This document shows, piece after piece, positions 1 through 64,000 of a stretch of 64,000 nucleotides of DNA. The DNA comes from a virus (taxonomy: Duplodnaviria > Heunggongvirae > Uroviricota > Caudoviricetes). Position numbers and translations under genes: made by a program. Under the pieces are notes generated by a model. It was not told the DNA's origin, did no database searches, and was given only the letters and a program-made list of their open reading frames with translations. The stretch is from the IMG/VR virus record IMGVR_UViG_3300006204_000001. The stretch is one strand, 5' to 3'. Numbering within the stretch: the first letter of the stretch is position 1; every line of letters starts with the position of its first letter.

Positions 1-28
1 TGCTTGTGAAAAGAAAAGGAGACTAACT

Positions 29-895
29 ATGAAAGAAGATATTATAAAACAAAACCGTGAAATGTTAAAATTATTTATTAACAATAGACCTATAGCAAAA
101 GATTATCAAATTGATAGAAATCATTTTGGTCTACCATTTGGATACATATATTGTATTGAAAACCTTAAAAATCATAAAAAATATATAGGTTCTACTTATT
201 CTAATTGGACAGGTGTTCCTGAAACAAATACTATTGTTCAATTAAGAAAAAGAGCATCTGACTATCTTTATGAATATAATATGATTATGAAAAATAAAAA
301 TTTAACCACAGCAAGTAGATTTAATAGACCTATTATTCAAGCTATGGTAGCTGAAGGCTTTAATAACTTTATTATGTATCCAATGGCTGAAACAACAAAA
401 TTTGATCATAATGAAAAAGAAAAATATTTCATTAACTTCTTTGATACTATTAAAAATGGATATAATATAGTAAGAGGAGGAGCATCCAATAATAGAATTG
501 GAACAAAGTTAATGGCTAGAGATAAACTCCTCAGATCTGAAGGTGTTATATGTATCCATGTTAATAATAAAAAGATATTATTTTCTGATTCTATGAAACT
601 CTTTGGAGACTATATGAATAGCTCTAAAGATATGATCAAAAACTCTGTACGCAAAGGTAGACCTTACAAAGGTTGGTTTATATTTTATATTAATCCTGAT
701 AAAAGAGCTTATATCCTAAATAAAAATGTATTAGGAGATGGATTGCCTGTAGGTGACCGCCATTCAGATAAATCTAAACAGTTTTATCAGGAATTATATA
801 CTACTGTAAATTTATATTTAATGGATAATGCTAAATCAGATCAATTTCCAGGATTTGAATTATTACCACCATTAGAATATAAAGATGAAAAATAA
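29..895 (+). CDS. GIY-YIG family homing endonuclease (free-standing HEG)
   Basis: N-terminal GYIYCIENLKNHKKYIGST = GIY-(x10)-YIG motif; RBS AAAAGGAG 7 nt upstream of ATG; convergent with RNAP beta' fragment gene. Confidence 0.8.
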   Translation: MKEDIIKQNREMLKLFINNRPIAKDYQIDRNHFGLPFGYIYCIENLKNHKKYIGSTYSNWTGVPETNTIVQLRKRASDYLYEYNMIMKNKNLTTASRFNRPIIQAMVAEGFNNFIMYPMAETTKFDHNEKEKYFINFFDTIKNGYNIVRGGASNNRIGTKLMARDKLLRSEGVICIHVNNKKILFSDSMKLFGDYMNSSKDMIKNSVRKGRPYKGWFIFYINPDKRAYILNKNVLGDGLPVGDRHSDKSKQFYQELYTTVNLYLMDNAKSDQFPGFELLPPLEYKDEK

Positions 896-1205
896 TAAAT
901 AAAAAAGTTAATTGAAATTGGACTATCTCTTCACCCAAAGAAATATAAAAATAAAATTCTATGGAGAGTGGCACTTCGAAATACAGCATTCCACCATATT
1001 CCTACATAACTAGTCTCTACACTTGTTCCTCGATATCATATCGATTCTTTAGCACGGTATTAAAATCTATCCTATTATATAGGAAATCATTATCTCTTAT
1101 GAAGCGTATTCGACTGTTTAAATTAGATATATCGGGCTATTATATATCCCAGCTTATTTAACTTCTACCGTTAGCAATAATAAAATCATATTATCACACC
1201 GCTTG

Positions 1206-2681
1206 TTAAGCGTTCACCACTTTATTCTTGTAGAATATTACTATTCTAGCCGACCCCAATTTTGAAATCAAATCGGCACCCATACCATCCAGATGTGCAT
1301 TTGCCATAACCAATGTATCTATAAATTGAATGCCCACCTTGTCTTCTTCTGTATTAAAATTAATATCAGGATAAAAAGGATACTCTTTTCCATTAAATAT
1401 CAATTTAATATGTCTACGTGTTGATGATACTCTTATCTTATTAAAATAAATACCCTTGTCTGTACCAACTGGGTATCTGCTAACCATAATATGACGTTTT
1501 TCACATACATCAACACATGCTAAATATAATAGATCCGTTACAGTCATTGCTCTATTTAGAACTGTACTTGCATTATTAGGTAATATCACTTTACCTTTCA
1601 ATATCACAGAGCATTTCTTTACTATAGAGCCTTTTTGTAATGGAATTTCAACATCAACAATTAATTTTTTAAATCTATTATCTGGATTTAAAATATAATC
1701 ATTAATAATCTTTTTAATATTTTTTTCAGAAAATTGAGCTTCAGCATCTTTTATACTACCTACTACTTCTCTATTCGTTTCTTGATCATAGAAAACTATT
1801 GCATTTGGATCATTAATAATTTCTCTTTGAAAGAAATTAGTTAACCATGCTTCAATAAATGGATAGAATAATGAACAACAATGTGATATTGGTACTGCTG
1901 AATGATCCATATCTACCATACTATCTTCTAATCGCTCATTATTATAATTATTAGATGATATAACTGCTCTAGTACCATAATCAACTGATTTACCCAATAG
2001 ATTCTTTCTAATCAAACCATGTTTTTTTGATATTTGATTTTTGAAATAATCTATTATTTCTACTAATGTTTCTTGTACTTTATATTGAGTAGAATATTGT
2101 CTATATGCAAATATTCCTCCCTCTGATAATAATGCTACTGATCGTAATAATTTTAAATATAAATCATTTAATTCATTTACATGATCACTATTATCAATTG
2201 TACCTGCAATAGTTACATCACGATATGCAGGAGGACATACTAACATTTTATCAATAAAAACATCATCTCTTTTTAATGTCTTCATTAATTCTTTATTAAC
2301 TTGATTGGCTGATTTACTTTTACTCCAATCAATTTCATCCCAATGTTCATATAATTTGTCTATACCTGTCCATCCTGTTTCATCTTCAACCATTATGCCA
2401 TCGCGTATAATAAATTTTCTTTGACCTGAAATACAATATGTGATATTACGTTGCATTCGTTTAATTACTTTATCATATAAATGAGGATGAATAAAATGAC
2501 GTTTTAATGTAATATATGCAAATGTACTTCGTCTATCACTTTTAGATTGACCAAATATATCATGTGATAATAATCCACCTGGCTCAAATGTCATCTTATT
2601 TGAAAACAATCGCACAGACGTTACTTCACGTAATTTATTAACATCAATTAATGTATCAATATCTAATAAATCAATTTTCAT
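1206..2681 (-). CDS. multisubunit RNA polymerase beta' subunit, N-terminal fragment (split rpoC-like)
   Basis: Colinear similarity to bacterial RpoC: HDIFGQ ~ [20 protein letters not shown] ~ [23 protein letters not shown]..NDLY ~ [38 protein letters not shown] ~ [32 protein letters not shown] ~ NRAPTLHRLGIQ; ends 21 aa after catalytic-loop position; RBS AAAGGAGATAAAT. Confidence 0.8.
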   Translation of the reverse strand: [491 protein letters not shown]

Positions 2682-2799
2682 TATATTTATCTCCTTTCTT
2701 TAATAAACTTTATAATCACTGTAACTAAATAAGAGCAATATAAGATAGGACCATATGGTCCTATCTTATATCACATGAATTGAGAGTTGTGAGCATATA

Positions 2800-3273
2800 T
2801 CAAATATTAGAAGTTGTCTTTTTCATTTTGTAATCATAAACAACTTTTTCAATCATATTGTCTATAATTACTTCTAACTGTTCCTTTCCACCAATGATAG
2901 TCAATAGATCACTATCATCATCTTTAAGTTGAGGTGGTAATGATGCCATTATACATTCTTTAGCAGCATCTAATAATATCTGCTTTTGTTCATCAGTAAG
3001 CTTAGGACATTCAATTTTAAATTGATCTGCTGTTTGCATATTTGAACCTACTGCTGTTTCTACGATCTTTTGTAATTGCTCCAAAAGCAATGTTTTAATT
3101 GTATTCTTTTGTGATATAGATTCAAGGTCATTTTTTGCAATGATAGAATCTACAATTTTCTTTCCATAGCTTTTAACTATTACGACTGCACTTGAAGCTA
3201 ATGCTAAAAGCAATGGAATCATAATTGAATTAATTAAAATATCTAATACTTCATTAATAGTTTGAGTTGACAT
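2800..3273 (-). CDS. hypothetical membrane protein (one N-terminal TM helix)
   Basis: ORF with RBS GAAAGGAGATAG; hydrophobic IMIPLLLALASSAVVIV segment. Confidence 0.5.
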   Translation of the reverse strand: MSTQTINEVLDILINSIMIPLLLALASSAVVIVKSYGKKIVDSIIAKNDLESISQKNTIKTLLLEQLQKIVETAVGSNMQTADQFKIECPKLTDEQKQILLDAAKECIMASLPPQLKDDDSDLLTIIGGKEQLEVIIDNMIEKVVYDYKMKKTTSNI

Positions 3274-3335
3274 AGTTACTATCTCCTTTCTATACTTTGT
3301 TATATATTCGTATATGAAATATAAATTATAAATCT

Positions 3336-3374
3336 AAATAATTACTATATTTATTATAAATATAGTAATTATTT
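3336..3374. promoter_or_regulatory. 15-bp perfect inverted repeat (AAATAATTACTATAT-n9-ATATAGTAATTATTT) in divergent intergenic region
   Basis: Read directly: 3336-3350 is the reverse complement of 3360-3374; sits between divergently transcribed genes 2800..3273(-) and 3397..4035(+). Confidence 0.4.
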
Positions 3375-3396
3375 AGTATATTGGAGGTATAATAAT

Positions 3397-4035
3397 ATGA
3401 AACAATTAAAGGATAATGGTATAAAAGAATTAATAAGATTAACAAAGAATGAATTAAAAAATAAAGCAAATATTAACCATAACCATGATAGTGTATATAG
3501 TAAAACTAATCATACTCATAGTAATTATTCATTAACTACACATAATCATGATAGTGTATATAGTAAAACTAATCATACTCATAGTTATGCAGCATCATCT
3601 CATAATCATGATGATAGATATTATACTGAGAGCGAAATGAATACAAAATTAAATAATAAGCAAGATAAAGTTAAACTTAACATGTATGAAAGTATTGCTA
3701 AATATAGAAGTTACATAGATAAAAAATTAGAATTTATTCATTTTTATCCTATTAGACAAGGTGCTAAAGGTGATACTTATACATTAGACTCATCAACTAA
3801 TAATCATTTGATATTTATGGCTTTATTTAAAAGTAGCAATAAAGATTCATGTGTAATGATGTATATAATTGATTCAACTACTGGTTCATGTAAATATAGT
3901 AATATAATAAACGCTACTGCCAGTACTAACTTTTTTAATCCAGGCTCTTATTGTAATTTCAATAGTGATAATAATAGGTTTACTTATTCATTTGATAATG
4001 ATGTATATGGATTTTTCTTAACTTTTAATTTTTAA
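3397..4035 (+). CDS. tail-fibre-like protein with HxH (NHTHS) repeats
   Basis: Repeated NHNHDSVYSKTNHTHS units, the H-x-H repeat signature common in phage tail fibre/receptor-binding proteins; RBS TTGGAGGT. Confidence 0.5.
   Translation: MKQLKDNGIKELIRLTKNELKNKANINHNHDSVYSKTNHTHSNYSLTTHNHDSVYSKTNHTHSYAASSHNHDDRYYTESEMNTKLNNKQDKVKLNMYESIAKYRSYIDKKLEFIHFYPIRQGAKGDTYTLDSSTNNHLIFMALFKSSNKDSCVMMYIIDSTTGSCKYSNIINATASTNFFNPGSYCNFNSDNNRFTYSFDNDVYGFFLTFNF
3484..3588 (+). repeat. 66-nt period tandem direct repeat inside fibre-like gene
   Basis: ATGATAGTGTATATAGTAAAACTAATCATACTCATAGT occurs twice (about 3484-3522 and 3550-3588), encoding HDSVYSKTNHTHS twice. Confidence 0.7.
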
Positions 4036-4052
4036 ATCTTATAAAAATAAAA

Positions 4053-4085
4053 TAGGGATATATTTCAATCCCTAAATTATTATTA
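4053..4085. terminator. hairpin terminator TAGGGAT-n8-ATCCCTA + AT-rich tail
   Basis: 7-bp perfect stem directly after stop of 3397..4035. Confidence 0.5.
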
Positions 4086-4087
4086 TT

Positions 4088-4116
4088 GAAGAATCAGTAA
4101 TAATTACTGATTCTTC
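4088..4116. terminator. 14-bp perfect inverted repeat GAAGAATCAGTAAT/ATTACTGATTCTTC overlapping stop codon of 4104..4361(-)
   Basis: Read directly; bidirectional-terminator-like hairpin between convergent genes. Confidence 0.45.
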
Positions 4117-4361
4117 ATCATTTCTTCTTTAATTTCTTCATCGATGATTTGATTTGCAATTTCACGCTGTGCATCAAACACTGTTTTGATGATAAGATCT
4201 GATACTAATGCCATAAGTAATGAGCTAATGAATGTTCTAATCCAGTTGTCTTTTTTCATGATCTTTTTAATCACGTTACTTATAGCTACATTGATTGGCC
4301 ATGCTGATAAACCTGCAATATATATCAAGCACTGAATTTTTCTTAATTCCTTTAATTTCAT
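4104..4361 (-). CDS. small two-TM membrane protein (holin-like topology)
   Basis: 85 aa, two hydrophobic segments (LIYIAGLSAWPINVAISNVI; TFISSLLMALVSDLIIKTVF), charged C-terminus; RBS AAAAGGAGGAT. Confidence 0.4.
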   Translation of the reverse strand: MKLKELRKIQCLIYIAGLSAWPINVAISNVIKKIMKKDNWIRTFISSLLMALVSDLIIKTVFDAQREIANQIIDEEIKEEMMKNQ

Positions 4362-4376
4362 TTTAATATCCTCCTT

Positions 4377-5018
4377 TTAATATCCGATTCTTTCTATGAT
4401 ACTGTTTACAAATTTCTTAATTCCGTTATATAAAGTATTCTGATCATCATCTACAATGATCATTTCAACTAATGATTTAAATAAATCTGCCTCCCCAGAA
4501 AAATCCTTTGAAAATTCTTCTGCTAATGATCCATCGGATCTTATTGGAGTGATTCTAATATAATCTTTATAACATATGATGTCCCATACCTTCTCATAAG
4601 CTGCTTCAACATCAAGTGTATCTCCAAACATACTCACATGATCATTTGAATATCTTAATTGAAATACTTTCTGATTAATATTATCTGCTGGCATGAATGG
4701 AACCAAGATATACGATTTTGTTTTCAATACAAAATCAATAAATTCCTTAACTGTAACACTGTTTTTCTTTTTAGGTACATTAAGAGAAGGAATTGTTGAT
4801 GTATGAATTCCATCTTTAAATGAACCTGAACAAACAGTAGTAATTGGAGTGTAGTGCATAAGATTTCCATCACAACGTTCAAAATAATTATTATCTACTT
4901 TGAATGAAAAATCCTGTATGTTAAAATGATCAGCTGCATTTAATACTGCCTCTATGAAATATTTAGAAGCAATTTCCTTTCCAAGTTTCTCTTCAACTGT
5001 TATGTCATTTTGATCCAT
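4377..5018 (-). CDS. hypothetical protein
   Basis: 213-aa ORF with RBS GAAAGGAGAG; no recognisable motif. Confidence 0.5.
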   Translation of the reverse strand: MDQNDITVEEKLGKEIASKYFIEAVLNAADHFNIQDFSFKVDNNYFERCDGNLMHYTPITTVCSGSFKDGIHTSTIPSLNVPKKKNSVTVKEFIDFVLKTKSYILVPFMPADNINQKVFQLRYSNDHVSMFGDTLDVEAAYEKVWDIICYKDYIRITPIRSDGSLAEEFSKDFSGEADLFKSLVEMIIVDDDQNTLYNGIKKFVNSIIERIGY

Positions 5019-5115
5019 AATAAACTCTCCTTTCTTTTTATATTATTTTTTATTATAGATTCATAATTATAATATATCATGCAATAAAATAAATATACGA
5101 TAAAAATAAAGGGGA

Positions 5116-6015
5116 TTAAATCCCCTTTTCAATTTTGTAGATATGTAATATATTACCGTGCATAGCTTCATTTGGTCCTGCAGTTGCAGTTCCATTTGAT
5201 TTTACATAACGATTTAAATATTTTAAATCCACAAGATATTCAATAACACCGGCACATGTACCATGTTTATGAATTGTAAACATGTTAGTTTCATTCGTAT
5301 CTTTATCTGCCTTTTCATCACCAGTTATTATAGTGAATGAACCAGTATCAGTTACTATAAGAAACCTTTCTCCTACAGTGCCCTTTGTCTTATAAAATGT
5401 ACCTAATGCCACAACATAATCATCAATTCCATCTACAGAAAATTGTTCTTCAGTTATCTTCCATCTTCTAAATCCATCAGAATCAGTATAACATCTTTCA
5501 TCTCGATTAAACCTATATGCAGGAGAATTTTTATTAGTTATAGCATCATATGGTTCAAATGGTTGAAATGATGAATAATCTATATTATAATATTCAGATG
5601 GTAACTTCATCTCATATAAGATTGCATCATCTTTTATTATAGGATCTCCTATAAATTTTGAACTCAGTTTCTTTGGTGGAATATATGTTAACTTTTCATA
5701 ATTTATAACATTTTCAGATCCTATGATTTCATCATTATGAATAGTAGTAGTTGAATAACATACAATCGGTTTAGATGTAGTTTCTAATAAAGTTTTTTCT
5801 ACAACTTCTTTCTTTTTTGTATCAATATATTCATTGACACATATTCCTGCAATAATTTGTGCTACTAACACTATACTACAGATTATTTTTGTTTTTCTTA
5901 TTTTCTTATATGTAGTAATATCATCCTTTCTAAGTGCTATTATTTTTTTTCCATTATCTCTTCTTTTATAACGATAATGGATTTGGTTCTTGTGGATATA
6001 GTATCTCGTATTCAT
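5116..6015 (-). CDS. hypothetical membrane-anchored protein
   Basis: ORF; preferred start at second ATG (MNTRYY..) which has AGGAGG 10 nt upstream; N-terminal TM segment IICSIVLVAQIIAGICV. Confidence 0.45.
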   Translation of the reverse strand: MNTRYYIHKNQIHYRYKRRDNGKKIIALRKDDITTYKKIRKTKIICSIVLVAQIIAGICVNEYIDTKKKEVVEKTLLETTSKPIVCYSTTTIHNDEIIGSENVINYEKLTYIPPKKLSSKFIGDPIIKDDAILYEMKLPSEYYNIDYSSFQPFEPYDAITNKNSPAYRFNRDERCYTDSDGFRRWKITEEQFSVDGIDDYVVALGTFYKTKGTVGERFLIVTDTGSFTIITGDEKADKDTNETNMFTIHKHGTCAGVIEYLVDLKYLNRYVKSNGTATAGPNEAMHGNILHIYKIEKGI

Positions 6016-6150
6016 ATTCCACTTTCCTCCTATCGTTTGCATTGTTGTTATAACCTCCCTTGTTTCTCACAATATTAGAATATATACTTAAAATTATATA
6101 TTCTATTAATAGAATAAAATAAATTTTATGAAATGGAGTGTGAATTATAA

Positions 6151-6957
6151 ATGTCTAGAATTATACAACATAAAAATCCAGAATTAGATATGTTACTGGA
6201 TTTGAATTATATGATACATCATGACAATAAAAAATTTGATTATCATATGAAACATATTAAATTAGTTAAACAATATGCATGCATTGTAAATAAAATGTTA
6301 AATTCTCCAATAAGTAATCATAAATTATCATACATTGCATATGCACATGATCTTTTTAAAGAAAGATCTTTAGATCCAAATAAACCTATAATATGGAGAA
6401 ATATAACTATACCCTGTGATACTACAAGATATGTTAGAGAGAATCTTGATGTATTAGAGAGATTTGAATTGGATGATTATTTTAATTCAAGTTTACAATA
6501 TCATGCATTATCATCAGGATTATTTTTAATTAAGGAATTTAAAATATCTGATAATGAAATATTATATCCTATAATGTTTCATTCATGTCCTATAATAGAA
6601 ATATATGAAAAATTAAATTCTAAATTACAAACTATGATTGACATTATTATGTTAGCTGACAAATTATCATCTAATTATTTAAAAATCAATTATTTAAAGC
6701 GAAAAGTACGTATTGATTTGGATCAAGCTGTATTTGGATCAAATGGTAATGAGTTTAATTACTCATTAGGATTATTGTTAGCTAGAATTTTAAGTCAAGG
6801 AAAATCACAAGAAGAACAAACTGTGTTAGCAACACAATATTATTTTAATAGGTTAAAAAAGATTAACCCATTAATAGGAAATAATATAAACATAAAACAG
6901 ATAGGAGAGAATAAATTATGGCCGGAAAGAAAAAGCCAAGTCCTAATGAAGCATTAG
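6151..6957 (+). CDS. hypothetical protein (weak HD-domain-like H..HD pattern)
   Basis: 268-aa ORF; HMKHIKL...AYAHDLFK pattern only; ends with TAG. Confidence 0.35.
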   Translation: MSRIIQHKNPELDMLLDLNYMIHHDNKKFDYHMKHIKLVKQYACIVNKMLNSPISNHKLSYIAYAHDLFKERSLDPNKPIIWRNITIPCDTTRYVRENLDVLERFELDDYFNSSLQYHALSSGLFLIKEFKISDNEILYPIMFHSCPIIEIYEKLNSKLQTMIDIIMLADKLSSNYLKINYLKRKVRIDLDQAVFGSNGNEFNYSLGLLLARILSQGKSQEEQTVLATQYYFNRLKKINPLIGNNINIKQIGENKLWPERKSQVLMKH

Positions 6958-7436
6958 ATATATTTAAGGATATAACTGATAGAGCATCATTAAAAATGTT
7001 TTATTATAACAATCGGCAAATGATATCAAAAAATCCAAAGGGAGCTAATATAATAATTATACCAGATATAGAATTATGGAATATGATATTAGAAAGCTTT
7101 AAGGATGTAATTAGAGAAATTGATATGTTAGATGTGGATCAATCTAATATGGCAGAGTTATTTAAATATACATCTGATTTATCAAATAACTGGTTAGATT
7201 TAGATACTAATAATCTATATCAAGGTGATGTATTAAAAATAACTATAGATGGTTTTAATTATGAATTGTCAATTAATAAAGGATTAATCCCATTGAAATT
7301 ACGTAAAGCAGAATACAATAATATTTCATATAAAATATTTAAAGATGAAGGTTATTTATTAGGACTAAAGAAAAGATTTGATTATCCTTTAGAAGGATAT
7401 GGATTTACAATAGTAAGAATATTCCAAATAATATAA
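6918..7436 (+). CDS. hypothetical protein
   Basis: 172-aa ORF, RBS AGGAGAG, 40-nt overlap with upstream gene. Confidence 0.45.
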   Translation: MAGKKKPSPNEALDIFKDITDRASLKMFYYNNRQMISKNPKGANIIIIPDIELWNMILESFKDVIREIDMLDVDQSNMAELFKYTSDLSNNWLDLDTNNLYQGDVLKITIDGFNYELSINKGLIPLKLRKAEYNNISYKIFKDEGYLLGLKKRFDYPLEGYGFTIVRIFQII

Positions 7437-7441
7437 AAAAT

Positions 7442-7476
7442 AAAGGGTGGAATTAAACCACCCTTTATTTTTTATA
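7442..7476. terminator. bidirectional rho-independent terminator AAAGGGTGG-AATTAAA-CCACCCTTTATTTTTT
   Basis: 9-bp GC-containing stem, A-run upstream and T-run downstream, between convergent genes. Confidence 0.7.
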
Positions 7477-8578
7477 ATTTAATATGGATTTCTTTATTTT
7501 TTGCATCAGATAATTTTAAACGTCTATGACATGTTGTAGGTTCAATCCATATAGTCTCTTGTGAATTTGGTTTCCTTCTGTAATGGCCTTCTCTTTCCCA
7601 TTCATCTAATGTATAAATTCTATCTGAAGAACTTTCTGAATTCATTTTCTTTACATATTCTTTTGCACCATATGATGTTTTAAGAATCCTTCTAATAATA
7701 ACATTACTTTCTTCTTTAGATTTATTCTTATTAGACTTAGAATTATTACTAGATTTAGAATGTTTAGTTTCTGTTACGGTTCTATAATTCTTAGGTCTAT
7801 CATATAATGTAATCATTATGGAAAGAAATCCTATTAAAATATCTATTAGTTTTAGCGGTGATTTAAAGAAATCATCAATACCATCATATATATCTGCATA
7901 TAGATTAGGCATATCATTATTTATTTTCAAATTTAATGAACTAGTAATAGCTTTTATGCATCCATTAACAAAATTAAAGTTTTCTATATTCCAAATTAAT
8001 GTAGATAAATATATATCATTACTACCAAATGTGCATTTTGAATGTATTTCTATACTGCTATCATATATCTGTATATAAAATATAAATGTGGATTTTAATA
8101 AATCACCAGATTCCGTTTTAAATTTAATAGTCATAGAAAATTGATTACCATATCTCCTAGTCATAGTTGATAATATTTCTTTCAAATTGATATATACAGG
8201 TTCATTTTCATTTGTTAAACCTTTTTCTTCTATATAATTAATAATAAATTTTATTTCTCTTTCTGTAAGATCTATAATAGGAGATTTAGGATTAACTATT
8301 TCAGCTTCTTCAGGTACTTCATTATTAGATAACCATTCTCTAATTTCATTATCATGTTCATAATCTTTCTTCAATATATAATCAACTAATACAATATCTA
8401 CACTATCCATATCGGCATATCTAAATTGTCTTCGAAATAATGATAATTCTAATTTACTATTAGGAATAACATTATTTATTTCAAAACTACCATTTTTAAA
8501 TTGACAATATTCCTCACATTTTTTTATCATATCTATAGCAGTAAATGTAATCATTGCTGATTCATTTGTTATATGCAT
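7472..8578 (-). CDS. hypothetical protein
   Basis: 368-aa ORF. Confidence 0.45.
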   Translation of the reverse strand: MHITNESAMITFTAIDMIKKCEEYCQFKNGSFEINNVIPNSKLELSLFRRQFRYADMDSVDIVLVDYILKKDYEHDNEIREWLSNNEVPEEAEIVNPKSPIIDLTEREIKFIINYIEEKGLTNENEPVYINLKEILSTMTRRYGNQFSMTIKFKTESGDLLKSTFIFYIQIYDSSIEIHSKCTFGSNDIYLSTLIWNIENFNFVNGCIKAITSSLNLKINNDMPNLYADIYDGIDDFFKSPLKLIDILIGFLSIMITLYDRPKNYRTVTETKHSKSSNNSKSNKNKSKEESNVIIRRILKTSYGAKEYVKKMNSESSSDRIYTLDEWEREGHYRRKPNSQETIWIEPTTCHRRLKLSDAKNKEIHIKL

Positions 8579-9219
8579 AATTTTTTACGTGATTTATTCT
8601 CAAGATAATTCGATACATATCTTTCTTTTGATGATATAAATATAGGCGTGAAGAAATTTGTGTTCCAACTACATTCTTCATGTTCTTTTTCTATTACATT
8701 CATTTCATAATAAATGCATATATTGTTTATTAGATCAAAATCAAATGTAATAATATTTACAATAATATTATTTTTAATAGATTTATTATTCTTATATGCA
8801 TTAATAACATAATATACAATATTTGTCTTATTATAAGCTTTAAAATTTACTCTCAATTCATTTTTATCGTACATATGTTTTTTGAATAAATTTATAATAT
8901 CTTCTGCAGATTTATCTATAGAATCATCATATGTTTGATTCATTTTTTTATCATAATTAGAAATATCATAGAATCCCTCTTCCACTTCAAATGAATGATA
9001 TGTACTAAGATAAAATGATATTAACTTTGTTTTACATCTTTCATTTATAATTTTTCTATGATGTATTGGATCTTTAAGATCTAATTTTGAATATTTTAAT
9101 TTCATATTAAAATCATTTTCATCCCAATAAATATCGTCATCAGAACGTAATCTAATACCTTTATTAGATATATTATCTGCTATCATTTTTTTACTGTAAC
9201 TTTGAATATGTTGTTTCAT
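8569..9219 (-). CDS. hypothetical protein
   Basis: 216-aa ORF, RBS TAGGAGGAAAAA. Confidence 0.45.
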   Translation of the reverse strand: MKQHIQSYSKKMIADNISNKGIRLRSDDDIYWDENDFNMKLKYSKLDLKDPIHHRKIINERCKTKLISFYLSTYHSFEVEEGFYDISNYDKKMNQTYDDSIDKSAEDIINLFKKHMYDKNELRVNFKAYNKTNIVYYVINAYKNNKSIKNNIIVNIITFDFDLINNICIYYEMNVIEKEHEECSWNTNFFTPIFISSKERYVSNYLENKSRKKLCI

Positions 9220-9312
9220 ATATTTTTCCTCCTATGAAGTATTTTAAGTATATATTTTTCTTATAACTATAGAATATATAATTACATTAAATAGAAAGGA
9301 AGTAAATTAATT

Positions 9313-10746
9313 ATGAATTTAGATGTTTATAATACTCATATGGAATTATATCCATATACCAAATTAGATTATCCTGTAATAGAAAAATGGTATACAGCAA
9401 CAGATAAATTTACAGGAGAAGAAAAACCATGTGGCTATATAATAGAAGATGGTAAATTATTTTTACCTAGAGGAACTTCAATTAGTAGATTGGAACATAT
9501 GTGTGATGTGAAAGCTAACTATATAATGGAGAGTGATCCATATGAAGAAATGGATTATCAACATTCAGCTTTATATGATCCTAGAGATAAATTACAAGAA
9601 GATAGTATAAAATTTCTCCTTGAAACCACAGCACAATCCGGCCTTAACTTGAAAATGGGGCTTGGAAAGACATTTGTAACAACATATGCTAGTACTAAAT
9701 TAAGAGAAAGAACTTTAATTATCACTCCTAATGACAGTTTAAAAATGCAATGGATAAATACGTATTTAAAAATGTTTGATTATAGAAGTAAACATTTAAT
9801 GAACATAACTGGTTCAAATGTTATGAATGATATTTTAGAAGGATTAATTCCTCCTAGAGATGTTTATTTTGTTAATCATCAAACATTACAGAGTTTTATG
9901 ACTTCTACTAATGGATTTACTCTTCATAATTTCTTTAAAAAATTAAATATAGGAATAAAAGTATATGATGAATCACATTTACAGTTTAACAATATTCTTA
10001 TGATAGATTTTTATTCTAATACTAAAAGAACTTGGTATCTTACAGCTACTTTTGATAGAAGTGATAAAACAGAATCTGCTTGTTTTAAGAAAGCATTTAC
10101 ATCAGTAGTAACATATGGAGAAATAGAATCTAAAGAAGATGAAGTTAAACATATTTTATATCATGTGGTAAACTTTAATAGTCATATATCTCCTAAAGAT
10201 AGAGCATCTGTTATTGGATATCAAGGATTGACAAGTGCATCATATGGTAAATATGCTTTTATGAATGATACTAATGAAACTGCTTATAGAATAATTCTTA
10301 TGATATTAAATATGATGAAAAATGTTGAAGGTAAAACTTTAATATTTGTACCTTTAATAGATGCGGTTGATAAAGTGGTTAAGAAATTAAAAACTGACTT
10401 TAGTGAAAAAAGTATAGCTGCATACCATAGTAAAATATCTAAGGATGAAAAAGAATCAGCTAAAAAGAAAGATATTATAGTATCTACAATTAAATCATGT
10501 GGAACTGGTCAAGATATACCAGGGTTACGCGTAGTAATATGTTTAGATCCCATAGCATCTAAAGTAACTGCAGAACAAGTTATTGGACGTATTAGACCAT
10601 ATAAAGTAGATGAGGAAATAAAAGACACATATTTCTTTGATTGTGTAGATGTATGTATTCCTCCTCTCAATTTTTGGTTTAGAGCAAGATATAAAAAGAT
10701 ACAGACATTAGTAAAAGAAAGCATAAATCTTAATTTAGAAAAATAA
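9313..10746 (+). CDS. superfamily-2 (DEAH/SNF2-like) helicase
   Basis: Motif I MGLGKT, motif II DESH, motif VI QVIGRIRP. Confidence 0.75.
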   Translation: MNLDVYNTHMELYPYTKLDYPVIEKWYTATDKFTGEEKPCGYIIEDGKLFLPRGTSISRLEHMCDVKANYIMESDPYEEMDYQHSALYDPRDKLQEDSIKFLLETTAQSGLNLKMGLGKTFVTTYASTKLRERTLIITPNDSLKMQWINTYLKMFDYRSKHLMNITGSNVMNDILEGLIPPRDVYFVNHQTLQSFMTSTNGFTLHNFFKKLNIGIKVYDESHLQFNNILMIDFYSNTKRTWYLTATFDRSDKTESACFKKAFTSVVTYGEIESKEDEVKHILYHVVNFNSHISPKDRASVIGYQGLTSASYGKYAFMNDTNETAYRIILMILNMMKNVEGKTLIFVPLIDAVDKVVKKLKTDFSEKSIAAYHSKISKDEKESAKKKDIIVSTIKSCGTGQDIPGLRVVICLDPIASKVTAEQVIGRIRPYKVDEEIKDTYFFDCVDVCIPPLNFWFRARYKKIQTLVKESINLNLEK

Positions 10747-10751
10747 AAAAT

Positions 10752-10786
10752 AAAGGTGGGATTAAACTCCCACCTTTATTTTTTTA
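10752..10786. terminator. bidirectional terminator AAAGGTGGGATTAAACTCCCACCTTTATTTTTTT
   Basis: hairpin + T-run after helicase gene. Confidence 0.7.
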
Positions 10787-10875
10787 TTCATTATCATTAT
10801 CAGATGTTTCTTCTACTTTTAATTCGGTATCATAAACATCCCTATTCGTTGATTCATATTCCATATTTTATTCTC

Positions 10876-11589
10876 CTATTCTATACACTGCATACCTATC
10901 TTATTTCTAATCTGCTCATCTGCTAATTTTAAGTCATCTCCATTTTGTTTTCTTGTGTATAAAATAAGGCCAAATACACGATATGAAAATTTATCGTGCA
11001 TTTGACTTTCCATTATAGGACTAAATGAAATTAATCTATCAGAATTGTTTATTACCATTTCTGACCTTTCATTTTTTATTGTTAACAGTTCCTTTACCAA
11101 TGTTTTTATTGCTAGATTCTTTCTAGCTAATACATTAAATTGACTGATAAGATACTCATTAGTTAATGATTGGATAGAATATGAAGTAAATTCATATTCT
11201 TTCAAATATATCTTTATACCAGCATCAATAATATCATCAGTGGCATATAATTCCATATTTAAAAAAATGCTTCTAATAAATACTTCTATTATAGTCTGAT
11301 GATCCATTTTAAAGGCCCCAAATAAATCTACTGATGCATAAATATCAGCAGATTCTTTTTCCATTTTAGTCCATGTTGTTTCAGGAGCTAAAATCCATGG
11401 AACAACTAATGCAGAATGATTTGGATTTATTTCATGGGATGGATTAACCTCCATCCCAATCTTTCCAAATTCAGTATCTAAGAAAAAGTGAGTTTGACCT
11501 TGGTTAATTTTCTTTTCAGCAAATAACACACTTTCTCGAATACGTAACTTAATTGTTCGAATTTCAGATTCATTATTCATCTTCTTCAT
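10876..11589 (-). CDS. hypothetical protein, paralog of 11573..12580 (shared FFL[DE]TEFG[KS]IG[MI]E[VI]N motif)
   Basis: Protein-level similarity between tandem neighbours. Confidence 0.5.
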   Translation of the reverse strand: MKKMNNESEIRTIKLRIRESVLFAEKKINQGQTHFFLDTEFGKIGMEVNPSHEINPNHSALVVPWILAPETTWTKMEKESADIYASVDLFGAFKMDHQTIIEVFIRSIFLNMELYATDDIIDAGIKIYLKEYEFTSYSIQSLTNEYLISQFNVLARKNLAIKTLVKELLTIKNERSEMVINNSDRLISFSPIMESQMHDKFSYRVFGLILYTRKQNGDDLKLADEQIRNKIGMQCIE

Positions 11590-12580
11590 TCGTAACCACC
11601 GTATCCTCTGCTTCTGAATTTGAATTTACTATCATGCTGCCTACCATGTTTAAAAGCATTTCCGCTGTAGGAGATGTATCTCCTGATGCCGAATCAACTA
11701 TTTCTTCAAATTTATCAAGAGCTTCCTCCTTTGCAGATTCATCCTTTTCGCAATTGATTTCTTCATCTGTAATAAAAGCATATGCCATGGAAAGCAGCTT
11801 AACATCTGTAAACACATCATCTTTCTGGTTTAATGCAAACTTAAATGTATCATTCAGATTCTTATGATATTCCCAAGGCTTTTTCCTGCCCTCTTTGTTT
11901 AATTGCAGAGCCAGAATGTTGTACAGAACATCGAGATACTTTGGATTGATTTCTTTTCTGATGCAATTATAATTCAACATATATTCATTAATCAACTCAT
12001 AACTATCATATGCATGACAATGTGCAGATTCCATGAATGTAGAAATCCGATCTGTATGAAGATCCCGATAATCTTCATAGGTACCGTTTAAATTCATTGC
12101 CAATAATTGTAGATTGTTAAATCTGAAGCTCTTGATTTCCTTGTGAAGTTCAGAAGCTGTAAATTTCACTGAAACAAGTGTTTCAACCGCCCTATATAAC
12201 ATCCAAATTGGAACATCTGCCACATTCCATTCATCACATGAATAAACATAACTGATTAATGCATGTGATAATGCTGCCCCTACGATCAACTGCAGGAACT
12301 TGTAACTCATGCGAGGATGAATGTAAAAATTGATGTACCATACACCAGGATAGTTCCTGTTTTCAGATGCCCATTTTGTATATGGCCGTTCATCCCATTT
12401 CATGAAATCAAAGTAAATTCCTTTACCTTTAAAACATAAAGGATTCGGACGTCTGTTAATTTCAATGCCAATGCTGCCAAATTCTGTTTCCAAGAAGAAA
12501 TTATCCCAATTTGATTGGATCCTTGATACTGCCATTTCTACTGCATTTTTGATGTTTAATTCACTATTTGATTTTAACAT
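11573..12580 (-). CDS. hypothetical protein, paralog of 10876..11589, acidic C-terminal tail
   Basis: KNAVEMAVSRIQSNWDNFFLETEFGSIGIEIN ~ IRESVLFAEKKINQGQTHFFLDTEFGKIGMEVN. Confidence 0.5.
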   Translation of the reverse strand: MLKSNSELNIKNAVEMAVSRIQSNWDNFFLETEFGSIGIEINRRPNPLCFKGKGIYFDFMKWDERPYTKWASENRNYPGVWYINFYIHPRMSYKFLQLIVGAALSHALISYVYSCDEWNVADVPIWMLYRAVETLVSVKFTASELHKEIKSFRFNNLQLLAMNLNGTYEDYRDLHTDRISTFMESAHCHAYDSYELINEYMLNYNCIRKEINPKYLDVLYNILALQLNKEGRKKPWEYHKNLNDTFKFALNQKDDVFTDVKLLSMAYAFITDEEINCEKDESAKEEALDKFEEIVDSASGDTSPTAEMLLNMVGSMIVNSNSEAEDTVVTNEEDE

Positions 12581-12819
12581 AATAAATTCCTCCTTATTTT
12601 TATTTATTTTCTATTATGTCATTATTAGAATATATTATTTTTATAGATCAATATACAATGATATATTCTATTTTAGTGTTAACATAAAATTATTGTTTTA
12701 ATAGTAGGAGGAATTATTTATGTCTAAGAAAAAAAAATAACAAAACAAACAAAACCTTGATCAGTACTATAAATTCAATCGTAAATCGATTGAATAATAT
12801 TGATGAATTTTTAGGAGAA

Positions 12820-13230
12820 ATGTCTGAAACAATTGATATCAATACCGCTCGTTGCTTAGATTATTATAAGAATAATAAAAAAGATATTAAAAAACTTAGA
12901 ACGAAAATAAGAAAAATTGAAAAGGCAAATAAAAAGGAATATGATAAAGTCTGGAATGAGCTCAAAAAGTTAAGAAGGGAATTTAATAATTATCGTTATT
13001 ATTCACATTCATTATCTTCTTTTTCAAAATCTCCTTTTTCAAAAATACTAGTAGAAGGATTAAAAGGTAAAATAGATCATCCTGTAGATGATTCTACTAA
13101 GAAAGAAGGAAATCCAGAAACACCTGAGGAAACAGTAACTAAAGAAAAAAATGAAAACATAAAAGAATCTTATTGCACATGTAAAAATAATTCAGAAGAA
13201 AAGAAATGTTCTGAATTAAAAGCAGAATAA
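12820..13230 (+). CDS. small highly charged (K/E-rich) hypothetical protein
   Basis: ORF from ATG with RBS AGGAGAA; the track's longer version begins at TTG. Confidence 0.4.
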   Translation: MSETIDINTARCLDYYKNNKKDIKKLRTKIRKIEKANKKEYDKVWNELKKLRREFNNYRYYSHSLSSFSKSPFSKILVEGLKGKIDHPVDDSTKKEGNPETPEETVTKEKNENIKESYCTCKNNSEEKKCSELKAE

Positions 13231-13239
13231 AAAACATAT

Positions 13240-13272
13240 AAAGAGGGAGATTTAATCTCCCTCTTTATTTTT
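13240..13272. terminator. bidirectional terminator AAGAGGGAGATTTAATCTCCCTCTTTATTTTT
   Basis: hairpin between convergent genes. Confidence 0.7.
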
Positions 13273-13273
13273 G

Positions 13274-16200
13274 TTATGTTAAATCATATATTACTGGATT
13301 TGGAATTATTCTACTTATTTTATTTTTTGTATTTATTTTAAGCATACTTCTTCCTGTCACATGATATGCAGCATTATTGAGTATATGAACTAATACCCCA
13401 TATTCATCATATAATCTTGTAGATAACCCATACCAATCATCATTAGTAAGTACTGTATGTTCTGGGAAATATGGATTATCATTTATTTCATCACCCCATA
13501 CTTCATTCATTATATCAATTAACATTTGATTTGTTATCGGTATATATCCAAAATGTCTAAATGTTAGAGTTTGTTCTACTATAGCCTTTCCTTCCAATGT
13601 AGGTTGATTAATAACTAGAAATTGATATGATGGATTTTCTAAATCATTAATTGGATAATCTTCAGGATTAGTTCTTAATAAAACATCATCTTCTATATCA
13701 ACATTAGGTGGATAGTTTTTGAACTCAGGATGATCTTCTGATACTTGTTTCCATATAGGAGATAATAAATATTCCTGTTCTTCTTCAGTATAATTATCTT
13801 TACCTAATCTACATTCTAATGCTGCATCTAAATATGTATCATAATCCCAACCATAATATGGTCTGCCATATGTCGATGTTTCTACTTCATAAAAATTATC
13901 ACTAAAATATTCATTTGAATCACGATTGATTTCTATAATTTCAAAATTCTTTAATGATTTTAATCCATGAAGAATTAATTTAGTTGGTGTGATAATAGTA
14001 ACTTCATCATGCAGTAATTTTCCATTAACCCAAAATTCAAAATATTTTTTGTTTAATGGTTTATTAAGTTTACCTTTGAGATTAATAAAACCATGAGAAG
14101 GTATCCTTCGTTTTACATATACAGATCTCATAGGATATGGTGTTACACATATATTCATATGCTCATATCTTCTATATAAATTCATAAATGTTACATCTGT
14201 TCCATTCTGTGTATTTACAACATGTAGTGTTGGTTTATTCGTAGATGGATTAATTAATGGAAACCTACCCTTTTCTGTTAATATATAAACTCTATCCTGT
14301 GGCACATTTTCATTTTTGATATGAAATGTAGGATTCATTAACCATTTAGGTTCTATGAAAGTATATCTCTTTGGTGTCTTGTCTAAAATTATATCATATT
14401 CAAAAGGTCTATTTAAATCAAGTTGAGATATAATTTTAAATTCTTTTGGTAATGGAGCTAATGGGTTAATTACATTATGTATATAACCATCACCAAACAC
14501 TTCTACCTTTTCAGTTATAAACTCTATGACTATTATAGCCATTTGAACTTCAGTCTGAAAATCTTTTTGAAACACATTAAATTCTAATGCTATATTTTCT
14601 TCTGGTGCATTAATAAAATGAATTGGTTTAAATGTTATAATATGACCATCTTTTTTATAATCAGCTGTTACTATACCAAATACAGTAACATCATATTCTG
14701 AATTATAACACCATACAGGACCATCATGGAAATTAGCTCCTGATTTGCCAATCAATGATTGTAATATTCTGGTATTAGTTTCCCAACCTTGTGTTTCAGA
14801 TTTATCATCTTTAAATCTTACTTCAAATAATGATCTATCTAATATATCTTCATAACGTCCTGCAGTCCTATTATAAACTTTAATATCTTCTAAATGTAAT
14901 TCATTTTTAAAATGCATATAATTAGCTATCTTAAAGTCCATTTCATAACCTAAGAATTCCCCATTTCTATCAAATCCTATTGTATATGATTCGGTTTGTT
15001 CATATGGGAATAGTTTACGTATTCTAAGATGCCTTCCAGTATGAACTAATGTATCTATAGCCTGTTTATTAACTTCACCTACTATAGTAGTTTTAATACT
15101 AAATATAGCATCTTTCTTCAATACTGCATTTTTCTTTAATGTTTCAGGTGTTTTATTTAAGAATAATTCCATATCATATGAGTAAATTCCCTCTTCATAA
15201 TAAAATAATTTAAAATTGAATATTTTATTATCAATATCTTCTGTAACAATTAATTCCCATTTCTCTGAATGTAAATCTTCCCATTCATGTTTTGTCCAAT
15301 TAAATACAGATATATCATTTACTGTAATATCTTTGATATATGATGTATTATTCATTATCTTTGGCATAGAAGTTCCTATTACTCTTCCCTCTAATATAGA
15401 ATTTTCTATATTCATATATGTATTCTCTGCTCTCCAATCAGCAGAAGGATATTGAGCTTTCATAGTAGGATAATCCTGATAACAATCTATATTCATCCAA
15501 TCAACTAAGAAATGATTCCAACTCATATCACATATCTCAGGTAAATCGTATACAATATATCCATTAGGTGAAAATGTTCTTACCGTATATAATGTTCTAT
15601 GGCTATTGTTAGTTTCATCTGTTAATACTATAACAACCTTTCCAACTTTAATCCCAGGATAATCATTAATATGTTTAGGTATATCATTATAAGTTGCTAC
15701 TGTAATATCTCCTTTTGTCATAGCTGAATTTAATATAGATCCATTATGATATTTTTTATTTGTGAGATTATTTGTTTCACCTTCTGAATTATGGATTCTT
15801 TGTCTTACTATAGATTGATATTCGCCTTTTAATGGTTGATTAGGGGGTAACCTTTTTTCATCTGATATAATATTATCAGAGGGAGGTATTACATTTTGTA
15901 TACCATTCCATACACGCTCATCCTTTGTATTAGAAACTGAATTATCTATTCTACTACCTTGATACCATCCCTCATCAGAATCACCATAAGTAGTTTTATC
16001 TGTAGGACCTGGAATACTGACATCAGGATATAAAAATTTTTCATTTCTATCTCCACTTTCAGTATCAGTATATCGTTTAGTAGTAATAGTAATATTTGCA
16101 AATGATGATGTAGCAGGTTTTGTAATTCCTTCTTGTGGTAATAAATCATATTTACAATTATGAAATTCATCATCTATGTTATTCAATGTATCATTAATAA

Positions 16201-19200
16201 CCTTTGCTTCATTACAATCAGTGCTTTCATCAATATTAATATTTTCATTTATTAATGCAACTTCTTTAATTCCTTTAAAAGGAGTACCATCCAATTCAGT
16301 TACTCTTAACTTTATTGCAAATTCTCCTACATCTACATAGATATTTTGACCTACTGCATAACCTGCTCCTGGATCTTTTACATCTAATCTATCAAGTCTA
16401 TATATAAAACTATGGGAATTCGTTATATCAAGTTTTGATTTTTGTAATTCCATTAATTGATTTGCATTAATATAAATAGCATCAATACCTCTTGGTTGCA
16501 TATGATTCTCAGCCAATTCATCTATAGTAAAATGTCTGTGAATATAATTTGTTATCTGGTTACCTCCAAGAAATACATCATATTTGATATTCAAATCATG
16601 TATATTTTCAAATTTATACATAAATAAATCATTTTCATTGAATTGAGGTAATGTTAATATATCTGCTTTTAATGGATTAAAATAAGTCATATCGCCTATA
16701 CCTATTTCATATGAATATGCATCTATTTTTAAACCATTACCAATTCCTACTCTGGTTATAGTTTCTCTAATACCCCAAATTAAATATGGTATAGCATAAT
16801 TCATCATTGGTTCTACTTCTACTACTTCACCATATTCAACTTTCATTACTTGTAATAATATTACATCATTCAATATTATGTCTTCCATATCATGGATTTC
16901 ATTACCATTTTTATCAGTTGGAAGTTGAGGTATAATTTCTACTATATCACCTACTCTATATCCTATTCCTGATTCAGCTATACCTGCCTTATGGAACATA
17001 TACCATTTATCTTTTTGCAATTCTGGTTTATTTTTGATATTCTTTTCAAGTCTTTCTATAGTAGGATCAATCATAGTTGATATTGTACTAGGAATTGATA
17101 TTATTTCTGATTTTATAAATGATATAAATTTAATAATATTATTAAATTCATCTATAAAATTTTCTATATCAGGATTTATTTCAAAAATATCTAATACATT
17201 TTCTTTATAAAATACAATACCTAAATTAACTTCAGTTAATATATCAGATAATTTTTTACCGTTTTCCCATGTAGTACCATTACCATAGAATTCAGATAAT
17301 TTATTTCTGATAAGTTTAAATTTATCACTGTAATAAATAAAATCTTTATTTACTAAATCATTATTATTTGCATATTTATAAATGTCTTTAATAAATTCAT
17401 TTATTTGTGATAATAACTCTCCTATAGTAATATGATTTCTTCTTTCCATAAATCGATTACATGATTCTATTAATCCAGATAATGGTTGTATCAATTGATC
17501 AACATATTGTTTACTATTATTTGATATATGAGTACCAAAATCATCTAATATATTAGACCATTTAGTTTCTATATCCGATAATGTTTTTAAATCATGCTCG
17601 AATGTATTGTTATTATATGAATTATATGATTTCAAATTCTTTCTGATTAAATATAATCCATTCTTTATAGACATAATAATTTGATCAACTATCTCATCAT
17701 TGATAATTACAGTATGTTTAGAAGAAATTGCCTTAATCATAATTCCCATTCCATCACCAGAAGTTATACTATCATAGATATATTGTTGCCAGCATGGATC
17801 TCTAAAAGATGTTGTTCTATAATTAACTTCTGATATAGATGATGCAATACAAATATTATTCTCTATAGAATCAATTTGATACGTACCAAGATTTTTTATA
17901 AATACATAATCACCTTCTTGATGTTTAAATCCGCCTGATACCATTTCTATTTTATCTATTTCATATATATCTGAATATGTTGGACACTGTATATCAGGTT
18001 TATATTCTATATTAACACTATCCATATATTCCATTAATACAGTTAAAGTTTTATTAATTTCTTCTATATTAATTAAATATTTATTTTCAGGATTAGTAAA
18101 ATCTATAATAGATAGAAATACTGATTCTTCTGTATTTATAAATTCCATCCATTTACTTATATTATTCTGAATATCATCATATGCATTATTAGCATCTTTA
18201 GCATTATTTATGCCTGCTATATATGATAATGCATAAATTATCTTAGACAAATCAGCAAGTATAGTAGATAAATATGATTTTTCAGTATCACTGATATTAT
18301 ATTTTTCTAATTCAGATAATAATGTTTCTATAGTATTAATGCATTCTAATAACTCTTCTCTATATCCTTTATATCTTTCTATTATGACAATAAAATCATT
18401 ATAAAGCATATATGAGATTTGATCTAATCTGTCTATAACAGTTTTATCTACTTCATAATCAAATTTTTCGTAGAAATTATTGATTGAATCTTTAAATTCA
18501 ATAGTATCTGTCATTACATTATCTAGTGAAGTTAAGAATTCATCTATCTCTTCATATGTATATGATTTTTCTGAATCAAAATTACCATATAATATTGCAG
18601 TAGATTGAAATAATTTATTACGTTTTTCTTTTACATCTACTGACCATGGATCATTAAATTGATTAATATGACCTAATAAAGATTTATCATTAAGATTTAC
18701 TTTATTATAGACAAAATATGTCTCTAAATCATTAGTAACTTTCATAAATTTTTCCATATCAAATGTTTGAATAATATCTGACATATGATCTATATGGAGT
18801 TTTAATTCTATTATAGAAGTTACTATATTTTCAATATCCATTCTCTTTTGAATATATACTTTCTTTTCAATAGTATCATTATAAATATTCATTTGCATAC
18901 CATTGATTGCATCTGTAAGAGTTTTATGTAAAGACAATAATCTTATTATGATATTAATATCATCTATAGAATAAATATCAAGATCCAGATTAGCAGTATT
19001 ATCTATTACTTCTTTCATATTATTTTCCATAATAGAAACATATTCTTTCAAATCTGTTATATTAGATATATTAAGATTATAAGATTCCCTATCTAACATC
19101 TCTAATATCCATTTTATAATTAAATTTATTTCCCTTAATTCATTTTTGATATCAATTTGTGTTTGTTGTAATATAGGTAAAAATCTTTTAATATCAAAAG

Positions 19201-21490
19201 TAGATCTTGGTCTTTTTATCCATCTATCAGAATAATCATAATCATCCATTATTTTTACTATATAATCAAAATAAGATGGTATCCATGTTTTATTAAGATA
19301 CATTTCATAATTAGTAATTCTTTTATATCCTAAAAATTTTTCATTGATACTTTCTTCTAATTTAGATATAGCATCATCAAAAGGAAATTCATAATGTTCA
19401 CTTTTTAAATATGTAGCTATACCTAATTTGAAATATGGATCCATTGTTTCTAAAAATAATTTGTTAAATCTTTCATATGAAGGATTATCAATTATATACT
19501 CTATAATTTGCCATCTAGTATTCGTTGTTAATAATCCTTTATATATAGATTTTATTCCCATCCAATAGAATTTTTCCATAAAAATATCTCTATAAACTGA
19601 TACTTGATCAAAATGATATTCTTCTATATCGTTATCCCATATAGGAGATGATTCTATAATATCTCTATATTGATCTAATACATTCATAGTATCATTATAA
19701 AAGAAAAATGATTTAAAAATTCTATTCAGAGTAGGTTCTTTTTCTTTTCCATCTCTGAGTAAATATACATCAGGAAAATGATTTTCTACTATCAAAGGTG
19801 ATGGTCTCCATACTTTATCATCAGGGAAATATTCAAATGTCCAAAAATCGCTATTTTCTATAGGTCTTTGAAATCTAACTTTATCTTTATAAAAATCTTT
19901 TTCTTCCCATAATACTTTTTTACTCATAGAATGAATAATATTTACCATATAATAGCTATCAGCTAGTTCTCTAGGTATAAATATACATGGTGATATCATG
20001 AACCAAAAATCAGATTTACCATCTACTATATTATCAGTAGGAAATCTATCTAATAAATCACTTGAGCTTCCTTCATTTCTTAATTGATCCATAGCTATTA
20101 TAAATCTTTTATAGAATTTTTCATATTCTTGATCATATTCTATCAATAATACATCTAATAAATCATGATCAGCTTGATGTATTTTTTCCATTATATCTAA
20201 TAATTTATCAATATAATCATTAAATCTATTATCTGCTATATTATCCTCTAATAAATAGAATCTAAATTCTTCTATTATATCAGCACCTTTAATAGTTAAA
20301 TCTCTAAGATTATTTATATAATCTACTAAGGATTCATATGGTTCTTCAAATTCTACAAAAGCATCTGATAATACTATGGGTCTAATAATTTTAGTCCATC
20401 CATCAAACTTTTCTTTCATGTGACCATTAATATCAACATAAACTTGTTTATTAGTATCATTCTTATTAATTTTTGCATGTTGTACTATATAATTTTTCAT
20501 TGTTGATACTGGTTGAAAATTAGGTTGATATGGTCTATATATAACATCTGTAGGTAATAATACTGGATATTCATGAAAGTATTTAGGTACCATTATAGAC
20601 ATCCATAAATATTCTTTCGCTTCTGAATTAATAATTTTTTTATTAAAATCACTAATAGAATTTAAATTAATATATCCATCCTTTATATTTAAAAATTCTA
20701 AATTATCGCCTAATGCATCTATATATTCTGCATTATCATTTCTTTCATTAATATCAGCAATTCTATTAATAGCTACCATAATTTTATCAACATTAGTAAT
20801 TCTACTATCATTAATATAATTTATAGGTAACAACCAATTCCATTGATTATTACATAATTCTCTACTAATTTTTATTCTACATGAAAAATTAGTATCGAAT
20901 TTATAGATATAAACAGGATAATTATTTTTTACCCAATGATCGTAATAATCAAATCTTATAGTAACTTCATGATCATCTATTCGTAATAAATATTCTGAAT
21001 ATATTCTTTTATTAATAAATAATAAACATGCAAATTTGAATATATCCCAATTATTTAGTATATCCTGAATATCTATCCATTTTCTATAAAACTGTGATAA
21101 TTTAAATTTATCACGTTGAGATGGTGGTATAAATTGATCTATAGGAATCACAAAATCACATATATTTACATTTTCTAATAGATTTAAATCTTTCATTCTA
21201 CCATTCCATTGATAAAAATTACAACTATCATGATTACTTGCTTTTAGTTTATGACTATTATTCAAATAAATATCTTTTAAAGTATTTCTTAATGCTTCTT
21301 CATTAAAAGAATTATTCAATACAGCTTCATTTCTAAATATAGATGATCTACTACCATCTTTATCAGGTATATGATATCCTTGTTCTATAATATCATTTGT
21401 ATTGAATAATTGAGTAGCAGTAGAAGTATATTTATCAAATGCTTCACTATACCATTTTGGATCAAATGGACTCCATCTGTCTCTATCCAT
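13274..21490 (-). CDS. giant hypothetical protein (2738 aa), probable virion/structural protein
   Basis: 8.2-kb uninterrupted ORF with strong codon-bias consistency; no catalytic motifs recognised (no DxDGD, no Walker motifs). Confidence 0.7.
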   Translation of the reverse strand: MDRDRWSPFDPKWYSEAFDKYTSTATQLFNTNDIIEQGYHIPDKDGSRSSIFRNEAVLNNSFNEEALRNTLKDIYLNNSHKLKASNHDSCNFYQWNGRMKDLNLLENVNICDFVIPIDQFIPPSQRDKFKLSQFYRKWIDIQDILNNWDIFKFACLLFINKRIYSEYLLRIDDHEVTIRFDYYDHWVKNNYPVYIYKFDTNFSCRIKISRELCNNQWNWLLPINYINDSRITNVDKIMVAINRIADINERNDNAEYIDALGDNLEFLNIKDGYINLNSISDFNKKIINSEAKEYLWMSIMVPKYFHEYPVLLPTDVIYRPYQPNFQPVSTMKNYIVQHAKINKNDTNKQVYVDINGHMKEKFDGWTKIIRPIVLSDAFVEFEEPYESLVDYINNLRDLTIKGADIIEEFRFYLLEDNIADNRFNDYIDKLLDIMEKIHQADHDLLDVLLIEYDQEYEKFYKRFIIAMDQLRNEGSSSDLLDRFPTDNIVDGKSDFWFMISPCIFIPRELADSYYMVNIIHSMSKKVLWEEKDFYKDKVRFQRPIENSDFWTFEYFPDDKVWRPSPLIVENHFPDVYLLRDGKEKEPTLNRIFKSFFFYNDTMNVLDQYRDIIESSPIWDNDIEEYHFDQVSVYRDIFMEKFYWMGIKSIYKGLLTTNTRWQIIEYIIDNPSYERFNKLFLETMDPYFKLGIATYLKSEHYEFPFDDAISKLEESINEKFLGYKRITNYEMYLNKTWIPSYFDYIVKIMDDYDYSDRWIKRPRSTFDIKRFLPILQQTQIDIKNELREINLIIKWILEMLDRESYNLNISNITDLKEYVSIMENNMKEVIDNTANLDLDIYSIDDINIIIRLLSLHKTLTDAINGMQMNIYNDTIEKKVYIQKRMDIENIVTSIIELKLHIDHMSDIIQTFDMEKFMKVTNDLETYFVYNKVNLNDKSLLGHINQFNDPWSVDVKEKRNKLFQSTAILYGNFDSEKSYTYEEIDEFLTSLDNVMTDTIEFKDSINNFYEKFDYEVDKTVIDRLDQISYMLYNDFIVIIERYKGYREELLECINTIETLLSELEKYNISDTEKSYLSTILADLSKIIYALSYIAGINNAKDANNAYDDIQNNISKWMEFINTEESVFLSIIDFTNPENKYLINIEEINKTLTVLMEYMDSVNIEYKPDIQCPTYSDIYEIDKIEMVSGGFKHQEGDYVFIKNLGTYQIDSIENNICIASSISEVNYRTTSFRDPCWQQYIYDSITSGDGMGIMIKAISSKHTVIINDEIVDQIIMSIKNGLYLIRKNLKSYNSYNNNTFEHDLKTLSDIETKWSNILDDFGTHISNNSKQYVDQLIQPLSGLIESCNRFMERRNHITIGELLSQINEFIKDIYKYANNNDLVNKDFIYYSDKFKLIRNKLSEFYGNGTTWENGKKLSDILTEVNLGIVFYKENVLDIFEINPDIENFIDEFNNIIKFISFIKSEIISIPSTISTMIDPTIERLEKNIKNKPELQKDKWYMFHKAGIAESGIGYRVGDIVEIIPQLPTDKNGNEIHDMEDIILNDVILLQVMKVEYGEVVEVEPMMNYAIPYLIWGIRETITRVGIGNGLKIDAYSYEIGIGDMTYFNPLKADILTLPQFNENDLFMYKFENIHDLNIKYDVFLGGNQITNYIHRHFTIDELAENHMQPRGIDAIYINANQLMELQKSKLDITNSHSFIYRLDRLDVKDPGAGYAVGQNIYVDVGEFAIKLRVTELDGTPFKGIKEVALINENINIDESTDCNEAKVINDTLNNIDDEFHNCKYDLLPQEGITKPATSSFANITITTKRYTDTESGDRNEKFLYPDVSIPGPTDKTTYGDSDEGWYQGSRIDNSVSNTKDERVWNGIQNVIPPSDNIISDEKRLPPNQPLKGEYQSIVRQRIHNSEGETNNLTNKKYHNGSILNSAMTKGDITVATYNDIPKHINDYPGIKVGKVVIVLTDETNNSHRTLYTVRTFSPNGYIVYDLPEICDMSWNHFLVDWMNIDCYQDYPTMKAQYPSADWRAENTYMNIENSILEGRVIGTSMPKIMNNTSYIKDITVNDISVFNWTKHEWEDLHSEKWELIVTEDIDNKIFNFKLFYYEEGIYSYDMELFLNKTPETLKKNAVLKKDAIFSIKTTIVGEVNKQAIDTLVHTGRHLRIRKLFPYEQTESYTIGFDRNGEFLGYEMDFKIANYMHFKNELHLEDIKVYNRTAGRYEDILDRSLFEVRFKDDKSETQGWETNTRILQSLIGKSGANFHDGPVWCYNSEYDVTVFGIVTADYKKDGHIITFKPIHFINAPEENIALEFNVFQKDFQTEVQMAIIVIEFITEKVEVFGDGYIHNVINPLAPLPKEFKIISQLDLNRPFEYDIILDKTPKRYTFIEPKWLMNPTFHIKNENVPQDRVYILTEKGRFPLINPSTNKPTLHVVNTQNGTDVTFMNLYRRYEHMNICVTPYPMRSVYVKRRIPSHGFINLKGKLNKPLNKKYFEFWVNGKLLHDEVTIITPTKLILHGLKSLKNFEIIEINRDSNEYFSDNFYEVETSTYGRPYYGWDYDTYLDAALECRLGKDNYTEEEQEYLLSPIWKQVSEDHPEFKNYPPNVDIEDDVLLRTNPEDYPINDLENPSYQFLVINQPTLEGKAIVEQTLTFRHFGYIPITNQMLIDIMNEVWGDEINDNPYFPEHTVLTNDDWYGLSTRLYDEYGVLVHILNNAAYHVTGRSMLKINTKNKISRIIPNPVIYDLT

Positions 21491-21584
21491 ATTATTATAT
21501 CCTCCTTATTATATTACTCTATGATAACGTTATAATTGCGTTTAACAACTAATATCTTTAATATTTATTATAGGAGGATAAAAA

Positions 21585-22748
21585 ATGAGTGAAGTTAGTT
21601 TAGCAATGGAAATGAATAAACTTAATAGTAGAATAGAAGAATTATTATCTAGAATAGATGAATTGGATAAAAAGGTAACTTCTATAGAATTGAATGAACA
21701 AAGATATCTTAAAAAGAATAATCCTATATCACCAGCTATGGGTATTAAAGTTGCTTATGATGAAAATGGTTTAATTAAAACATCTATGGGATTATTATCA
21801 TCTGATCTACCAGAGATTACTATACCATCTATTACAGGATTACAAGAAGTGTTGAATAATAAAGCTGATATTAATGATATACCTAATATAGATCATATTA
21901 AAATTCGTAGTAATAAAATTTATGCTACTGGTACTAAAATTAATTATGATGAGAATGGTTATATCATATCATCATCTGAATTATCTACAGATGATATTCC
22001 AATTTTACCCATATCAAAAATAGAAGGATTATCTGATGCTATAGAATTAGCTATGAGTATTAGTAGTAGTTATAATGCAAAACCTTTAGTAGAAGATTTA
22101 CCTCAGGAATCATTTCCTGCAGGAATATATACTAAAGTTAATATAGATAGTATGGGTAGAATAATTGCTGCATCTAATATTACTATAGAAGATATTCCTG
22201 ATGAATTAGTATCTAAAGTTAATGTTATAGAAAGTATGATACCTAATTTAGCTAGTCAAACATCTATAGATGGATTATCAGCATCATTAAATAATAAATT
22301 AGATAAAAATTTACCTGTAGAACCTGGTACATATACTAAAGTTACTATAGATAAACAAGGATTAGTTTTATTAGGGAAGAATTTAACTAAAGAAGATTTA
22401 CCTGATATCGGTATAGATGATATAGATGGATTAAGATTAGAATTAAATAATAAATCTACTATAGAACAATTTCATGATTTAAATGAATCTATGCAAATAT
22501 TAATGAGATCTATCAATGATATAGGTGATTTAATTAAACTTAAAAATGAATTACCTAAATTAGTTAGCGATGAAAAATTTAGATTATTGCAAGATGAAGT
22601 ATCATTATTACATTCTACATTTGATGAATTAAATGAAAAAATACCTAATGATACGATATTAGAGCAGTTAAAAGTAATAACTACTAATTTATCTAATTTT
22701 AATCAAAGATTATCAGTAATGGAAAATAAAATGGGAGTGACCGTATAG
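21585..22748 (+). CDS. coiled-coil protein with four ~45-aa internal repeats (fibre/needle-like)
   Basis: Repeats ..YDENGxI..S..L...DxPxI.I..IxGL..; N- and C-terminal heptad-like segments; RBS TAGGAGGAT. Confidence 0.55.
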   Translation: MSEVSLAMEMNKLNSRIEELLSRIDELDKKVTSIELNEQRYLKKNNPISPAMGIKVAYDENGLIKTSMGLLSSDLPEITIPSITGLQEVLNNKADINDIPNIDHIKIRSNKIYATGTKINYDENGYIISSSELSTDDIPILPISKIEGLSDAIELAMSISSSYNAKPLVEDLPQESFPAGIYTKVNIDSMGRIIAASNITIEDIPDELVSKVNVIESMIPNLASQTSIDGLSASLNNKLDKNLPVEPGTYTKVTIDKQGLVLLGKNLTKEDLPDIGIDDIDGLRLELNNKSTIEQFHDLNESMQILMRSINDIGDLIKLKNELPKLVSDEKFRLLQDEVSLLHSTFDELNEKIPNDTILEQLKVITTNLSNFNQRLSVMENKMGVTV

Positions 22749-22768
22749 GTCACTCTTTTTTACTTTTT
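22737..22768 (+). terminator. rho-independent terminator GTGACC-GTATA-GGTCAC + TCTTTTTTACTTTTT
   Basis: Perfect 6-bp stem incorporating the TAG stop, followed by T-run. Confidence 0.65.
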
Positions 22769-22844
22769 AATACAAAAAATAATTACTATAATAAATCTTA
22801 TAATAATTTTTATTATTTTTTCTTATTAAGAAATACTCCCGAGA

Positions 22845-22960
22845 ATTATTTTACGCAAATATTAGTAGATATATCAATATCTACTAATAGTAGTATGACG
22901 TAAATATCTTTAGGATTTTACGTCAAACTAACGTTTTACGTAAAATATATCATTTAAAAT
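22845..22960. promoter_or_regulatory. regulatory region: 28-bp perfect palindrome flanked by four TTTACG(T/C)(A/C)AA repeats
   Basis: ATTAGTAGATAT-ATCA-ATATCTACTAAT at 22861-22888; TTTACGCAAA (22849), TGACGTAAAT (22896), TTTACGTCAAA (22917), TTTTACGTAAAA (22934). Confidence 0.45.
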
Positions 22961-23105
22961 TTGACCTTTTGAAATGGCTAAAAAATTTGTGCGTTAAAAC
23001 GGCAGGTTCATATAAAAAGTATTTTTTATATGAATTTTATTTATATATTATAATTATATAGATACATATGTTATGTATGAATAAAAAGAAAGAGAGGTTG
23101 TAAAA

Positions 23106-23816
23106 ATGAGTAAATTTGAATTACAAGATAGAGTATTAATTAATACTTATCCTGAAAAAAGAAGAGGAACTATTGTAAAATATATTGAAGAAAATAATTT
23201 GTATCTTGTAGATATTGATAGTAAATTATGTGGTAATTCAATGTATAATATTAATTTATTTAAAGAGGATGAATTGGAAAAATTAAATATTATGGATGAA
23301 TATGTAGATAATAAATCAAAAGATTTATCTATATTTGAGGAACATGATGATTATCTTACAGAAATGGCAACTATTATATTTACCAATAAATATAATATTG
23401 CATTTAATAATGAGACTGATAGAGCTGGAATTGCATATTTTAAAGTATATGATAGCGGTAAAATCAGTACTGCAAAAAGAGTTGCTAGATTACATTTTAA
23501 AGATAGTGGAATGGAATATCATAAACATGATAGACTTAAAAAAGAGATATGGAAATTAACATTAAATGAGGCTAAAGAAATTATAGAAATATTAAAAATG
23601 CCTCATAAAGAACATGATTCATTATCAAATTGGGTTATTCTATGTTATAGATGGAATTCAGATAATGGATTAATTCCATATAATGCTACATTAAACTACT
23701 ATTTAAATGGTAAATTTGATCATCAAAAGTTCTTAGATGAAAGATTTGAGAAAATGTTTATTCCATCAGATACTCCAATTCCAGATCCATGGATATATAA
23801 TAATCTAAAGAAATAA
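23106..23816 (+). CDS. hypothetical protein
   Basis: 236-aa ORF, RBS AGAGAGG. Confidence 0.5.
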   Translation: MSKFELQDRVLINTYPEKRRGTIVKYIEENNLYLVDIDSKLCGNSMYNINLFKEDELEKLNIMDEYVDNKSKDLSIFEEHDDYLTEMATIIFTNKYNIAFNNETDRAGIAYFKVYDSGKISTAKRVARLHFKDSGMEYHKHDRLKKEIWKLTLNEAKEIIEILKMPHKEHDSLSNWVILCYRWNSDNGLIPYNATLNYYLNGKFDHQKFLDERFEKMFIPSDTPIPDPWIYNNLKK

Positions 23817-23832
23817 TAAAGGGGGATAATAA

Positions 23833-23994
23833 ATGTTTAATATAGGAGAAAAAGTAAATATTAAAAAAGAAGATGATAGTATAATCAACGGAATTATTAT
23901 AGATTACTATCCATTAAGTAAAAGATATTTAGTAAAGTTTGATAATGATCTATATCGTATGATATTAGAGGATTTTATAACAAGAAATGAATAA
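23833..23994 (+). CDS. small hypothetical protein (53 aa) resembling N-terminus of 23106 gene
   Basis: RBS GGGGGATAATAA; GEKVNIKKEDDSIINGIIIDYY ~ QDRVLINTYPEKRRGTIVKYI pattern. Confidence 0.35.
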   Translation: MFNIGEKVNIKKEDDSIINGIIIDYYPLSKRYLVKFDNDLYRMILEDFITRNE

Positions 23995-23996
23995 AA

Positions 23997-24037
23997 AATA
24001 AAGGGTGATTCAAATCACCCTTTATAATTATTTTTTT
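23997..24037. terminator. terminator AAAGGGTGATTCAAATCACCCTTTATAATTATTTTTTT
   Basis: hairpin + T-run. Confidence 0.65.
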
Positions 24038-24044
24038 ACAGATA

Positions 24045-24185
24045 TTAGTAACCTCTGTAGGTCCACCGTAGTTTTCGACGTCGGTCCGGTCTTCAATAGC
24101 TAATCGGGCACCGTGCAATAAGTGTTCCATAAAGTTACGCAAACTCTATGCGAAAGTCAGTTGTCCTCCTTAACGATAAATATTA
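24045..24185. other. GC-rich (~50%) non-coding block in convergent spacer - candidate structured RNA / element of unknown nature
   Basis: Composition sharply different from surrounding ~25% GC DNA; no ORF; local stems (ACCG..CGGT, CGCA..TGCG, GACGTC palindrome). Confidence 0.2.
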
Positions 24186-24310
24186 TATCTTAATAGATAA
24201 ATTACCTCGACTCCTATATTCATTTATCCAATATAATATCCACGACCATATGGGCTCACCATTATGGATTTAATTATTTATATACATTTTTAGAATATAT
24301 AATTTAATTA

Positions 24311-24919
24311 TTATGATATACGATTTAAAAGGATATCACCCAATAATGTTTTTACTTCTATTCCTTCATCCCCAATTAAATTAAACCACATCACATCTGA
24401 TATATCACTAATATGTTGATCTGTATTAAATTCAAGATATTCTCCTTGGTTATCTACTTTATGTGATCTGATAGTTACTTTAGTCCTATTAAAGAAGCTA
24501 AATGATACAATCTTTTTTAGATTAACCATATCATTAGTTGCTTTATATAAAATACATCTTAATCTATCATCTGATACTTCTATAACCCATTTAGGAAATC
24601 CTTCTGTATTATTACAGAATAACAATTTGAAACCTTCCATATTAACATCGCATTGATCAATATATAGAAATAAATCTGCAAATGTAATATTTTTTGTTCC
24701 TGTAATATTCATATAAATATCTTTTACATTATTAATATCCTGATTAGAATAGTTCATTAATCCATCAATAATATAATCCAAATTAAATTCTTTATTGTAT
24801 GAATTAATTTTAACTCCAGTAGTAGGAGTAACTAAACATACATTAATATTTCTCTGCCTAGCTAATTCCATAACTTCATTCATAAACTTTACTTCATTTT
24901 CATTCATTTCGATTTTCAT
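24311..24919 (-). CDS. hypothetical protein
   Basis: 202-aa ORF. Confidence 0.45.
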   Translation of the reverse strand: MKIEMNENEVKFMNEVMELARQRNINVCLVTPTTGVKINSYNKEFNLDYIIDGLMNYSNQDINNVKDIYMNITGTKNITFADLFLYIDQCDVNMEGFKLLFCNNTEGFPKWVIEVSDDRLRCILYKATNDMVNLKKIVSFSFFNRTKVTIRSHKVDNQGEYLEFNTDQHISDISDVMWFNLIGDEGIEVKTLLGDILLNRIS

Positions 24920-24950
24920 ATTTTTTTATCTCCTTTTTATTTATATTTTA

Positions 24951-25355
24951 TTAATTTAATAAATCAATTAATAAATTCTGAATTGTAGATGCATAAATAC
25001 CAAAATATTTTATATATTTATCATCTAATATGCTACGATTTAATTCTGATACTATACCTGGAATTATTTTATTATCTTCTTTATATAATAGCAACAAACC
25101 AACATGCTCATCATCTATACCATATTTGAAACTTTTCCATCTGAATTGTATTATGGGATATCTGTGATTATCCCACTCTTCTTGTATACATAATGTAACA
25201 TGTTTCTTTGGTCGTTTCATACTTAATAACCAAATTGGATATTGATCTTTTGGTGTTAATATTAAATTTTGATTTTTATCTTTTTCGCAATTGATACAAA
25301 ATTCTTTTAAATCTTTAAATGTTTTATTTGTTATTACATTATTCATTTTAATCAC
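24951..25355 (-). CDS. hypothetical protein
   Basis: 134-aa ORF, 4-nt overlap with upstream gene. Confidence 0.45.
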   Translation of the reverse strand: MIKMNNVITNKTFKDLKEFCINCEKDKNQNLILTPKDQYPIWLLSMKRPKKHVTLCIQEEWDNHRYPIIQFRWKSFKYGIDDEHVGLLLLYKEDNKIIPGIVSELNRSILDDKYIKYFGIYASTIQNLLIDLLN

Positions 25356-26446
25356 CCTATTAACCCTGGTAAGTTTATTGGAAATTCTAAAAATCTTCTA
25401 TTATTTAAAGATTCCAACGATTGTCTATCTTCTTTATCAACTATTTGCATTTTAATGTTATCTATATCTAATTCAGATAATATTGAATATTGTGTATCTA
25501 TAGAAGTACATTTGAATGCATTCTTGATATCTTCTCTGTATGTTTCAGGAAACAATTGTATTATAGAATCTAATGACTCAAAATCTTTTAATATTACATT
25601 ATTTTCTATACCTTGTTTCAATATTTTCATAAATTTTCCATAACCAAATCCCTTAGCAGATTTAATATTTCGAATTTTACTTCCTTTTATAGATAATAAT
25701 AATCTATAATACATTTCTGAATTAAATATTGATAAATCAAATGGTGATTCATCTTTAACTATGCTTTGTACAGTACAATCTATAGATGATGTTACTTCAA
25801 AATTACCATATTTTCTTTTAATATAAATTACTAAGAAATTTGGATTTAACATATATAATGTATCAAATATATCTCCTGTAATAATAACATTTTTACTATT
25901 AGAAAATGTTGATACTATATATGGTATAATACTACTATCAAAAGTTTTAGATTTTAATAAATAACAATTATTGACATAAGTCAATATTAATTCTAATTCT
26001 GGGATTATAATTTCATTCATTAAATTACCCATACTTTTGAATTGTGGATTAGTCATATATCTATTATGATAAAAATTTCTATAATATTTATTATAAATTT
26101 CCATCTGTTGTTTATTTTCACTTAAATCTGTAAAGTAAAAATATAATTTCACATTACATTTTTCTTTTTGAAAATACATTCTGTAATTAGCCATTAAATT
26201 TAATATAGCCGATTCTAATTCTAATACAACTTGTTGTTTCTTAAATTGAATTAATGTATTTAATCCTTTTTGCATATTGAGATTTCTTAATATACATTCT
26301 AGATTAATAAACACATTTACATCATCACCAGGCAATATTTTATATAGATGATTATGAATATGCTGGTCTAACAGATGCCATTTCAACATAAATGATCCTG
26401 CACTAATACCAATATTCACTTTATAATTTCCTTCCATTAATATCAT
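25352..26446 (-). CDS. hypothetical protein (in primase operon)
   Basis: 364-aa ORF immediately downstream of primase gene. Confidence 0.45.
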   Translation of the reverse strand: MILMEGNYKVNIGISAGSFMLKWHLLDQHIHNHLYKILPGDDVNVFINLECILRNLNMQKGLNTLIQFKKQQVVLELESAILNLMANYRMYFQKEKCNVKLYFYFTDLSENKQQMEIYNKYYRNFYHNRYMTNPQFKSMGNLMNEIIIPELELILTYVNNCYLLKSKTFDSSIIPYIVSTFSNSKNVIITGDIFDTLYMLNPNFLVIYIKRKYGNFEVTSSIDCTVQSIVKDESPFDLSIFNSEMYYRLLLSIKGSKIRNIKSAKGFGYGKFMKILKQGIENNVILKDFESLDSIIQLFPETYREDIKNAFKCTSIDTQYSILSELDIDNIKMQIVDKEDRQSLESLNNRRFLEFPINLPGLIG

Positions 26447-26452
26447 TCCTTT

Positions 26453-27433
26453 CTATAATTGATATTCTAATAATTCTATATTTTCTATTATAGTGCCTAC
26501 ATCTTGATATTTTATATTTTGATATAAATAAATCTTCTTAAAGAAATATTTATATCGTTTTAATAAATATTTAATTCTCTCTGGTTTTATATTGCTATCT
26601 AGATATATCCTAATAATAACATTAGAACCAATTAAACCCTTCATTATCGCAAAATCTATTGCTCCTATATAATCTGATCCTAATGTTGCTATATATGCAC
26701 TATTTATACCAGTATTAAAATTTTTATATACTGATAATATATCGAATAGCCCTTCAGCTATATTTACATAGATATCTTCTATAGTAAATAAATTAAATGT
26801 ATTTTTTATTGTATAAAATATTCTATTATCTAATGAAAATAATGGTGTTTTCTTCCATGGATCATCTTTTTCAAAACCTCTTGTTAGAAGTGTTGATTTA
26901 TCATCAGATAAAAATGATATTGTAAAGTCATTTGAAGGTAATGTATTTTTTGTTTTCTGATCACTAATATATTGAAATAAATTTTCTATCTTCCAAACTA
27001 TTTTAAATTTATCATAATCTTCTATACTTAATCCTTTTCCTAATCTTTTTTCAATATATCTTATTTGAGGAGAATCTATTATTGGTGTACCTGTAATAAT
27101 TTCAATATTAGAATCTTTTATACTTTTAATTTTTGAATATCGTTGATTTTTCATTTCTTTAATATATTTACTTTTAACACCTATTCTTTCCATAAATTCT
27201 CTATCTACTTTACCTTTAGCTCCACAATTTGCTAAAAAACAATTATAAAGTATTGGCTCATTTGGATTATCTAAATCACATTTTAAATATAAATGCATAT
27301 CTTTTGGATCATCTTGTTTATCACCACAAAATGGACATCTCATTCTATATCTTATTATACTAACTTTTTTGAAAGGTTGACAATTTTTTTCTATCTCATT
27401 TATTAAATTTATTTTTAATTCTCTATTATCCAT
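26453..27433 (-). CDS. DnaG-type DNA primase (zinc-binding domain + TOPRIM)
   Basis: CPFCGDKQ..(x28)..YNCFLANCGAKG matches DnaG zinc ribbon CPFH.E...YHCFGCGA.G; TOPRIM-like AEGLFDIL; start chosen at MDNRELK with AGGAGG RBS. Confidence 0.65.
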   Translation of the reverse strand: MDNRELKINLINEIEKNCQPFKKVSIIRYRMRCPFCGDKQDDPKDMHLYLKCDLDNPNEPILYNCFLANCGAKGKVDREFMERIGVKSKYIKEMKNQRYSKIKSIKDSNIEIITGTPIIDSPQIRYIEKRLGKGLSIEDYDKFKIVWKIENLFQYISDQKTKNTLPSNDFTISFLSDDKSTLLTRGFEKDDPWKKTPLFSLDNRIFYTIKNTFNLFTIEDIYVNIAEGLFDILSVYKNFNTGINSAYIATLGSDYIGAIDFAIMKGLIGSNVIIRIYLDSNIKPERIKYLLKRYKYFFKKIYLYQNIKYQDVGTIIENIELLEYQL

Positions 27434-27557
27434 TATACTATTATTTCCTCCTATTGCATCTATTATAAATATAATATATAATTTAAGATTATATATTATT
27501 ACAATATAACGTATAATTATATACAATATTAATATTAAATTTAGGAGGTACTTAGTA

Positions 27558-28724
27558 ATGAAAAATGTAATGTTGATTGGTGTTGGTAACTGTGGATCTC
27601 AGGTTGCTTGTTTAGGAGAAAAATTATATCCTACCTTATTTGATGCAATGTATATTAATACAAGTAAAACTGATCTTTCTATGGTAACTGCAGAATCTGA
27701 ACTTAAATACAAAATTGGTTCAGATGAAGATGTTGAAGGTTCTGGTAAAAATAGAACTAAGATGCAAGAATATCTTGAGAAAGATATTGAAAAGATCTTA
27801 GGCGATGAAAAACTTGAAGATTCTATAATTGATAAGAGTTATGCATTTATTATTACAAGTGCAGCGGGGGGGACAGGATCTGGTGCTTCAACAATTCTTT
27901 ATGAATTTATGAAAGAAAAATTTCCTGATACATTCTTTATCTTAGTAGGTGTATTACCAAAACTTGATTCAACATCATTAATGGAACATGGTAATACATT
28001 AGAGTTTCTTGATGATCTTTATAGAGTATTAGGAGATAATGTAACATATATGCTATATGATAATGAATCAACTGCAAATATGGCAGATACAGTTGCATTA
28101 GAAACAGTTAACAGAAATATTATTGAGGATATTAGAATTCTTACAGGCATTGATAATCATCCTACACCATATGAATCTATTGATAAAGCAGATATGGAAT
28201 CTATAATTACAACACCAGGAAGATTACTTGTTGCAAGAATTAATAAGAATCTTACAGAAAAGAATCTTGAAGATAATAATATTGATAATATTGTTATTAA
28301 AGCAATTAAAGATTCTTGCCATGTTGAGACAGATCGTAATAAACATGTTGTTAGATGGGGTATAATCACATATTTTACAAATGAAGTATATCAGCTGTAC
28401 AAATCATCTTTAACTGCAGTAACAGAATTTTTAGGAATACCTAAAGAAAGATTTAATCATAATGCAATTAATAATAAGGATGAATCATTGTCATTTATGT
28501 ATATGATTGCATCCGGTTTGTCACCTATTAATGATAGGGTAAAGAAAATTACATCAAGAGTAGAATCATTACAAAAGACTTTACCATCTGAAGATACTAA
28601 CAAATATATTCTTGGAGAAGGTGTTTCATATGGAATAATGGAAGAAAGAAGAAAACAGGTAAGAAGAGAAGCTGCTCCATCTGAAATTAATAAAAGTTCA
28701 GTATTTAATAAATTTAAGAAATAA
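27558..28724 (+). CDS. tubulin/FtsZ-superfamily GTPase (phage PhuZ/TubZ-like)
   Basis: N-terminal LIGVGNCGSQVA glycine loop and tubulin signature SAAGGTGSGAS (GGGTGSG); RBS TAGGAGGT. Confidence 0.8.
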   Translation: MKNVMLIGVGNCGSQVACLGEKLYPTLFDAMYINTSKTDLSMVTAESELKYKIGSDEDVEGSGKNRTKMQEYLEKDIEKILGDEKLEDSIIDKSYAFIITSAAGGTGSGASTILYEFMKEKFPDTFFILVGVLPKLDSTSLMEHGNTLEFLDDLYRVLGDNVTYMLYDNESTANMADTVALETVNRNIIEDIRILTGIDNHPTPYESIDKADMESIITTPGRLLVARINKNLTEKNLEDNNIDNIVIKAIKDSCHVETDRNKHVVRWGIITYFTNEVYQLYKSSLTAVTEFLGIPKERFNHNAINNKDESLSFMYMIASGLSPINDRVKKITSRVESLQKTLPSEDTNKYILGEGVSYGIMEERRKQVRREAAPSEINKSSVFNKFKK

Positions 28725-28732
28725 TACATACA

Positions 28733-28772
28733 TAATCAATAGGGCTTATTTATATAGCCCTATTGATTTTAT
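28733..28772 (+). terminator. terminator AATCAATAGGGC-TTATTTATATA-GCCCTATTGATTTTATT
   Basis: 12-bp stem + T-rich tail after tubulin gene. Confidence 0.6.
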
Positions 28773-28802
28773 TGTATGAATAAAATAAAAAGGAGAGAAG
28801 AG

Positions 28803-31178
28803 ATGTTAAAAACAATTGAGAATGCTGTAAAGGGTTATGTTGCTAATAAAATAGTTAAAACAGTATTAACCCCATTAGACACAATAGTAGATCAAAATAT
28901 AATGGATGTAACAACTACTATTGGATCATTTATCGTTAGAAGCGTACGAGGAAAATTTCAAAGGTCTATAACATTTACAATCGGAAATCATTATGCAGAT
29001 AGATGGATGGAAGAAGCTTTATATGGTATTTTGTATAAATACAACAATATCAAAGGTTCCTCTAGATTAGAATTAACTAATAAAGCTGGTATGTCTGATG
29101 GAACTGGAATTTATTATAGACTGGATGATGGTACACATAATCTCAAATATAGAGATTATAATATTTTATTAGGTATATCAACAAGTACTACTCCACTGAC
29201 ATCTGGAAGATCAACACAAGCAAGAATTTATACAGTGATAACTTACGATTTAGATCCAAAATTTATGGAACTATTTGAAAAAGATATGATAGAACACAGA
29301 AATTCTTTATTACAAATAAAGAAGGATAGCCCAGTGGTAAATGTTTATAAAGATTATCATGAATCTGATGGTTATACTTACTGGGAAAAAATGATGACTA
29401 TAAATAAAAGAAAAATAGGTACGGTTTATCTTCCTTATGATCAGAAAAAGAAGTTAGTGGATACCATCAATAATTTCTTTAGTAATAAGGAATATTATAA
29501 AGAACATGGAGTTGCTCATAATCTCAAGATACTTCTTTATGGACCTCCTGGACCACAGCCTGAATCAACTAACATTCCTAATCCAGATGGATGGGATAAA
29601 TTAATGAAAGATTTTAAACCTGGGGACAAAATATTTACAGAAGATGGTTCAATAACAGAAATAGAAGATATAAGAAAATATGAACCTATGGATGTATATA
29701 AAATATATTTTTCAGATGGATCATTTACAAGATGTGCATTGACTCATAGATGGAATATTATACAAAAAGATGGCTCAATTGTTGATAATTCTGTTGAAGA
29801 TATTATTAATTATCTTGGTACTACTAAAGATAATATAACAACATTTGATAATGATTTGTATGTACCAATGGGAGCAGAAGTTCAATATGATCATTCTACT
29901 AATTATAAAAATCTACATCCATATGTTATTGGAATATTAGCTATATGTGGAAGATTTATTGGTAATAATACTAATAAAAAAGTTTGCATTAATACAACTG
30001 AATCTGAAATTTTATATTATTTAAGACAATATTTCCCGTTAGATATATATTTTGAAAAATATGATGATAACAATAATTGGATCATGATGAATAATTGCAA
30101 TCCAGTTTATTTGGATGAATTATTAAAAATAATTCCTCCTGGAATGGTTGTATATAATAATTCAGATGGTTGTGAAACGATTCCATCTAATTATTTATAT
30201 GATGATATTATGACCAGATCTGAATTATTATCTGGAATAATGGATACAACAATTACTGATATAATTAAAACTGATTTGCAAACAATTTTAACATTATCAT
30301 TTCCAACACCAAATTTATGTTTAAGTACTAAACGGTTGATGAATAGTTTAGGAGTTAGACCAACCTTTGTTGATGCTACTACATTAACAGTTGTATGTAA
30401 TTCAAAGGTTTATTCATTTATAAAATATAGCAGTAAAAAGAAATTAATAACTCTTAAATACGATTTAACAATTCCTAATTATGTAAGGAATGCATCATGC
30501 GAATCTGATTCTGTAGTAAAAATTGAACGCATTGAGAAAACAAATGAACAGGAAGCTATGATATGTTTTCATGTCAAAGATGAATCTCATACCTATATTA
30601 CGGAAAATTTTATTTCTACTTGTAATACAGGTAAAGATTCTATTGCAAAAATGATTGCATCAGAATGGAATAGAAATATTTACTATATTACAGGTGGTAA
30701 AGATGGTAACTTTATTCCAAATGCAATTACAGATTCTGATACAGATGATATTAATTACCCATTAATGTTAATATCAGATATTGATAAATATCCAATGTTT
30801 ATCACGGAACCAAAAGATCTTGATGAAAATAGTGATTCTGGCAAAGCAGAAAAAGTTGCTTGGAAACAAAAATTTGGATCTATGATAAATGCCTTAGATG
30901 GAATACTGTCAGGCGAGGATAGAATTATTATAATGACAACTAATCACATTGAAAAGTTTTCTGAAACATTTAGAAGACCAGGTAGAATCGATTTGGAATT
31001 ATTAATTGATTATGTAACTCCAGAGGTATTTAGGAAATTTATATATGATAATTTTAATTATGAATTACCTAAAGATATTAAATTAAAAGATGACAAATTA
31101 ACTATTGCTAAAGTTCAATTTGATATTATGTTCCAAAAGATGACAGTAGAAGAAATTATAAAGAAATATATAAAATAA
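28803..31178 (+). CDS. BCS1-like AAA+ ATPase precursor containing a 358-aa intein-like insertion in the Walker A loop
   Basis: FFSNKEYYKEHGVAHNLKILLYGPPG | insert | TGKDSIAKMIASEW ; sensor-1 IIIMTTNH; SRH box RPGRIDLEL; RBS AAAGGAGAGAAGAG. Confidence 0.75.
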   Translation: MLKTIENAVKGYVANKIVKTVLTPLDTIVDQNIMDVTTTIGSFIVRSVRGKFQRSITFTIGNHYADRWMEEALYGILYKYNNIKGSSRLELTNKAGMSDGTGIYYRLDDGTHNLKYRDYNILLGISTSTTPLTSGRSTQARIYTVITYDLDPKFMELFEKDMIEHRNSLLQIKKDSPVVNVYKDYHESDGYTYWEKMMTINKRKIGTVYLPYDQKKKLVDTINNFFSNKEYYKEHGVAHNLKILLYGPPGPQPESTNIPNPDGWDKLMKDFKPGDKIFTEDGSITEIEDIRKYEPMDVYKIYFSDGSFTRCALTHRWNIIQKDGSIVDNSVEDIINYLGTTKDNITTFDNDLYVPMGAEVQYDHSTNYKNLHPYVIGILAICGRFIGNNTNKKVCINTTESEILYYLRQYFPLDIYFEKYDDNNNWIMMNNCNPVYLDELLKIIPPGMVVYNNSDGCETIPSNYLYDDIMTRSELLSGIMDTTITDIIKTDLQTILTLSFPTPNLCLSTKRLMNSLGVRPTFVDATTLTVVCNSKVYSFIKYSSKKKLITLKYDLTIPNYVRNASCESDSVVKIERIEKTNEQEAMICFHVKDESHTYITENFISTCNTGKDSIAKMIASEWNRNIYYITGGKDGNFIPNAITDSDTDDINYPLMLISDIDKYPMFITEPKDLDENSDSGKAEKVAWKQKFGSMINALDGILSGEDRIIIMTTNHIEKFSETFRRPGRIDLELLIDYVTPEVFRKFIYDNFNYELPKDIKLKDDKLTIAKVQFDIMFQKMTVEEIIKKYIK
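29553..30626 (+). mobile_element. intein-like (Hint + degenerate LAGLIDADG) element, in-frame
   Basis: Block-A-like DKIFTEDGSITEIEDI, block B CALTHRW, LAGLIDADG-like YVIGILAICGRF, C-terminal ..HTYITENFISTCN followed by Thr; exact restoration of GPPGTGKDS on removal. Confidence 0.55.
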
Positions 31179-31182
31179 CTAA

Positions 31183-31212
31183 TAAGGGAGAGAATATTCT
31201 CTCCCTTTAAAA
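31183..31212 (+). terminator. terminator AAGGGAGAGAATATTCTCTCCCTTTAAAAG
   Basis: 10-bp stem hairpin. Confidence 0.5.
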
Positions 31213-31226
31213 GAAAGGATAATATT

Positions 31227-31394
31227 ATGCCTGGTTTAGTTTTAGCAGTTATAATTGGAGCTATAATAATTTGGTTCACTATATCATTTGCTTTTCCTAC
31301 TATAGGAAAATTCTGTAAATCTATGTGGGAAAATGCAGTTGGTATTGATGAAAATAAAAATGAAAAAGGAGAAAAAGAAAATGAAGAAAAGTAG
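31227..31394 (+). CDS. small single-TM membrane protein (55 aa)
   Basis: MPGLVLAVIIGAIIIWFTISFAF..; RBS AAAGGAT; overlaps start of next gene. Confidence 0.35.
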   Translation: MPGLVLAVIIGAIIIWFTISFAFPTIGKFCKSMWENAVGIDENKNEKGEKENEEK

Positions 31395-31695
31395 TAAAAT
31401 TGTAGGAGCTTATTTTACAGGAATAATTATTATTATTGCATTAATTTTCATGCATATATGTTTATCAAGAGTTCCTACAGGATATTGTGGAGTTGTATAC
31501 TCTATCAATGGTGGTGTAACAGGTAAAGTTGTTGATCAAGGTTGGCATTGGCATGGTATCGGAGAAAGAATTACTAATTATTCCATTGGAATAGAGCAGT
31601 CATATTTAACTGCTACAAATAATGGTGATTCTCCTGAGAATGATAGTTTCTCGGCTCCATCCTCAGATGGTAAAGGTTTACACAGATGGAATTAA
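31381..31695 (+). CDS. SPFH/band-7 (stomatin/HflKC-like) protein, N-terminal part (TM + start of band-7 domain)
   Basis: TM helix IVGAYFTGIIIIIALIFMHI then band-7-like ..VPTGYCGVVYSINGG..; frame ends at 31695. Confidence 0.55.
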   Translation: MKKSSKIVGAYFTGIIIIIALIFMHICLSRVPTGYCGVVYSINGGVTGKVVDQGWHWHGIGERITNYSIGIEQSYLTATNNGDSPENDSFSAPSSDGKGLHRWN

Positions 31696-32330
31696 CATTT
31701 ACATATCGATTTGATAGGACAAGAATATCTGATACCTTTACAAGATTTAAAGGATTGAGTGGTCAAGAAGTATTAACAACATTTATCAAACCAAATGTTA
31801 TTTCTTGGACTAAAGAAATTACTGCAAAATATCCTGTTACTGAAATATTAGGTGATAAACGTGCTGATCTTAATATTGTGCTAACTGATTATCTCAGAGA
31901 AAAATTTGATTCATATGGTATTATAATTGATTCAGCCATGTTAATCAATATTGAACCTGATGAAGAGATAAAAGCAGCAATTCAGAAAAAGATTACTGCT
32001 CAGCAAGAACTTGAACTTGCTAAGGTACAAGCAGAAACAGCAAGGATAGATGCAGAGAAAGAAAAAGAAGTAGCTTTAATTGAAGCTGAAAAGAATAAGG
32101 AGACTGCATCTATTAATGCAGAAAAAGTTAAAATTGAAGCACAGGGTAAAGCAGATGCTAAACGTATTGCTGCTGAGGCAGAAGCAGAAGCAAATGTTAA
32201 GATTGCTCAATCATTAACACCTGAATTGATTGAGAAAATTAAATATGAACATTGGGATGGAAAACTTCCATATGTTCAAGGAAGTTCATCATCTATTATT
32301 GATATGAAAGATTTCAATGAAGGAGACTAA
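31686..32330 (+). CDS. SPFH/band-7 protein, C-terminal part (continues in another frame) with coiled-coil AEAEAEA tail
   Basis: LTFTYRFD..PNVISWTKEITAKYP..DSYGIIIDSAMLINIEPDEE then ELELAKVQAETARIDAEKEKE coiled coil, typical HflK/C and flotillin architecture. Confidence 0.55.
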   Translation: MELTFTYRFDRTRISDTFTRFKGLSGQEVLTTFIKPNVISWTKEITAKYPVTEILGDKRADLNIVLTDYLREKFDSYGIIIDSAMLINIEPDEEIKAAIQKKITAQQELELAKVQAETARIDAEKEKEVALIEAEKNKETASINAEKVKIEAQGKADAKRIAAEAEAEANVKIAQSLTPELIEKIKYEHWDGKLPYVQGSSSSIIDMKDFNEGD

Positions 32331-32331
32331 T

Positions 32332-32424
32332 ATGAATAATAATGATAGATGTTTAGATTGTCTTGAGAAATGTAAACATGCTACTACACAAACCGTATTT
32401 ACTCGTAGTGAAATATTTAAATAA
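32332..32424 (+). CDS. tiny Cys-rich peptide (30 aa, CxxC..C.H)
   Basis: MNNNDRCLDCLEKCKHATT..; RBS GAAGGAGAC. Confidence 0.3.
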   Translation: MNNNDRCLDCLEKCKHATTQTVFTRSEIFK

Positions 32425-32427
32425 AAA

Positions 32428-32460
32428 TAAAGAGGGATTTAAATCCCTCTTTATTTTTTT
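32428..32460. terminator. terminator AAAGAGGGATTTAAATCCCTCTTTATTTTTTT
   Basis: hairpin + T-run. Confidence 0.7.
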
Positions 32461-32539
32461 ATTCATTTTCTATAGTTTTACTCAACACCTTAGTTAAAAT
32501 TGAGAAAAATATAAAGATAAAATAAGAGGTGGTGAAATA

Positions 32540-35500
32540 ATGAGTAATACTATTAATGAAAAAACAACTTCATTATCATTTCTAAAACAAGCGGCTAATG
32601 TTATTACAAATGGATCTATTAGTTATATAAATAAAGTAATGCCCAATACTACAGATACACTCAAAGAAGCAAAAGCTACAGTTAATGAGGTAACATCTAC
32701 ATTTAGTAATACAACTGGCAATGTATTTCCTATATTGAGAAAATTAAAATCTCAAATTAGTTATAAAGGAATACTTAATTGGTTTTATGAGAAAGAAGAT
32801 TCATTTGATTCTGGAGTTGATATACCATCATCATATGATGATGGTAGTGATTTTGAAATGGCTGAGGTTCAAATAAATCAATCAGAAAAAAATGCTAAAG
32901 AAATTTCACAAACTATAGTTGAATCAAGTAGACATATGGTAGAAAGTGAAATTGCATCTACGGCAAATCTTACTCATACTATATCTGCTCAAACAGCAGT
33001 TATTACTTCTGGATTTGATTCAGTTAATAAAAATCTTGAAAATATAGCAGAAATAATATCAAAAAATACATCCGCTATTATAGAATTACAAACAGCAAGT
33101 TCTAAAGTAGAATTGATAAGCAGAACTCAAACAGATGCTGACGAATCACGTAAAAGAATGCAATCGGGTAAATTTAATTTATCTGATTATAAAGCTATAT
33201 TGAAGGATAATTTTGCTAATAGTGAATTAGGTCTTTCTTTAGGTACAGCATCTGGATTACTTAGTAATAGTGGAATGATTAAAGATCTTCTTTCTCCAAC
33301 TAATCTATTATCAGTTGGAATAAGTAAAGCTGTTGATAAAGCATCACCTAATTTTAGAAAAAATGCAAAGGCATTAGATGATGCCATTAGTGAAACTATA
33401 ATGACTTCATTAATTAGATTAGGAGAAAGTAAAAAGGAAGTATTTGGAGTTAATCTTGGTAAAATATTTGGTATTGATTCATCAAGAGAAAAAATTGATA
33501 CTAGCAGGCAAACATTAGAATTACATGCTACACCATTTGATACATTAACTAAAGATACTATTAATAGTGGTATCACTGGTTATCTTAGAAAGATTTTAGT
33601 TGCTGTAGGTGGTGATGATGTAATTTATGATGCTAGAAGTCGTAGCTTTAAAACACAAAAACAATTGAAAAAAGAATATAGAGCAGAATCCATTAATACA
33701 AGTGCTTTATATCAAGCTACTGACAGAGTAAAACAAAATCTTGGTAATGAAGATTTTACTAAGATGATGTATTCTTTAATGATGAATGATTTAAGTAACA
33801 GAACTGGTCCTAATGGTAATGCTAGAAATCAAATAAATCAATTTAAAAATTTTGATGTTACTTATGATTATCTTAAATCATTATTAGGTAATAATGCAAC
33901 TTCTACTGATCTCGATAATATCAAGGTATTAGCAAAACGATTAGGAAGACTACCAACTGGTTATGGCGAGCAAGACATCATGAATCAAGCTGCTAGAGAA
34001 GCAATAAAAAGAAATAATAAAATGAAAGAATATGTTATCAATGCTGATAATTACGGAGTTGATTTATCTTTCATTAATGATAGTACAAAAGCTGATGCTA
34101 ATACAATAAAGAAGACATTTGGTAGATCAGATATAGAAATTAAAAATTCACCCAGTAGAATTTCTACTTTAACGAATATTGATTATACTTATAAAGCTTT
34201 ATATGAAATATATAGAAGGCTTAATAAAGGTATTAATGTATTTAAGGTAGGAGAGAATAATAGAAGATCTAAACCATATACTGATTGGAAAGATAATTAT
34301 CTTTCCAAACCCTCTGGATATAAATCCAAAACTATAAATGATGCTGATACAACTACCAATGGTATTTTAGCAAATATGGGTCGATTAGATGATGGACCTA
34401 ATCAATTGAGAAATAATACATTGGAAGATGGAACTACCGAAGAGTTGACTGGTGGACAAAGATTCTCCAGATGGGGTAAACAACGGGGTGGGGAATTTAT
34501 CAAAGCTATGTTCTCAGGTAATCCTGGTGATGTGAAACGAGTATTTGGAAATATTATACAGGATGTATCAGGAGTAGCTAGTGACAAAATAAAATCTCAA
34601 GCAAATAAAGTTAATGATAAATACGGTAATGCATCTGGTTATCTTAAACATAAACTATTTGGAACATCATATAGATATACTAATGATGAAGGCAAGGAAG
34701 TTGAAATAGAAAAAAATGATAAAGGTGGTTATGCTGGATTTATTAAAAAGAAATTATTTGGTAAATTAGGTGATACAAATAATTCTGTACAAAAATGGTT
34801 TAAGGATGTAGCTGGATATTTTGATTATGGTAATAAAGAAGATAAAAAGAACGGTGTTGAATCAAAAAGAAAGAAACTTATATCAACATCTATAGGTGCA
34901 CTTGGAGGTGGTTTATTAGCTGGACCATTAGGTGTATTAATGGGATCAATGGCTGGATCAGCATTCTCAAATTTTAATATTGGCGATAAATTCAAAGAGA
35001 AATTATTTGGTAGGGATGATAATGGTAAAGCTAAAGGTTTATTAACTAAAGTATTTGATAAAATGACAAGGCCCATTACTTATCAAATTAAGAAGACAAC
35101 TAATTATTTTGGTAATGTATTAAAGAAAAATATATTTGGACCATTATCAGATTTAGGTTTTGCTATGAGAGAAAGAATGTTACATCATGTAGATGGATTA
35201 ATGAAGAAAACTATGAATTTTATTAAGAATTCTTTCATAGGTAAAGCATTCAGTGCTGCTAAAAAGAAAGTTGGAGGTGCAGTAAAAACAGGAGCCAAAA
35301 AAGTATTTGGTGGTTTAGGTAATCTATTATATGGAGGCTCAGTAGGTACATTAGGTTTGGCTGCTAGGCAAACTTTAAATGCGAATACATTACTACCTAG
35401 AGCTGGTTTAAATGGTTTATCAAATTTATTGGTTCATAATACAGGTACTTATGAAGTTGATCCAGATACTGGTGAACGTGTATGGGTATCAGGAAAAGAT

Positions 35501-38500
35501 AAACTAAAACAACGTAGAGAAGAACGTAATGCATCAATTAAACGTGATATGGATCGTTATAGTTTATTTGGTGGATATGCCGAATATAATAGAGAACTAG
35601 ATGCAAAACATGCTACAAATAAGAATGAATTAGAGCAATATATAGCTGAAGGAACTCCTAAGATTGTAGAAAATACAGAACAAACAAATGAAATCTTAGA
35701 TAATCTAACTGATGTAAATAGGGAATCAAATGAAGCTTTACAAAATTTAGATCGTAATAGTAGCGAGGTTGGTTCTCTATTTACACATGATCAAGGTATT
35801 CATGATAAATTAGATAAATTATATGCATTCTTAACTGGTAATACATCTACTAATAAACCAAGTAATACTCCTGAAGGTCATTATAAATCAGATAAAAAGG
35901 CAGATGATGATAGTTTAAAGAATGCATTAGAAAATAAATCATCCAAAGCACCTACTTTAATAGGTGGAGGAAATCAATCTGACCCTATATTAGGTAGCGC
36001 TCTAGGTTCAATTTCTACTATTGCAGCTAATAACGGATTATCTAATGATGAGGCACAAACTACAAATGAGACTATAGCTGAATTATCTAAAGATAAACCT
36101 AATAAAAATTCCATATCAGCTAAATTACAGAAGATTATTAATATTAATAAAACAAAATCGGATGAGGATGATAAAGATAAAAAAAAGAAAAAATCTTTAT
36201 TCTGGGATATATTAGGAAAGATTGGTAATTTTGCAGGAGGATTTCTTGATAAACTTCCTTTAATTTTAGGAGGTATTGCTGCATTTAAACTATTTTGTGG
36301 TGATTTTGAAGGTGTAAAGGATGTTGTTAGTAGAATTGGTAATGGTATAGATTCTATAGCTAGCTTTATTACAGGAAAATCAAAGGATGATGGCACAACA
36401 GCAGGAATGAATGCAGTAACATCATTAGCAGATATACAATCAGATAGTCCAATGAGTTATGCTATACCTGGAGCTGAATTATATCATAATGAACGAGATT
36501 GTGCAGGTAACAGAATTAGAAATCAAAATGCTACTAAAGCAAAGAATACTATTCTTATTGGAGCTAATCTAAAGAATGCTTTTATGAATAAATGGCATGG
36601 TACTAATAATTCTAGTTTTACATCTACAATGGCTAGAACTAGAGCTAGTATATCAGGTAGAATTAATAACATTTCGTCTAGTGTTTATAATAAACTTGAT
36701 AATAGTGTATTAGGTAAATTTGGATTAGGAAGAAAAATAAAGAATAAAGCAAGTAAGATTAGAGATAATAGTGCAGCGGCACAAGCTAATCAAGATCAGA
36801 TTGCAAATAACAATGTTACTACAGTAGATAATTTGAAATCTAGAGTAGGAACTGCAGCTAGCTTAAGTTTCTTATCAGGAGCTGCTGGTTTAGGAGCTAA
36901 AGGCATTGCTAAAGCATTTGGTAGAGATGAAGAGTCTCAAGACAGATGGAGTAGAATTGGTTCAGGTGGTACTGCATTAGTATTAACAGCTAATCATGGT
37001 ATGTCTAAACTTACTGGAAAGAAATCATTAATTGATTTATTCAAAGAATTAGTAAGTAAGTTATTTAAATACTTAGCTGGAAAATTTAAAGAAAATGGTA
37101 TACTTAAAAAATGTGCATCTAAGGTAGATGATATCTTTACTGGATTAGATACAAAAATATTTACTGGTCTTAAAGATAAGATGATAGATATTGTATCTAA
37201 GAAATTATTAGAGTTAGGAGTAGTATCAAGTGGTGAACAAGCATTATCTGCAGCTACATTAGGTATACCAATTGTAGTTGGTGGCATTAGTGGTTTTATA
37301 GATGGTATATGTGGAGTAGAACATTTGTTCAGTGTACTTCCAGGTGATGCAGATGGAACTATGAAAACGATATCTATCTTATTAAATACTGCATTAGGTG
37401 CAGCCGCATTTGTACCAGGTGTTGGTTATGCTGTAGCTTGTATTGATATTATTGATGCTATTATGTCAGCTATTCCTGTATTTAAAGGAAAAGGTTTAAC
37501 ACAATATTTAGCTGAGCTTTTATATAATATTATCAATGGAGCAAAGAATTTAGTTACTGGAAAGAAAGGTAATAAATTAAAAGAAGCACATGCTGAAGTT
37601 ACAAGAAACACAAAGGCTTATAATGAAAAATTTGGTACTAACTTAAGTGAATCTGATATTATTGATGCTACGACTAATAAAGGTTGGTGGGATGCTTTAT
37701 GGCATGGTAAAGCGTATAAAGGTGATAATGGTTTACTTGTTACTGATAGAGCTGGAAATTTCCTTGGAAAAGGTGGTATTACTAATGCTTTATTTGGTAA
37801 TAACAAAATATATGAAAGTGATACCGAAGGCAATGTCTTAAAGAATCAATATGGAGAAGCTGTAGTTAAAACTGATAAATACGGTCTCGGATCATACAAA
37901 AATAATATGAAGATCGGTGACTATGCTAAGTTTGGATTTAATTCAGCTAAACGTTTCTTTACAGGTGGTGAAGTATATAAGACTGATGAAAAAGGAAATG
38001 TCATATATGATGAAAATGGTAATCCAATTGTAGATCATAAGGAATCAAATATCTTTACGAGAGTATTTAAAGAAAAGAAATTTTTAGATGAAGCTACAAC
38101 ACAGTCTATCAACACTACTAAAAGTTTTATCAAGAATATATTTAAGAAAGAAACAATTAAAGATGAGAATGGAAATGAAATTCTTGATGAAAATGGTAAA
38201 CCTATAGAAAGAAGTAAAGCTGGAAATGTTATTGTTAAAGCTACTAATGTTATTAATGGTGCATTATTCGGAGGAGTAGGAGGTGTATTTAAAGCTCTTA
38301 AGAAGAATGAAAAAGAGCAATATGAATTAGACGAAAATGGTAAACCGTTATTAGATGCAGATGGTAACAAAGTTAAGAAAGGAACACTTGGTTCTGTAAT
38401 TACTAAAGGATTAGGTAAGATAGGAAATACAGCATTATCATTCTTAACTGGTGGAGCATTAAAAGATACTGAGTTAGTTAAAAGTGTTAAAAATAGTAAA

Positions 38501-40912
38501 TGGTTTGATACTTTATCTAATATGATTAATGGTATTAATAAAGGTGGTCCCGAAAATATTGCTAATAATATAAGCAATGCAGCTAAGAGTATAGCATATA
38601 ATGCAGCAAATGTTACTAAAGGAGCACCTACGACTGAAGGCGGCAATCCATTAGATAAAGAATATAAAATTACAAGTACTTTTGGTCCAAGAAAATATCC
38701 TCATACTGGAGAACATCATGGTGTTGATCTTAAACCTGCTGGAAATATGAATACATATGCAGATGTATTTAGTAGATTTAGTGGTGTCATTGAAGATATA
38801 AAGTCTGATGTTCCTAATACAGATCATGCAGTTATGTCACAAGATGGAACATGGACTTATGAAGGTAATAATGAAACTGGTAATATGGTTTCTATTAGAA
38901 CTAAAGATGGATTCTTAATTAAAAATATGCATCTGAAACAAGGTACTATACCTACTAATCTTAAAGTTGGATCTGAAATACAAGCTGGTCAGAAGATAGG
39001 TGAAATGGGTAACACAGGTTGGTCAACTGGTCCTCATTTACATTATCAGATACAAGATCAAAATGGTAATTATATAGATCCAACATATACATTACTTGGA
39101 ACTCCAAATTCCAAAAATGGAATAAGTGGCGCAATAAATTCAGTGGCTAATGTAACTGCTTCAACTATAACTGGGTCATCTTATTATCCATCAGCTTCTT
39201 CAGATAACCAAACTACATCTGGTGGTATATTAGCTGAAATATTATCTGTAATAAAGGATGCAGGTAATAGTTTATTAAGTAAGATTACTGGTGGTTTAAT
39301 AGGTAACTCATCAAGTAATAATTCAGATGAATCATCAGCATATTCAACAGGAGTAATGTCTGCAGAAAATACTATGTTGACAAATTCTCCTAATAGTGAT
39401 TGGGTTTCTATAGTAAGAGCAGTAAAACAATTAGTAGCAGCTCAAGCGCCGGTATATAATCAATCAGGTTATATTAATATTACTTATAATGGGAGGACTG
39501 TAAAGACAAGAACTGATTGTACTGGTATCATAGCTACTATGTTAAAATTCTATGGGGTGTTACCAGAATCAACTAATATTACTTCAAGAGTATTATTAAC
39601 TGAAGGAGCTATACCAAATGGATTTACAAAATCACCTTGGCCAGGTTGGGATAAGTTAGTGGAAGGTGATATTATTAGTAGAGCTGGACATGCAGAAATA
39701 TTTGCATTTAATAACGGAAATAAACATATGGTTTATAATGGTGGATCTACTAATGCACTTGCATCACCTGGGGCTACTTATACTGGTCATAAAGATGGTT
39801 ATGATGTTATTTGGAGATGTAATGAAACTTCATCTATTAACAATTTAATACCAGGAATGTCAAATGGTGTATTAGGAACAGGAGCTGAATTATTATTTCC
39901 ACAAGAATATGGTCATAATGAAACATTTGAAAAAGAAATTCTTAAGGATAAATATGACTCACCTACTCATGGATGGTCTCCTTCTTCAAGACAAGGGCAA
40001 CTACGAAAAGATGCTATTGCAAATAATCGTCTTAAACCACAAAATGCATTTGGTTTAACAAATGTGGCAACTATAGATGATAGAATGCTTATAGCAACAA
40101 AAGAAAATATAGGTAACCAATTCCCTGTTAATGTAGGTGATCATGTAGATGTACAGTTTACTGATGGATCTGTATGGAATACAATGATTGGTGATATTAA
40201 GGGTAATGATGCACCACATCCATGGGGTCATAATAATGGTAAAGATTCTGTAGAAATTATTTATTGGGATTATAAAAATAATTCTGGTAATCAAAGAAAG
40301 AAAGTGAATAAACTTGTAAAGACTGGTGGCACTTATATACCAGGAGCTGCTCCATCTAAAACTGATATAAATAATATAGGTATGATAGGTGGTATTTCTA
40401 ATAATTTATTACAGAATATAACCAATGCTGGTATTAATAAAGCTAATACAAGTATATCAAATGGAACTGGTGGACCTGTAGATTCATCAACTACAATAAA
40501 CAAACAAAATTATACATCTACTAAGACACAAATAACAAAGCCAAAAAATAATATCGTTTCTATAAATAATATTGATAGTAGATCAAAATCAATTGAATCA
40601 TCTAAGCGAGAAGTACCAACAGCAAGATCAGAAAGTGCTTCTAATAATATTAGTAATGATAATAAAGAGATAATAAAATTATTATATTCTATAATTGATT
40701 ATCTTGGTTCAATTGATAATAATTCTGGAACTTCAAATGAATTACTTAATTCTATTAACAGTAGTGGATTTGTAGATCAAGGTTTAAGAAATGAATTAAG
40801 CTCTGCTTCTGAGTTAATAAATAAGAAAAGAGCTAATAAACATACCATGAATTATAAACAAACAAATCCTGCAAATAATAGAATGATATCAAATTTAGCT
40901 AGACCTGTATAA
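32540..40912 (+). CDS. giant tape-measure-like virion protein (2790 aa) with M23 peptidase and NlpC/P60-like cysteine peptidase domains
   Basis: Coiled-coil N-half; glycine-zipper TM segment LISTSIGALGGGLLAGPLGVLMGSMAGS; M23 motifs HTGEHHGVD ... GNTGWSTGPHLHYQ (about 38650-39090); Cys/His pair DCTGIIATML ... GHAEIFAF (about 39440-39830); RBS GAGGTGGTG. Confidence 0.8.
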   Translation: MSNTINEKTTSLSFLKQAANVITNGSISYINKVMPNTTDTLKEAKATVNEVTSTFSNTTGNVFPILRKLKSQISYKGILNWFYEKEDSFDSGVDIPSSYDDGSDFEMAEVQINQSEKNAKEISQTIVESSRHMVESEIASTANLTHTISAQTAVITSGFDSVNKNLENIAEIISKNTSAIIELQTASSKVELISRTQTDADESRKRMQSGKFNLSDYKAILKDNFANSELGLSLGTASGLLSNSGMIKDLLSPTNLLSVGISKAVDKASPNFRKNAKALDDAISETIMTSLIRLGESKKEVFGVNLGKIFGIDSSREKIDTSRQTLELHATPFDTLTKDTINSGITGYLRKILVAVGGDDVIYDARSRSFKTQKQLKKEYRAESINTSALYQATDRVKQNLGNEDFTKMMYSLMMNDLSNRTGPNGNARNQINQFKNFDVTYDYLKSLLGNNATSTDLDNIKVLAKRLGRLPTGYGEQDIMNQAAREAIKRNNKMKEYVINADNYGVDLSFINDSTKADANTIKKTFGRSDIEIKNSPSRISTLTNIDYTYKALYEIYRRLNKGINVFKVGENNRRSKPYTDWKDNYLSKPSGYKSKTINDADTTTNGILANMGRLDDGPNQLRNNTLEDGTTEELTGGQRFSRWGKQRGGEFIKAMFSGNPGDVKRVFGNIIQDVSGVASDKIKSQANKVNDKYGNASGYLKHKLFGTSYRYTNDEGKEVEIEKNDKGGYAGFIKKKLFGKLGDTNNSVQKWFKDVAGYFDYGNKEDKKNGVESKRKKLISTSIGALGGGLLAGPLGVLMGSMAGSAFSNFNIGDKFKEKLFGRDDNGKAKGLLTKVFDKMTRPITYQIKKTTNYFGNVLKKNIFGPLSDLGFAMRERMLHHVDGLMKKTMNFIKNSFIGKAFSAAKKKVGGAVKTGAKKVFGGLGNLLYGGSVGTLGLAARQTLNANTLLPRAGLNGLSNLLVHNTGTYEVDPDTGERVWVSGKDKLKQRREERNASIKRDMDRYSLFGGYAEYNRELDAKHATNKNELEQYIAEGTPKIVENTEQTNEILDNLTDVNRESNEALQNLDRNSSEVGSLFTHDQGIHDKLDKLYAFLTGNTSTNKPSNTPEGHYKSDKKADDDSLKNALENKSSKAPTLIGGGNQSDPILGSALGSISTIAANNGLSNDEAQTTNETIAELSKDKPNKNSISAKLQKIININKTKSDEDDKDKKKKKSLFWDILGKIGNFAGGFLDKLPLILGGIAAFKLFCGDFEGVKDVVSRIGNGIDSIASFITGKSKDDGTTAGMNAVTSLADIQSDSPMSYAIPGAELYHNERDCAGNRIRNQNATKAKNTILIGANLKNAFMNKWHGTNNSSFTSTMARTRASISGRINNISSSVYNKLDNSVLGKFGLGRKIKNKASKIRDNSAAAQANQDQIANNNVTTVDNLKSRVGTAASLSFLSGAAGLGAKGIAKAFGRDEESQDRWSRIGSGGTALVLTANHGMSKLTGKKSLIDLFKELVSKLFKYLAGKFKENGILKKCASKVDDIFTGLDTKIFTGLKDKMIDIVSKKLLELGVVSSGEQALSAATLGIPIVVGGISGFIDGICGVEHLFSVLPGDADGTMKTISILLNTALGAAAFVPGVGYAVACIDIIDAIMSAIPVFKGKGLTQYLAELLYNIINGAKNLVTGKKGNKLKEAHAEVTRNTKAYNEKFGTNLSESDIIDATTNKGWWDALWHGKAYKGDNGLLVTDRAGNFLGKGGITNALFGNNKIYESDTEGNVLKNQYGEAVVKTDKYGLGSYKNNMKIGDYAKFGFNSAKRFFTGGEVYKTDEKGNVIYDENGNPIVDHKESNIFTRVFKEKKFLDEATTQSINTTKSFIKNIFKKETIKDENGNEILDENGKPIERSKAGNVIVKATNVINGALFGGVGGVFKALKKNEKEQYELDENGKPLLDADGNKVKKGTLGSVITKGLGKIGNTALSFLTGGALKDTELVKSVKNSKWFDTLSNMINGINKGGPENIANNISNAAKSIAYNAANVTKGAPTTEGGNPLDKEYKITSTFGPRKYPHTGEHHGVDLKPAGNMNTYADVFSRFSGVIEDIKSDVPNTDHAVMSQDGTWTYEGNNETGNMVSIRTKDGFLIKNMHLKQGTIPTNLKVGSEIQAGQKIGEMGNTGWSTGPHLHYQIQDQNGNYIDPTYTLLGTPNSKNGISGAINSVANVTASTITGSSYYPSASSDNQTTSGGILAEILSVIKDAGNSLLSKITGGLIGNSSSNNSDESSAYSTGVMSAENTMLTNSPNSDWVSIVRAVKQLVAAQAPVYNQSGYINITYNGRTVKTRTDCTGIIATMLKFYGVLPESTNITSRVLLTEGAIPNGFTKSPWPGWDKLVEGDIISRAGHAEIFAFNNGNKHMVYNGGSTNALASPGATYTGHKDGYDVIWRCNETSSINNLIPGMSNGVLGTGAELLFPQEYGHNETFEKEILKDKYDSPTHGWSPSSRQGQLRKDAIANNRLKPQNAFGLTNVATIDDRMLIATKENIGNQFPVNVGDHVDVQFTDGSVWNTMIGDIKGNDAPHPWGHNNGKDSVEIIYWDYKNNSGNQRKKVNKLVKTGGTYIPGAAPSKTDINNIGMIGGISNNLLQNITNAGINKANTSISNGTGGPVDSSTTINKQNYTSTKTQITKPKNNIVSINNIDSRSKSIESSKREVPTARSESASNNISNDNKEIIKLLYSIIDYLGSIDNNSGTSNELLNSINSSGFVDQGLRNELSSASELINKKRANKHTMNYKQTNPANNRMISNLARPV

Positions 40913-40921
40913 TATATTCAT

Positions 40922-40960
40922 AAAAGGGGGCTATTAATAGCCCCCTTTTATTTTTCTTTT
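40922..40960 (+). terminator. terminator AAAAGGGGGCTATTAATAGCCCCCTTTTATTTTT
   Basis: 12-bp stem + T-run. Confidence 0.7.
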
Positions 40961-41036
40961 TAATTATATATTCTATTAGTATAATTTACTTATGTAAAAA
41001 GAATAATTTTAATTTCTTCAAGGGAGGTTTTTTAAT

Positions 41037-41909
41037 ATGGGTGTATTAAGTAATGATCCTAGTTTGATCATGGCTCAACGAATATTAAAAAATAATGTGA
41101 CTAGTAAACCCACTGCTACATCAGAAGATGTAGATGCAGAAAAGTTAGCATTTTGTAGAAGATTAGTAGAGACAAGTTTTGCTCTATCGGAAGATTTAGA
41201 TGATGAAGAAGATGAAGATTTTGAGGAAGAAGATTATTATGATGAGGAAGAATTAGAAGAATTTGAAGAATATGATGATGAAGCAGAAGAAGAATTATAT
41301 GATAATGATGAGGAAGAAGAAAATATAATTGAGTGGAAGAAATTAAAGAAGAAAGAAAAGAAGAATAAAAAGGAAAATAATAAAAAGCAGAAGAAGATTA
41401 AAAGTGATAAAAAGAAGAATAAGAAAATTAAAGTTGAAAAGACAGCGGAAGAATTGGAAGAAGAAAAGAAAGAAAAAGAATTAAAAATGCGGAAGAAAAT
41501 GGAAGAAAAGAAGAAAAGAGAAAGAGCAGAAAAGGAAGCACTTAGAAAAGAAAGTGAGATTCAATTAATTGAACTTGCAGGGCAGAAGAATTATTTGGAA
41601 GAAAAATTAACAGAATTAAATCCTCGGAAAAAGAAACATGCACAGGCTATTGTTGATATAAATATAGCTATTAGAGAAATAGAAGAAGAAATGAGGAGAA
41701 TAGAAATTATGAGTGGTGTAAAAACTCCTAATTTACAACAAGGATCCAAAGTAAAGAGATTCTTTATAAATATAAAAAATAAAGTAAATAGAGGAATTAA
41801 GAAATTTAAGAAAGGTTTTAAGAGAAATAAGGAGATAATTATTACAGCAGCAACTATATTCGTACCTGCTATATTAGGATTTGCTGCAAGATTAATATCA
41901 AAACATTAG
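41037..41909 (+). CDS. tail-anchored membrane protein with extreme acidic (D/E) then basic (K) blocks and coiled coil
   Basis: EDLDDEEDEDFEEEDYYDEEELEEFEEYDDE.. then KKLKKKEKKNKKENNKKQKKIK..; C-terminal TM IIITAATIFVPAILGFAARLI; RBS AGGGAGGT. Confidence 0.55.
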   Translation: MGVLSNDPSLIMAQRILKNNVTSKPTATSEDVDAEKLAFCRRLVETSFALSEDLDDEEDEDFEEEDYYDEEELEEFEEYDDEAEEELYDNDEEEENIIEWKKLKKKEKKNKKENNKKQKKIKSDKKKNKKIKVEKTAEELEEEKKEKELKMRKKMEEKKKRERAEKEALRKESEIQLIELAGQKNYLEEKLTELNPRKKKHAQAIVDINIAIREIEEEMRRIEIMSGVKTPNLQQGSKVKRFFINIKNKVNRGIKKFKKGFKRNKEIIITAATIFVPAILGFAARLISKH

Positions 41910-41943
41910 GTCATCCATAAAGGACGGCCTAATGTTTATAATT

Positions 41944-43224
41944 TTATTGTGTAGAAGCAATATCATTCAGAAGATGGTTAATTTGTTCACCCATATCTTT
42001 AAATAGATCAGATAAAATCGGATCATTGATATTTTGAAGATTATTAATATTTTTAACATCGAAAGTTATAACTGCTTTAGTCATATAAATAGATGGTAAT
42101 AATGAAAATGCTCCACGTTCATCAATATCATATCCACCTGTTATATCTCTAGCAGATGACATAAGCATAGCAATAAGATTTCTGGTACTATTTTCAACTT
42201 CAGTAATTCTTAACTTATATGCTTCTAAAGCATTATTAAAAGTTTTAACTTTCTCTTCATCGTCAGAGTAAAACTCGGTAGAAATATTTTCTATAGGGAA
42301 TTTTGTCTCAAGTGTATCATAATATGTTGATGGATAAGCAATAGTCATATAATCTTCTTTAGTATTATTAAGAAGAAATAACATATGCTGTATTGGAATA
42401 GATATAACAAAATCAACATATAATGGCGTATTCAATGATCCAATCTTTTTCAATTTATCAATCATATCATTCTTATTGATATTAAATAAGTTAAATAATA
42501 CTTCGGATCTATCAACATTGTCATATTTATGGCAACCAAGTAAAGCAAACTTAAAAAATTTATTATTATGACATGTATTAAGTGGATTATATTTGATAAC
42601 GTTAACATATTGAACGTATCTGTTATCAAATTGAACAAGAGAAGTGTTTTTGATTAATTCTAATGTAAACAACTTATTGAAACTATGATTTTCATCAAAG
42701 ATTTGTTGTAATGTATTAGGATAATCAGAAACAAATATCTTAGTTGATTCTTCTACTACCATATATGATATAAAATTTACAAATGATACAGGTATCTGTA
42801 TAGTAAATTTTCTAGATATCATAGGTAACAGTAATCTTCTAACAGTACCACTAATAATATCGTTATCAGTTTGCATTTGCATGACAAGATTAATATAACT
42901 ATTAATTGACGCCTCAGCAGCATCAGCAAACTTAATAGGTGATTTATCATTACCAACAGTAAATTCACCAGGGAAAAATATTTTAAGTTCTTCCATAGAT
43001 GGAACTTCAGCTTTACTTTCTTCAATAATGCGTAATTTATCTCTATAAGTCTGAGTTAATCTAAATAACTCAAATAGATTTACATTATCTAAAGTGATGA
43101 TATAACATAATTCATCATTAATAAGTGACTGTAAAGCAAGATCTGATACAATATTTGCATTATTAGTTATAGCCCATGAAATAATGTTATTAGATCCAGC
43201 TTCTTTAATTGATACAATATTCAT
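41944..43224 (-). CDS. hypothetical protein
   Basis: ORF; start moved to MNIVSIKE.. ATG which has AAGGAGG 8 nt upstream. Confidence 0.5.
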   Translation of the reverse strand: MNIVSIKEAGSNNIISWAITNNANIVSDLALQSLINDELCYIITLDNVNLFELFRLTQTYRDKLRIIEESKAEVPSMEELKIFFPGEFTVGNDKSPIKFADAAEASINSYINLVMQMQTDNDIISGTVRRLLLPMISRKFTIQIPVSFVNFISYMVVEESTKIFVSDYPNTLQQIFDENHSFNKLFTLELIKNTSLVQFDNRYVQYVNVIKYNPLNTCHNNKFFKFALLGCHKYDNVDRSEVLFNLFNINKNDMIDKLKKIGSLNTPLYVDFVISIPIQHMLFLLNNTKEDYMTIAYPSTYYDTLETKFPIENISTEFYSDDEEKVKTFNNALEAYKLRITEVENSTRNLIAMLMSSARDITGGYDIDERGAFSLLPSIYMTKAVITFDVKNINNLQNINDPILSDLFKDMGEQINHLLNDIASTQ

Positions 43225-43304
43225 TATTTTATCCTCCTTTATCATAAATGATATATTATATATGTATCAGTGGATAAAAATAATTTTATTAATGGAGGGA
43301 GAAA

Positions 43305-43550
43305 ATGTACACAGGAAAGAGAGGAAGAATTTATGATGAATTTGATCCAGATGATTTAACAAAGAATCAATTGGAACAATTTGCTGATCATTTAGACAAT
43401 TATCTTGAGATGTTTCAAGATGTAATGGTTATTCCAAAAGAATTACTTGATAAAGAAAAAGAAATGGAAATAGCTATTGGATTGGTTAAGGAATTAATTA
43501 GTAAACTAAAGAAAGGAAAAAAATCTGTATTTAAAGATATGGATGAATAA
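43305..43550 (+). CDS. small hypothetical protein
   Basis: 81-aa ORF, RBS GGAGGGAGAAA. Confidence 0.45.
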   Translation: MYTGKRGRIYDEFDPDDLTKNQLEQFADHLDNYLEMFQDVMVIPKELLDKEKEMEIAIGLVKELISKLKKGKKSVFKDMDE

Positions 43551-43590
43551 AACAAAGATGAATAAAAATTAATAGGAGGAAATAAATGTA

Positions 43591-44616
43591 ATGACAAGAA
43601 CAAGAATAATTATTCATATAATTCCATCGAAATATGTTGTAGGTGGTAATATTGATAAATATATACCAAATGCAAAGAATTGGAAAATCAGTTCAGTAGC
43701 TAATATATTTGTAAATGAAGTAGATGGAATGTATCATATTATATTTTATAGTGATATATTTGATCAATTGGAAAAAGATGTATTGATTAACGGCATTATA
43801 TCATTAATTGAGAATAATATTGAAAGACCAAAATTAATATCGATATCATATGATTCGATAATATTAGAAGATGGTGTTAACATGTTAACTGTTCCATGTG
43901 TAAAAAATATTATTGAATTGCAAAATATATTATCTGATGTAATATCAAATAAAGATAAAAGAAAATGGGAATTTGAAATATTACAGAATGTTGTTGATGC
44001 AGCAAATTTTTATGTAAAACATCAAAAGAAATTGAACGAATGGAGAGAAGAACATAAAGATGATAATAAATATAAGAAAAAGATTTCAAATAGAATTTAT
44101 GACAAACCAGAAATACGACAAGAAGAACCACAAAGAAGAAGTATTGATCTTATTACAAAAGCAATAGAAGATATGCAAGATTTTGAAGATGAAGATGATA
44201 GCGTATTTGGTAAAAATAAAAAGAGAAAGAAACGTAAGTCTCTTCGTAGTGATAAAAAGAAACATTATTCTTCTTCAAAATTAATAAAAATTAAAGATGC
44301 TAAAAAATCTTATAATAGACATGGAGTTATTGTATCAAGTAAAAAATCTATTATAGAAAGAGATGAAAAGGTTATCAAAGATTTCTTAAAGGATTTTATT
44401 CCTGGTAATGGATGGAAAAAAGACTTGAGAAAAGATCTTTTAGAAAGATGGATGAGCGTCTTTGTTATTACAAAGAAACAACTTAAAAGGATTGAGAAGA
44501 GGGAAAAAGAACGAAAAGAATCAAATGATAAATATAAAAAGGCAAGAAAAGTAATAAACGTAGCAGGTAGATTAATATCTACACCAATAGATCATTGGAA
44601 TGATCCTAGTAGATAA
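43591..44616 (+). CDS. hypothetical protein with lysine/arginine-rich C-terminal half
   Basis: 341-aa ORF; KKRKKRKSLRSDKKKHYSS and further K-rich stretches; RBS TAGGAGGAAAT. Confidence 0.5.
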   Translation: MTRTRIIIHIIPSKYVVGGNIDKYIPNAKNWKISSVANIFVNEVDGMYHIIFYSDIFDQLEKDVLINGIISLIENNIERPKLISISYDSIILEDGVNMLTVPCVKNIIELQNILSDVISNKDKRKWEFEILQNVVDAANFYVKHQKKLNEWREEHKDDNKYKKKISNRIYDKPEIRQEEPQRRSIDLITKAIEDMQDFEDEDDSVFGKNKKRKKRKSLRSDKKKHYSSSKLIKIKDAKKSYNRHGVIVSSKKSIIERDEKVIKDFLKDFIPGNGWKKDLRKDLLERWMSVFVITKKQLKRIEKREKERKESNDKYKKARKVINVAGRLISTPIDHWNDPSR

Positions 44617-44627
44617 GGAGGAATAAA

Positions 44628-44885
44628 ATGAGCCAAGTAATTGAAAACTTAGAAAAACTTACTAATCCTGATAACTTTCAAAAGTATGTATTAGGATATA
44701 AAAAGAATGGGCAACCAAGAGCAGCTTATGATGTAATAAAAGATGTATATATTGAACCAAAAAAGAAGAAAAAGAAGAAACATGACAAAAATAATCCGTA
44801 TAACACATATTCATTTTATATGAATGCGAAGAAGAAAAAGAAGAAACATAAAAAGAAAAACAAAAAATTCTCTTGGCATATATAA
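44628..44885 (+). CDS. small lysine-rich protein (85 aa) with internal DNA repeat
   Basis: KKKKKKHDKNNPYNTYSFYMNAKKKKKKHKKKNKK; AAGAAGAAAAAGAAGAAACAT repeated twice; RBS AAGGAGGAATAAA. Confidence 0.4.
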   Translation: MSQVIENLEKLTNPDNFQKYVLGYKKNGQPRAAYDVIKDVYIEPKKKKKKKHDKNNPYNTYSFYMNAKKKKKKHKKKNKKFSWHI

Positions 44886-44958
44886 AATGGATATTATAAT
44901 AATAAAGATGGAATAATTATAATTATTCCATCTTTATTTTTTATGGAGGTATTATGTT

Positions 44959-46824
44959 TTGTTAAAAAGTAGTAATCCTACATTGTTGAATGTAACTTAT
45001 ATAAAACCTAATAAAGAAGATGGTACAAAAGAATCTTTTGAAGTAATATATAAAACTGAAACAGGTGAAGTATATAGATCAGAAGAACCACCATTAGCTG
45101 ATATATTTTTCGTGAAACCTGAATATAGAAATTATAATTATAATAAACCTGAAGAACGAATGGAACGCATGGAAAAAGTTCGTGTTCCTATTAGTAAAAT
45201 TCGTTATAGAATTGCTGAAGAAATAGGAGAAGAAGGACAAAAATTTATAAGTCAATGTTGTCAGGAAAAAAATTTCTCTAGGTTAAATGAATTATATGCG
45301 TGGCCATATTCTTATGGAGCTGATTTTCAACCTGAATATTATTTCATGAAGAATTGGTATGAAAAATATGAAATAGGAACTCCAAAAATTACAACGGCAT
45401 TTCTCGATATTGAGTGTGATTCATTAGAGAATGAGATTGATATGGATAATATTTCTGTTACAGCATATTCTCCTGTCAATTGTGCTACAGTAATTTTGGA
45501 TGATACTAAAGAAGCATGGACATTTATACTGAGACCACGTAAACCATCTGAATTAGGTAAAAGCAAAGAAGATTATATTAGAGCATATAATTTATATAAT
45601 AAACAAAAATATGATCATGAAAATTTAATGAATAATATGAATGATTTCATAGATAAACTTCATAAAACTTTTGATGGAAAATATGGTTATATAAATTATC
45701 ATGTGAGGGAATTTTCTGATGAAATTGAATTAATAGCTGATATATTTAGATTAATTAATAAGCGTAAACCAAATTTCTGTTTATGTTGGAATATGAGATT
45801 TGATATTCAGTATCTTTATTATAGATTACAAGCCTTGCATATTAACCCAGCTTCTATAATGTGTCATCCTGACTTTAAGAATAGTAAACCAAAATGCTAT
45901 TTTAAAGTTGATAGATCAACTTATCAATTGGAAAAACAATATGACTACTTCTATTGTAGTTCATATACTATATATATTTGCCAAATGAGAAATTATGCTG
46001 CTATACGTAAATCACAGCATAAATTACGTTCTGTATCTTTGAATGCTATAGCTGATATAGAATTAAAAGATAAAAAAGTAGATTACCCAGAAGAATCTAA
46101 CATGACTGAATTCATGTATAATAATTGGCCTTTATTTATTTTATATAATGTGAAAGATGTATTACTCCAGTTAGGAATTGAACGTAAAACAAAAGATACT
46201 ATGACATATTATATGCGTTCACAAGCGAATCTTACTCCATATAATAAAATATATAGAGAGACACATTTGTTACGAAACGTTCGTGAGCAGTCATTTAATA
46301 AACAAGGATGGGTTCAGGGTAATAATATTAATATCATCCATATGCGTGATGTAGATGAAGTTGAAAAAGCTTTCTATAATAATGATGAAAATGAAGAAGG
46401 TAATGAAAGTTCATTTAAAGGTGCAATAAATGCAGATCCGGTATGGAATGATAGGATAGGCATGAAGATATTAGGTATTAGATCAAATAATATCTTTTCA
46501 AATCCAATGGATTATGATATGGGAGCATTTTATCCATCAATAAAAATTGCATCTAATATGGATCCAATTACATTGTTATATAAAGCATCATTTGTAAATG
46601 AAGAATTTATGAGTGGTGAATTTATCAATAGATCTTTAAATCAACAATATGTAGAAAAAGATAAGAAAGGTAAAACACGTAAATTAGATTTTACTGGTGA
46701 AGCAGTAAACACATATGTTAGTGGTAATATATTAACATTTGGAGTGAATTATCTTAATCAACCATCTATAACAGAAGTTTTGGCTGCTTGCAGAAAGGAA
46801 TGTAAACGAAAAGAATTAGTATAA
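44959..46824 (+). CDS. family-B DNA polymerase, N-terminal fragment (3'-5' exonuclease domain + palm motif A only)
   Basis: Exo I FLDIECDS, Exo II NMRFDIQYLYY, Exo III YNVKDVLL, motif A DYDMGAFYPSI; no motif B/C (KxxxNSxYG / YGDTDS) before stop; probable TTG start 9 nt after GGAGGT. Confidence 0.6.
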   Translation: MLKSSNPTLLNVTYIKPNKEDGTKESFEVIYKTETGEVYRSEEPPLADIFFVKPEYRNYNYNKPEERMERMEKVRVPISKIRYRIAEEIGEEGQKFISQCCQEKNFSRLNELYAWPYSYGADFQPEYYFMKNWYEKYEIGTPKITTAFLDIECDSLENEIDMDNISVTAYSPVNCATVILDDTKEAWTFILRPRKPSELGKSKEDYIRAYNLYNKQKYDHENLMNNMNDFIDKLHKTFDGKYGYINYHVREFSDEIELIADIFRLINKRKPNFCLCWNMRFDIQYLYYRLQALHINPASIMCHPDFKNSKPKCYFKVDRSTYQLEKQYDYFYCSSYTIYICQMRNYAAIRKSQHKLRSVSLNAIADIELKDKKVDYPEESNMTEFMYNNWPLFILYNVKDVLLQLGIERKTKDTMTYYMRSQANLTPYNKIYRETHLLRNVREQSFNKQGWVQGNNINIIHMRDVDEVEKAFYNNDENEEGNESSFKGAINADPVWNDRIGMKILGIRSNNIFSNPMDYDMGAFYPSIKIASNMDPITLLYKASFVNEEFMSGEFINRSLNQQYVEKDKKGKTRKLDFTGEAVNTYVSGNILTFGVNYLNQPSITEVLAACRKECKRKELV

Positions 46825-46827
46825 ATA

Positions 46828-46862
46828 TATGAGGGGCCCTGTATAACCCCCCCCCTCATACT
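46828..46862 (+). terminator. GC-rich hairpin TATGAGGGGCCCTGTATAACCCCCCCCTCATA with C8 homopolymer
   Basis: Read directly; follows polymerase-fragment stop. Confidence 0.4.
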
Positions 46863-46924
46863 TTATAACATATTTTTATGATATATTATTATATCGAAAT
46901 AAAAATAGGAAGGAGTTTATAAAG

Positions 46925-48484
46925 ATGGCAAAATATCAAGATGATGTATATGACCATTTAAAATCTGATATTGATAAAATTAGAGTAAGATTTAGGCAAT
47001 ATATATCATATTCAAATGAACAAGGAGCAAAGTCTGTAGTAGACGAGATAATTTATAATGCTCTTGATGAATGTAAGAATCCAAGATCTCCAGGTGATAC
47101 TATTCATATTGTAATGGATGATAGAGATGGATTTATTACTGTGACAGATAATGGTAGAGGTATACCTACTAATTTATTAGAGGAATTATTTACATCATTA
47201 AATATGGGATCTAATATTAATACATCAAATAAATCAGATTTAAAAGTAGAAATATTGGGTCAAAATGGTACTGGAACACTTGCTATATGTGGTTTAGCAG
47301 AACATGTAGAGATTACTTCATATAGAGGTGGTACAGAAAATATTAGTAAGACATTAATATTTGAAGAAGGAAAAAAGATCCATGAAGAAGAGCATAAATG
47401 TGATAAAAATAAACATGGATTATGTATTAAATATAAACCTTCTAAAGTCATGGGTAAAAATACTAAAATAGTTTGGGATCCAGTCCATAAAGGATTATTA
47501 GATTTACAGTATTTAAATCATAATAGAATAAAGATAGATTCTGTTCATTATGATAAAAATGGAGATTATACTGAAGAGAAATATAAGATCTTAAATTTTG
47601 ATGATATTTTATTACGTAATGATCCTGAGTCAATTACAAGTAGTAAAATATTGATCAATATTAAAGATGATAATATATTAGAAGAATTTGAAGATATGTC
47701 TGTAAAAAGATTTTTAGATATGGATATAGCATTTGCATATGTAAATAAGTTAAATCCATATATAGATAGTTTTTCAAATTCAAACAATACGGTTGATAAT
47801 GGCGATCATTTAGATGGTGCATTGGAAGCTATTTGTAGATATTTTCAATTAGCAACAAAGAATATGCTATCAGAGAAAGAAAAAGAATCTCTTGATATCA
47901 AATGGGATGATGTTAAAACAGGATTATCTATAGTAGTATCTTTACGTACTGATTATGAAAGATTATATACTGGACAGACTAAACATAAAGTTGTTAATGG
48001 AGATATTAGAAAGATTATAATTAATCTTACAATAGAGGCGTTAACATCATATTTTAGTAAGAATAATAGTCAGTTAAAAGAATTATGCATGATAGTAAAG
48101 ATGAATGCAAAAGTACGTCGAGAAGGTGATAAAGTACGTACAGCAGTAATCAAAAATACAATAACTAATTGGTCATCATACAAGATGAAAAATTATGATC
48201 CGTGTACAAGAAAAGGAGTTAAGGAATATAAAGAAATATTTATTATTGAGGGAGATAGTGCAAAAGGTAGTTTAAAGAATGCTAGATTTCCTGAATTTCA
48301 AGCACTATTTAGTATACGTGGCGTTAGCTTGAATGTTTTCAAAGCAACTATAGATCAAATATTTGGTCCTAAAGGTAATAAAGAATTTACTGATTTAGTA
48401 ACTATATTAGGATGTAATGTAGGACCTAAATTCGATTTAAGTAAACTTCAGTTTAGTAAGATTATTATAGCATCAGATGCGGAT
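46925..48484 (+). CDS. type II DNA topoisomerase ATPase subunit (GyrB / T4 gp39-like), exon 1
   Basis: GHKL ATPase motifs EIIYNALDE, DNGRGIP; TOPRIM EIFIIEGDSAKGS .. IIIASDAD, then the ORF reads KLSMSA-stop in the intron. Confidence 0.8.
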
Positions 48485-49691
48485 AAATTATCTATGTCCG
48501 CTTAAAATTCTTTTAATTGCTGGGAGTTCTTGTTAAGTTAATTCAACCGCGGTATTATAGTAATATAATATGCAGCATATATCATAATGGATATAGGATG
48601 GTAAAATCGAATTAAATAGAGATAATCAGCAAATAATTATATTGATTCTAATTTTAATTATAAATTACTAAAGAAAGGAGGTATATAATAATATGAAATA
48701 TAATAAATCTATGTTAAATAATGCATATAATGATTTATTACAAGAAAAAGATATTAGATCTATGGAATTATTTGATAAACATTATTGTGAATTATCAATA
48801 GCAGAAATAGATAAATTAGAAAAATATATGTATGATTTATCTAATCCTATATGGAAACCTATAATGATAGATGGTAAAGATAGTGGATATAAGATTAGTA
48901 ATATAGGTACAGCAGTTGATTCAAATAATAATGAATTAAAATATTATCAAAATTCATCTGGTTATTTAGTTATCTGGATTCATATAAAAGGTAAACGTAA
49001 TAATGTACCTAAATCTATTCATAGATTAGTAGCAGAATCATTTATTCCTAATCCTGATAATAAATCAGAAGTGAATCATATTAATTGCAAACAAAATATG
49101 AATTGGGTTGGAAATCTTGAATGGGTAACGCATGAAGAAAATATACGATATATGATAAATTGTGGTAATCAAGTTATAGGAATGAATCATAAAAACTCTA
49201 AGTTTACTGATGAACAAATACATTTAGTTTGTAAAATGCTTGAAAATCCTAATAATGATATTAAAACTATTTCAGAAAAAACTAAAGTATCACTTAGAAC
49301 TATTCAAAATATAAGATTTTATAATGGGTGGAATCATATAAGTGGATTATATAATATAAATAGATCTAAGTATGTTAAAGGTCCTAAATTTAGTTATGTT
49401 TCTAAAATAATATCCGATATGGTTAATAACGGAAAAACAAATTCTGAAATACGAAATAAATTGCATGAATTAGGTTTAGATTTAAATATAACAAGTAAGA
49501 GTATTAGTGATAGAATATATCATATACGAAAATTAGAATCAAATAAAACTTCATCGACTATCGAAAAGCTATGATATAGGATTATTAACCATATCAATAT
49601 AGTTAGTAGAGTATACTTATAATAGTAGAAATGAAGGACATTATGAAGATATAGTCACAACATTTATAGAAATATAAAGATAAGATAATTG
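48485..49691 (+). mobile_element. putative group I intron (about 1.2 kb) carrying an HNH homing endonuclease ORF
   Basis: 5' exon ends GCGGAU; intron nt 12-17 GUCCGC can form P1 with a U.G wobble at the splice site; intron ends in G; splicing joins ..IIIASDAD to VDGLFIRSLLMAFFFR, recreating the conserved TOPRIM DxDxDG and GyrB continuation. Confidence 0.65.
48693..49574 (+). CDS. HNH homing endonuclease (intron-encoded)
   Basis: HRLVAESFIPNPDNKSEVNHINCKQNMNWVGNLEWVTHEEN = HNH_3-type motif; RBS AAAGGAGGT. Confidence 0.8.
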   Translation: MKYNKSMLNNAYNDLLQEKDIRSMELFDKHYCELSIAEIDKLEKYMYDLSNPIWKPIMIDGKDSGYKISNIGTAVDSNNNELKYYQNSSGYLVIWIHIKGKRNNVPKSIHRLVAESFIPNPDNKSEVNHINCKQNMNWVGNLEWVTHEENIRYMINCGNQVIGMNHKNSKFTDEQIHLVCKMLENPNNDIKTISEKTKVSLRTIQNIRFYNGWNHISGLYNINRSKYVKGPKFSYVSKIISDMVNNGKTNSEIRNKLHELGLDLNITSKSISDRIYHIRKLESNKTSSTIEKL

Positions 49692-50612
49692 GTGGATGGA
49701 TTATTTATTAGAAGTCTACTTATGGCATTCTTCTTTAGAGTATTACCAGAAATTATTTTGGATGGTAGATTATATATAGCAGAACCACCTCTATATAGAG
49801 TTGATAATCCAAAAGATCCATTTGTAATTAATAAAGAAGATTATAACAATCGATATGTAAAAGAGTGTATGAAATATTATCAGATAGGATATCCTATTAT
49901 AGATAATGGAGTAATAGTTGACGTTAATATTTTAAATAAAAATGATATTAAAGAATTATTATCTGATACATCATCTTATGTTAAAGACATAGAATTATTA
50001 GCTAATCATTATAGGATTAATGAAAGATTATTTGAGATAATAATTGAAGAAGTAGCATTAATGAATATCGATGTCAATTTATGTGCAGATATACAGAAGG
50101 ATATTATTGATAAAATCAATATACAACATCTTGTGACAAGAATACAAGCAGAATTTCCAGAAGTATATTATGATGACAAATTTAAGTTAATACGAGGATC
50201 AATAAATACTGTTAGACAATTAATTGAATTATCACCTAACATAATTAAGAAGTCTAAAGTAATAATTAATTATATTATAAAATGGAAAACTGCACAGACT
50301 AAATTAGTATTAAGAGATAATAAAACAAAAGCAGAAAGATTATTATCATTATTAGAATTATTAAAAGTTTTAAGAAAATATCAACCTGATATCAAGCATC
50401 GTTTTAAAGGTTTAGGCGAGAATGATACAGATGATATACGAAAGACTATTATGGATCCTAATACTAGATCACTTATAAAAGTAAATATAAGTGATATAGA
50501 AAATGATGAAAAAATCTTTCAGATGTTAAGGGGTGGAACTGCACAAAATGCATTAGATAGAAAAAATATGATGCATAATTATAGTATACCAGTCGAGTTA
50601 ATTGATACGTAA
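49692..50612 (+). CDS. type II DNA topoisomerase ATPase subunit, exon 2
   Basis: VDGLFIRSLLMAFFFRVLPEIILDGRLYIAEPPLYRV ~ GyrB [37 protein letters not shown]. Confidence 0.8.
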   Translation: MDGLFIRSLLMAFFFRVLPEIILDGRLYIAEPPLYRVDNPKDPFVINKEDYNNRYVKECMKYYQIGYPIIDNGVIVDVNILNKNDIKELLSDTSSYVKDIELLANHYRINERLFEIIIEEVALMNIDVNLCADIQKDIIDKINIQHLVTRIQAEFPEVYYDDKFKLIRGSINTVRQLIELSPNIIKKSKVIINYIIKWKTAQTKLVLRDNKTKAERLLSLLELLKVLRKYQPDIKHRFKGLGENDTDDIRKTIMDPNTRSLIKVNISDIENDEKIFQMLRGGTAQNALDRKNMMHNYSIPVELIDT

Positions 50613-50692
50613 AATTATAATTGTATATATGATAATAGGATATTTCCTATTATCATATATAACATATTTTATTTGAATGGAGATATTTTATT

Positions 50693-51136
50693 ATGAAATA
50701 TAATGAAATAAAAGGAATGAACCAATGTGGTATAGATGGTTTACCAGAAAGATATAATGATCATGTATTGGTCTTAGATAAACAATATACAGTAGGATCA
50801 TTATATAAAGAATTACATGAAGAACATATAGAACAAAAAGTAATTAGTTTATTCTGTATTAAAGATCAAAATCATAATGATATTGCATATAAAACAACTT
50901 TTCCTAAAAATAAAGATTTATTTGATCCAGAAAAGTATAAAGATATTTTAGATATACCAGTAGATGATTGCACATATGAAGAAGTTAGTTTCAATGGTAA
51001 TTTTAAAAAAAGATTGTATGTTATAAATAGAGAACCAGATAAATATGGTAGTCTAATGTTTAGTAAAGAATTTGATAAATATGCTAGTAGTGATACATCA
51101 CATATAATATATGCACTTTATGGTGATAATATCTAA
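50693..51136 (+). CDS. hypothetical protein
   Basis: 147-aa ORF, RBS TGGAGAT. Confidence 0.45.
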   Translation: MKYNEIKGMNQCGIDGLPERYNDHVLVLDKQYTVGSLYKELHEEHIEQKVISLFCIKDQNHNDIAYKTTFPKNKDLFDPEKYKDILDIPVDDCTYEEVSFNGNFKKRLYVINREPDKYGSLMFSKEFDKYASSDTSHIIYALYGDNI

Positions 51137-51183
51137 AATTATATATTCTAATAATGTAAAAAATTGAAAGGAGATATTTTATT

Positions 51184-51984
51184 ATGCCAAGAAAGAAACT
51201 TGAAACACCAGAAGAAGAACTTGATATCAAAAAGGAGGTAAAGAAGGAAACATTCATAACACGTTGGTTCAATGATTATGCAGTTAATAACAAAGAAGAA
51301 ATGAAAATTATTTGCGAATTAACTGCAAGATCTGTATATGAACAATTTACATTATATGTAGAATCAAAGAATTATGAATTATATGCAGCTGTATTCTATG
51401 CAACTTTTACAACAATTCTTGATTTTCTTAGGGGAAAAGAAAATAAGTATAATAATTTTACTATTGAAGTTGCTAATAGCATAAATATAGGATATAGTAA
51501 TAGCACAAATGAGGACAATGAAAAAGTAGGTAACTTTATGCCTATATTGGAGTATATAGGTACAAATATGAAAGTTGTTGACAATAGTCCTGAATCTGAA
51601 AAGAAAAAGGATGTTAATAGAACAAAAACGAATTGCATGAGATGGAAACAAATTAATGTTAAACAAAATATCAATTTCGTTTCAGAAATACAGGAAACTG
51701 CATATGAACGTATCAAGAAGGAATATAGAACTGATATGAGAACATCAGAATGTGTAATTCCTATATTCTGTATATTCATGGATAACATTATTCATGTTAT
51801 CAAATTAAAATACCAAGAATTGGAAGGCACAGATGTATCAGAAGTGTCGATGAATGTATTAGGATTATTTGATATATATTATTCTTTTAATTCAGAAGAT
51901 AATATTGAAATTATAGAATTCCAACCTAATATAAGAATGAAGTTGGCATTGAAAAATGATGTTGCAGCTGGAAAGGATGAATAA
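51184..51984 (+). CDS. hypothetical protein
   Basis: 266-aa ORF, RBS AAAGGAGAT. Confidence 0.45.
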   Translation: MPRKKLETPEEELDIKKEVKKETFITRWFNDYAVNNKEEMKIICELTARSVYEQFTLYVESKNYELYAAVFYATFTTILDFLRGKENKYNNFTIEVANSINIGYSNSTNEDNEKVGNFMPILEYIGTNMKVVDNSPESEKKKDVNRTKTNCMRWKQINVKQNINFVSEIQETAYERIKKEYRTDMRTSECVIPIFCIFMDNIIHVIKLKYQELEGTDVSEVSMNVLGLFDIYYSFNSEDNIEIIEFQPNIRMKLALKNDVAAGKDE

Positions 51985-51992
51985 TAAAAATA

Positions 51993-52352
51993 ATGAATAA
52001 GAAAATGAAATATTCTACTAGAACGAGAGAAAAAAATATATTAAGTAAACTTGGTACAGTTGTTCTAATGTTAGTTGTATTATGTATAGGATTTCTACTT
52101 ATATCATGTATGACAAGTTCAACTGTAAATGCCTTTGGATCAAGAGGCAATAAAGCAGGAAACACTTTTGATATGACATATACTTATGATAAAGCTTATA
52201 TCAATACTTTCGATGGTAAAATTGAAGTTGATGTTAAGAACTGGAGAGAATGGGACGACGGAGAAGGGTTAGTAGAAGTAATATCTACAACAGGAGTTCA
52301 CTATTATACATCATATGAAAATGTTATACTGATTAATTCTGGTAAAAATTAA
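51993..52352 (+). CDS. small secreted/lipoprotein-like protein
   Basis: N-terminal signal-like LGTVVLMLVVLCIGFLLISC (possible lipobox LISC). Confidence 0.4.
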   Translation: MNKKMKYSTRTREKNILSKLGTVVLMLVVLCIGFLLISCMTSSTVNAFGSRGNKAGNTFDMTYTYDKAYINTFDGKIEVDVKNWREWDDGEGLVEVISTTGVHYYTSYENVILINSGKN

Positions 52353-52355
52353 TAT

Positions 52356-52390
52356 AAAGGGAAGGTATATACCTTCCCTTTATTTTTTGT
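52356..52390. terminator. bidirectional terminator AAAGGGAAGGTATATACCTTCCCTTTATTTTTT
   Basis: hairpin + T-run. Confidence 0.7.
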
Positions 52391-52396
52391 ATTAAA

Positions 52397-53134
52397 TTAC
52401 ATCCATTTATCATACGGAAGATCCAAATGAAATGTGTCTCTAGCTTTTTCTAACCATGTTTCCTTTTTATCCTTTGCATTAGCATAATCATCTATTTCCA
52501 AATTTAAATTTCCATGAGCAGATGGAATATTTTTATATCTTTTTAAATTATTATATAACATAATTTGCACATCATATGTTGCTAATTCTAAAAATGAATC
52601 ATAACATCCATCTTCTATAGTTTCTCCATTAGGTTCATGATTACATGCTACTTCAAATGTTAATATAGTTTTAGGAAATCCATATAATTTAATTTTATTA
52701 TTTCCTAAATATTCAAATGTAGGTTCTGCTCTCATTTGACCTGCTAACATCATATATGATTGAGCTGTTATTACACCTTGTACTGATCGATTAATTCCAT
52801 AACCAGGAGCTACATCACCATATGTACCCCTTGTATTATGAAATGGCATTCTAACATCGACTACATATTGGATTGGAGTTAATGTTAATGCAACTGGTAA
52901 TTGGTATATACTTTCTCTTTGATCTATAACTTTTAAATCTGTAATGCTACAATCTCCAATCCTAATCCATGGAACAAATTGAGAATATTGAGGTATCGTT
53001 ACAGCAGCTATAGTTCTAAATAATACTTGTTCTATAGGTATAATTTCTTTTGTTGTGGCATCTTTAAATGGCAATCCTAAATTATATAATCCTTCACTTA
53101 CAATTATTGAATTTATAATTTTATTCATATTCAT
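52397..53134 (-). CDS. hypothetical protein
   Basis: ORF; start placed at MNMNKIINS.. (RBS AAAGGATG) rather than the AT-rich 5' extension in the track. Confidence 0.45.
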   Translation of the reverse strand: MNMNKIINSIIVSEGLYNLGLPFKDATTKEIIPIEQVLFRTIAAVTIPQYSQFVPWIRIGDCSITDLKVIDQRESIYQLPVALTLTPIQYVVDVRMPFHNTRGTYGDVAPGYGINRSVQGVITAQSYMMLAGQMRAEPTFEYLGNNKIKLYGFPKTILTFEVACNHEPNGETIEDGCYDSFLELATYDVQIMLYNNLKRYKNIPSAHGNLNLEIDDYANAKDKKETWLEKARDTFHLDLPYDKWM

Positions 53135-53240
53135 ATTTAATTCCACATCCTTTCTTATATTATTGAATATTTCATATAATGTATTATATATTATAATATT
53201 GAAGTAAAGATGAAATACATATGAAAAGGAGAAATTCATC

Positions 53241-53348
53241 ATGAAAAATATTTTAATTGCACCGAAAAGAAAGAAAAAGATTATCGTAAATGATAATGCT
53301 GCTTTTCAAATCCGGCTCAATAAAATTTTAAAGGAAGAGAAAAAATAA
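53241..53348 (+). CDS. possible small basic peptide (35 aa)
   Basis: MKNILIAPKRKKKIIVNDNAAFQIRLNKILKEEKK with AAAGGAG RBS 8 nt upstream. Confidence 0.25.
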   Translation: MKNILIAPKRKKKIIVNDNAAFQIRLNKILKEEKK

Positions 53349-53378
53349 AAATGAATTTAGTGAAAAGGGGAATGAATT

Positions 53379-53585
53379 ATGGAATATGCATTTTCAGCTA
53401 TGAGAGGATTAACAAAAAAAGATGTAAAGGTAATATTTAACATTGCAAATGATCCAAACAATGTTAAGACAATTCAATCCGCAGATGTGATTATTTATCC
53501 GAACGGCGTTGTAAGAATCAATGATCTTAAGGATATGCAGGAGATTATTTCCAGTATTAATAATGTTACGATCTTTTCAAAATAA
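53379..53585 (+). CDS. small hypothetical protein
   Basis: 68-aa ORF, RBS AAAGGGGAAT. Confidence 0.4.
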   Translation: MEYAFSAMRGLTKKDVKVIFNIANDPNNVKTIQSADVIIYPNGVVRINDLKDMQEIISSINNVTIFSK

Positions 53586-53610
53586 AAACTGAATAATGAG
53601 AAAGGGTGAT

Positions 53611-53647
53611 TTTAAAATCACCCTTTATTTTTTTATAAAAATACTGG
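53611..53647. terminator. bidirectional terminator AAAGGGTGATTTTAAAATCACCCTTTATTTTTTT
   Basis: hairpin + T-run. Confidence 0.7.
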
Positions 53648-54184
53648 TTTATTTTTTGTAGAATTTCCCTTTAATACTTTATTAGCATTATATCCGCTCA
53701 TATTAAGAAATTTTTCCATCATTGGATGAAATCTATTATTCATTTCATCTATAAATTTATCTGTGTATTCTGTTATCATTCCAATATATTGCGAATCTAT
53801 ATCTTCTGATTTCAAATTACTAATACATTCATTAATATTTTTAATGGTATTATTTATTCCTGATATATATGATTCTATAAATTTTGGTATTTCATTATAT
53901 TTATTTTCTGTATCTTCAAATAATTGGGTATCAATATACCCAATACCAGCTTCATATATAACTTTATATGGAGATGAATTTTTATTGTTTGATTCTTCTA
54001 TTATGTATTTACAGCATTTATTTACATACTCATTAAATCTATCAAATGCCTCATTAATATTAAATAATGTTATTTTGTAATCTTTTATATTTAAACCCCA
54101 TTCATTTGCTAATTCATTTATAGAATCCATCATACCTCGATTATATTTTTCAAGAAATTCTTTTATAGCATTATCAATTTTCAT
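53633..54184 (-). CDS. hypothetical protein
   Basis: 183-aa ORF, RBS AAAGGAGTTT. Confidence 0.45.
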   Translation of the reverse strand: MKIDNAIKEFLEKYNRGMMDSINELANEWGLNIKDYKITLFNINEAFDRFNEYVNKCCKYIIEESNNKNSSPYKVIYEAGIGYIDTQLFEDTENKYNEIPKFIESYISGINNTIKNINECISNLKSEDIDSQYIGMITEYTDKFIDEMNNRFHPMMEKFLNMSGYNANKVLKGNSTKNKPVFL

Positions 54185-54494
54185 ATATTAAAACTCCTTT
54201 CTTATAATAAACGCTTAAATTATATACACGTTTCTAAATTCAATGATATATTATTAGTGTAGATATAAATAAAATTATATCTTATTTCATATATTTTTTC
54301 TTTATATTAATTTACTGCTACTTTTATAAATAATAAATTTCTCCTTTCATATTGGATTATATATAAATTACTCCAAATATTATAAGGGTAGCAGTAATTA
54401 ATATTATATGAAATATTAATTTTGAAATAAACATGAATTATTTTCATGCTTATTAATATATTAATAAAGTTTTAATTTTAAGGAGGAATTTAAA

Positions 54495-54752
54495 ATGAGT
54501 AACATTGAAGAAAAGTATCTTTTAAAAGATGGAGAAACAGTGCCTGAGGGTTATGTTGTAAAAACATGTGAAGTATGTAACAGATCATTTGCAATGCCTG
54601 CAGATGTTGCAGAGAAATCAGGACCAATTTGTGAGTCAGCTGAGTGCAAAAATGAATATGAAAGAAGATGCATAGAGCAAACAAAAGCTCTTATGAAATC
54701 AGATACAGCAACGCAAACAGAAGCGGAAATCAAAACAGCACTTGGAAATTAA
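54495..54752 (+). CDS. small zinc-ribbon protein
   Basis: CEVCNRSF..(x16)..PICESAECK; RBS AAGGAGGAAT. Confidence 0.45.
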   Translation: MSNIEEKYLLKDGETVPEGYVVKTCEVCNRSFAMPADVAEKSGPICESAECKNEYERRCIEQTKALMKSDTATQTEAEIKTALGN

Positions 54753-54759
54753 ACATATA

Positions 54760-54796
54760 AAAGAGTGGGATATAATTCTCACTCTTTTATTTTTGT
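54760..54796 (+). terminator. terminator AAAGAGTGGGATATAATTCTCACTCTTTTATTTTT
   Basis: hairpin + T-run. Confidence 0.6.
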
Positions 54797-54815
54797 TGTT
54801 AAAGGAGAAAAGTAT

Positions 54816-55565
54816 ATGGGAAACAATAATGAGTTAAAATATATAACAGAAGAAGAATTAGATAAAATTTTTAAATTTTGGCCATTTAATTTATTACATG
54901 AAATATTTGGTGTAAATATTGATTGTATCTATACGAATATTAATAATATTCATACAGTATTAACAGCACCTGATTTGTTAAGTGAAAAAGAATTAGATGT
55001 AATATTATATAGATTTAAATCATATATGATATTTAGTGATATTGCAAAAAAGGTGAATGTTACTAAACAAAGAGTGACTGAATTGCAAAATCATGCAATA
55101 TTTAAGTTAAGAAGAATAATGAATTTCGATTTGAAGAGCATTGATTATAGAACGTATAACGAGATTAATGGAAAATATAATACATTACTTAAATCATATA
55201 AAGAATTAGAAAAATATGAAATCATAGGAGAGGATATAAAGGAAAAAAATAAATCTGAAATGTATAAAGACATTAATATTGCAACTTTAAGACCAAAAAT
55301 GTCTAATAGGTTGTTTAATTGTTTATATAGAGGAGATATATATACAGTATATGATCTAATTAATATGGATATTTATAGAGCTATGAAAATTAGAAATTTT
55401 GGTTTAAAAACTTTTGAAGAATTATTAGTAATTCTTAAAGCAAATGATTTAACTTTAAAAAGAGTAAGAAATAGAAAATATGAATATGATGATATATTAA
55501 ATGCTTCTAAATTATATATAGAATTAATTGGTAAATCACCATTTATAGAAGAGGAGGAAGAATGA
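54816..55565 (+). CDS. putative transcription factor: sigma-70 region-4-like HTH fused to RNAP alpha-CTD-like helix-hairpin-helix domain
   Basis: LSEKELDVILYRFKSYMIFSDIAKKVNVTKQRVTELQNHAIFKLRR ~ sigma region 4.2; LRPKMSNRLFNCLYRGDIYTVYDLINMDIYRAMKIRNFGLKTFEELLVILKANDLTL ~ alpha-CTD (LLRP..[9 protein letters not shown]...I.GDL....E.ELL...N.GKKSL.EI...L...GLSL); RBS AAAGGAGAAAAG. Confidence 0.6.
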   Translation: MGNNNELKYITEEELDKIFKFWPFNLLHEIFGVNIDCIYTNINNIHTVLTAPDLLSEKELDVILYRFKSYMIFSDIAKKVNVTKQRVTELQNHAIFKLRRIMNFDLKSIDYRTYNEINGKYNTLLKSYKELEKYEIIGEDIKEKNKSEMYKDINIATLRPKMSNRLFNCLYRGDIYTVYDLINMDIYRAMKIRNFGLKTFEELLVILKANDLTLKRVRNRKYEYDDILNASKLYIELIGKSPFIEEEEE

Positions 55566-55891
55566 GTTTTAAAATAAATAATACATTAAAAGATACCATT
55601 GATATGAAATCAGTTTATACAACTTTTATCGTATGTGATTCTCCTGATCAGTTAAAATATTTACATAGAAAATTTATGGATCTGGTATTATCAACAGACG
55701 AATTCTTATATGCTAATAAAGATTCTATTATGACAGATGATAGACATAAATATGTATTTTGTTTTTATTCTAATTATGAAAATCTTAACCGTGGTATTGG
55801 AATGAATCAAAATAAAATTACTGGAATAATTTTTGAATCTATGATGAATTCATTTATTAATGGAGGAAGCAAAGAATGGGCAAGTATATAA
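55562..55891 (+). CDS. hypothetical protein, translationally coupled (ATGA overlaps on both sides)
   Basis: 109-aa ORF between the two sigma-R4/alpha-CTD-like genes. Confidence 0.45.
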   Translation: MSFKINNTLKDTIDMKSVYTTFIVCDSPDQLKYLHRKFMDLVLSTDEFLYANKDSIMTDDRHKYVFCFYSNYENLNRGIGMNQNKITGIIFESMMNSFINGGSKEWASI

Positions 55892-56487
55892 CTGAAGATG
55901 ACAAAGAAAAAATATTAATGTTATGGCCGTATAATCTCAGTAAAGTTATATTTAAAGATGATAACCCATTAGAAATATCTTTAACAGGATTAGATTTAGC
56001 ATTATCACATTTAGATGTAGATAAAATTAAATTAATTTTATTACGTTATCGAGAATACATGACTTATGATAAGATAATGAGTATAACTGGATTAGAAGAC
56101 GTAGATAAAATTAATGAAAAAATTCATATTGCTATAACAATATTAAGATCATATGCTGATTGTATTAAAAGTAAATCAATAAAAGAATTTGAATATCCTA
56201 TAAGCAAAACTAAGATACATTCAGATATATTAAATATAAATTTATCTGTTATTGATATACATCCTTTAGCTATATGGGAATTAAAACAAAATGGAATTGA
56301 TAATATTCTTAAATTAACTAAGATGGCACCACATGAATTATGGTACACTAAATATATAGGTCAATCTAGATTTATTAAAATATTAGAATATTTAAAATCC
56401 CATGAATTGTCATTATCATGTGACGATAATGTTGAACTTAATTATCGTAAATCTTATAAGATTTACAAACAATATTTTTCAGATTAA
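55876..56487 (+). CDS. paralog of 54816..55565: sigma region-4-like HTH + alpha-CTD-like domain
   Basis: LDVDKIKLILLRYREYMTYDKIMSITGLEDVDKINEKIHIAITILR ; LSVIDIHPLAIWELKQNGIDNILKLTKMAPHELWYTKYIGQSRFIKILEYLKSHELSL. Confidence 0.55.
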   Translation: MGKYITEDDKEKILMLWPYNLSKVIFKDDNPLEISLTGLDLALSHLDVDKIKLILLRYREYMTYDKIMSITGLEDVDKINEKIHIAITILRSYADCIKSKSIKEFEYPISKTKIHSDILNINLSVIDIHPLAIWELKQNGIDNILKLTKMAPHELWYTKYIGQSRFIKILEYLKSHELSLSCDDNVELNYRKSYKIYKQYFSD

Positions 56488-56500
56488 AAAAAATAAATAT

Positions 56501-56535
56501 GAAAGGGTGGTATTATTATACCACCCTTTATTTTT
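56501..56535. terminator. bidirectional terminator AAAGGGTGGTATTATTATACCACCCTTTATTTTTT
   Basis: hairpin flanked by A-run and T-run; serves convergent genes. Confidence 0.7.
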
Positions 56536-56696
56536 TATCCATATTTATATCCAGGCTGATTAGATTGAGCATTCAAAATTCTATTTCTAATTTCTGTATC
56601 AATAAGATCTTGACGTGCTTTTTCTTGTTGTGCTTTAACAGCTTCCTGAATTTTCTTTTCTTCTTCTGCTGTAAATTTAATTGTTGAATTAGCCAT
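56535..56696 (-). CDS. small hypothetical protein (53 aa)
   Basis: MANSTIKFTAEEEKKIQEAVKAQQEKARQDLIDTEIRNRILNAQSNQPGYKYG; RBS AAAAGGAGGTG; start overlaps upstream stop (TAATG). Confidence 0.45.
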   Translation of the reverse strand: MANSTIKFTAEEEKKIQEAVKAQQEKARQDLIDTEIRNRILNAQSNQPGYKYG

Positions 56697-56884
56697 TATA
56701 AACACCTCCTTTTGTTAATCCAATTATTTCTTTTTTGATTTCTTTCTAACAAATATATTCTCTTGTTATTTTTATTAGTTTCTTCTTTAATAATATCAAG
56801 AACACTTGTTATACTACTCTGTTTAGTAACATATTCATGTAATTCTTGTGAATTTGGTATTGTAGTTTTAACATGTTTAATCAT
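56696..56884 (-). CDS. small basic hypothetical protein (62 aa)
   Basis: MIKHVKTTIPNSQELHEYVTKQSSITSVLDII..; RBS AAAGGAGGAAAATAAAA. Confidence 0.45.
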   Translation of the reverse strand: MIKHVKTTIPNSQELHEYVTKQSSITSVLDIIKEETNKNNKRIYLLERNQKRNNWINKRRCL

Positions 56885-57028
56885 TTTTATTTTCCTCCTT
56901 TCTTTATTATAATAAAAATATTTCTCAATGTATATTTTCAAAATATATAATTATTTATTCACGTATATTATAGTAACATATTTAATTTCTACCATTTAAT
57001 TTAAATAATAAAAAAATGAGGTGATTAA

Positions 57029-57478
57029 ATGGATAATACTATTATTGGTTATGATACAACATTTGAATTGAACGAATTTAATCAACCAAGGATACGTAGT
57101 GAAATAGAAACAGTAAAAAATACTATTCTTTTTATTTTATTTGCAAAACCTGGATCATATCCATCTATACCCTATTTAGGTATGGATATACAAAATACTC
57201 TATATTCTTTTTATGATGAATTAGATACATCTAAGATGGAAGATGATTTAATTCAACAATGTGAAGCATTACAAGTATTTTTTAATAAAGGAGATATAGG
57301 AATAAAGAAAGTAAAATATAAAGGAAAAATACCTTCATTACTTATTCATATAGAAGGTGAAGAAACATATCCTGAAGGTTATATGAAGAATCCAATAAAT
57401 AATATTAATCGTTATTTAATAGGATTAACTTATAATGAACTAAATGAAATGTTAGTGAATATTAATAGTGAAATATAA
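57029..57478 (+). CDS. baseplate wedge protein, gp25/GPW-like
   Basis: VKNTILFILFAKPGSYPSIPYLGMDI resembles the GPW/gp25 core (I..I..IL.T..GER...P.FG); RBS AATGAGGTGATT. Confidence 0.5.
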   Translation: MDNTIIGYDTTFELNEFNQPRIRSEIETVKNTILFILFAKPGSYPSIPYLGMDIQNTLYSFYDELDTSKMEDDLIQQCEALQVFFNKGDIGIKKVKYKGKIPSLLIHIEGEETYPEGYMKNPINNINRYLIGLTYNELNEMLVNINSEI

Positions 57479-57493
57479 AGGAGGTTAATTAAT

Positions 57494-58216
57494 TTGGTTA
57501 CTAATAGAAAATATATAGAAAAGTTAATATATGATACATATGATGCATTAGATCCATCTGGTACTAATACTCAAAAATATAGATCTATATTAGAAAATTT
57601 ATCTGATAAAGAATTTGAAAAGTTTTTTAAAGATTTTTTAAAAGACGAACATGAAAACTTTGTGTTAGATATTGTAGAGTTAGAAAGACCAATAAAAATG
57701 GAATATTGTCAAAAAGCAGCTAAAGTTGTTGGTATACCATTAATGGAATATGTATATATGCCACATCTTACTATGGATAAATCTAATGTAATAGTATCAA
57801 AAGAAAAATGTCTTGTAGGATTTATGAATATTAAAAGACCACAACAAATGGTTTATAAAAAGAATTCATTATCCATATCAGATGAAAAACGTTCGGCTAC
57901 TACTGGTCAGGTTGTAGCTAAAGATAAAAATGCACGTGATAGTGATATTGAAGCTTCATTGTTAGTATCTTTAGGAGCAAATAAAATACTAGCTGAGTTT
58001 CATGGACCAAGAGCTGATGATATTATAATGAAACGACAAATGAATCAAAGTATAAAGAATAAGGGATATGTAATATTAGATGAATTAGAGAATCTTCCTA
58101 CTAACAAGGTTACTCTTAATACTGTAAATACATATTTATTATCTATGATGCTTAAGTCAGATCTTGTATCAGATACATATATTTTACCTAAAACATCTGA
58201 AGAATTATTTACTTAA
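57494..58216 (+). CDS. hypothetical protein (structural-module neighbour)
   Basis: 240-aa ORF, RBS AAAGGAGGTT. Confidence 0.45.
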   Translation: MVTNRKYIEKLIYDTYDALDPSGTNTQKYRSILENLSDKEFEKFFKDFLKDEHENFVLDIVELERPIKMEYCQKAAKVVGIPLMEYVYMPHLTMDKSNVIVSKEKCLVGFMNIKRPQQMVYKKNSLSISDEKRSATTGQVVAKDKNARDSDIEASLLVSLGANKILAEFHGPRADDIIMKRQMNQSIKNKGYVILDELENLPTNKVTLNTVNTYLLSMMLKSDLVSDTYILPKTSEELFT

Positions 58217-58297
58217 TATATTTTATTTCTAATACTATATTATTAAGCTTACAATAGCGGGATAATACAAATAATATTTAAAAAGGAGATGACAAAA

Positions 58298-58795
58298 ATG
58301 GCAAGTTTAAGAATTCAGGTTCTTGGAACAGGATTAATTCCTAGAGGTTTAGGATTAGCTCCTAGAAAAGAGCCATTCCCTGCAGATTTTACATTAATTG
58401 GAACTATAATGGCTACAAATGGATTGAAGATTAATTTCTTGAATCCTACAACAAATAAGTTTGTTGAGCTTACAAATAAAAATGTAAAACAAATGTGGGA
58501 TAAATATTCTGATTATGATTTTACAGGATCAAATAATGTGCCTGTAAAAGAAACAGTAAAGAAACCTGTTGTAGAAAAAACTACAACGCCTCCAGTTGTA
58601 CCTGTTTCCAATGATTCTAATACTATAGAGAAAGAGAAAGAGGAAGATAAACCTGTTGTAGAGGAAGAGTCAGTTATTAAAATAGAAACTTCTGATGATA
58701 ATACAGAATCTAAAGAATCTGATACCCAGGTAAATAATAATTCAATGAAACCATCATTCAATAATGGTAATAACAAGAAAAAGAATCATAGATAA
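58298..58795 (+). CDS. hypothetical protein with Pro/Thr/Glu-rich linker
   Basis: ORF from MASLRIQ (RBS AAAAGGAGATG); KPVVEKTTTPPVVPV..EKEKEEDKPVVEEE linker. Confidence 0.45.
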   Translation: MASLRIQVLGTGLIPRGLGLAPRKEPFPADFTLIGTIMATNGLKINFLNPTTNKFVELTNKNVKQMWDKYSDYDFTGSNNVPVKETVKKPVVEKTTTPPVVPVSNDSNTIEKEKEEDKPVVEEESVIKIETSDDNTESKESDTQVNNNSMKPSFNNGNNKKKNHR

Positions 58796-58799
58796 TATA

Positions 58800-58836
58800 A
58801 TGAAGAGGACATAATGTCCTCTTCATTTATTTTTAT
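58800..58836 (+). terminator. terminator TGAAGAGGACATAATGTCCTCTTCATTTATTTTTATTTT
   Basis: 12-bp stem + T-run. Confidence 0.65.
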
Positions 58837-58915
58837 TTTAATGATATATTTTTTAAATGTATATAGAACAATCTATACATAAAATAAATCAAAAAATGGA
58901 GGTATAAAGAATATT

Positions 58916-61069
58916 ATGTCAGATAACGCCTATGAAGAGCTTGAAGTCTACGATTTACCTACTATACGTACAATCGAAGATTGTGAACGTGAATTTCCTG
59001 ATGTCATAATTATTTCAAGGTATGATACATATGAAAAATTTGATGAATTGTATTATAAGGTTTACTACGCATTATGCGCATGTATAGAAATAAAGGAATG
59101 CGCAGGATATCCTATAAAATTCAAATTTTATCCAGATGAAGATCATATTTATAGTTTATCTATGGCTAAATTCTTATTGAATTTAAATGCATGGAGACCA
59201 TTAATAGAATTGCATAGTCTTAGTGATTATTATAAAAGACAGATAGAAGTTCTTGATGAAAGTTTCATAGTTGGTACAATGATGTCTGATTCAATGAGAA
59301 TGGGTTTAGAATCAAAAGTATTAAAAGTATTAAATGATTATGGAATTGATTTTAGTAGAACTTCTATATTGTTAAAAACAGTTATTGAGAGATATCAAGA
59401 AGCATCTATCGAGTTTGCTCTTACACGAGGTAGTAGTGTTCTAACATATGAAAGTATATTTCTTAATGACTATAGGACATCAGAAAAAATTAGAGAATTA
59501 AATAACTTAAAAATACCACAAAGTTTACAGACATCAGAAGTAGAAGATGTATTACGTGAAAAGACTAATGAACTTATTACAGAACTAGGTAGAACAAAGA
59601 ATCCTATATGGTATATAAGTAAAGCTGGTAATCACATAAAACAAAAACAGGTACAGGAATTATATATTTCATATGGTCAGATTCCAGATGTATCAGGTAA
59701 TGTTATTCCTTATACAATGCAAGGTAATGGTTTTTCTACTGGCTATCTTGATCCTGCTACATATTATATTGCTGCAACTGGATCTAGATTATCAGCTATT
59801 ATGAATAAAGCACATATGGGTGAAGCAGGTTATTTATCACGTAATTTGATATTAGCTAGTAGAACTATGACATTATCTAGAACTATGTATGATTGTGGAA
59901 CAAAACATATGTTACATTTAAAAGTAACTGATAGTACATTCTTACATAGATTAGAGAATAAATGGTATTGTGAGCATTTAGGTCAGCCTTTAAGATTAAT
60001 TCATTATGCAGATTGTAAACATCTTATAGGTAAAACTATATGGGTACGATCACTAATAACATGTGCTGGTGGAAATGAAGTATGTCATGTATGTTATGGT
60101 AATGATAGTAATCTTGTTATGAATATGCCAGGTATGGCTATATTTAATACAGAGGTGTACTCGGAGCCTGTTGGACAAAATATTCTATCTACAAAACATT
60201 TATTATTTACAGCTGCTAATAAAATTGTATTCAGTAATTCTTTCAATAAATATTTTAAATATGATTCTGGTGATATATATATGAAAGAAAAAGATGAATG
60301 GGATTTAAATATATCTGCAGAAAATTTTACTATAAGAATAGAAATAGAAAATGTAATTCCTATCAATAAACAAGACTTAGCAGAATATAATACATTTGGT
60401 AATCATATTGAATCACCTTTCTATATTTATAATAAGAAAGATAATACATATGATAAAATTGAGATTATAAATTATGAATCCATGTTTATTGATGCAACAT
60501 CTATGAAGAGTTTCAAAATAATTACTGATAAAAAGAATAATAAACAATATTATGAAATTCCGTTAGATGTTTTATCATCTGATCTTGAAGGTAGATTATT
60601 GTCCATTGATATTAAGAATAATGGATTAACAGATAATCTTTATATGATCATGAATATTCTTAATAAAAATGCAAATAAATATGAAACCTATGATCAATTA
60701 GCACAGGAATTCTTTGAAATACTTATTAATTCAGGAATTAGGTGCAGGCATGTGCAAGCAGAAGTTATTCTTAATAGACTTATTAGAGATGCTAATAATC
60801 TTTATAATAGACCTGACTTCTCACAATTCAAACAACCTGAATACAAGATACTTACATTGAATCAAGCTTTATTAAATACTAAAGCTCCTACTATAGGATT
60901 TTCATATCAAGAAGTTAAAAGACAAATTTTATCAGATGCATTATATGAAGATAAAGATGGATCATCATTCTTGGATCCTTTATATGCAGATAAAATTAGT
61001 ACGGATCATTTAAGAGAGTTAGTACAAAAGATAAGTGAAAGGAGAAAAATGAGACATGCAACAGCCTAA
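58916..61069 (+). CDS. multisubunit RNA polymerase beta' subunit, C-terminal fragment
   Basis: [22 protein letters not shown] ~ RpoC [49 protein letters not shown] ~ [42 protein letters not shown] ~ [37 protein letters not shown]. Confidence 0.8.
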   Translation: [717 protein letters not shown]

Positions 61070-61547
61070 ATGTAATTATGAAAATGCAATTAATGCATTG
61101 AATGAAATGAATCAAAGTATCGAAAAGCAAATGAAGGAATCAGAAGATGTAAAAAATGGTACTATGACATTAGATGAAAAACTCGATCAAGAAGGTTATA
61201 CTTTATTTAAAATGATAACCGAAGATATCGAAAAAATGATGAATGAAAAAGTAGTACAAGATGTATTTGAAATTATTAAAAATTCTACTGATAAACAAAT
61301 GGCAGATGCTGTTTGTAGTTTAATGATGACATTAATGGCATTTTCTTCTCATGATGCAGTTAGTAGATATGATGAGATGATTACAGAAAAATTAAATCAT
61401 CAATTTGATATCATTAATAACAATATGTTGATGTTGAAGAGTTCTATAGAAGCTCATGATGCAGTATTAAAAGTACAGAAGAAAAAGATTGATGATCTTG
61501 AAATGAAATCAAAGAAAATTCCTGAAAGTAAATTCTTTAATAATTAA
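61056..61547 (+). CDS. hypothetical coiled-coil protein
   Basis: 163-aa ORF overlapping end of RNAP gene by 14 nt. Confidence 0.45.
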   Translation: MQQPKCNYENAINALNEMNQSIEKQMKESEDVKNGTMTLDEKLDQEGYTLFKMITEDIEKMMNEKVVQDVFEIIKNSTDKQMADAVCSLMMTLMAFSSHDAVSRYDEMITEKLNHQFDIINNNMLMLKSSIEAHDAVLKVQKKKIDDLEMKSKKIPESKFFNN

Positions 61548-61549
61548 TT

Positions 61550-61586
61550 TAGGAAGGGGATTAATCCCCTTCCTATTATTTTTTAT
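61550..61586 (+). terminator. terminator AGGAAGGGGATTAATCCCCTTCCTATTATTTTTT
   Basis: hairpin + T-run. Confidence 0.65.
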
Positions 61587-61619
61587 GATATATTCTCTAT
61601 ATAGAAAGGAGATGGATAT

Positions 61620-62336
61620 ATGGGTTATAATCCAAAAAAATCTGTATGGTTAAATCCTGATATAGAATACATATTTGGTGATGAAATTATTGAATATGAT
61701 ATCAGAGATGCAGGGTTTAATTTGATACGACAATATAAATTATTACCTGAAGAAAAAATAAAAGAATTATTATATATGGAAAAAATGGAAAGGCATATTA
61801 CTATAGGTAAGATACAAGGAGCAGATAAAGATTTTTCTGATGTATTGATGAATAAATTTGCAGAAATCAGATCTATATTTATTAATACAAATAAAATCCG
61901 TGATAATGATATTATTAGTGTTAAAAAAGATGCTCTATTTATTATCGGTGAACAACAACGAACAAAATTTGGAATGGTTGAGTTTCGAGATAAGAATAGA
62001 TATTCTTCATATATTAGATTTCCAAATATAAGAGATTTAGAAATTTATTATGGAGAAGATAATTTTGATATAAAAGGTATGGGTGATTCTGCAATATCAA
62101 GGCATAGACTTTATATGATAGAATTTTTAAGAAATATAATTTCTATGTTGGAAAATAGTGATATTCGAATTAAGAGATATTTAAAAAAGTTTATTGATAA
62201 TTATAAATTCCATAATCTGGATGAAGAATATTATTTAGAATTTAATAGTAAATCTACAGATATCAATTATTTATTTAATTATCAAAATATAATATTACCG
62301 ATAACCCAAATTGTTATAAAACTTATAGGTGAATAA
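61620..62336 (+). CDS. hypothetical protein
   Basis: 238-aa ORF, RBS AAAGGAGATGG. Confidence 0.45.
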   Translation: MGYNPKKSVWLNPDIEYIFGDEIIEYDIRDAGFNLIRQYKLLPEEKIKELLYMEKMERHITIGKIQGADKDFSDVLMNKFAEIRSIFINTNKIRDNDIISVKKDALFIIGEQQRTKFGMVEFRDKNRYSSYIRFPNIRDLEIYYGEDNFDIKGMGDSAISRHRLYMIEFLRNIISMLENSDIRIKRYLKKFIDNYKFHNLDEEYYLEFNSKSTDINYLFNYQNIILPITQIVIKLIGE

Positions 62337-62337
62337 T

Positions 62338-63009
62338 ATGGATAAATATTATTTAGTATATCGTATATATACTAAAAAAGAGAGGCCTAATGTAAAAGAT
62401 AGATCTATATTTTATGGATGGTCAAAAAATAAATCTATAATAAATGCATTTATGAATCAACGAACAAAATCGAAATATATGAGTATAAAACTATATAGTG
62501 ATGACCCAAGATTAGAAAATATGAGGTCAGATTATATAGATGAACATCATATGATTGATTTTGTTATATTACATTCATCAGCAGATCCTTTAATAAATAT
62601 AAAATTCTTTACTACTACAAATGAAATGATGAATACGGAAATACAGATTCAAAGATTATTTCATGAAAGTAGTTCATTAAGTAATATTGATCCTGATGAG
62701 ATAAGTGTATACGTAAATATGATGTTGAATTTAAAGGATAAATATTTTGATGCATTAGATTTTATAGGTTTTAGACCACAAGAGATAGATCAATTATATG
62801 ATTCATCAGATGAAAAAGATAACTTTAATAATTTAGAGGATATAGAAAATCAGATTACAGAAGCATATGAAGATTCAATGTATCAATGTAGCGAAGGTAT
62901 AATAAAAGGATATAGAGAACCTTTTGGTAGTAATGTAATAGATGATATAGCTAGTAAAGTTATTTATTCAATAGAATCTTTTGTTAAAGTATTAAAAGAT
63001 GATTTATAA
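62338..63009 (+). CDS. hypothetical protein, paralog of 63021..63557
   Basis: GWSKNKSIINAFMNQRTK ~ AWTDSKNMLDQYLSFHKC; start at ATG after AGGTGA. Confidence 0.45.
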   Translation: MDKYYLVYRIYTKKERPNVKDRSIFYGWSKNKSIINAFMNQRTKSKYMSIKLYSDDPRLENMRSDYIDEHHMIDFVILHSSADPLINIKFFTTTNEMMNTEIQIQRLFHESSSLSNIDPDEISVYVNMMLNLKDKYFDALDFIGFRPQEIDQLYDSSDEKDNFNNLEDIENQITEAYEDSMYQCSEGIIKGYREPFGSNVIDDIASKVIYSIESFVKVLKDDL

Positions 63010-63020
63010 GGAGAATTGCC

Positions 63021-63557
63021 ATGAAAAAATATGAACCTGGAGATGAAGCAACATTTTATTTCATTTCCATAAAAGATGATGAATTATCAGAAAGAAGAAT
63101 ACATGCATGGACTGATAGCAAAAATATGTTAGATCAATATTTATCTTTTCATAAATGTAATAATATGAAGAAACATATTATTACTAAACGAATTGAAGAG
63201 ATAATGAAATTTGTTGAAGAAAATCTACATGATGAAATTGAAGTCTATAATATTAGATATAAAGATCCTGATAAAAAGAGAAAATGTAAAACAATAACTA
63301 TACCGGCAACTGGTACAGAGATGCAATTTGTATCAGAAGAATGTAATACATTTATGTCATCGGTAATTAATTATAATTATTTGCAATCTGCAATGCCATA
63401 TTTAAAAAATAAATATCAAAAAGCATTAAATATGATATTAACTCATGAAGTATCAAGATCAATATGTGGTGGAAAAACTTCTGAGAGATTACAAGAAATA
63501 GAAATGGATCAATTATTAGTATTTATTAAGTTACTACCTGATTTATTTGGTAAATAA
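63021..63557 (+). CDS. hypothetical protein, paralog of 62338..63009
   Basis: 178-aa ORF, RBS AAGGAGAAT. Confidence 0.45.
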   Translation: MKKYEPGDEATFYFISIKDDELSERRIHAWTDSKNMLDQYLSFHKCNNMKKHIITKRIEEIMKFVEENLHDEIEVYNIRYKDPDKKRKCKTITIPATGTEMQFVSEECNTFMSSVINYNYLQSAMPYLKNKYQKALNMILTHEVSRSICGGKTSERLQEIEMDQLLVFIKLLPDLFGK

Positions 63558-63601
63558 TAATTATATATTCTTATTATAGATAAGAAGGGAGGTTTATATA
63601 C

Positions 63602-64000
63602 ATGAGGAAAATTCTTAGATCATTAATATTAGAAAAATTTCCTTTAGATCTAAGAGTAAAATTAGATTTATTGTCTAGACGTAGAGATATTACAAATGAA
63701 GAAAAACATGATGAGTTATTAAATATTCTCAAAAATAGTGATGTCAAAATTGATAGACAATTAGGACCTGGAACTAATCGATATGCTGTAAATATTAATG
63801 GTTTCGTTGTTAAATTTGCTACTGATCATGATGGAAAAATTGATAATATGAAAGAATTTAAAATGGCAAAAAGATTATTTCCATATGTATCAAAGACATA
63901 TGATGTTAGTCAAAATGGAGTATTATTAGTAGCAGAATATATTCCGCCATTTATAAGCTTTACTGAAATGTTACAATATGCAGATCAGATAAGGGAAATT
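63602..64000 (+). CDS. hypothetical protein (3' truncated by window edge)
   Basis: ORF MRKILRSLILEKF.. with RBS AAGGGAGGTTT runs to window end. Confidence 0.4.
   Translation, partial: MRKILRSLILEKFPLDLRVKLDLLSRRRDITNEEKHDELLNILKNSDVKIDRQLGPGTNRYAVNINGFVVKFATDHDGKIDNMKEFKMAKRLFPYVSKTYDVSQNGVLLVAEYIPPFISFTEMLQYADQIREI

Follow-up and report, generated by a model that had tools for sequence, protein, structure and literature searches.

Among jumbo phages that encode their own multisubunit RNA polymerases (RNAPs), virion RNAPs (vRNAPs) with a separate "third" beta piece have been described (PMC7824862, PMC7598289). In AR9 the beta' subunit of the vRNAP is encoded by two genes, and in the Bacillus phages an HD domain is fused to the C-terminal piece of beta. 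We compared with these systems a 64,000-nt stretch of viral DNA (IMG/VR record IMGVR_UViG_3300006204_000001), here called the window. Amino acid identity was only 25-38% even to its closest cultured relatives, the AR9/PBS1, Staphylococcus S6-like and phiR1-37 phages. AR9 homologues were found for 15 of the 49 ORFs tested, including three RNAP pieces, an SF2 helicase, a primase, the exonuclease part of PolB, GyrB and a virion protein, and the other 34 had none. Exact copies of the window's proteins are encoded on the metagenomic JGI contig Ga0081180_1000003 (289,060 bp) and in further assemblies of up to 289,525 bp, far above 100 kb, and their relatives lay on IMG/VR contigs of 210-292 kb. Compared with Ga0081180_1000003, window positions 48916-64000 showed zero mismatches, and the differences over positions 1-12681 were a single SNP and a single homopolymer indel; our analysis covered ~84 kb of the ~289 kb in total. 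We therefore consider it very likely that the window represents about one quarter of the ~289-kb genome of an uncultured jumbo phage with two multisubunit RNAPs of its own, of the kind built from fragmented beta and beta' homologues, on a deep, separate branch nearest the assemblage of AR9/PBS1, Staphylococcus S6-like phages, phiR1-37 and Listeria LPJP1, and not among the phiKZ-like Chimalliviridae. The kind of virus is already known; the lineage is new and distant from every cultured phage.

By sequence comparison, the window carries pieces of both the vRNAP and the non-virion RNAP (nvRNAP), and PHROG, PDB and AR9 annotations were concordant for all three pieces. Exon 1 of vRNAP beta' (1271..2681, minus strand; 470 codons plus 1 nt, ending in ...HLDGMGAD-F) matched phrog_2986 (1e-73) and AR9 g145 (32%, E 8e-62), annotated as "virion RNAP subunit, beta' N-terminus". 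The nvRNAP beta' C-terminal half is encoded by the ORF at 58916..61069 (+), which matched phrog_3015 (4e-53), AR9 g154 ("non-virion RNAP subunit, beta' C-terminus"; 26%, E 2e-34) and PDB 7S00_D (2e-33, as opposed to 3e-6 for the best cellular beta'), with the last alignment extending to the C-terminus; judged by the identical residue range, 7S00_D is the g154 product. The original prediction had placed split beta' fragments at both ends of the window. Both pieces are indeed beta', albeit from two different polymerases. It had also reported no beta fragment, whereas the ORF at 57494..58216 (+) is a C-terminal fragment of vRNAP beta, corresponding to the separate third piece (phrog_3233, 9e-43). 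Its match to AR9 g078 ("virion RNAP subunit; HD family phosphohydrolase"; E 6e-23) was confined to the RNAP part, as the window piece lacks the HD domain. In the PDB, a 10-sequence profile matched the C-terminus of bacterial RNAP beta and nothing else (E. coli beta 1160-1310, E 1e-4). We found 469 homologues of this piece, the best 120 of which were 72-77% identical and lay on contigs of up to 285 kb, and 1039 cluster representatives of vRNAP beta'. In the window clade vRNAP beta' is one gene (~935 aa without the insertion described below), and the spliced product would cover both AR9 g145 (residues 1-525) and g264 (residues 532-932).

The vRNAP beta' gene is interrupted by a 1351-nt insertion within the codons of the Mg-binding catalytic ADFDGD motif. 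Its 5' 1270 nt occupy window positions 1..1270 (minus strand), and the 3' splice site, followed by exon 2, is ~80 nt past the left window edge. The end of exon 1 was set by comparison with the uninterrupted 976-aa gene of relative L007, which reads GADYDGDQ, and with the second exon as found in the source contig. Joining GAT T to TT GAT GGA GAT gives back GADFDGDQ. The last nucleotide is U in the 5' exon and G in the insertion, and a group I core (UGAAGAGAUAGUCC) was recognized at ~900-1060 (−), although the Rfam Intron_gpI match was weak (19.6 bits, E 0.03). Relative L008 carries a bona fide group I intron in this motif, at a distance of 7 nt, with a full Intron_gpI match (50.7 bits, E 5e-12). 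The insertion in the window is thus probably a group I intron. The ORF of 1206-2681 (−), which also carries a 13-residue motif aligning to RPA1, extends to 1206 because the reading frame continues into the intron; it therefore ends within the insertion, not at a subunit boundary. Inside the insertion, a GIY-YIG homing endonuclease gene (29..895, plus strand) matched phrog_5123, 7168 and 314 (2e-9 to 2.5e-8) and, weakly, Pfam SegE_GIY-YIG. This gene is antisense to its host gene, an unusual arrangement.

The GyrB-like type II topoisomerase gene shows a similar interruption. Exon 1 (46925..48484, plus strand; 520 codons, ending in ...SDAD; Pfam DNA_gyraseB, HATPase_c and Toprim) agrees fully, as far as 48484, with the uninterrupted 826-aa gene of relative L002. 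Exon 2 (49692..50612, plus strand; 306 codons) was assigned from Pfam DNA_gyraseB_C (2e-13), the L002 alignment and AR9 g024 GyrB, and the two exons add up to the 826 aa encoded by uninterrupted copies of the gene in sibling genomes. Between them, 1207 nt (48485..49691, plus strand) are inserted in the DADVDG motif of the Toprim domain and are absent from L002 and L003. The insertion is preceded by U, ends in G and partially matches the Intron_gpI core (49644-49677; 24 bits, E 0.0012), consistent with an apparent group I intron. It contains an HNH homing endonuclease ORF on the same strand (48693-49574; phrog_59, 2e-30). Both insertions would have to leave the mRNA by splicing, restoring the two catalytic motifs. 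The topoisomerase was thus correctly predicted, but it is a single gene with an intron-like insertion and not a split one; the "several" homing elements came down to two identified endonuclease genes, GIY-YIG and HNH.

The motif T[T/G]ATATATT[C/A]T-N6-R closely resembles the early (vRNAP) promoter of AR9, with the consensus AAATATATATTAT-N6-G, and is a candidate early promoter motif. It has 17 exact matches in the window compared to 5.4 ± 2.5 expected, a number reached by none of 100 shuffles. Thirteen of them fall outside ORFs, in a fraction of ~10% of the DNA: 5069-5079 (−), 6094-6104 (+), 9271-9281 (−), 12659-12669 (+), 23041-23051 (+), 24292-24302 (−), 40964-40974 (+), 43249-43259 (+), 46879..46889 (+; 46 nt upstream of the topoisomerase), 51139-51149 (+), 54244-54254 (+), 61586-61596 (+) and 63561-63571 (+). 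Two more, at 27471-27481 (−) and 27489-27499 (+), fall within the primase ORF if its called TTG start is used. In L007 and L008, all nine matches were intergenic. The orientation of the matches also supports a promoter role. A purine was found 7 nt downstream of 24 of 25 intergenic 9-mer cores, as opposed to 17 of 30 intragenic ones. One-mismatch variants occur at ~6085 (−), ~12635 (−) and, upstream of nvRNAP beta'C, at ~58842 (+). Besides the latter gene, the motif precedes the primase, tubulin, topoisomerase and alpha-CTD-like genes and many genes of no assigned function. No copy precedes the vRNAP beta' gene, either of the giant ORFs or a g112-like virion protein gene. A weaker variant occurs 276 nt ahead of the genes for the gp25-like protein and the vRNAP beta C-piece, and the partition into early and late genes is therefore not perfectly clean. 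With AR9 and phiKZ as models, the vRNAP would be packaged in the virion, injected together with the DNA and start transcription at this motif, and the nvRNAP would transcribe the late genes afterwards; the promoter function and this temporal programme are inferred from these models.

Two giant virion-type ORFs had been predicted, and both exist, with evidence for a virion role in the second only. The first (13274..21490, minus strand; 2738 aa) had no Pfam, PHROG or PDB match. The second (32540..40912, plus strand; 2790 aa) has a Peptidase_M23 domain at residues 2099-2181 (Pfam, 5e-16), PHROG matches to endolysins and metallopeptidases, and a weak match to the tape-measure protein g204 of AR9 (E 0.001), suggesting that it is likely a tail tape-measure or cell-wall-lysing virion protein. 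The predicted gp25-like baseplate wedge protein (57029..57478, plus strand) was recovered by a weak phrog_261 match (3e-4) and pairwise with the AR9 baseplate wedge subunit g232 (E 3.5e-9).

The tubulin/FtsZ-superfamily GTPase of phage TubZ/PhuZ type, also anticipated in the original prediction, is encoded at 27558..28724 (+; Pfam Tubulin, 7e-13). It is kept at 33-63% identity on the related 210-292-kb contigs. In a search of cultured phages, the sole match was in Bacillus phage G, and the AR9 group had none. This difference and the missing HD fusion count against the placement near AR9. The gene adjoins one for an 800-aa AAA+ ATPase (28776..31178, plus strand; Pfam AAA, 1e-6), whose C-terminal module is Bcs1/proteasomal-ATPase-like (PDB Bcs1, 2e-15).

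Considering that tubulin has been found alongside multisubunit RNAPs in jumbo phages (PMC7824862), and that this one matches PHROG PhuZ (8e-11), the window could belong to a nucleus-forming phage of the phiKZ type (Chimalliviridae), with a chimallin shell positioned by a PhuZ spindle and a superficial resemblance to AR9. We regard this as unlikely, even though a chimallin gene could sit outside the window. The three RNAP pieces are far closer to the AR9 group (31-38% identity, E 1e-22 to 5e-65) than to the phiKZ-like phages (24-31%, E 1e-6 to 1e-16). For the N-terminal part of vRNAP beta', tblastn matches to the "virion RNAP beta-prime" of the AR9 group reached 31-33% (E 1e-49 to 5e-65), compared to ~24% (E 2e-11 to 6e-16) for the phiKZ type. 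Furthermore, the promoter core fits the AR9 early motif, no window ORF had a PHROG match suggestive of a shell protein, and the sole unannotated early-promoter ORF of ~580 aa is not core-like, with just 6 homologues. The best solved structures for the tubulin were two TubZ entries of Clostridium phage c-st (4XCQ and 3V3T; 5e-11 and 3e-10), and PhuZ was absent among the 60 PDB matches listed. The claimed "phiKZ/AR9-like architecture" thus stands in its AR9 half, and "AR9-like" suits the window better than "phiKZ-like", because the RNAP matches to the AR9 group score clearly better.

The TubZ matches in turn would fit a plasmid-like prophage such as c-st, with the tubulin as the partition motor of a low-copy episome. 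A low-GC host would agree with the GC content of 23-32% (predicted as ~25-30%) and with the common GGAG-type ribosome-binding sites, found in 35 of the 49 ORFs; the full AGGAGG, predicted as strict, was overstated, occurring in only 9. Nevertheless, this reading is very improbable, as the window had no recognizable TubR, Par, integrase or repressor, and neither of two scans across 185,579 species-representative genomes turned up anything related to the vRNAP beta piece. Moreover, a packaged vRNAP with host-independent transcription is the hallmark of this group of phages, which are strictly lytic (PMC7598289). The reading as cellular DNA or as a chimeric assembly, with diverged rpoC fragments among bacterial genes, is effectively refuted. 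The beta' N-part in the ORF of 1206-2681 (−) had no Pfam match and marginal cellular RNAP matches in the PDB, but the pieces matched RNAP families of jumbo phages and the structure of the AR9 nvRNAP far better than cellular rpoC. In addition, the gene order recurred on many independent JGI, ENA and Logan assemblies, tRNA and Rfam genes were absent from the window, and baseplate, virion-protein and tape-measure-like genes are interspersed with the RNAP genes. The evidence favours a jumbo phage near AR9, and the central claims of the original prediction, a jumbo phage with multisubunit RNAPs and a resemblance to phages with two of them, were borne out.

The replication genes of this AR9-like phage include the predicted primase (26453..27526, minus strand; phrog_19847, 2e-16; AR9 g225 primase, E 7e-11). 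The predicted helicase, at 9313..10746 (+), is of the SF2 (ResIII/DEAD) type (Pfam ResIII, 3e-14; Helicase_C, 2e-10; AR9 g156, 30%, E 1e-44), a type with a phyletic link to jumbo-phage RNAP subunits (PMC7824862). The family-B DNA polymerase is indeed split, with only one of its two parts inside the window. This N-part (44959..46824, plus strand; Pfam DNA_pol_B_exo1; phrog_3011, 4e-44) comprises the exonuclease domain and palm motif A, with the motifs FLDIECDS and FYPS, and no window ORF contains a DTDS motif. It matched AR9 g132 (E 3e-32), annotated as "exonuclease and partial catalytic domain". Finally, the ORF at 54765..55565 (+) encodes a protein with a domain resembling the alpha-CTD of bacterial RNAP, with RNA_pol_A_CTD above the Pfam cutoff (3.6e-11) and a weak sigma region-4-like HTH slightly under it (Sigma70_r4, 5.9e-5). 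Its matches to alpha CTDs in the PDB were 8I23_A (1.6e-6) and 3GFK_B (4.6e-6), which we take to be Firmicutes entries, and it may serve as a transcription factor or as a decoy for the host RNAP.

The original prediction, drawn from the sequence, described a phiKZ/AR9-like jumbo phage with genes for two multisubunit RNA polymerases (msRNAPs), with β′ fragments at both ends of the window. Both fragments were real, but they are parts of two different enzymes, a virion RNA polymerase (vRNAP) and a non-virion one (nvRNAP), which directly supports the presence of two msRNAPs. The 491-aa ORF at 1206-2681 (minus strand) matched phrog_2986 (E = 1e-73), and its β′ motif aligned to eukaryotic RPA1. Its best tblastn hits were 'virion RNAP beta-prime' genes with 30-33% identity (E = 1e-49 to 5e-65), and its top relatives were from the Bacillus phages BpSp, Goe21, AR9 and PBS1, Staphylococcus S6-like phages, Yersinia phage phiR1-37 and Listeria phage LPJP1, as opposed to ~24% identity (tblastn, E = 2e-11 to 6e-16) with the phiKZ-type phages. 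The AR9 match was g145, annotated as 'virion RNAP subunit, beta' N-terminus'. The 717-aa ORF at 58916-61069 (plus strand) matched phrog_3015 (E = 4e-53) and AR9 g154, 'non-virion RNAP subunit, beta' C-terminus'. Its best solved structure was chain D of 7S00 (E = 2e-33), with the alignment reaching the last residues of the chain, compared to only 3e-6 for the best cellular β′ in the PDB. This nvRNAP β′ C-part began as a separate gene, as expected.

A third polymerase piece was located at 57494-58216 (plus strand, 240 aa). The ORF matched phrog_3233 (E = 9e-43) and the RNAP part of AR9 g078 ('virion RNAP subunit; HD family phosphohydrolase', E = 6e-23), and its homologues included phiR1-37 g203, a 'phage structural protein', and Erwinia 'virion structural proteins'. 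Because a single-sequence search of the PDB was empty and pairwise phmmer comparisons with the AR9 nvRNAP subunits were unconvincing, a profile was needed, which we constructed from ten homologues of this clade and of Bacillus, Staphylococcus, Yersinia, Aeromonas, Erwinia and Pseudomonas phages. In the PDB, the profile hit bacterial RNAP β subunits only, and always their C-terminus; on E. coli β it covered residues 1160-1310, including the GEMEVWAL...KSDD region (E = 1e-4). We also considered a C-terminal β′ piece resembling SPN3US gp244, and rejected it on the basis of these exclusive matches to β C-termini and of Iyer et al. The ORF is a separate C-terminal piece of vRNAP β, which is the third β polypeptide of virion RNAPs described by Iyer et al. 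(PMC7824862). The earlier statement that no β fragment is visible in the window was therefore wrong. In Bacillus phages this piece forms a fusion with an HD domain (PMC7824862; PMC7598289), and AR9 g078 and its Goe21 and SA1 counterparts carry an N-terminal extension, whereas the 240-aa ORF opens directly with the RNAP part and has no HD domain. With exon 1 of vRNAP β′, the vRNAP β C-piece and the nvRNAP β′ C-part, the window holds pieces of both paralogous, fragmented β/β′ sets, in agreement with the prediction of two msRNAPs. The β C-piece had 469 metagenomic homologues, the best 120 of which showed 72-77% identity on contigs of up to 285 kb, and a scan of 185,579 species-representative genomes yielded no relative. 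One relative sits in an NCBI metagenome-assembled genome.

The vRNAP β′ gene is interrupted at its catalytic site. In the relative L007 (a 246-kb contig), β′ is a single 976-aa ORF with no interruption, in which ...NLEGQGADYDGDQ... is followed by ~460 aa more. On the JGI source contig Ga0081180_1000003, the window β′ ORF is followed by an opposite-strand GIY-YIG gene and then by a 442-aa ORF, whose frame, extended upstream, reads ...VDGDQVSERG.... Joining GAT-T (window position 1271) to TT-GAT-GGA-GAT removed 1351 nt, restored the universal Mg-binding motif GADFDGDQ, and gave a 935-aa protein with a predicted exon junction of ...GGTGCCGATT to TTGATGGAGAT.... The last nucleotide of the 5′ exon was U and that of the insertion was G, and a group I core element, UGAAGAGAUAGUCC, was found in the insertion at ~900-1060 (minus strand). 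Window positions 1-1270 are intron-like because of this restored motif, the splice-site nucleotides and the core element. The Rfam Intron_gpI match was weak (19.6 bits, E = 0.03, below gathering). The relative L008 carries an ORF-less insertion of ~420 nt located 7 nt upstream in the same motif, and this one scored above the gathering threshold (50.7 bits, E = 5e-12). The second g145 intron of AR9, with a Hef-like endonuclease, occupies about the same site as the window insertion, and residue 473 of the spliced window protein is where the alignment with AR9 picks up again. The ORF at 29-895 (plus strand) is a GIY-YIG homing endonuclease gene lying antisense within the insertion. An orientation antisense to both the host gene and the insertion is unusual for a phage group I intron, and the promoter of the endonuclease gene itself would fall beyond the left window edge.

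A similar insertion accounts for the topoisomerase genes that had been called split. Up to 48484 (...SDAD), the window sequence shows full identity to the intact 826-aa topo II gene of its siblings, and it resumes at 49692 (VDG...), leaving a 1207-nt insertion in the Toprim DxD motif that holds an HNH ORF (48693-49574). The insertion follows a U, ends in G, carries UGAAGAUAUAGUC, and gave a partial Rfam match (24.1 bits, E = 0.0012, below gathering); the predicted exon junction is ...GATGCGGAT to GTGGATGGATT.... A group I intron, rather than a subunit split, is the best reading of these sequence features, which leaves a single topo II gene.

Both window insertions thus share a U before the 5′ splice site, a terminal G, a AAGAUAUAGUC-type core and an HNH or GIY-YIG ORF, and in both the splice rules were kept and the protein motif (GADFDGDQ and SDADVDG, respectively) was restored. 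Full-length Rfam matches failed because the ORFs interrupt the model, and the insertions were detected only through relaxed scans and the intron-less alleles, which are present in sibling genomes. Insertion precisely into the most conserved catalytic codons (ADFDGD and the Toprim DADVDG) resembles that of phage group I introns that harbor homing endonuclease genes, such as those of T4 td, nrdB and sunY, but the antisense GIY-YIG ORF differs from them. AR9 also has introns in g145, g189 and g078, and homing-endonuclease introns in RNAP genes, one of them near the second g145 intron site, are common to the window and the AR9 group. The β′ and Toprim insertions, with their intron-free sibling alleles, provide clean natural cases of homing into catalytic codons, and they caution that genes of such genomes which look 'split' or 'dead' may be annotation artefacts. 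In L008, a 289-kb relative, a 407-aa ORF at 8676-9899 (minus strand) beside the β′ gene ends in ...GRKIVGRHGSICMFWPM. It looks like a vRNAP β piece cut within the catalytic motif GRHG(N)KG, an arrangement suggestive of a further catalytic-site intron.

Residues 1-525 of the spliced window β′ covered AR9 g145 and residues 532-932 covered AR9 g264, two genes that lie ~100 kb apart in AR9. Both reviews describe β′ in these phages as two polypeptides (PMC7824862; PMC7598289). In the clade of the window, however, vRNAP β′ was a single gene of ~935-976 aa with no split after the DPBB domain. We surveyed 1.84 billion cluster representatives, obtained 1039 β′ homologues, and classified the best 150. 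Among these, 88 were split and ended 49-69 aa past DFDGD, the split class also including one protein with 199 aa past the motif; 17 were fused, with 334-696 aa (mostly 445-466 aa) past it; 44 were fragments or lacked the motif, and one stopped at the motif. The fused form made up ~16% of the complete homologues among these best 150 of 1039. In a crude neighbour-joining tree (913 columns, 480-aa inputs), the fused forms were scattered with at least 10 state changes, and one fused clade comprised the window, L007 and two metagenomic homologues (P0121 and P0123). The fused forms do not obviously make up one clade, and the crude tree supports this much only. Because 17 of the best 150 were fused and scattered in the tree, the fused β′ is a recurrent minority state and not peculiar to this phage, which tempers the textbook rule of a β′ invariably split at one common site. 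In two other metagenomic homologues, P0252 (2211 aa) and P0211 (1170 aa), the vRNAP β′ N-part occupied the C-terminal end of a far larger protein, at residues 1684-2159 in the 2211-aa protein. This layout recalls Thermus phage P23-45, which reportedly has a virion RNAP fused to the tape measure.

The intergenic DNA contained a candidate early promoter. A search for k-mers enriched in ~6.3 kb of intergenic DNA returned ATATATTCT and ATGATATAT. The motif T[T/G]ATATATT[A/C]T occurred in 17 copies, compared to 5.4 ± 2.5 expected, and none of 100 shuffles reached 17. Thirteen of the 17 copies lay outside ORFs, in 10% of the window, and were aimed at a start codon downstream, in most cases at a distance of 34-100 nt; in L007 and L008, all nine matches were intergenic. 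A purine was found 7 nt past the 9-mer core in 24 of 25 intergenic copies, as opposed to 17 of 30 copies inside genes. The 33 annotated early promoters of AR9 gave the consensus AAATATATATTAT-N6-G, almost identical to the window core ATATATT(A/C)T-N6-purine, and the AR9 early consensus has been mapped experimentally as the vRNAP promoter (PMC5312081). The window motif appears to be the conserved ~10-nt AT-rich element expected upstream of presumed early operons in msRNAP jumbo phages. The motif or a one-mismatch variant preceded the genes for the primase, tubulin, topo II, an α-CTD-like protein and the nvRNAP β′ C-part, as well as many orphan ORFs, and neither form stood in front of the vRNAP β′ gene, the two giant ORFs or the gene for a g112-like virion protein. 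The gp25-like gene and the vRNAP β C-piece are preceded by a weaker variant, which blurs this early/late picture slightly. In the scheme these data suggest, vRNAP would transcribe the early genes through the motif and nvRNAP the late genes, and the distribution of the motif would be the partition expected under such a division of labor. In 26%-GC DNA, AACA-N6-TA/G, the consensus of the AR9 late promoters, is too degenerate for testing. An AR9-type early promoter core kept at 30% protein identity offers a handle on DNA recognition by a sigma-less vRNAP.

The predicted tubulin homolog was supported by Pfam (27558-28724; Tubulin, E = 7e-13) and by the PhuZ family of PHROGs (E = 8e-11), although its best PHROG was a family without a name, not PhuZ. 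The best solved relatives were two TubZ entries from Clostridium phage c-st (4XCQ and 3V3T; E = 5e-11 and 3e-10). Like c-st TubZ and the PhuZ of phiKZ-like phages, it has a Tubulin/FtsZ GTPase domain and belongs to a large phage, but the match to TubZ was limited to that domain (residues 28-174), and no TubR-like partner or centromere repeats were recognized next to the gene. Among cultured phages, Bacillus phage G alone gave a match (25% identity, E = 4e-5). The gene was kept at 33-63% identity on related contigs of 210-292 kb, including the fused-β′ contig L007. Its neighbours are the primase and an AAA+ ATPase gene. The 800-aa ATPase, encoded directly downstream at 28776-31178 (plus strand), has a Bcs1/Rpt-like C-terminal module (PDB, E = 2e-15), and its pairing with tubulin was kept in three sibling assemblies (L024 to L026). 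Nothing similar to chimallin (ChmA) was found at the sequence level in the ~84 kb of window and flanks. The only orphan of ~580 aa with an early-type promoter spans 7472-9219 and corresponds to 582 aa on the JGI source contig; it had six detectable homologues and no family, and its structure model (pLDDT of 47) was too poor for a fold search.

Among the remaining predicted genes, the gp25-like protein, the primase and the SF2 helicase, a homologue of AR9 g156, were borne out. The split PolB was half recovered: the ORF at 44959-46824 matched AR9 g132 ('exonuclease and partial catalytic domain') with Exo I and motif A, but the second part is absent from the window, where motif C occurred in no ORF and AR9 g152 was unmatched. 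The core accessory genes of msRNAP jumbo phages comprise a split PolB, a Rad25-like SF2 helicase, a primase and a replicative helicase. Of these, the window has the PolB N-part, the SF2 helicase and the primase; none of DnaB, SbcCD, RNase H or terminase turned up within it. Two giant virion-type ORFs had also been proposed. A virion role agrees with the M23 peptidase domain and weak tape-measure similarity of the 2790-aa ORF, but the 2738-aa ORF had no relatives in Pfam, PHROGs or the PDB. In addition, an ORF of ~250-266 aa at 54765-55565 (plus strand) encodes an α-CTD-like protein with a clear RNAP α C-terminal domain of bacterial type (Pfam, E = 3.6e-11; best PDB entries 8I23_A and 3GFK_B) and a weak sigma region-4-like HTH (E = 5.9e-5), and an early-type promoter motif lies upstream at 54244. 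To our knowledge, msRNAP jumbo phages have been described as having no α and sigma homologues.

The phage has a jumbo genome, as predicted. At 242,532-244,685, Ga0081180_1000003 (289,060 bp) encodes the exact protein of ORF 58916-61069, and the same contig also encodes the protein of ORF 1206-2681 and the tubulin. Window positions 48916-64000 showed zero mismatches to this contig, and positions 1-12681 differed by a single SNP and by the length of one homopolymer (T6/T7). Among the independent assemblies with window proteins, those from ENA and Logan measured 261-289.5 kb (largest, 289,525 bp), and the IMG/VR relatives were contigs of 210-292 kb; a genome below 100 kb, which would have spoken against the prediction, is therefore excluded, and the size exceeds the 200 kb that is the lower bound for msRNAP jumbo phages. 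When 25 kb was compared by megablast with 50,697 phage records, no match was obtained; at the DNA level, nothing cultured is therefore close. The GC content ranged from 23 to 32% in the window, which has ~49 substantial ORFs. A GGAG-type Shine-Dalgarno core was present at -21 to -4 in 35 of 49 ORFs, with the complete AGGAGG in only 9. The tRNA scan of the window was empty, and no Rfam family reached its gathering score there.

The msRNAP jumbo phages (the phiKZ/AR9 supergroup) correspond to 'group 1' of Iyer et al. 2021 (PMC7824862). Within them, the phage is a new, deep-branching member closest to the AR9 group, that is, AR9/PBS1 (Takahashivirus), the S6-like phages, phiR1-37 and LPJP1, with which it shares two msRNAPs built from fragmented β and β′ homologues. 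Phages of this group were the top tblastn matches for all three RNAP pieces (26-38% identity), and the common genes include the split PolB N-part, RNAP-linked SF2 helicase, primase, GyrB, SPFH and gp25-like wedge. AR9 homologues were found for 15 of the 49 window ORFs (E ≤ 1e-3; 24-40% identity over aligned segments), and the flanks added a UvsX-like recombinase and a minor virion protein. However, protein identities to the group were 25-38%, and 34 of the 49 ORFs had no AR9 homologue. The clade is further distinguished by the fused vRNAP β′ (one gene, compared to the distant g145 and g264), the lack of the HD fusion, the α-CTD-like protein, and the conserved TubZ-like tubulin, for which cultured AR9-group phages gave no match. 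In AR9/PBS1-like phages, U replaces T in the DNA; Ugi, dCMP deaminase and dTMPase are present, and thymidylate synthase and dUTPase are absent. Their nvRNAP has a gp226-type fifth subunit that reads the template-strand promoter. AR9 g226 matched no window ORF by tblastn, and neither Ugi nor any other uracil-DNA marker gene was seen in the window. The phiKZ-like phages (Chimalliviridae) are similar in jumbo genome size, the vRNAP and nvRNAP pair, an AT-rich vRNAP promoter, split PolB and a tubulin homologue, but their RNAP pieces showed only ~24-31% identity (E = 1e-6 to 1e-16), the best solved match of the window tubulin was TubZ rather than PhuZ, and chimallin was not detected across the ~84 kb of window and flanks.

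Most of what is known about msRNAP jumbo phages stems from phiKZ-like phages and a few AR9-like isolates. The window reveals a large, diverse uncultured sister lineage, with hundreds of vRNAP β C-piece variants and genomes of 210-292 kb, and does not overturn current understanding. The AR9-related RNAPs and promoter, the TubZ-like tubulin next to an AAA+ ATPase, the unsplit β′ and the free α-CTD/sigma-4-like protein could be taken to mean that this abundant clade follows a third lifestyle among msRNAP jumbo phages, a reading that we consider improbable. If it were true, the replicating genome could be organized or segregated by tubulin without a chimallin nucleus, the α-CTD-like protein could be a novel type of factor for initiation or host takeover, and the unsplit β′ would bear on whether the 'cyanobacterial-type' β′ split was ancestral.

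Several window genes showed minor irregularities. Positions 8581-8586 read T6, compared to T7 on the 289-kb JGI contig, and the shorter run breaks the 582-aa orphan into 216 and 368 aa (ORFs 7472-8578 and 8569-9219, minus strand); this is probably a homopolymer error or a strain variant. The SPFH/Band-7 gene, a homologue of AR9 g181, consists of two overlapping ORFs (31333-31695 and 31686-32330, plus strand) in the window and the JGI contig alike. It was whole at 315 aa in another sample (L025), and the broken form is a frameshift or pseudogene variant. Finally, an orphan ORF of 426 aa at 41944-43224 (minus strand), with no Pfam, PHROG or PDB match, lies between the M23 giant-gene block and the PolB block, and its likely start is 21 nt inside the listed ORF, where it is preceded by a strong AAGGAGG site.

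Follow-up and report, generated by a model that had tools for sequence, protein, structure and literature searches.

The conserved block at positions 22817–22975 of the window, i.e., of the whole stretch of 64,000 nucleotides of viral DNA that was analyzed, is best read as a non-coding transcription unit, conserved and self-contained, in the genome of an AR9-like jumbo phage. We tentatively consider, at close to even chances, that it is made up of an orphan early promoter directing the synthesis of a structured RNA of ca. 105–200 nt, together with operator-like repeats. The firing of this leftward promoter, its RNA product and the binding of a protein at the repeated boxes are all steps that we infer from the sequence and from its conservation in relatives.

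The phage and the spacer hosting the element

The window is contained in a 289-kb metagenomic contig, Ga0081180_1000003 (JGI 3300006201). It has a GC content of 26% and is strongly depleted in CpG (0.71 per 100 nt). The genes found in it include those for a tubulin (27558–28724), a primase and an AAA protein, and also encoded are a topoisomerase II, a family-B DNA polymerase and the split beta/beta' families of a multisubunit RNA polymerase that are typical of phiKZ/AR9-type jumbo phages. The primase, tubulin and polymerase genes are all near the element, and a sigma-r4/alpha-CTD protein is encoded at 54765–55565. The closest isolates by DNA polymerase were Staphylococcus jumbo phages and the Bacillus phages AR9 and PBS1, with ca. 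26% identity; the window is a jumbo phage with a distant relation to AR9/PBS1. A DNA search with 5 kb gave no match among the GenBank phages, a scan of the window found no tRNAs, and Rfam had nothing at the gathering threshold over the whole window and only weak terminator-like matches over 22700–24350 at E ≤ 1.

The element is located in a spacer of 357 nt (22749–23105) that has a tail-fiber-like gene (21585–22748) on one side and a gene coding for a 236-aa protein (23106–23816, gene 23106) on the other. The features of the region are listed below, with the strand where one applies.

22733–22757, both strands: bidirectional intrinsic terminator spanning the stop codon of gene 21585–22748 (terminator scan)
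22758–22816: variable AT-rich tract, ca. 9% GC (duplex stability profile)
22817–22975: conserved block with promoter, boxes, hairpins and left motif; one substitution against the close relative L223
22825–22936, minus strand: predicted non-coding transcript in its minimal form (based on the promoter, on the extent of the conserved block and on the U-rich tracts of relatives)
22838–22848: left motif CCCGAGAATTA, consensus CC..TAGAAT, kept at the left end of the element in six phages
22849–22860: box b1 TTTTACGCAAAT, left terminal repeat, pairing with b4 (sequence and inverted-repeat search)
22860–22889: hairpin A, 13-bp arms around a non-palindromic (asymmetric) ATCA spacer
22891–22930: hairpin B, arms TAGTATGACGTAAA and TTTACGTCAAACTA, made of boxes b2 and b3, with TTTAGG in the loop
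22894–22905: box b2 TATGACGTAAAT, in the opposite orientation
22916–22927: box b3 TTTTACGTCAAA
22934–22945: box b4 TTTTACGTAAAA, perfect 12-bp palindrome and right terminal repeat
22942–22953, minus strand: early-type promoter core ATGATATATTTT, a 12-nt core match with predicted start near 22935
22987–23016, plus strand: sigma-70-like TTGTGC-18-TATAAA; the hexamers exist, with no enrichment in the region
23007–23034, plus strand: inverted repeat 2 (12-4-12), TTCATATAAAAA-GTAT-TTTTTATATGAA, then TTTTATTT; not conserved in L223
23040–23051, plus strand: early-type promoter core TTTATATATTAT, likely of gene 23106; PWM score 22.6, N5 then TA

The terminator at the left also folds as a hairpin in the fold predictions, and is a possible 3' end of the predicted leftward non-coding transcript. 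The AT-rich tract that follows it is among the five least stable duplex stretches of 60–80 bp in the window.

Boxes, hairpins and promoter motifs

An earlier note on this DNA had described a 28-bp perfect palindrome accompanied by four boxes of the type TTTACGYMAA. The repeat, ATTAGTAGATAT-ATCA-ATATCTACTAAT, is indeed found at 22861–22888 and its arms extend to 13 bp, but with its non-palindromic 4-nt spacer it is an inverted repeat and not a perfect palindrome. The four boxes were all recovered (22849–22945), with b2, which reads TTTGACGTAAAT in close relatives, inverted with respect to the others. The boxes b1 and b4 pair as an outer stem (P1), and b2 and b3 make up an inverted repeat with 14-bp arms that is perfect over the 14 bp in the close relatives L003–L005; the four boxes supply the arms of a nested pair of inverted repeats (b1:b4 and b2:b3) around hairpin A. 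The stretch 22847–22947 folds as a three-way junction with z-scores from -6.5 to -8.7, on either strand and as RNA or DNA, and the two strands fold equally well. The terminal inverted repeats are flanked by TA, and the left end of the element resembles a decayed inverted copy of its promoter end (AATTAT-TTTACG versus AATTATATATTTTACG). Hairpin A was also considered as an intrinsic terminator and discarded, given that only two of its 13 pairs are G-C, that no run of T follows it on either strand and that it is absent from the results of the terminator scan.

The boxes are clustered at this site and not scattered along the sequence examined, as a motif search of the kind proposed in the earlier note has revealed. 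TKACGYMA had 12 strand matches in the 64 kb against 3.85 expected, a value reached in none of 100 shuffles, and four of its seven sites fall within 93 bp. The four ACGT-core boxes span 97 bp (22849–22945) and are unique in the 83.5 kb examined, while TT[TG][AG]CGTAAA was found only at the element in the window and had no more copies in the 19.5 kb of flanking contig. The density of CpG at the element is ca. six times the mean of the window.

A recurrent upstream motif, WT[G/T]ATATATT[C/A/T]T with T[G/A] five bases further on, was detected across the window, and matches to this early-type motif (24 in 83.5 kb) lie in 20 cases 30–100 nt upstream of the start of a gene on the same strand. It is similar to the early promoters served by the virion RNA polymerase in AR9 and phiKZ-like phages in its AT-rich core ATATATT(A/C/T)T, in the predicted start ca. 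6 nt downstream, in its recurrence before many genes and in that split beta/beta' subunits are encoded. The early promoter of AR9 has been defined experimentally as AAATATATATTAT-N6-G (PMC5312081), whereas the consensus here is WTKATATATTHT-N5-TR, with start sites predicted from sequence. The copy at 23040–23051 precedes the ATG of gene 23106 by 63 nt and is likely its promoter, from which transcription is predicted to start near 23058. Just ahead of it, inverted repeat 2 occupies the position where terminator hairpins precede other promoters of the same genome. Reading through 22749–23105 we saw no late promoter of the AR9 type (AACA-N6-TA), and no second class of promoter was clear by eye upstream of the genes without the early motif.

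The other copy in the spacer is on the minus strand (22953→22942). It overlaps box b4, which covers its start region, and it points into the boxes and hairpins, with no ORF of at least 20 aa downstream. In contrast to the early promoters of AR9 and phiKZ, this copy is joined to a palindromic box and is followed by no gene. Its predicted start reads AA where other copies have T[G/A], and its full-width PWM score is only 5.1, partly because the sequence downstream is rich in CpG. According to our own base-composition estimate, ca. 7 chance matches to the 12-nt core would be expected in 167 kb (both strands), ca. 1 of them intergenic. The internal evidence thus makes a minus-strand early promoter at this position probable rather than certain. 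The leftward AR9-like early motif within box b4, the nesting of the box repeats and inverted repeat 2 are features that go beyond those described in the earlier note.

Conservation in close and distant relatives

The relatives L001–L005 are 99% identical to the window and the comparison with them was uninformative. In the relative L223, with genes ca. 96% identical in DNA to those of the window, gene 23106 (236 aa) and gene 23833 (53 aa) are deleted or degenerate, and both the inverted repeat at 23007–23034 and the promoter at 23040 have decayed. The spacers flanking the element are 75–88% identical and contain indels (88%, also with indels, for the tract 22758–22816). Within the block 22817–22975, the sole substitution is G22914A (1 in 144), in the loop of hairpin B. 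The block, of roughly 160 bp, begins ca. 40 nt ahead of the predicted leftward start and reaches ca. 105–120 nt beyond it. By this test of conservation, the element is functional. Since gene 23106 is deleted in L223 and the element is intact, the element is not tied to that gene. Scans of IMG/VR for close relatives were negative for the 236-aa, 387-aa and 202-aa proteins; the 236-aa protein had homologs with 98% identity and others with no more than 47%, the distant ones were not syntenic, and they were uninformative for the element.

Orthologs of the tail-fiber-like protein occur in other contigs of ca. 270–290 kb, and the phages that share the module are uncultured jumbo phages of ca. 290 kb. 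We found the module in five distant relatives, L229 (the same as L224), L230, L231/L232, L233 and L234, whose tail-fiber proteins are 33–40% identical to that of the window, and in all five cases it is located directly after the stop codon of the orthologous tail-fiber-like gene. The version of L231/L232 is 72.8% identical to that of the window over 136 nt (E 9e-12). On the minus strand, the module of the relatives lies downstream of the terminator that ends an AAA-tubulin operon, and on the plus strand no gene follows the element. The left motif is found in the window, L231, L229, L230, L233 and L234; read on the minus strand, it is a short G/C-rich motif followed by a U-rich sequence. The promoter-like right end, ...ATATAT(A/C)AT(T/C)GAAAA, is kept in the five distant relatives and corresponds on the minus strand to the promoter motif plus its T-rich upstream part. 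The start dinucleotide is TA in L229, L230 and L233, and AA in L231, L234 and the 22953 copy of the window. After the element, on the minus strand, the distant relatives have no canonical terminator, only U-rich tracts that follow the short G/C motif. In three more distant phages with the same gene order (L235, L236 and L249) the element is absent and only a terminator is found there.

Each relative has its own box, present three to six times in both orientations, which is homogeneous within the phage and different between phages. The boxes by lineage are:

Window and L231/L232: TTTACGTAAA
L229: CATACTATG
L230: ACATGTATAGACA
L233: CATGTA / GTACG
L234: ACATGTTATGT

Within each phage a single box serves in several stems, and between phages it changes in concert. 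In all six lineages the sequence that follows the left motif can pair with that preceding ATATAT, with exact runs of 8–16 nt that were reached in 0–110 of 5000 shuffles. RNAalifold recovered hairpin A, P1 and a portion of hairpin B and showed eight pairs in which both sides had changed, over a set of only ca. 5 independent lineages in which L230 and L233 align poorly. The center of hairpin A, ATAT-ATCA-ATAT, is kept in L231 and L229, where the outer arms differ and still pair, and L231 has in addition the same TTTACGTAAA box and the same TTTAGG loop in hairpin B. The helix with the best support is P1, which the predicted RNA does not include. The wobble (non-Watson-Crick) pairs favor opposite strands in different phages: hairpin A of L231 contains a G-U pair possible only on the plus strand, and the b1:b4 helix of the window is better on the minus strand. 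The suggestion of the earlier note that this is a dedicated cis element rather than a plain promoter has gained from its uniqueness in the 83.5 kb, its conservation and the co-varying repeats of the relatives. An architecture that is constant over six lineages with repeats of differing sequence is a natural comparative series.

Possible functions of the element

The mechanism that we tentatively favor would start at the minus-strand early-type promoter (22953→22942), which is of the class served by the RNA polymerase that the phage itself injects. Transcription would proceed leftward from ca. 22935 through hairpin B (b3:b2), hairpin A and box b1, and would end either near 22825, at the short G/C motif and U-rich tract, or at the bidirectional terminator (22757–22733). 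The product would be a highly structured RNA without ORFs, of ca. 105–200 nt, and the minimal transcript may extend to the terminator near 22725. Since b4 overlaps the start region of the promoter, b1 and b4 would not both be in the RNA, and the most likely role of the outer boxes would therefore be at the DNA level, where a dimeric protein specific to the phage would use them as operator-like sites to control the leftward promoter.

An RNA unit would fit the conserved promoter, the block shared with L223 (the promoter plus ca. 105–120 nt), the lack of an ORF and the position of the module after the AAA-tubulin terminator. The unit combines a promoter motif, no ORF of at least 20 aa and a bidirectional terminator 180–200 nt downstream, i.e., within ca. 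250 nt. The putative non-coding RNAs 22936→22724 and 24286→23990 have no mutual similarity. Two observations do not fit a reading as RNA only: the outer helix b1:b4 contains the promoter start region, outside the predicted RNA, and one box is reused in several stems and changes in concert between phages, the latter not being required by an RNA fold. Both would be produced by a dimeric, phage-specific DNA-binding protein, either a repressor of the leftward promoter or an initiator. In the operator arrays OR/OL of lambdoid phages there are likewise multiple dimer-type palindromes that overlap a promoter start and vary in sequence from phage to phage. However, the sites of the element are also found inside the predicted transcribed region, ca. 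90 bp away, and neither a repressor gene nor a lysogeny module was identified in the window.

Intergenic and 5'-UTR small RNAs have been documented in the jumbo phages 201phi2-1 and phiKZ (PMC11512511). Like them, the proposed unit is short and without ORF, with a phage promoter, a stop signal soon after and a position conserved relative to a tail gene. It differs in having no sequence or Rfam similarity to them, in its antisense orientation at the 3' end of the tail-fiber-like gene, and in its repeated palindromic boxes and terminal inverted repeats. Jumbo phages with their own RNA polymerases are poorly understood beyond a few model isolates and their non-coding elements are little known. 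The element raises two testable questions, whether an early phage promoter makes a regulatory RNA beside a late tail gene, and which phage protein would read boxes that differ by lineage. Should that protein be a repressor or an initiator, the lineage series would provide ready-made specificity swaps.

The origin of phage lambda combines four palindromic iterons with an AT-rich region and is activated by transcription, and T4 oriF and oriG combine a promoter with an unwinding element; we know of no origin mapped for phages of the phiKZ/AR9 type. A comparable arrangement here, i.e., a transcription-activated iteron-type origin in which the boxes would bind a phage-specific initiator and the early promoter would fire into them and into a melting AT-rich tract, is unlikely in our opinion, although it is the main rival of the RNA unit; we give the same weight to the broader formulation of the module as such an origin or another protein-loaded DNA site of the AR9-like jumbo phage clade. 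The injected RNA polymerase would use the early promoter to open the site, and the boxes would co-evolve with their binding protein, a situation in which a box that differs between phages and is homogeneous within each of them is expected. The phage-specific palindromic boxes beside AT-rich DNA, with a promoter pointing into them, are what the element shares with the lambda and T4 origins. In its favor are also the presence of at least four copies of one box in ca. 100 bp, in both orientations and unique in the 83.5 kb, the AT-rich tracts on both sides (22755–22834 and 23009–23089), which count among the five least stable stretches, and the primase, tubulin and polymerase genes nearby. However, the element has neither an initiator gene around or beside it (its neighbors are the tail-fiber-like gene and the accessory 236-aa gene, and the adjacent AAA protein of the relatives is BCS1-like and no initiator) nor a skew switch. 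The minimum of the cumulative GC skew, which follows gene orientation, and the least stable duplex are both at ca. 27.5 kb. Other promoter regions are equally AT-rich, with the same or lower duplex stability, L230, L233 and L234 have a very short AT tract, and L235, L236 and L249 have the same gene order without the element. Finally, the boxes are nested inverted repeats and not a phased direct array. The earlier note had offered an operator array, an origin or an iteron-like element; sequence alone does not separate operator array from origin, with the lack of an initiator gene and of a skew switch counting against the latter.

The same fold could also belong to the plus strand, as a 3' UTR structure in which the three-way junction of P1 and hairpins A and B would stabilize or terminate the late tail-fiber mRNA. 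The complete set of three helices, with P1 among them, requires either DNA or a transcript of the plus strand, co-variation of P1 extends over six lineages, the G-U pair of hairpin A in L231 is of use only on this strand, and the distant relatives have no terminator between the tail-fiber stop codon and the element. Nevertheless, the window has a strong terminator ahead of the element, its b1:b4 helix is the one that is better on the minus strand, and neither the conserved promoter motif with its -40 region nor the reuse of one box in several stems would be explained, making this alternative improbable. A centromere-like partition site, of the parS/ParB or the TubZRC tubC kind, with an adaptor linking the phage DNA to the tubulin filament, is very improbable. 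The element adjoins the AAA-tubulin operon in the relatives, the window has its own tubulin gene, and box b4 with its flanks matches 12 of the 16 positions of the parS consensus, the 16-bp sequence TGTTTCACGTGAAACA. However, none of the 44 proteins of the window has a ParB domain, the boxes of L229, L230, L233 and L234 are unrelated to parS, no TubR-like or other small DNA-binding gene is found beside the tubulin gene in the window or L224, and, where tubC iterons would lie upstream of a tubR-tubZ operon, the element is downstream of the AAA-tubulin operon in the relatives and, owing to an inversion, 4.6 kb away from the tubulin gene of the window. The specific version as a parS/ParB site was rejected, with ParB absent and other boxes in use among the relatives. 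We give equally little credence to a functionless remnant of a small mobile inverted-repeat element, or to palindromes left by template switching: the TA flanks and the resemblance of the left end to an inverted promoter end speak for such a remnant, but the element is single-copy in the 83.5 kb, occupies an orthologous position in six lineages and is far better conserved than the flanking spacers, which points to purifying selection. The least credible of all is an operator array controlling a sigma-70-type promoter of gene 23106, the TTGTGC-18-TATAAA of the earlier note. The hexamers do exist and the boxes are upstream of the gene, but sigma-70-like matches in the region are at chance density (37 found against 30.6 expected), these hexamers are missing from the listed consensus matches, and in L223 they are changed or lost, together with inverted repeat 2 and gene 23106, with the boxes intact. 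In addition, the phage has its own RNA polymerases and the recurrent early motif at 23040–23051, and the element of the distant relatives has no downstream plus-strand gene. The sigma-70-like site is probably not functional.

Arrays of similar boxes were also found elsewhere. Scans with a two-box pattern over viral, metagenome and genome collections gave, among the matches listed, baculovirus homologous regions (hr), low-GC tandem satellites and unrelated paired sites in Fibrobacter, Chryseobacterium and others. A common ancestry of these loci with the element was discarded; such a range of matches indicates that TTTTACGTAAAA arrays arose repeatedly, and an array of this kind is not diagnostic by itself. 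The hr elements of baculoviruses act as enhancers and origins, and in the loci L013/L014 the same box is arrayed as CRE-like repeats of the TTTACGTAAA type. However, these loci are from a eukaryotic virus (LEF-8, LEF-2, Ac75), and the likeness is one of motif and not of descent. In another locus, L015, where the protein beside the array had no match, the array has TTTTACGTAAAACTAACG in common with the window.

Inversion of the tubulin block and the skew minimum

Gene order next to the element, i.e., the conserved non-coding module with ACGT-core boxes, differs between the window and its distant relative L224, in which the AAA-tubulin operon directly adjoins the homologous element. The segment carrying these genes is inverted between the two:

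24311-31178 (L224 7412-13164): inverted block with tubulin, AAA and primase genes plus three unknown genes
28776-31178, plus strand (L224 7412-8710): AAA protein beside the tubulin gene

With E values of 1e-15 to 1e-18, this AAA protein came closest to BCS1, a translocase of mitochondria. At 800 aa, the window protein is longer than that of L224 (432 aa), and its AAA matches are split, which suggests an insertion or a fusion. Inside the block, the cumulative GC-skew minimum coincides with the least stable duplex of the whole 64 kb (27461-27540), a stretch in which the primase and tubulin genes have their early-type promoters back to back. For the primase, the annotated TTG start (27526) probably lies too far upstream.

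An orphan promoter, a candidate RNA and an accessory cassette

A second orphan promoter of the early type was found on the minus strand, followed by a stretch without ORF that is GC-richer, contains 12 CpG and ends at a terminator:

24303->24292, minus strand: early-type promoter ATTATATATTCT, with a high matrix score and a TG start
23990-24303, minus strand: whole locus, promoter and ORF-less stretch
23998-24025, both strands: bidirectional terminator

This stretch is 90.9% conserved in the close relative L223, where the adjoining spacer is scrambled. It had no match in Rfam, and we consider it a candidate non-coding RNA of ca. 270 nt. The neighboring accessory cassette (23106-23994) consists of two genes coding for 236 and 53 aa, and in L223, ca. 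96% identical, it is deleted or degenerate (L223 7400-7700). The 236-aa family, for which neither Pfam nor PHROG gave a match, has the conserved core PYFKVY...ARLHFKDSGMEYH; other large phage-like contigs carry it in multiple copies.

A similar array, a possible box reader and other features

At the beginning of L015 (IMGVR_UViG_3300013094_000288), a viral contig of 23 kb, there is an array resembling the boxes, which shares with window 22916-22933 an 18-nt string with one mismatch. The 252-aa protein adjoining it matched neither a family nor a phage protein. As to the protein supposed to bind the boxes of the element, a possible reader is encoded in the window itself, a candidate transcription factor in which two DNA-contacting modules are fused in one chain, an unusual arrangement.

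L015 300-540: array of TTTTACGTAAAACTAAC(G/A)TAAA units
54765-55565, plus strand: 266-aa protein; residues 72-116 form a helix-turn-helix of Sigma-70 region 4, residues 160-225 a C-terminal domain of RNA polymerase alpha
3334-3376: perfect palindrome in a divergent intergenic region (21-bp arms, 1-nt spacer)
29-1205: ORF resembling homing endonucleases (GIY-YIG/HNH families)

The early promoter core is absent from the 3334-3376 palindrome. Behind the endonuclease-like ORF lies a GC-richer stretch of 310 nt without ORF and with nine CpG; the locus may be intron-related.

Follow-up and report, generated by a model that had tools for sequence, protein, structure and literature searches.

The gene at positions 27558-28724 (plus strand, stop codon included) of the window, the 64-kb stretch of phage DNA analysed here, encodes a tubulin/FtsZ-superfamily GTPase of the phage and plasmid TubZ-PhuZ kind. 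Profile score, predicted fold and tail indicate that it groups with c-st TubZ and phage G gp138 and not with phiKZ-type PhuZ. The reading that we favour, with modest confidence, is that the protein forms an early-expressed, GTP-driven filament of the TubZ class which would position replicating phage DNA without a TubR-centromere adaptor. The open reading frame starts with ATG, specifies 388 residues and is preceded by an AGGAGG ribosome-binding site (27543-27548, plus strand). Its product matched Pfam PF00091 (Tubulin/FtsZ) over residues 4-175 with 49.7 bits (E 6.9e-13; cut-off 33 bits), and the tubulin membership proposed in an earlier note on this DNA was thus borne out by a profile search that did not lead to a non-tubulin GTPase family. 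The top sequence match in the PDB was c-st TubZ (E 5e-11). In the protein database 326 homologues were found, the best 120 of the 326 being full length and 58-66% identical, and 1020 clusters of a 50%-identity library matched the protein at E<=1e-3. Among deposited phages relatives were few: tblastn against 50,697 phage records at E<=10 returned only phage G and the Clostridium botulinum phages c-st and D-1873, a megablast of 20 kb of the window against deposited phages gave no match, and an NCBIfam search returned no name for the protein. Short open reading frames of 53-90 aa are nested on the opposite strand of the gene, and we treated them as mechanical. The gene remains a divergent member of an already known kind of protein, with a function that we infer.

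The glycine-rich N-terminal loop and the tubulin/FtsZ signature quoted in the earlier note are both present, at residues 7-17 and 101-111. The first is the T1 nucleotide-binding loop IGVGNCGSQVA (27576-27608, plus strand), in which G8, G10, N11, G13 and Q15 are invariant among 27 aligned family members; residues 8-15 read GVGNCGSQ, and the counterparts of the loop in the alignment are GVGGGGGN in FtsZ and PIGQGGGN in c-st TubZ. The second is the T4 loop SAAGGTGSGAS (27858-27890, plus strand), where S101, A103 and G104-G109 are invariant in the same 27 members and AGGTGSG (residues 103-109) fits what we take to be the tubulin signature, [SAG]GGTG[SA]G. The occurrence of these signature motifs is far above chance expectation. 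The T6 region YDNE (residues 167-170; 28056-28067, plus strand) aligned with LDNN of c-st TubZ, IDNE of phage G and IPND of FtsZ, its Y167, D168 and N169 being invariant across the 27 members. Likewise, the T7 loop with the start of helix H8, ESIDKADME (residues 206-214; 28173-28199, plus strand), aligned with NVDFADV of FtsZ, VVDEDEI of c-st TubZ and SLDLMDI of PhuZ, with E206, S207, I208, D209, A211, D212 and E214 invariant in the family alignment. This loop falls between helices 177-195 and 210-217 of an AF2 model, and by alignment D209 and D212, a D-x-x-D pair, are the T7 acidic residues with which one subunit would complete the GTPase site of the next. The protein has thus retained all GTP-binding loops together with the catalytic T7 Asp pair. 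The model (pLDDT 79, pTM 0.83) adopts the two-domain tubulin fold, with predicted nucleotide-binding and activation domains joined by helix H7. Foldseek against the PDB gave a probability of 1.00 to TubZ, CetZ and FtsZ, with 1104 chains at E<=1e-3; the best fold matches were c-st TubZ (TM 0.70 for the query, 0.88 for the target, with an rmsd of 2.8), B. cereus TubZ, B. thuringiensis TubZ and CetZ. With these three loops and the Asp-x-x-Asp pair of T7 intact, the protein would bind GTP and hydrolyse it only within a polymer, and it would assemble head-to-tail into dynamic GTP-consuming (cytomotive) filaments. Since the T1, T4, T6 and T7 elements are all kept, cytomotive filament assembly is the most likely activity.

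The earlier note had called the gene PhuZ/TubZ-like and had suggested a phage with a spindle or a nucleus-like compartment, and in its full form this account holds that a PhuZ-like spindle keeps a phage nucleus with a chimallin shell centred and rotating. PhuZ of the phiKZ-like Chimalliviridae is also a phage tubulin of jumbo phages carrying multisubunit RNA polymerases (msRNAPs), and a role in placing the phage DNA or nucleus during lytic infection has been reported for it. In favour of such a spindle, phrog_4733, 'tubulin PhuZ', was the second-best PHROG match of the protein (E 8e-11), but that match spans only the shared GTPase domain and is outranked by an unnamed PHROG. A family HMM scored phage G gp138 highest of six reference proteins (83 bits), ahead of c-st TubZ (66 bits), Bt TubZ (18), E. 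coli FtsZ (15) and phiKZ PhuZ, which reached only 10 bits, and 1-2 bits in pairwise comparison. None of the 50 best PDB fold matches was a PhuZ, and PhuZ models reached TM 0.52-0.58 (BFVD) against 0.70-0.88 for TubZ. The earlier note had proposed a phylogeny against PhuZ, TubZ and FtsZ as a check: a neighbour-joining tree placed c-st TubZ and phage G within the family radiation, with PhuZ and Bt TubZ falling outside, but bootstrap values were only 27-36% (36 of 100 for the grouping with c-st TubZ that excludes PhuZ, Bt TubZ and FtsZ), and this placement is therefore not relied on.

Closer comparison with c-st TubZ (CST189; PDB 3V3T, 4XCQ) showed that the N-terminal 148 residues are 32% identical and that both proteins have AGGTGSG in T4 and D-x-x-D in T7; over the whole structural alignment identity is only about 19%. 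Gp138 of Bacillus phage G, described as 'putative FtsZ-like', is a jumbo-phage protein as well and is 24.8% identical over 87% of the query (tblastn), but it comes from a separate phage lineage. The TubZ proteins of pBtoxis and B. cereus have the fold in common with ours at TM 0.65-0.70, and Bacillus plasmid TubZ also has a tail for partner binding (PMC3678025).

The C-terminal region strengthens the likeness to c-st TubZ. Residues 343-388 (28584-28721, plus strand) make up a tail that is predicted to be flexible, residues 343-364 having pLDDT below 50 in the AF2 model; it carries a basic patch, RRKQVRR, and a net charge of +3. It terminates in the tip peptide SSVFNKFKK (28695-28721, plus strand; family consensus NDIFKKFMK), which corresponds to the tip NDFFSKYM of c-st TubZ. 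The tip motif was found in 109 of 120 close homologues and in 49 of 118 diverse cluster representatives, as against 0.64% of control windows, an enrichment of about 65-fold or more. In c-st TubZ the tip touches the next subunit and docks partner proteins (PMC5322520). Both proteins thus have a long flexible tail with a tip of one type, whereas the tail of c-st TubZ is acidic and that of our protein mildly basic. By analogy, a disordered linker of ~25 residues would lead to a conserved hydrophobic-basic tip, which may contact the next filament subunit and dock the partner or cargo. The tail bears on the PhuZ account too: in PhuZ an acidic C-terminal knuckle drives polymerisation (PMC3678025), and the protein studied here has, in place of such a knuckle, a mildly basic tail with a hydrophobic tip. 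It bears equally on the idea that the protein is a decoy or antagonist of host FtsZ, blocking or redirecting host cell division. The two proteins belong to one superfamily, and 12 of the 118 cluster representatives of the wider family terminate in an FtsZ-like IPDFL peptide, but the tip of the present clade is unlike the FtsZ peptide DIPAFLR that binds FtsA/ZipA; moreover the NCBIfam ftsZ model (TIGR00065) did not match the protein and the family HMM gave E. coli FtsZ only the 15 bits noted above. We consider an FtsZ decoy very improbable.

The DNA upstream of the gene carries an element, TATATATTAT-N6-A, that faces the tubulin gene (27490-27506, plus strand), its first core base lying 68 nt before the ATG. 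The core of this element is identical to the 10-nt core in the consensus for AR9 early promoters, AAATATATATTAT-N6-G (PMC5312081); the predicted start base is A, versus G in AR9, and the RNAP subunits are only ~25-32% identical to those of AR9. A second copy of the motif stands back-to-back with the first and faces the primase gene (27464-27480, minus strand). In the window each strand of the spacer between the primase and tubulin genes carries the element, and so does each strand in all 15 related loci checked, allowing at most one mismatch; elements of this type are enriched in intergenic DNA. As this AR9-type early promoter is paired with that of the primase gene, transcription at the start of infection is probable. 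On the favoured reading, the injected virion RNA polymerase would transcribe the tubulin gene, along with replication genes, as soon as lytic infection begins.

The divergent neighbour (26453-27434, minus strand) encodes a DNA primase (phrog_19847, E 2e-16). Its true start is probably the ATG at 27434, which has AGGAGG ahead of it, and not the TTG at 27526; the primases of relatives are 313-333 aa long. Next to it lies a conserved gene matching phrog_26916 (25352-26446, minus strand), which in relatives is always beside the primase. Downstream of the tubulin gene and co-directional with it is a gene for a BCS1-like classical AAA+ ATPase (28776-31178, plus strand; Pfam AAA, PDB BCS1 E 2e-15), split by an intein-like insertion (29553-30626) for which a homologue search with the insertion alone found nothing. 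The order phrog_26916-primase-tubulin-AAA+ is kept in 22 loci, the contigs reaching 292 kb. The earlier note had offered the surrounding genes as candidate compartment components, and this did not find support: SPFH and the others had no detectable homologue near the tubulin gene in relatives, and the AAA+ protein, BCS1-like and bearing the intein-like insertion, is a neighbour of the tubulin only in the close clade, adjoining it in 22 of 22 close-clade loci and in none of 11 distant ones. Because the adjacency is confined to the close clade, shared synteny is inseparable from function, and on that ground we did not retain the AAA+ protein as a functional partner of the tubulin.

It might be argued from this neighbourhood that the protein is a RepX-like replication factor, which organises or initiates phage DNA replication and is not a transport motor. 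RepX of pXO1 and TubZ of pBtoxis were first identified as replication genes. Here the tubulin and primase genes have a divergent early promoter region in common, and the tubulin gene lies in a block that includes helicase, PolB and topoisomerase genes; but a neighbourhood by itself is a weak argument, and no DNA-binding region was evident in the protein except the short basic patch of the tail. We find such a role improbable in its strict form, and it overlaps the favoured reading of a DNA-positioning filament rather than excluding it.

The same gene order is relevant to whether the protein works as the motor of a type III (TubZRC) partition system, segregating the phage genome as a plasmid-like episome while the phage is in a carrier state or in pseudolysogeny; such a role has been proposed for c-st. 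The closest solved relative is indeed c-st TubZ, and the partner-docking tip is common to both. PBS1-type phages are known for pseudolysogeny. In distant relatives an ORF of 90-98 aa abuts the tubulin start at the position of TubR: we found it in a Bacillus plasmid, a Cetobacterium plasmid, phage G (gp137, 98 aa and TubR-like) and a further locus (L040), and three of these ORFs are weakly similar to TubR. However, the gene for c-st TubZ belongs to a tubR-tubZ-tubY operon that, together with a centromere, is carried by a plasmid prophage (PMC7950403), whereas here the gene is flanked by the divergent primase upstream and the AAA+ gene downstream in a jumbo phage with an msRNAP. Type III partition requires TubR and tubC, and neither was found in the window. 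When the TubR proteins of c-st and Bt and six upstream ORFs of relatives, eight queries in all, were compared by phmmer with window ORFs of at least 40 aa, nothing convincing emerged, the best match (E 0.023) being a 73-aa ORF that lies within the topoisomerase gene on its opposite strand. Two repeat finders detected no tandem or direct-repeat array between 21 and 33 kb in the window, and no iterons or centromere array near the tubulin gene, and the single AT-rich imperfect inverted repeat close by is made up of the two promoters. The promoter is of a lytic early type, and integrase, ParA/ParB and repressor domains were not found in the window. A partition motor is unlikely on this evidence, and a DNA-positioning filament acting without TubR continues to be the reading we prefer.

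Regarding the phage itself, the split msRNAP reported in the earlier note is real, with one part at 1206-2681 (minus strand) matching phrog_2986 and another at 58916-61069 (plus strand) matching phrog_3015. The best matches of RNAP beta, beta' and PolB were to LPJP1, PBS1/AR9, S6-like phages, BpSp and phiR1-37; E values against AR9-type phages ran from 1e-27 to 1e-59, compared with 1e-8 to 1e-19, or about half coverage, against Chimalliviridae. AR9-like phages are placed outside Chimalliviridae (2026 review). Relatives of the locus were found on viral contigs 165-292 kb in length that also carry msRNAP and virion genes. The phage is an uncultured jumbo phage of ~260-290 kb, and its enzymes of transcription and replication most resemble those of the AR9/PBS1/S6/phiR1-37 group. 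There were no tRNA genes in the 64-kb window, and hence no host clue.

This lineage weighs on the nucleus spindle from both sides. In favour of such a spindle, this is a jumbo phage whose multisubunit RNAP is split, and tubulin and msRNAP are reported to co-occur in jumbo phages (PMC7824862), but the RNAP and PolB proteins point to AR9-type phages, outside Chimalliviridae. The partner of PhuZ, chimallin, was not detected in the window either: Pfam PF25677 matched no window ORF of at least 100 aa, although phiKZ chimallin itself scores 1122 bits with this model; phmmer with phiKZ chimallin (gp54) against the window ORFs gave nothing; and the window contains no unannotated ORF of ~600 aa. Chimallin was accordingly set aside as a product of the window, in agreement with the earlier note, which had recognised no shell protein. 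The chimallin and TubR searches cover the 64-kb window, about a fifth of a ~290-kb genome, and the remainder may hold a centromere or encode an adaptor like TubR or a divergent shell protein. Taken with the HMM scores, fold and tail, these results make a PhuZ-type nucleus spindle quite unlikely.

Thus we return to the favoured reading, a TubZ-class filament made early in infection. We infer that the protein would polymerise, and that its filaments would place or shift the phage DNA as it replicates, or the replication factory, within the cell, with the tail tip as the probable site of attachment. A more ambitious version, which we put forward as speculative and hold to be unlikely as a whole, is that TubZ was uncoupled from TubR and its centromere, was adopted for early lytic use by an AR9-like clade that apparently lacks chimallin, and together with the AAA+ protein organises a shell-less replication factory, so that a phage spindle would have arisen a second time, independently. 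In such a factory the adjacent BCS1-like AAA+ protein would be a candidate remodeller that engages the tubulin tail in the manner of katanin, which acts on tubulin tails.

To our knowledge, phage tubulins have been studied in two settings only, plasmid-prophage partition by c-st TubZ and the nucleus spindle formed by PhuZ in Chimalliviridae, and we know of no test of the function of phage G gp138. The gene described here represents a large uncultured clade, in which a TubZ-type tubulin occurs in an apparently lytic AR9-like jumbo phage. What makes the clade distinctive is that, in searches of the window, this TubZ-type tubulin stands without a TubR adaptor or a detected shell protein, and the conserved C-terminal tip provides a concrete handle for tracing its cargo. 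If the protein does organise replication, cytoskeletal control of infection in jumbo phages would be wider than the nucleus-forming family.

The gene at 27558-28724 on the plus strand begins with an ATG, has the ribosome-binding site AGGAGG 9 nt 5' of it, and encodes 388 amino acids, the stop codon being included in these coordinates. The earlier note had read it as a tubulin gene on two motifs and this is borne out, as the ORF is exact, IGVGNCGSQVA (T1) occupies residues 7-17, SAAGGTGSGAS (T4) occupies residues 101-111 and includes AGGTGSG, which we take to match the tubulin signature, and the Pfam Tubulin/FtsZ GTPase domain (PF00091), whose curated cut-off is 33, is matched with 49.7 bits (E 6.9e-13). 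Among PHROG families the top match was an unnamed family (1.8e-12), followed by phrog_4733 'tubulin PhuZ' (8e-11). The motif match is confirmed as not due to chance. When the protein was aligned with 26 homologues of 58-66% identity, all nucleotide-contacting elements were found to be invariant, namely G8, G10, N11, G13 and Q15 in T1, S101, A103 and G104-G109 in T4, Y167, D168 and N169 in T6, and E206, S207, I208, D209, A211, D212 and E214 in T7/H8. In a wider alignment D209-x-x-D212 falls on FtsZ NVDFADV, c-st TubZ (the partition tubulin of Clostridium botulinum phage c-st) VVDEDEI, Bt TubZ TYDPSDL and PhuZ SLDLMDI. In the protofilament these T7 residues are what one subunit contributes to the GTPase site of the next. 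An AlphaFold2 model built from the 26-homologue alignment (pLDDT 79, pTM 0.83) showed low confidence only at the T7 loop (202-206) and a linker (343-364), which is followed by two short C-terminal helices.

We then compared the protein with the known tubulin subtypes. Foldseek placed c-st TubZ first among PDB folds (TM 0.70 by query and 0.88 by target, rmsd 2.8), followed by B. cereus TubZ, CetZ and B. thuringiensis TubZ, with FtsZ entries ranking lower and no PhuZ entry among the top 50. The leading BFVD matches were two uncultured-phage 'cell division' proteins (TM 0.73-0.75), and PhuZ models there reached TM of only 0.52-0.58. By sequence the closest solved relative is again c-st TubZ (E 5e-11), then a CetZ and Asgard/eukaryotic tubulins. 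A profile of the protein's own family gave 83 bits to gp138 of Bacillus phage G, 66 to c-st TubZ, 18 to Bt TubZ, 15 to E. coli FtsZ and 10 to phiKZ PhuZ, and tblastn against 50,697 deposited phage records (E<=10) gave matches to phage G and to two C. botulinum phages, c-st and D-1873, and to no others. The phylogeny proposed in the earlier note was run as a neighbour-joining tree, in which the window clade stood at 100% bootstrap, but the deeper arrangement, with c-st TubZ and gp138 within the radiation containing this clade and PhuZ and Bt TubZ outside, received 27-36%; the subtype call therefore rests on profile scores, fold ranking and the C-terminal tail and not on the tree. Overall identity to the nearest named relatives, c-st TubZ and gp138, is 19-25%, rising to 32% with c-st TubZ over the N-terminal 148 residues, and judged from sequence it belongs, as a divergent member, to a known kind of protein. 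Its clade is large and uncultured and, in the databases searched, mostly without names, the few annotations being 'hypothetical protein' or 'cell division GTPase FtsZ', and the wider family comprises 1020 clusters at E<=1e-3.

The tail ends in SSVFNKFKK, the same motif form as the c-st TubZ tip NDFFSKYM and the family consensus NDIFKKFMK. Counting only the last 12-14 residues, such a tip was present in 109 of 120 close homologues and in 49 of the 118 diverse cluster representatives, against a frequency of 0.64% in internal control windows. The c-st tip modulates contact with the upper filament subunit and is where both the TubR-centromere complex and TubY bind (PMC5322520). PhuZ, on the other hand, carries an acidic 'knuckle' (PMC3678025), whereas the present tail is net positive (+3). 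Antagonism of host FtsZ is an unlikely rival reading, E. coli FtsZ itself scoring low against the family profile. Elsewhere in the family, 12 of 118 full-length cluster representatives (library proteins including P0197, P0204, P0218, P0229, P0233, P0237, P0239 and P0264) have IPDFL-type ends, closer to the FtsZ C-terminal peptide (DIPAFLR) than to the TubZ tip, and some of these relatives may engage host FtsA/ZipA-type partners.

The split msRNAP that the earlier note had reported was recovered, at 1206-2681 on the minus strand (phrog_2986, 1e-73) and 58916-61069 on the plus strand (phrog_3015, 4e-53). From it and the tubulin a cytoskeletal spindle or a nucleus-like compartment had been suggested, and a PhuZ-plus-chimallin spindle is the corresponding rival; a nucleus found no support, given PhuZ at 10 bits, the AR9-type RNAP and PolB and the lack of chimallin in the window. 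For the beta' piece, E-values were 1e-30 to 1e-36 with phiR1-37, BpSp, AR9/PBS1 and S6-like Staphylococcus phages and, among the matches listed, ~1e-10 over half the length with phiKZ-type (Aeromonas) phages; the beta piece matches Listeria LPJP1 (7e-59), PBS1 (1e-53) and Fusobacterium JD-Fnp6 (3e-47) versus 1e-8 to 1e-19 for phiKZ-like phages; and PolB matches S6-like phages, AR9/PBS1 and phiR1-37 at ~1e-20 to 1e-31. In a 2026 review AR9-like phages are grouped with the jumbo phages that do not belong to Chimalliviridae (PMC13282480). The Pfam chimallin model PF25677, which gives phiKZ gp54 itself 1122 bits, matched no window ORF of at least 100 aa, phmmer with gp54 matched no window ORF, and no unannotated chimallin-sized ORF occurs in the window. 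With these markers and no chimallin, a phage nucleus is therefore unsupported within the 64 kb seen, about 230 kb of the genome lying outside this view.

Kinship with TubZ also raises a TubZRC-like partition role in pseudolysogeny as a rival. However, the gene 5' of the tubulin is a divergently transcribed primase; TubR of c-st and pBtoxis, together with the small ORFs that immediately precede the tubulin gene in six relatives, found no convincing match among window ORFs of at least 40 aa, the best (E 0.023) being a 73-aa ORF that lies antisense within the topoisomerase gene; and no iteron array was found near the tubulin. On these defining features, as far as the 64-kb window shows, a TubZRC system was rejected. 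In four more distant relatives an ORF of 90-98 aa does abut the tubulin start: phage G gp137 (L007:5689-5985), a B. pumilus plasmid of 124 kb (L041:3696-3992), a Cetobacterium plasmid of 188 kb (L042:3721-3993) and an IMG/VR contig (L040:4759-5046). Three of the four are linked to TubR in a weak similarity network, the E-values coming from a tiny database (the IMG/VR ORF with c-st TubR 1e-5, gp137 with the B. pumilus ORF 2e-7 and with Bt TubR 2e-3), and similarity of the Cetobacterium ORF is marginal only. None of the four is named in the deposited records, and going by sequence type III partition operons may have gone unrecognised on these elements. The window clade is therefore characterized by a TubZ-type tubulin without the TubR-position gene, a combination with an AR9-like msRNAP that we did not find in any deposited phage genome at tblastn sensitivity.

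Twenty-two related loci, on contigs as long as 292 kb (tubulins 52-63% identical), share the block in which the tubulin lies, with a phrog_26916 protein and the primase on one strand and the tubulin and a BCS1-like AAA+ gene (28776-31178, plus strand) on the other. The AAA+ gene is absent from 11 more distant loci, and its adjacency may therefore reflect shared ancestry only. Its Walker A is split by a 358-aa insertion (29553-30626; junctions LLYGPPG/PQPEST and FISTCN/TGKDS), missing in most relatives (427-464 aa), although L017 and L018 (770 aa) have it. The last residue of the insertion is Asn, the next one being Thr, and the insertion contains a block-B H-R-W, a conserved Cys in MICFHV and LAGLIDADG-like blocks (VIGILAICGRF, LLSGIMDT). 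Its only PDB similarities (E 0.03-0.09, residues 6-68 aligned to 6-68) are to 6RIX, 6RIY and 6BS8, short 'Replicative DNA helicase' chains which presumably are mycobacterial DnaB mini-inteins; no Pfam Hint/intein match was obtained and a search with the insertion alone found no homologue. Probably the insertion is an intein of class-3 type that carries a homing endonuclease, its first residue being Pro. The P-loop is unusual or degenerate in many relatives (HSHPAGGKD, HSEAGHGKD, GGHGYGKD), odd loops occurring at L001:11249-12547, L012:11174-12520, L010:11216-12553 and in the window; most have Asp directly after the Lys, canonical GKPGTGKS is seen only in L019, and in some members of the clade the predicted ATPase may be inactive or otherwise atypical.

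Downstream, a 55-aa ORF with a long hydrophobic stretch (31227-31394) precedes an SPFH/Band_7 gene in two overlapping plus-strand ORFs (31333-31695, 31686-32330) that cover profile positions 2-50 and 62-173, which implies a single frameshift near 31686-31695, whether sequencing error, pseudogene or programmed frameshifting. A type II topoisomerase in two pieces (GyrB-like ATPase/Toprim part and C-terminal part) encloses a free-standing HNH endonuclease gene (46925-48505, 48693-49574, 49689-50612, plus strand), which among the relatives L030, L031 and L033 have and L029 lacks, a distribution that fits a mobile element. An ORF at 29-895 (plus strand) matches GIY-YIG and other homing-endonuclease PHROGs (E 2e-9), and with the HNH gene and the intein-like insertion this brings the mobile elements of endonuclease type in the window to at least three. 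A 266-aa ORF (54765-55565, plus strand) pairs a sigma-70 region-4-like helix-turn-helix (residues 72-116, just under the Pfam cut-off) with an RNA polymerase alpha C-terminal domain (residues 160-225, E 3.6e-11), and given this unusual pairing could be a phage transcription factor. Two giant ORFs vary between relatives in placement relative to the tubulin block: one of 2738 aa (13274-21490, minus strand) without Pfam match, and one of 2790 aa (32540-40912, plus strand) with a Peptidase_M23 domain, whose 2736-aa counterpart near the L001 tubulin also has a phage lysozyme domain, and which is probably carried in the virion and serves in cell-wall degradation or ejection.

The primase/tubulin spacer is poorly conserved apart from promoter-like elements. 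In the window and 15 of 15 relatives it carries one TATATATTAT-type element per strand (<=1 mismatch), back-to-back, each followed by six bases and then nearly always A. Strict TATATATT[AC]T occurs 13 times in the window, 10 of these in intergenic DNA (8.4% of the window). With N6-A it lies back-to-back at 27464-27506 and, comparably, at two other divergent gene pairs (6077-6104, 9249-9280; one pair with a looser copy on one strand), and singly at 23042, 40965, 51140 and 63562. The 10-nt core of the TATATATTAT element is identical to that of the experimentally defined AR9 early promoter, AAATATATATTAT-N6-G(+1), used by the injected virion RNAP (PMC5312081). These elements suggest an AR9-like transcription programme, and by analogy the tubulin would be an early gene co-regulated with replication genes. 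A RepX-like replication role is a rival to be weighed beside this putative co-regulation. In the best-supported reading the tubulin, produced at the start of lytic infection, would polymerise head-to-tail into a GTP-dependent cytomotive filament of the TubZ class, its tail tip would stabilise the polymer and recruit a partner, and the filament would position or move the replicating phage DNA or replication factory.

Follow-up and report, generated by a model that had tools for sequence, protein, structure and literature searches.

A probable class 3 intein interrupts the P-loop of a BCS1-like AAA+ ATPase encoded by an uncultured jumbo phage

Introduction

Class 3 inteins are defined by a non-nucleophilic residue at position 1 together with Thr or Ser at position +1. 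The prototype of the class, the DnaB intein of mycobacteriophage Bethlehem (MP-Be DnaB), starts with Pro1, and mutation of its penultimate His has a minimal effect (Tori et al., 2010; PMC2807308). Given this result and the reports of other active inteins that lack the penultimate His (PMC2807308; PMC7664689), this residue (G:6) is not obligatory. In the class 3 intein MsmDnaB1, a Cys48-Cys118 disulfide acts as a switch (PMC6195587), and class 3 inteins inserted in the P-loops of terminases, helicases and PhoH proteins have been described in phages (Kelley et al., 2016; PMC5050341).

Here we analyze an insert in a gene of an uncultured jumbo phage that is represented by a 64,000-nucleotide stretch of DNA (hereinafter the window). 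The insert is very probably a class 3 (WCT) intein with a probably inactive LAGLIDADG domain, located between the Gly and the Thr of the Walker A motif (GPPG/TGKDS; here and below, a slash within a motif denotes the insertion point) of a BCS1-like AAA+ ATPase. Novelty lies in the host protein, the G/TGK site and the penultimate Cys; the intein class itself is already known.

The interrupted ATPase gene

The precursor gene (Table 1) likely starts at ATG 28803, with the sequence AGGAGA 6 nt upstream and a terminator-like hairpin just ahead of that. From this start, the precursor has the 791 aa given in the first-pass annotation, and the spliced product would comprise 433 aa, matching the length of the orthologs; the first ATG of the same open reading frame is at 28776, which yields 800 aa (28776..31178, plus strand). 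The insert, which that annotation had delimited exactly, encompasses aa 260-617 in the 800-aa numbering, reads PQPESTN...FISTCN and is bordered by LLYGPPG on one side and TGKDSIAK on the other. It is exactly 1074 nt long and in frame, the exteins contain no stop codons or frameshifts, and the GC content of the insert (26.4%) is close to that of the genome (26.5%). A DNA-level intron is ruled out, since the insert reads through in frame and its homology at the protein level spans the whole length; nor does it harbor another gene in the reverse orientation, as no open reading frame of at least 60 aa lies inside 29553..30626. A megablast search of the precursor gene against GenBank phages gave no match, and the exact precursor protein was not found in the assembly collection. 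The ATPase is encoded next to a phage tubulin gene. The adjoining Band_7 gene appears to be frameshifted, and sequence errors are therefore possible.

Table 1. Features of the interrupted ATPase gene and of the predicted intein (positions in the window)
Feature	Coordinates	Strand	Description
Precursor gene, BCS1-like AAA+ ATPase plus probable intein	28803..31178	+	791 aa from ATG 28803
N-extein	28803..29552	+	250 aa; ends ..KILLYGPPG, the first half of Walker A
Probable class 3 intein	29553..30626	+	358 aa; Pro1 ... Thr356-Cys357-Asn358
Block A (PQPESTNIPNPDGW)	29553..29594	+	Residues 1-14; Pro1 non-nucleophilic; in register with residues 6-14 of 6rix and 6bs8
Block B core CALTHRW	29733..29753	+	Cys61 (B:6), His65 (B:10), Trp67 (B:12)
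LAGLIDADG homing-endonuclease-like domain, degenerate	29853..30506	+	aa ~101-318
LAGLIDADG motif 1 remnant PYVIGILAICGR	29919..29954	+	Family PYxLGxLLGDG; Gly131 to Ile, Asp132 to Cys
LAGLIDADG motif 2 remnant RSELLSGIMDTTIT	30216..30257	+	Family RxxLLQGLMDTDGS; Asp233 to Thr, Gly234 to Ile
Hint C-terminal half, blocks F and G	30507..30626	+	..EAMICFHVKDESHTYITENFISTCN
Cys338 (F:4)	30564..30566	+	
Thr356-Cys357-Asn358 (G:5-G:7)	30618..30626	+	
C-extein	30627..31178	+	183 aa plus stop; Thr+1 of TGKDSIAK (codon ACA) at 30627..30629; MTTNH (sensor 1), RPGRID

Removal of the 358-aa insert rebuilds the Walker A loop. The match of the unspliced protein to the Pfam AAA profile (PF00004) starts only at profile position 8 (8-130, E 1.2e-6), and that of the conceptually spliced protein is continuous over positions 1-130 (E 3.3e-13). 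In PDB, the spliced protein is closest to BCS1 structures (6sh3, E 3.4e-22; 6uko), ahead of VCP, Cdc48 and Rpt, and the alignment with 6sh3 is ungapped across the restored loop (LLYGPPGTGKDS / LLYGPPGSGKTS). Thus, the alignment of the exteins with BCS1/AAA homologs, which had been suggested as a check, agrees with the Pfam result and with the original proposal that the element lies within Walker A of a BCS1-like AAA+ ATPase. The AAA domain, which contains Walker A, sensor 1 and the Arg finger region, is closest to that of BCS1, and one ortholog is named "chaperone BCS1" by one source; given that no Pfam match to the BCS1 N-terminal domain was detected in the host protein, the designation "BCS1-like" pertains to the AAA module. 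Intein-free orthologs carry an uninterrupted LLYGPPGTGKDS at Walker A. At the DNA level, excision yields CCTCCTGGA/ACAGGTAAA, colinear with an intein-free ortholog; in the DNA of an intein-free allele, the insertion site reads ..CCTCCTGGA/ACAGGTAAAGAT.. The predicted peptide spanning the ligated extein junction is LLYGPPGTGKDSIAK.

Splicing residues and family of the insert

The insert contains Pro1, His65 (B:10), Trp67 (B:12), Cys338 (F:4), Thr356 (G:5) and Asn358 and is followed by Thr+1. Each element of the class 3 signature is present, namely a non-nucleophilic first residue, Trp B:12 two positions past His B:10, Cys F:4, Thr G:5 and Thr or Ser (here Thr) at +1. Among the general hallmarks of inteins, the C-terminal Asn followed by Cys, Ser or Thr (Asn358/Thr+1) and the Hint fold with blocks A, B, F and G (according to the AF2 model, Foldseek and the PDB profile search) are found, and the penultimate His (G:6) is replaced by Cys357. 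The first-pass annotation had correctly reported the terminal residues (Pro1, Cys357, Asn358 and Thr+1) and had noticed the likeness of the Trp, block F Cys and Thr pattern to the class 3 signature. Its description of the termini as non-canonical is not borne out, in that Pro1 also begins the prototype MP-Be DnaB (PMC2807308), and the ~22 extra residues that it placed ahead of block A do not exist as such: residues 1-14 are block A itself (family consensus AQPxSxxIPTPxGW), in register with the solved class 3 inteins, and the following DKIFTEDGS forms a beta-hairpin. No alternative splice boundary giving Cys or Ser at position 1 fits the family alignment.

Scans of the insert alone against Pfam and NCBIfam yielded no intein, Hint or LAGLIDADG match, and a word-indexed protein search returned nothing; the homology of the insert becomes visible only with PHROGs, tblastn, exhaustive HMMER, profile or structure comparison. 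Given that the profile and structure comparisons did produce matches, the missing Pfam and NCBIfam hits reflect divergence rather than absence of homology. The HMMER check proposed at the outset thus had a divided outcome: the Hint, Intein_splicing and LAGLIDADG profiles of Pfam do not match the isolated insert, whereas exhaustive HMMER, profiles and structure reveal its relatives. Exhaustive HMMER retrieved 3469 homologs (E<=1e-3); their hosts are ATPases of many kinds, and the nearest homolog has an identity of only 33%. Homologous inserts were found in 94 phage records, in helicases, terminases, primase/helicases, PhoH and RNA ligase. Relatives carry the Pfam domains LAGLIDADG_3, Hom_end and Intein_splicing; the Hint halves of the insert are 30-50% identical to relatives, and its endonuclease part 10-25%.

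Across 114 full-length alignments of the family, His B:10, Cys F:4, Thr G:5 and the terminal Asn are invariant (100% each), Trp B:12 is present in 98% and the penultimate His in 96%, and the C-terminal boundary follows the pattern ..THN before Thr or Ser; Cys61 (B:6) is found in 88% of family members, and alignment A1 has it in each of its 23 sequences. At the columns conserved in at least 90% of the family, the splicing halves of the insert match at 12 of 13, the G:6 His being the sole mismatch. Searched against PDB sequences, the family profile retrieved the gp41-1, MchDnaB1, MsmDnaB1 and PI-SceI inteins at E-values from 1e-19 to 1e-12, and Cys338 aligned to the engineered Cys107 of gp41-1_WCT. 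The AF2 model of the insert (pLDDT 82.7, pTM 0.85) has PI-SceI as its best Foldseek match in PDB (E 1e-14, TM 0.61-0.65), with further matches to the TliVMA, PI-PfuI, Prp8, DnaB (class 3) and gp41-1 inteins and to Hedgehog. A six-frame HMM search of the window for a second copy of this intein family found only the insert at 29553..30626.

Degeneration of the endonuclease domain

The central part of the insert retains a double LAGLIDADG fold: the family profile aligns to residues 202-454 of PI-SceI (E 1e-12), and Foldseek matches include I-DmoI, the bI3 maturase, I-AniI and the PI-SceI endonuclease domain. The catalytic Asp that ends each LAGLIDADG motif in active enzymes is missing from both motifs, in agreement with the initial observation that the motifs are degenerate and have lost their acidic residues (Asp132 to Cys, Asp233 to Thr). 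Gly and Asp are present in 95% and 82% of the family, respectively, in motif 1, and Asp and Gly in 94% and 98% in motif 2; the insert has none of these four residues, and all the endonuclease catalytic positions, Gly131, Asp132, Lys208, Asp233 and Gly234, are replaced. The Pfam LAGLIDADG profile, to which the relative P0001 scores 31.4 bits, does not match the insert; P0001 still has the DTDG sequence. With both catalytic Asp residues gone, homing by the element is probably no longer possible.

Alleles at the same site

Intein-free orthologs of the ATPase, ~430 aa long and 58-71% identical to the exteins, are abundant; the orthologs number ~1560 in total. Among the best 120 extein homologs, 107 are free of inteins and 13 contain one at the G/[TS]GK site; each of the 13 has Pro1 as its first residue, retains the block F Cys and ends with Asn ahead of Thr, Ser or Cys, and the lengths run from 146 aa (mini-inteins) to 341 aa. 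Homologous inserts occur on independent contigs from other samples with an identical codon boundary. The 14 alleles compared below include that of the window and one further representative. They share just 25-38% identity; every splicing residue is kept in all of them, and the endonuclease domain decays or is deleted, the mini-intein alleles having lost it with exact retention of the boundaries. The penultimate residue is Cys in 10 alleles, Phe in two, Met in one and His in one, so the only real departure of the insert from the class consensus, Cys in place of His, is the majority state in this lineage. The exteins of the intein-bearing P0183 match the intein-free P0165 at all but 2 of 432 residues, with an identical junction, and this near-identity supports the predicted junction.

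These data bear directly on the alternative, raised in the first-pass annotation, that the insert is a decayed, non-splicing Hint/LAGLIDADG element that leaves the P-loop permanently split, the gene being a pseudogene or encoding an ATPase-dead protein with another role. The degenerate endonuclease motifs, the absent penultimate His and the lack of a Pfam intein match to the insert would all fit such decay. However, the catalytic splicing residues are intact both here and in 13 other alleles at 25-38% identity, including the mini-inteins; the exteins, in which Walker A, sensor 1 and RPGRID are all preserved and the reading frame is open, are conserved relative to the intein-free orthologs; and the penultimate Cys, as the majority state, is not a one-off lesion. 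We consider this explanation quite improbable: the insert is a typical class 3 intein, neither anomalous nor a decayed Hint element, and it most likely splices.

Proposed splicing pathway

For splicing itself and for its class 3 route, we extrapolate from the established class 3 pathway. With its P-loop split, the 791-aa precursor would be unable to bind ATP properly. After folding, Cys338 (F:4), activated by His65 and Trp67, would attack the Gly(-1)-Pro1 peptide bond, giving a thioester branched intermediate; the N-extein would then be transferred onto the side chain of Thr+1, cyclisation of Asn358 would free the 358-aa intein, and an O-to-N shift would produce the 433-aa ATPase, with its GPPGTGKDS loop whole. 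Alleles that lack the intein and equal the predicted product of ligation do exist. The intein probably persists because its imprecise loss would destroy the ATPase.

An active intein could also follow a different route, with Thr+1 attacking the N-terminal junction directly, in a class 2-like manner, or with Cys61 and Cys357 serving as nucleophiles or as a redox switch. The prevalence of Cys61 in the family and in alignment A1, the presence of Cys357 in 10 of the 14 site alleles and the reversible inhibition of a class 3 DnaB intein via a disulfide to the catalytic Cys (PMC6195587) are compatible with this idea, which nevertheless appears very unlikely, considering that the full WCT triplet, together with His B:10 and Thr+1, co-varies with the block F Cys mechanism (PMC2807308) and that class 2 inteins lack the WCT triplet. 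Within the class 3 pathway, the proximity of Cys357 and the family-wide Cys61 to Cys338 might make splicing redox- or metal-conditional, a conjecture by analogy that we regard as doubtful. If it held, maturation of the BCS1-like ATPase would be gated post-translationally by the state of the infected cell, similarly to the MsmDnaB1 switch. A penultimate Cys selected to take over the function of the G:6 His would likewise add a previously undescribed form of active site to class 3.

The chance that the insert is artefactual, be it through chimeric assembly of the contig or through an annotation that joins two genes across a sequencing error of the kind hinted at by the Band_7 gene, is negligible in view of its exact in-frame length, its genome-like GC content and the codon boundary shared with independent contigs from other samples.

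Significance

With the insert interpreted as a class 3 intein, the annotation of the locus changes from an 800-aa protein of unknown type to a 433-aa BCS1-like ATPase and a 358-aa intein, and the range of class 3 inteins gains a host protein family and the G/TGK site, 3 residues upstream of GK/T. The finding fits the view of phages as the main reservoir of class 3 inteins and leaves the present understanding of inteins unchanged. The 14 same-site alleles, which span full-length, degenerate-endonuclease and mini-inteins along with near-identical intein-free partners, could serve as a natural series for intein decay and for the extent to which the class 3 active site can do without the G:6 His. 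Class 3 mini-inteins that use an internal nucleophile also hold interest for protein engineers.

Comparison with described inteins

The best structural match of the whole model, PI-SceI (the VMA1 intein), shares with the insert the combination of splicing and endonuclease domains, as do other LAGLIDADG class 1 inteins. These differ in their Cys1 nucleophile, Asp-type block F and active endonuclease, and the identity is only 10-14%.

The MchDnaB1 and MsmDnaB1 inteins (6rix, 6riy, 6bs8) share the Hint fold and insertion in a P-loop. Residues 6-68 of the insert align to their residues 6-68, and the insert with the endonuclease deleted aligns to 6rix (MchDnaB1) over 6-130 and 6-135, respectively; His65, Trp67 and the catalytic Cys124 of MchDnaB1 (PMC7664689) fall on His65, Trp67 and Cys338. 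Unlike the insert, these are bacterial mini-inteins without an endonuclease that occupy the classic DnaB position between GK and S/T, start with Ala and have a penultimate His and DxxH in block B, as opposed to CxxxH in the family described here.

Agreement with MP-Be DnaB extends to Pro1, His65, Trp67 (B:12), the block F:4 Cys, Thr G:5, the terminal Asn and Thr+1, as well as to the LAGLIDADG domain, the phage origin, the location inside an ATPase gene and the size (341 aa compared to 358 aa here). The host protein of MP-Be DnaB is helicase-like rather than BCS1-like, residue -1 is Gln and the penultimate residue is His340 instead of Cys. This likeness is drawn from the published description of the MP-Be intein, which neither tblastn nor the family HMM located in AY500153 30000-52250; gp44 of AY500153 is a DNA polymerase.

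The phage P-loop class 3 inteins of terminases, helicases and PhoH (PMC5050341) and the metagenomic family belong to the same HMMER family as the insert (E down to 2e-33) and have in common with it the Hint-LAGLIDADG-Hint organization, boundaries of the form AQP or PQP...THN before Thr or Ser, and the Walker A site. Most of them are located at GK/T (Lys, then Thr or Ser) and begin with Ala, whereas the insert described here lies 3 residues upstream (G/TGK), has Pro as its first residue and Thr-Cys-Asn at its end, and contains an endonuclease that is predicted to be inactive.

Insertion site in the ATPase gene

The element occupies exactly 358 codons of the ATPase reading frame (..KILLYGPPG / PQPESTN ... 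FISTCN / TGKDSIAK.., where slashes mark the junctions). In the intact ORF, the Pfam AAA match begins only at profile position 8 (E 1.2e-6), and in the conceptually spliced protein it covers positions 1-130 (E 3.3e-13). Among solved structures, BCS1 chaperones come closest to the spliced protein (6sh3, E 3.4e-22), and the alignment is gapless across LLYGPPGTGKDS / LLYGPPGSGKTS. Given the exact coordinates, the restored AAA match and the continuity of the alignment across the rejoined P-loop, the observation made in the first-pass annotation, an insert in the Walker A motif of a BCS1-like ATPase, is real and precisely located. Excising 29553..30626 from the DNA yields CCTCCTGGA/ACAGGTAAAGAT, colinear with GATCCTGGAACAGGAAAAGAT of an intein-free contig in which a tubulin gene also lies directly upstream.

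The first ATG of the mechanically called ORF is probably not the start of the ATPase. Given that a strong AGGAGA ribosome-binding site is located six bases upstream of ATG 28803, which itself follows a terminator-like hairpin, the latter ATG is probably the true start; the resulting precursor has 791 aa, in agreement with the length given earlier, and the product has 433 aa, the length of the orthologs. Most ATPases of this phage family, including the intein-free ones, have Asp at the Walker A position that normally binds Mg2+ (GxxGTGK-D-S instead of GK[ST]). Because intein-free orthologs also read LLYGPPG[TS]GKDS, this Asp characterises the family and is not an artefact.

Features of the window around the intein-containing ATPase gene
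Feature	Position	Strand	Remarks
Giant ORF, 2,738 aa	13274..21490	-	one side of replication-type gene cluster
Tubulin/PhuZ-like gene	27558..28724	+	directly upstream of BCS1-like ATPase gene
Terminator-like hairpin and AGGAGA site	28741..28802		hairpin (caatagggct...agccctattg, then T-rich run) after tubulin gene; AGGAGA before ATG 28803
ATPase ORF, mechanical	28776..31178	+	probable start at 28803
Intein	29553..30626		358 codons
Cys61	29733..29735		four residues before block B His
TGKDS	30627..30641		Walker A after the insert
Band_7/SPFH, first ORF	31333..31695	+	just downstream of ATPase; Pfam positions 2-50
Band_7/SPFH, second ORF	31686..32330	+	overlapping, different frame; Pfam positions 62-173
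Giant ORF, 2,790 aa	32540..40912	+	other side of replication-type gene cluster

Class 3 features, homologs and predicted fold

Using phmmer, residues 6-68 of the insert were found to correspond to residues 6-68 of the class 3 inteins MchDnaB1 (6rix/6riy) and MsmDnaB1 (6bs8). When the central domain is deleted, residues 6-130 align with 6rix 6-135 (E 0.002), placing amiCfhvkdesHtyi on pvrCvevdnpaHlyl. Class 3 is defined by a non-nucleophilic residue 1 that co-varies with the WCT triplet and with Thr or Ser at +1, and its prototype, MP-Be DnaB, has Pro1, His65, Trp67, Cys320, Thr339, His340, Asn341 and Thr+1 (PMC2807308). Given this register, the resemblance to class 3 noticed in the first-pass annotation holds, and the termini described there as non-canonical, Pro1 among them, are hallmarks of the class. 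The "22 extra residues" reported before block A are block A itself (PQPESTNIPNPDGW, against the family consensus AQPxSxxIPTPxGW); the motif originally taken for it is the next hairpin.

The proposed check against Hint, Intein_splicing and LAGLIDADG profiles was negative for the insert alone, which has no intein match in Pfam or NCBIfam; Pfam does detect LAGLIDADG_3, Hom_end, Hom_end_hint and Intein_splicing in its relatives. In a PHROG search, the insert matches inner segments of terminase, helicase loader, primase and polymerase families, and tblastn matches it to 94 phage genomes (over at least 80% of its length in 24 of these), with hits inside helicases, terminases, primase-helicases, PhoH and RNA ligase. 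Among 1.84 billion representative proteins, an exhaustive HMMER search gave 3,469 matches at E<=1e-3, the closest at 33% identity. In 114 full-length family alignments, the element sits inside larger proteins, usually after GxxGxGK, and usually starts with AQP.. and ends with ..VTHN followed by Thr or Ser; His and Cys are invariant and Trp nearly so.

The AlphaFold2 model of the insert, built from a 23-sequence alignment, has a mean pLDDT of 82.7 and pTM of 0.85. Foldseek against PDB ranks PI-SceI first (E 1e-14, TM 0.61-0.65), followed by the TliVMA, PI-PfuI, PhoVMA and PI-PkoII inteins, the free LAGLIDADG enzymes bI3 maturase, I-DmoI and I-AniI, and class 3 DnaB inteins. The profile of the same alignment matches gp41-1, MchDnaB1 and MsmDnaB1 in its Hint part and PI-SceI residues 202-454 in its central part. 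Judging from sequence and predicted structure, the insert is a bona fide member of the known class 3 family with a decayed LAGLIDADG domain.

Splicing and endonuclease residues

Measured against 114 family members, the splicing halves agree at 12 of the 13 columns conserved at >=90% (Gly13, Gly24, Gly32, Tyr49, Asp55, Gly56, His65, Trp67, Ile324, Cys338, Thr356 and Asn358), the exception being the penultimate His, replaced by Cys357. The endonuclease part retains structural positions (Pro123, Tyr124, Gly127, Pro211, Tyr214, Arg222, Gly228, Gly267) and has lost functional ones (Gly131 to Ile, Asp132 to Cys, Lys208 to Glu, Asp233 to Thr, Gly234 to Ile, Ser252 to Thr, Lys304 to Asp), which confirms the suspected loss of acidic residues from a degenerate LAGLIDADG. 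In the Hint halves the insert shares 30-50% identity with its relatives, and in the endonuclease part 10-25%. This pattern would be expected of an intein that still splices and no longer homes. A dead insertion that leaves the ATPase unspliced is unlikely, as the splicing residues are selectively retained across deep divergence and the exteins are well conserved.

By analogy with the class 3 pathway worked out in MP-Be DnaB, MsmDnaB1 and other inteins (PMC2807308, PMC5222942, PMC6195587), Cys338, activated by His65 and Trp67, would attack the Gly-Pro1 bond; the N-extein would then be transferred to Thr+1, Asn358 would cyclise, and conversion of the ester to a peptide bond would yield an ATPase with a whole P-loop. 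The absent penultimate His is the main uncertainty of this mechanism. The concern is lessened because mutation of this His has little effect in MP-Be DnaB (PMC2807308), other inteins also lack it (PMC7664689), and Cys is the majority residue here among alleles at the site. A mechanistic variant or redox-conditional intein, acting through Cys61 or Cys357, is unlikely as the main explanation.

Alleles at the insertion site

The spliced extein retrieved 1,560 homologs, the best 120 of which (57-71% identity, mostly 425-445 aa) were compared. LLYGPPG[TS]GKDS is unbroken in 107 of these, which are intein-free, and 13 carry inserts at G/[TS]GK, as in the window; insert lengths of 146 to 341 aa indicate that both mini-inteins and full-length forms are present. 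All 14 alleles compared at the site (the window and the representative P0017 counted, plus truncated P0001) have a PQP start, CxxxH.[WF], the block F Cys and a final Asn before Thr, Ser or Cys; G:5 is Thr in 13 and Ser in one, and at the penultimate position 10 have Cys, two Phe, one Met and one His. Given that independent alleles carry inserts, an assembly artefact is for practical purposes excluded. Two further orthologs (P0257, P0100) have a different class 3 mini-intein, with Ala1 and a ..THN end, at the classic GK/T site three residues downstream (GSGK/AQP...ITHN/TS), where the residue after Lys, usually Asp, is Thr and supplies the +1 nucleophile.

Intein-bearing alleles are interspersed among intein-free ones. 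Three pairs with and without intein share the junction, and their exteins differ at 2/432 (P0183, P0165), 4/437 (P0252, P0220) and 10/433 (P0158, P0153) positions. The natural intein-free proteins equal the predicted ligated product; this agreement backs the assigned junction and indicates that the intein was recently gained or precisely lost. Because these exteins are 98-99.5% identical and the inteins concerned have degenerate or deleted endonuclease domains, recombination appears more likely than homing. The GC content of the intein (26.4%) equals that of the genome, so the element did not enter recently from a foreign background.

Genomic context

The AT-rich window (26.5% GC) resembles a segment of a jumbo phage genome and encodes two ~2,750-aa ORFs, a primase, a tubulin/PhuZ-like protein, a family B polymerase exonuclease domain, a type II topoisomerase and an SF2 helicase. 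In the intein-free relative L001, from another metagenome, the giant ORFs have counterparts of 2,918 aa (Peptidase_M23, Phage_lysozyme2) and 2,813 aa. The recurrence there of a tubulin gene (4746..5921) followed by an AAA gene suggests that the two form a conserved pair. The split Band_7/SPFH gene could reflect a sequencing-error frameshift, a pseudogene or programmed frameshifting.

Comparison with known class 3 inteins

The publications consulted on class 3 inteins describe neither a phage BCS1-like AAA+ host nor the G/TGK Walker A position; in terminases, class 3 inteins occupy GK/T and neighbouring sites (PMC5050341). The catalytic residues of MchDnaB1 are His65, Trp67, Cys124 and Thr143 (PMC7664689), compared with His65, Trp67, Cys338 and Thr356 in the insert. 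Cys61, which gives block B a CxxxH pattern, occurs in 88% of the family of phage class 3 inteins and in every allele at G/[TS]GK; mycobacterial class 3 inteins carry DxxH instead.
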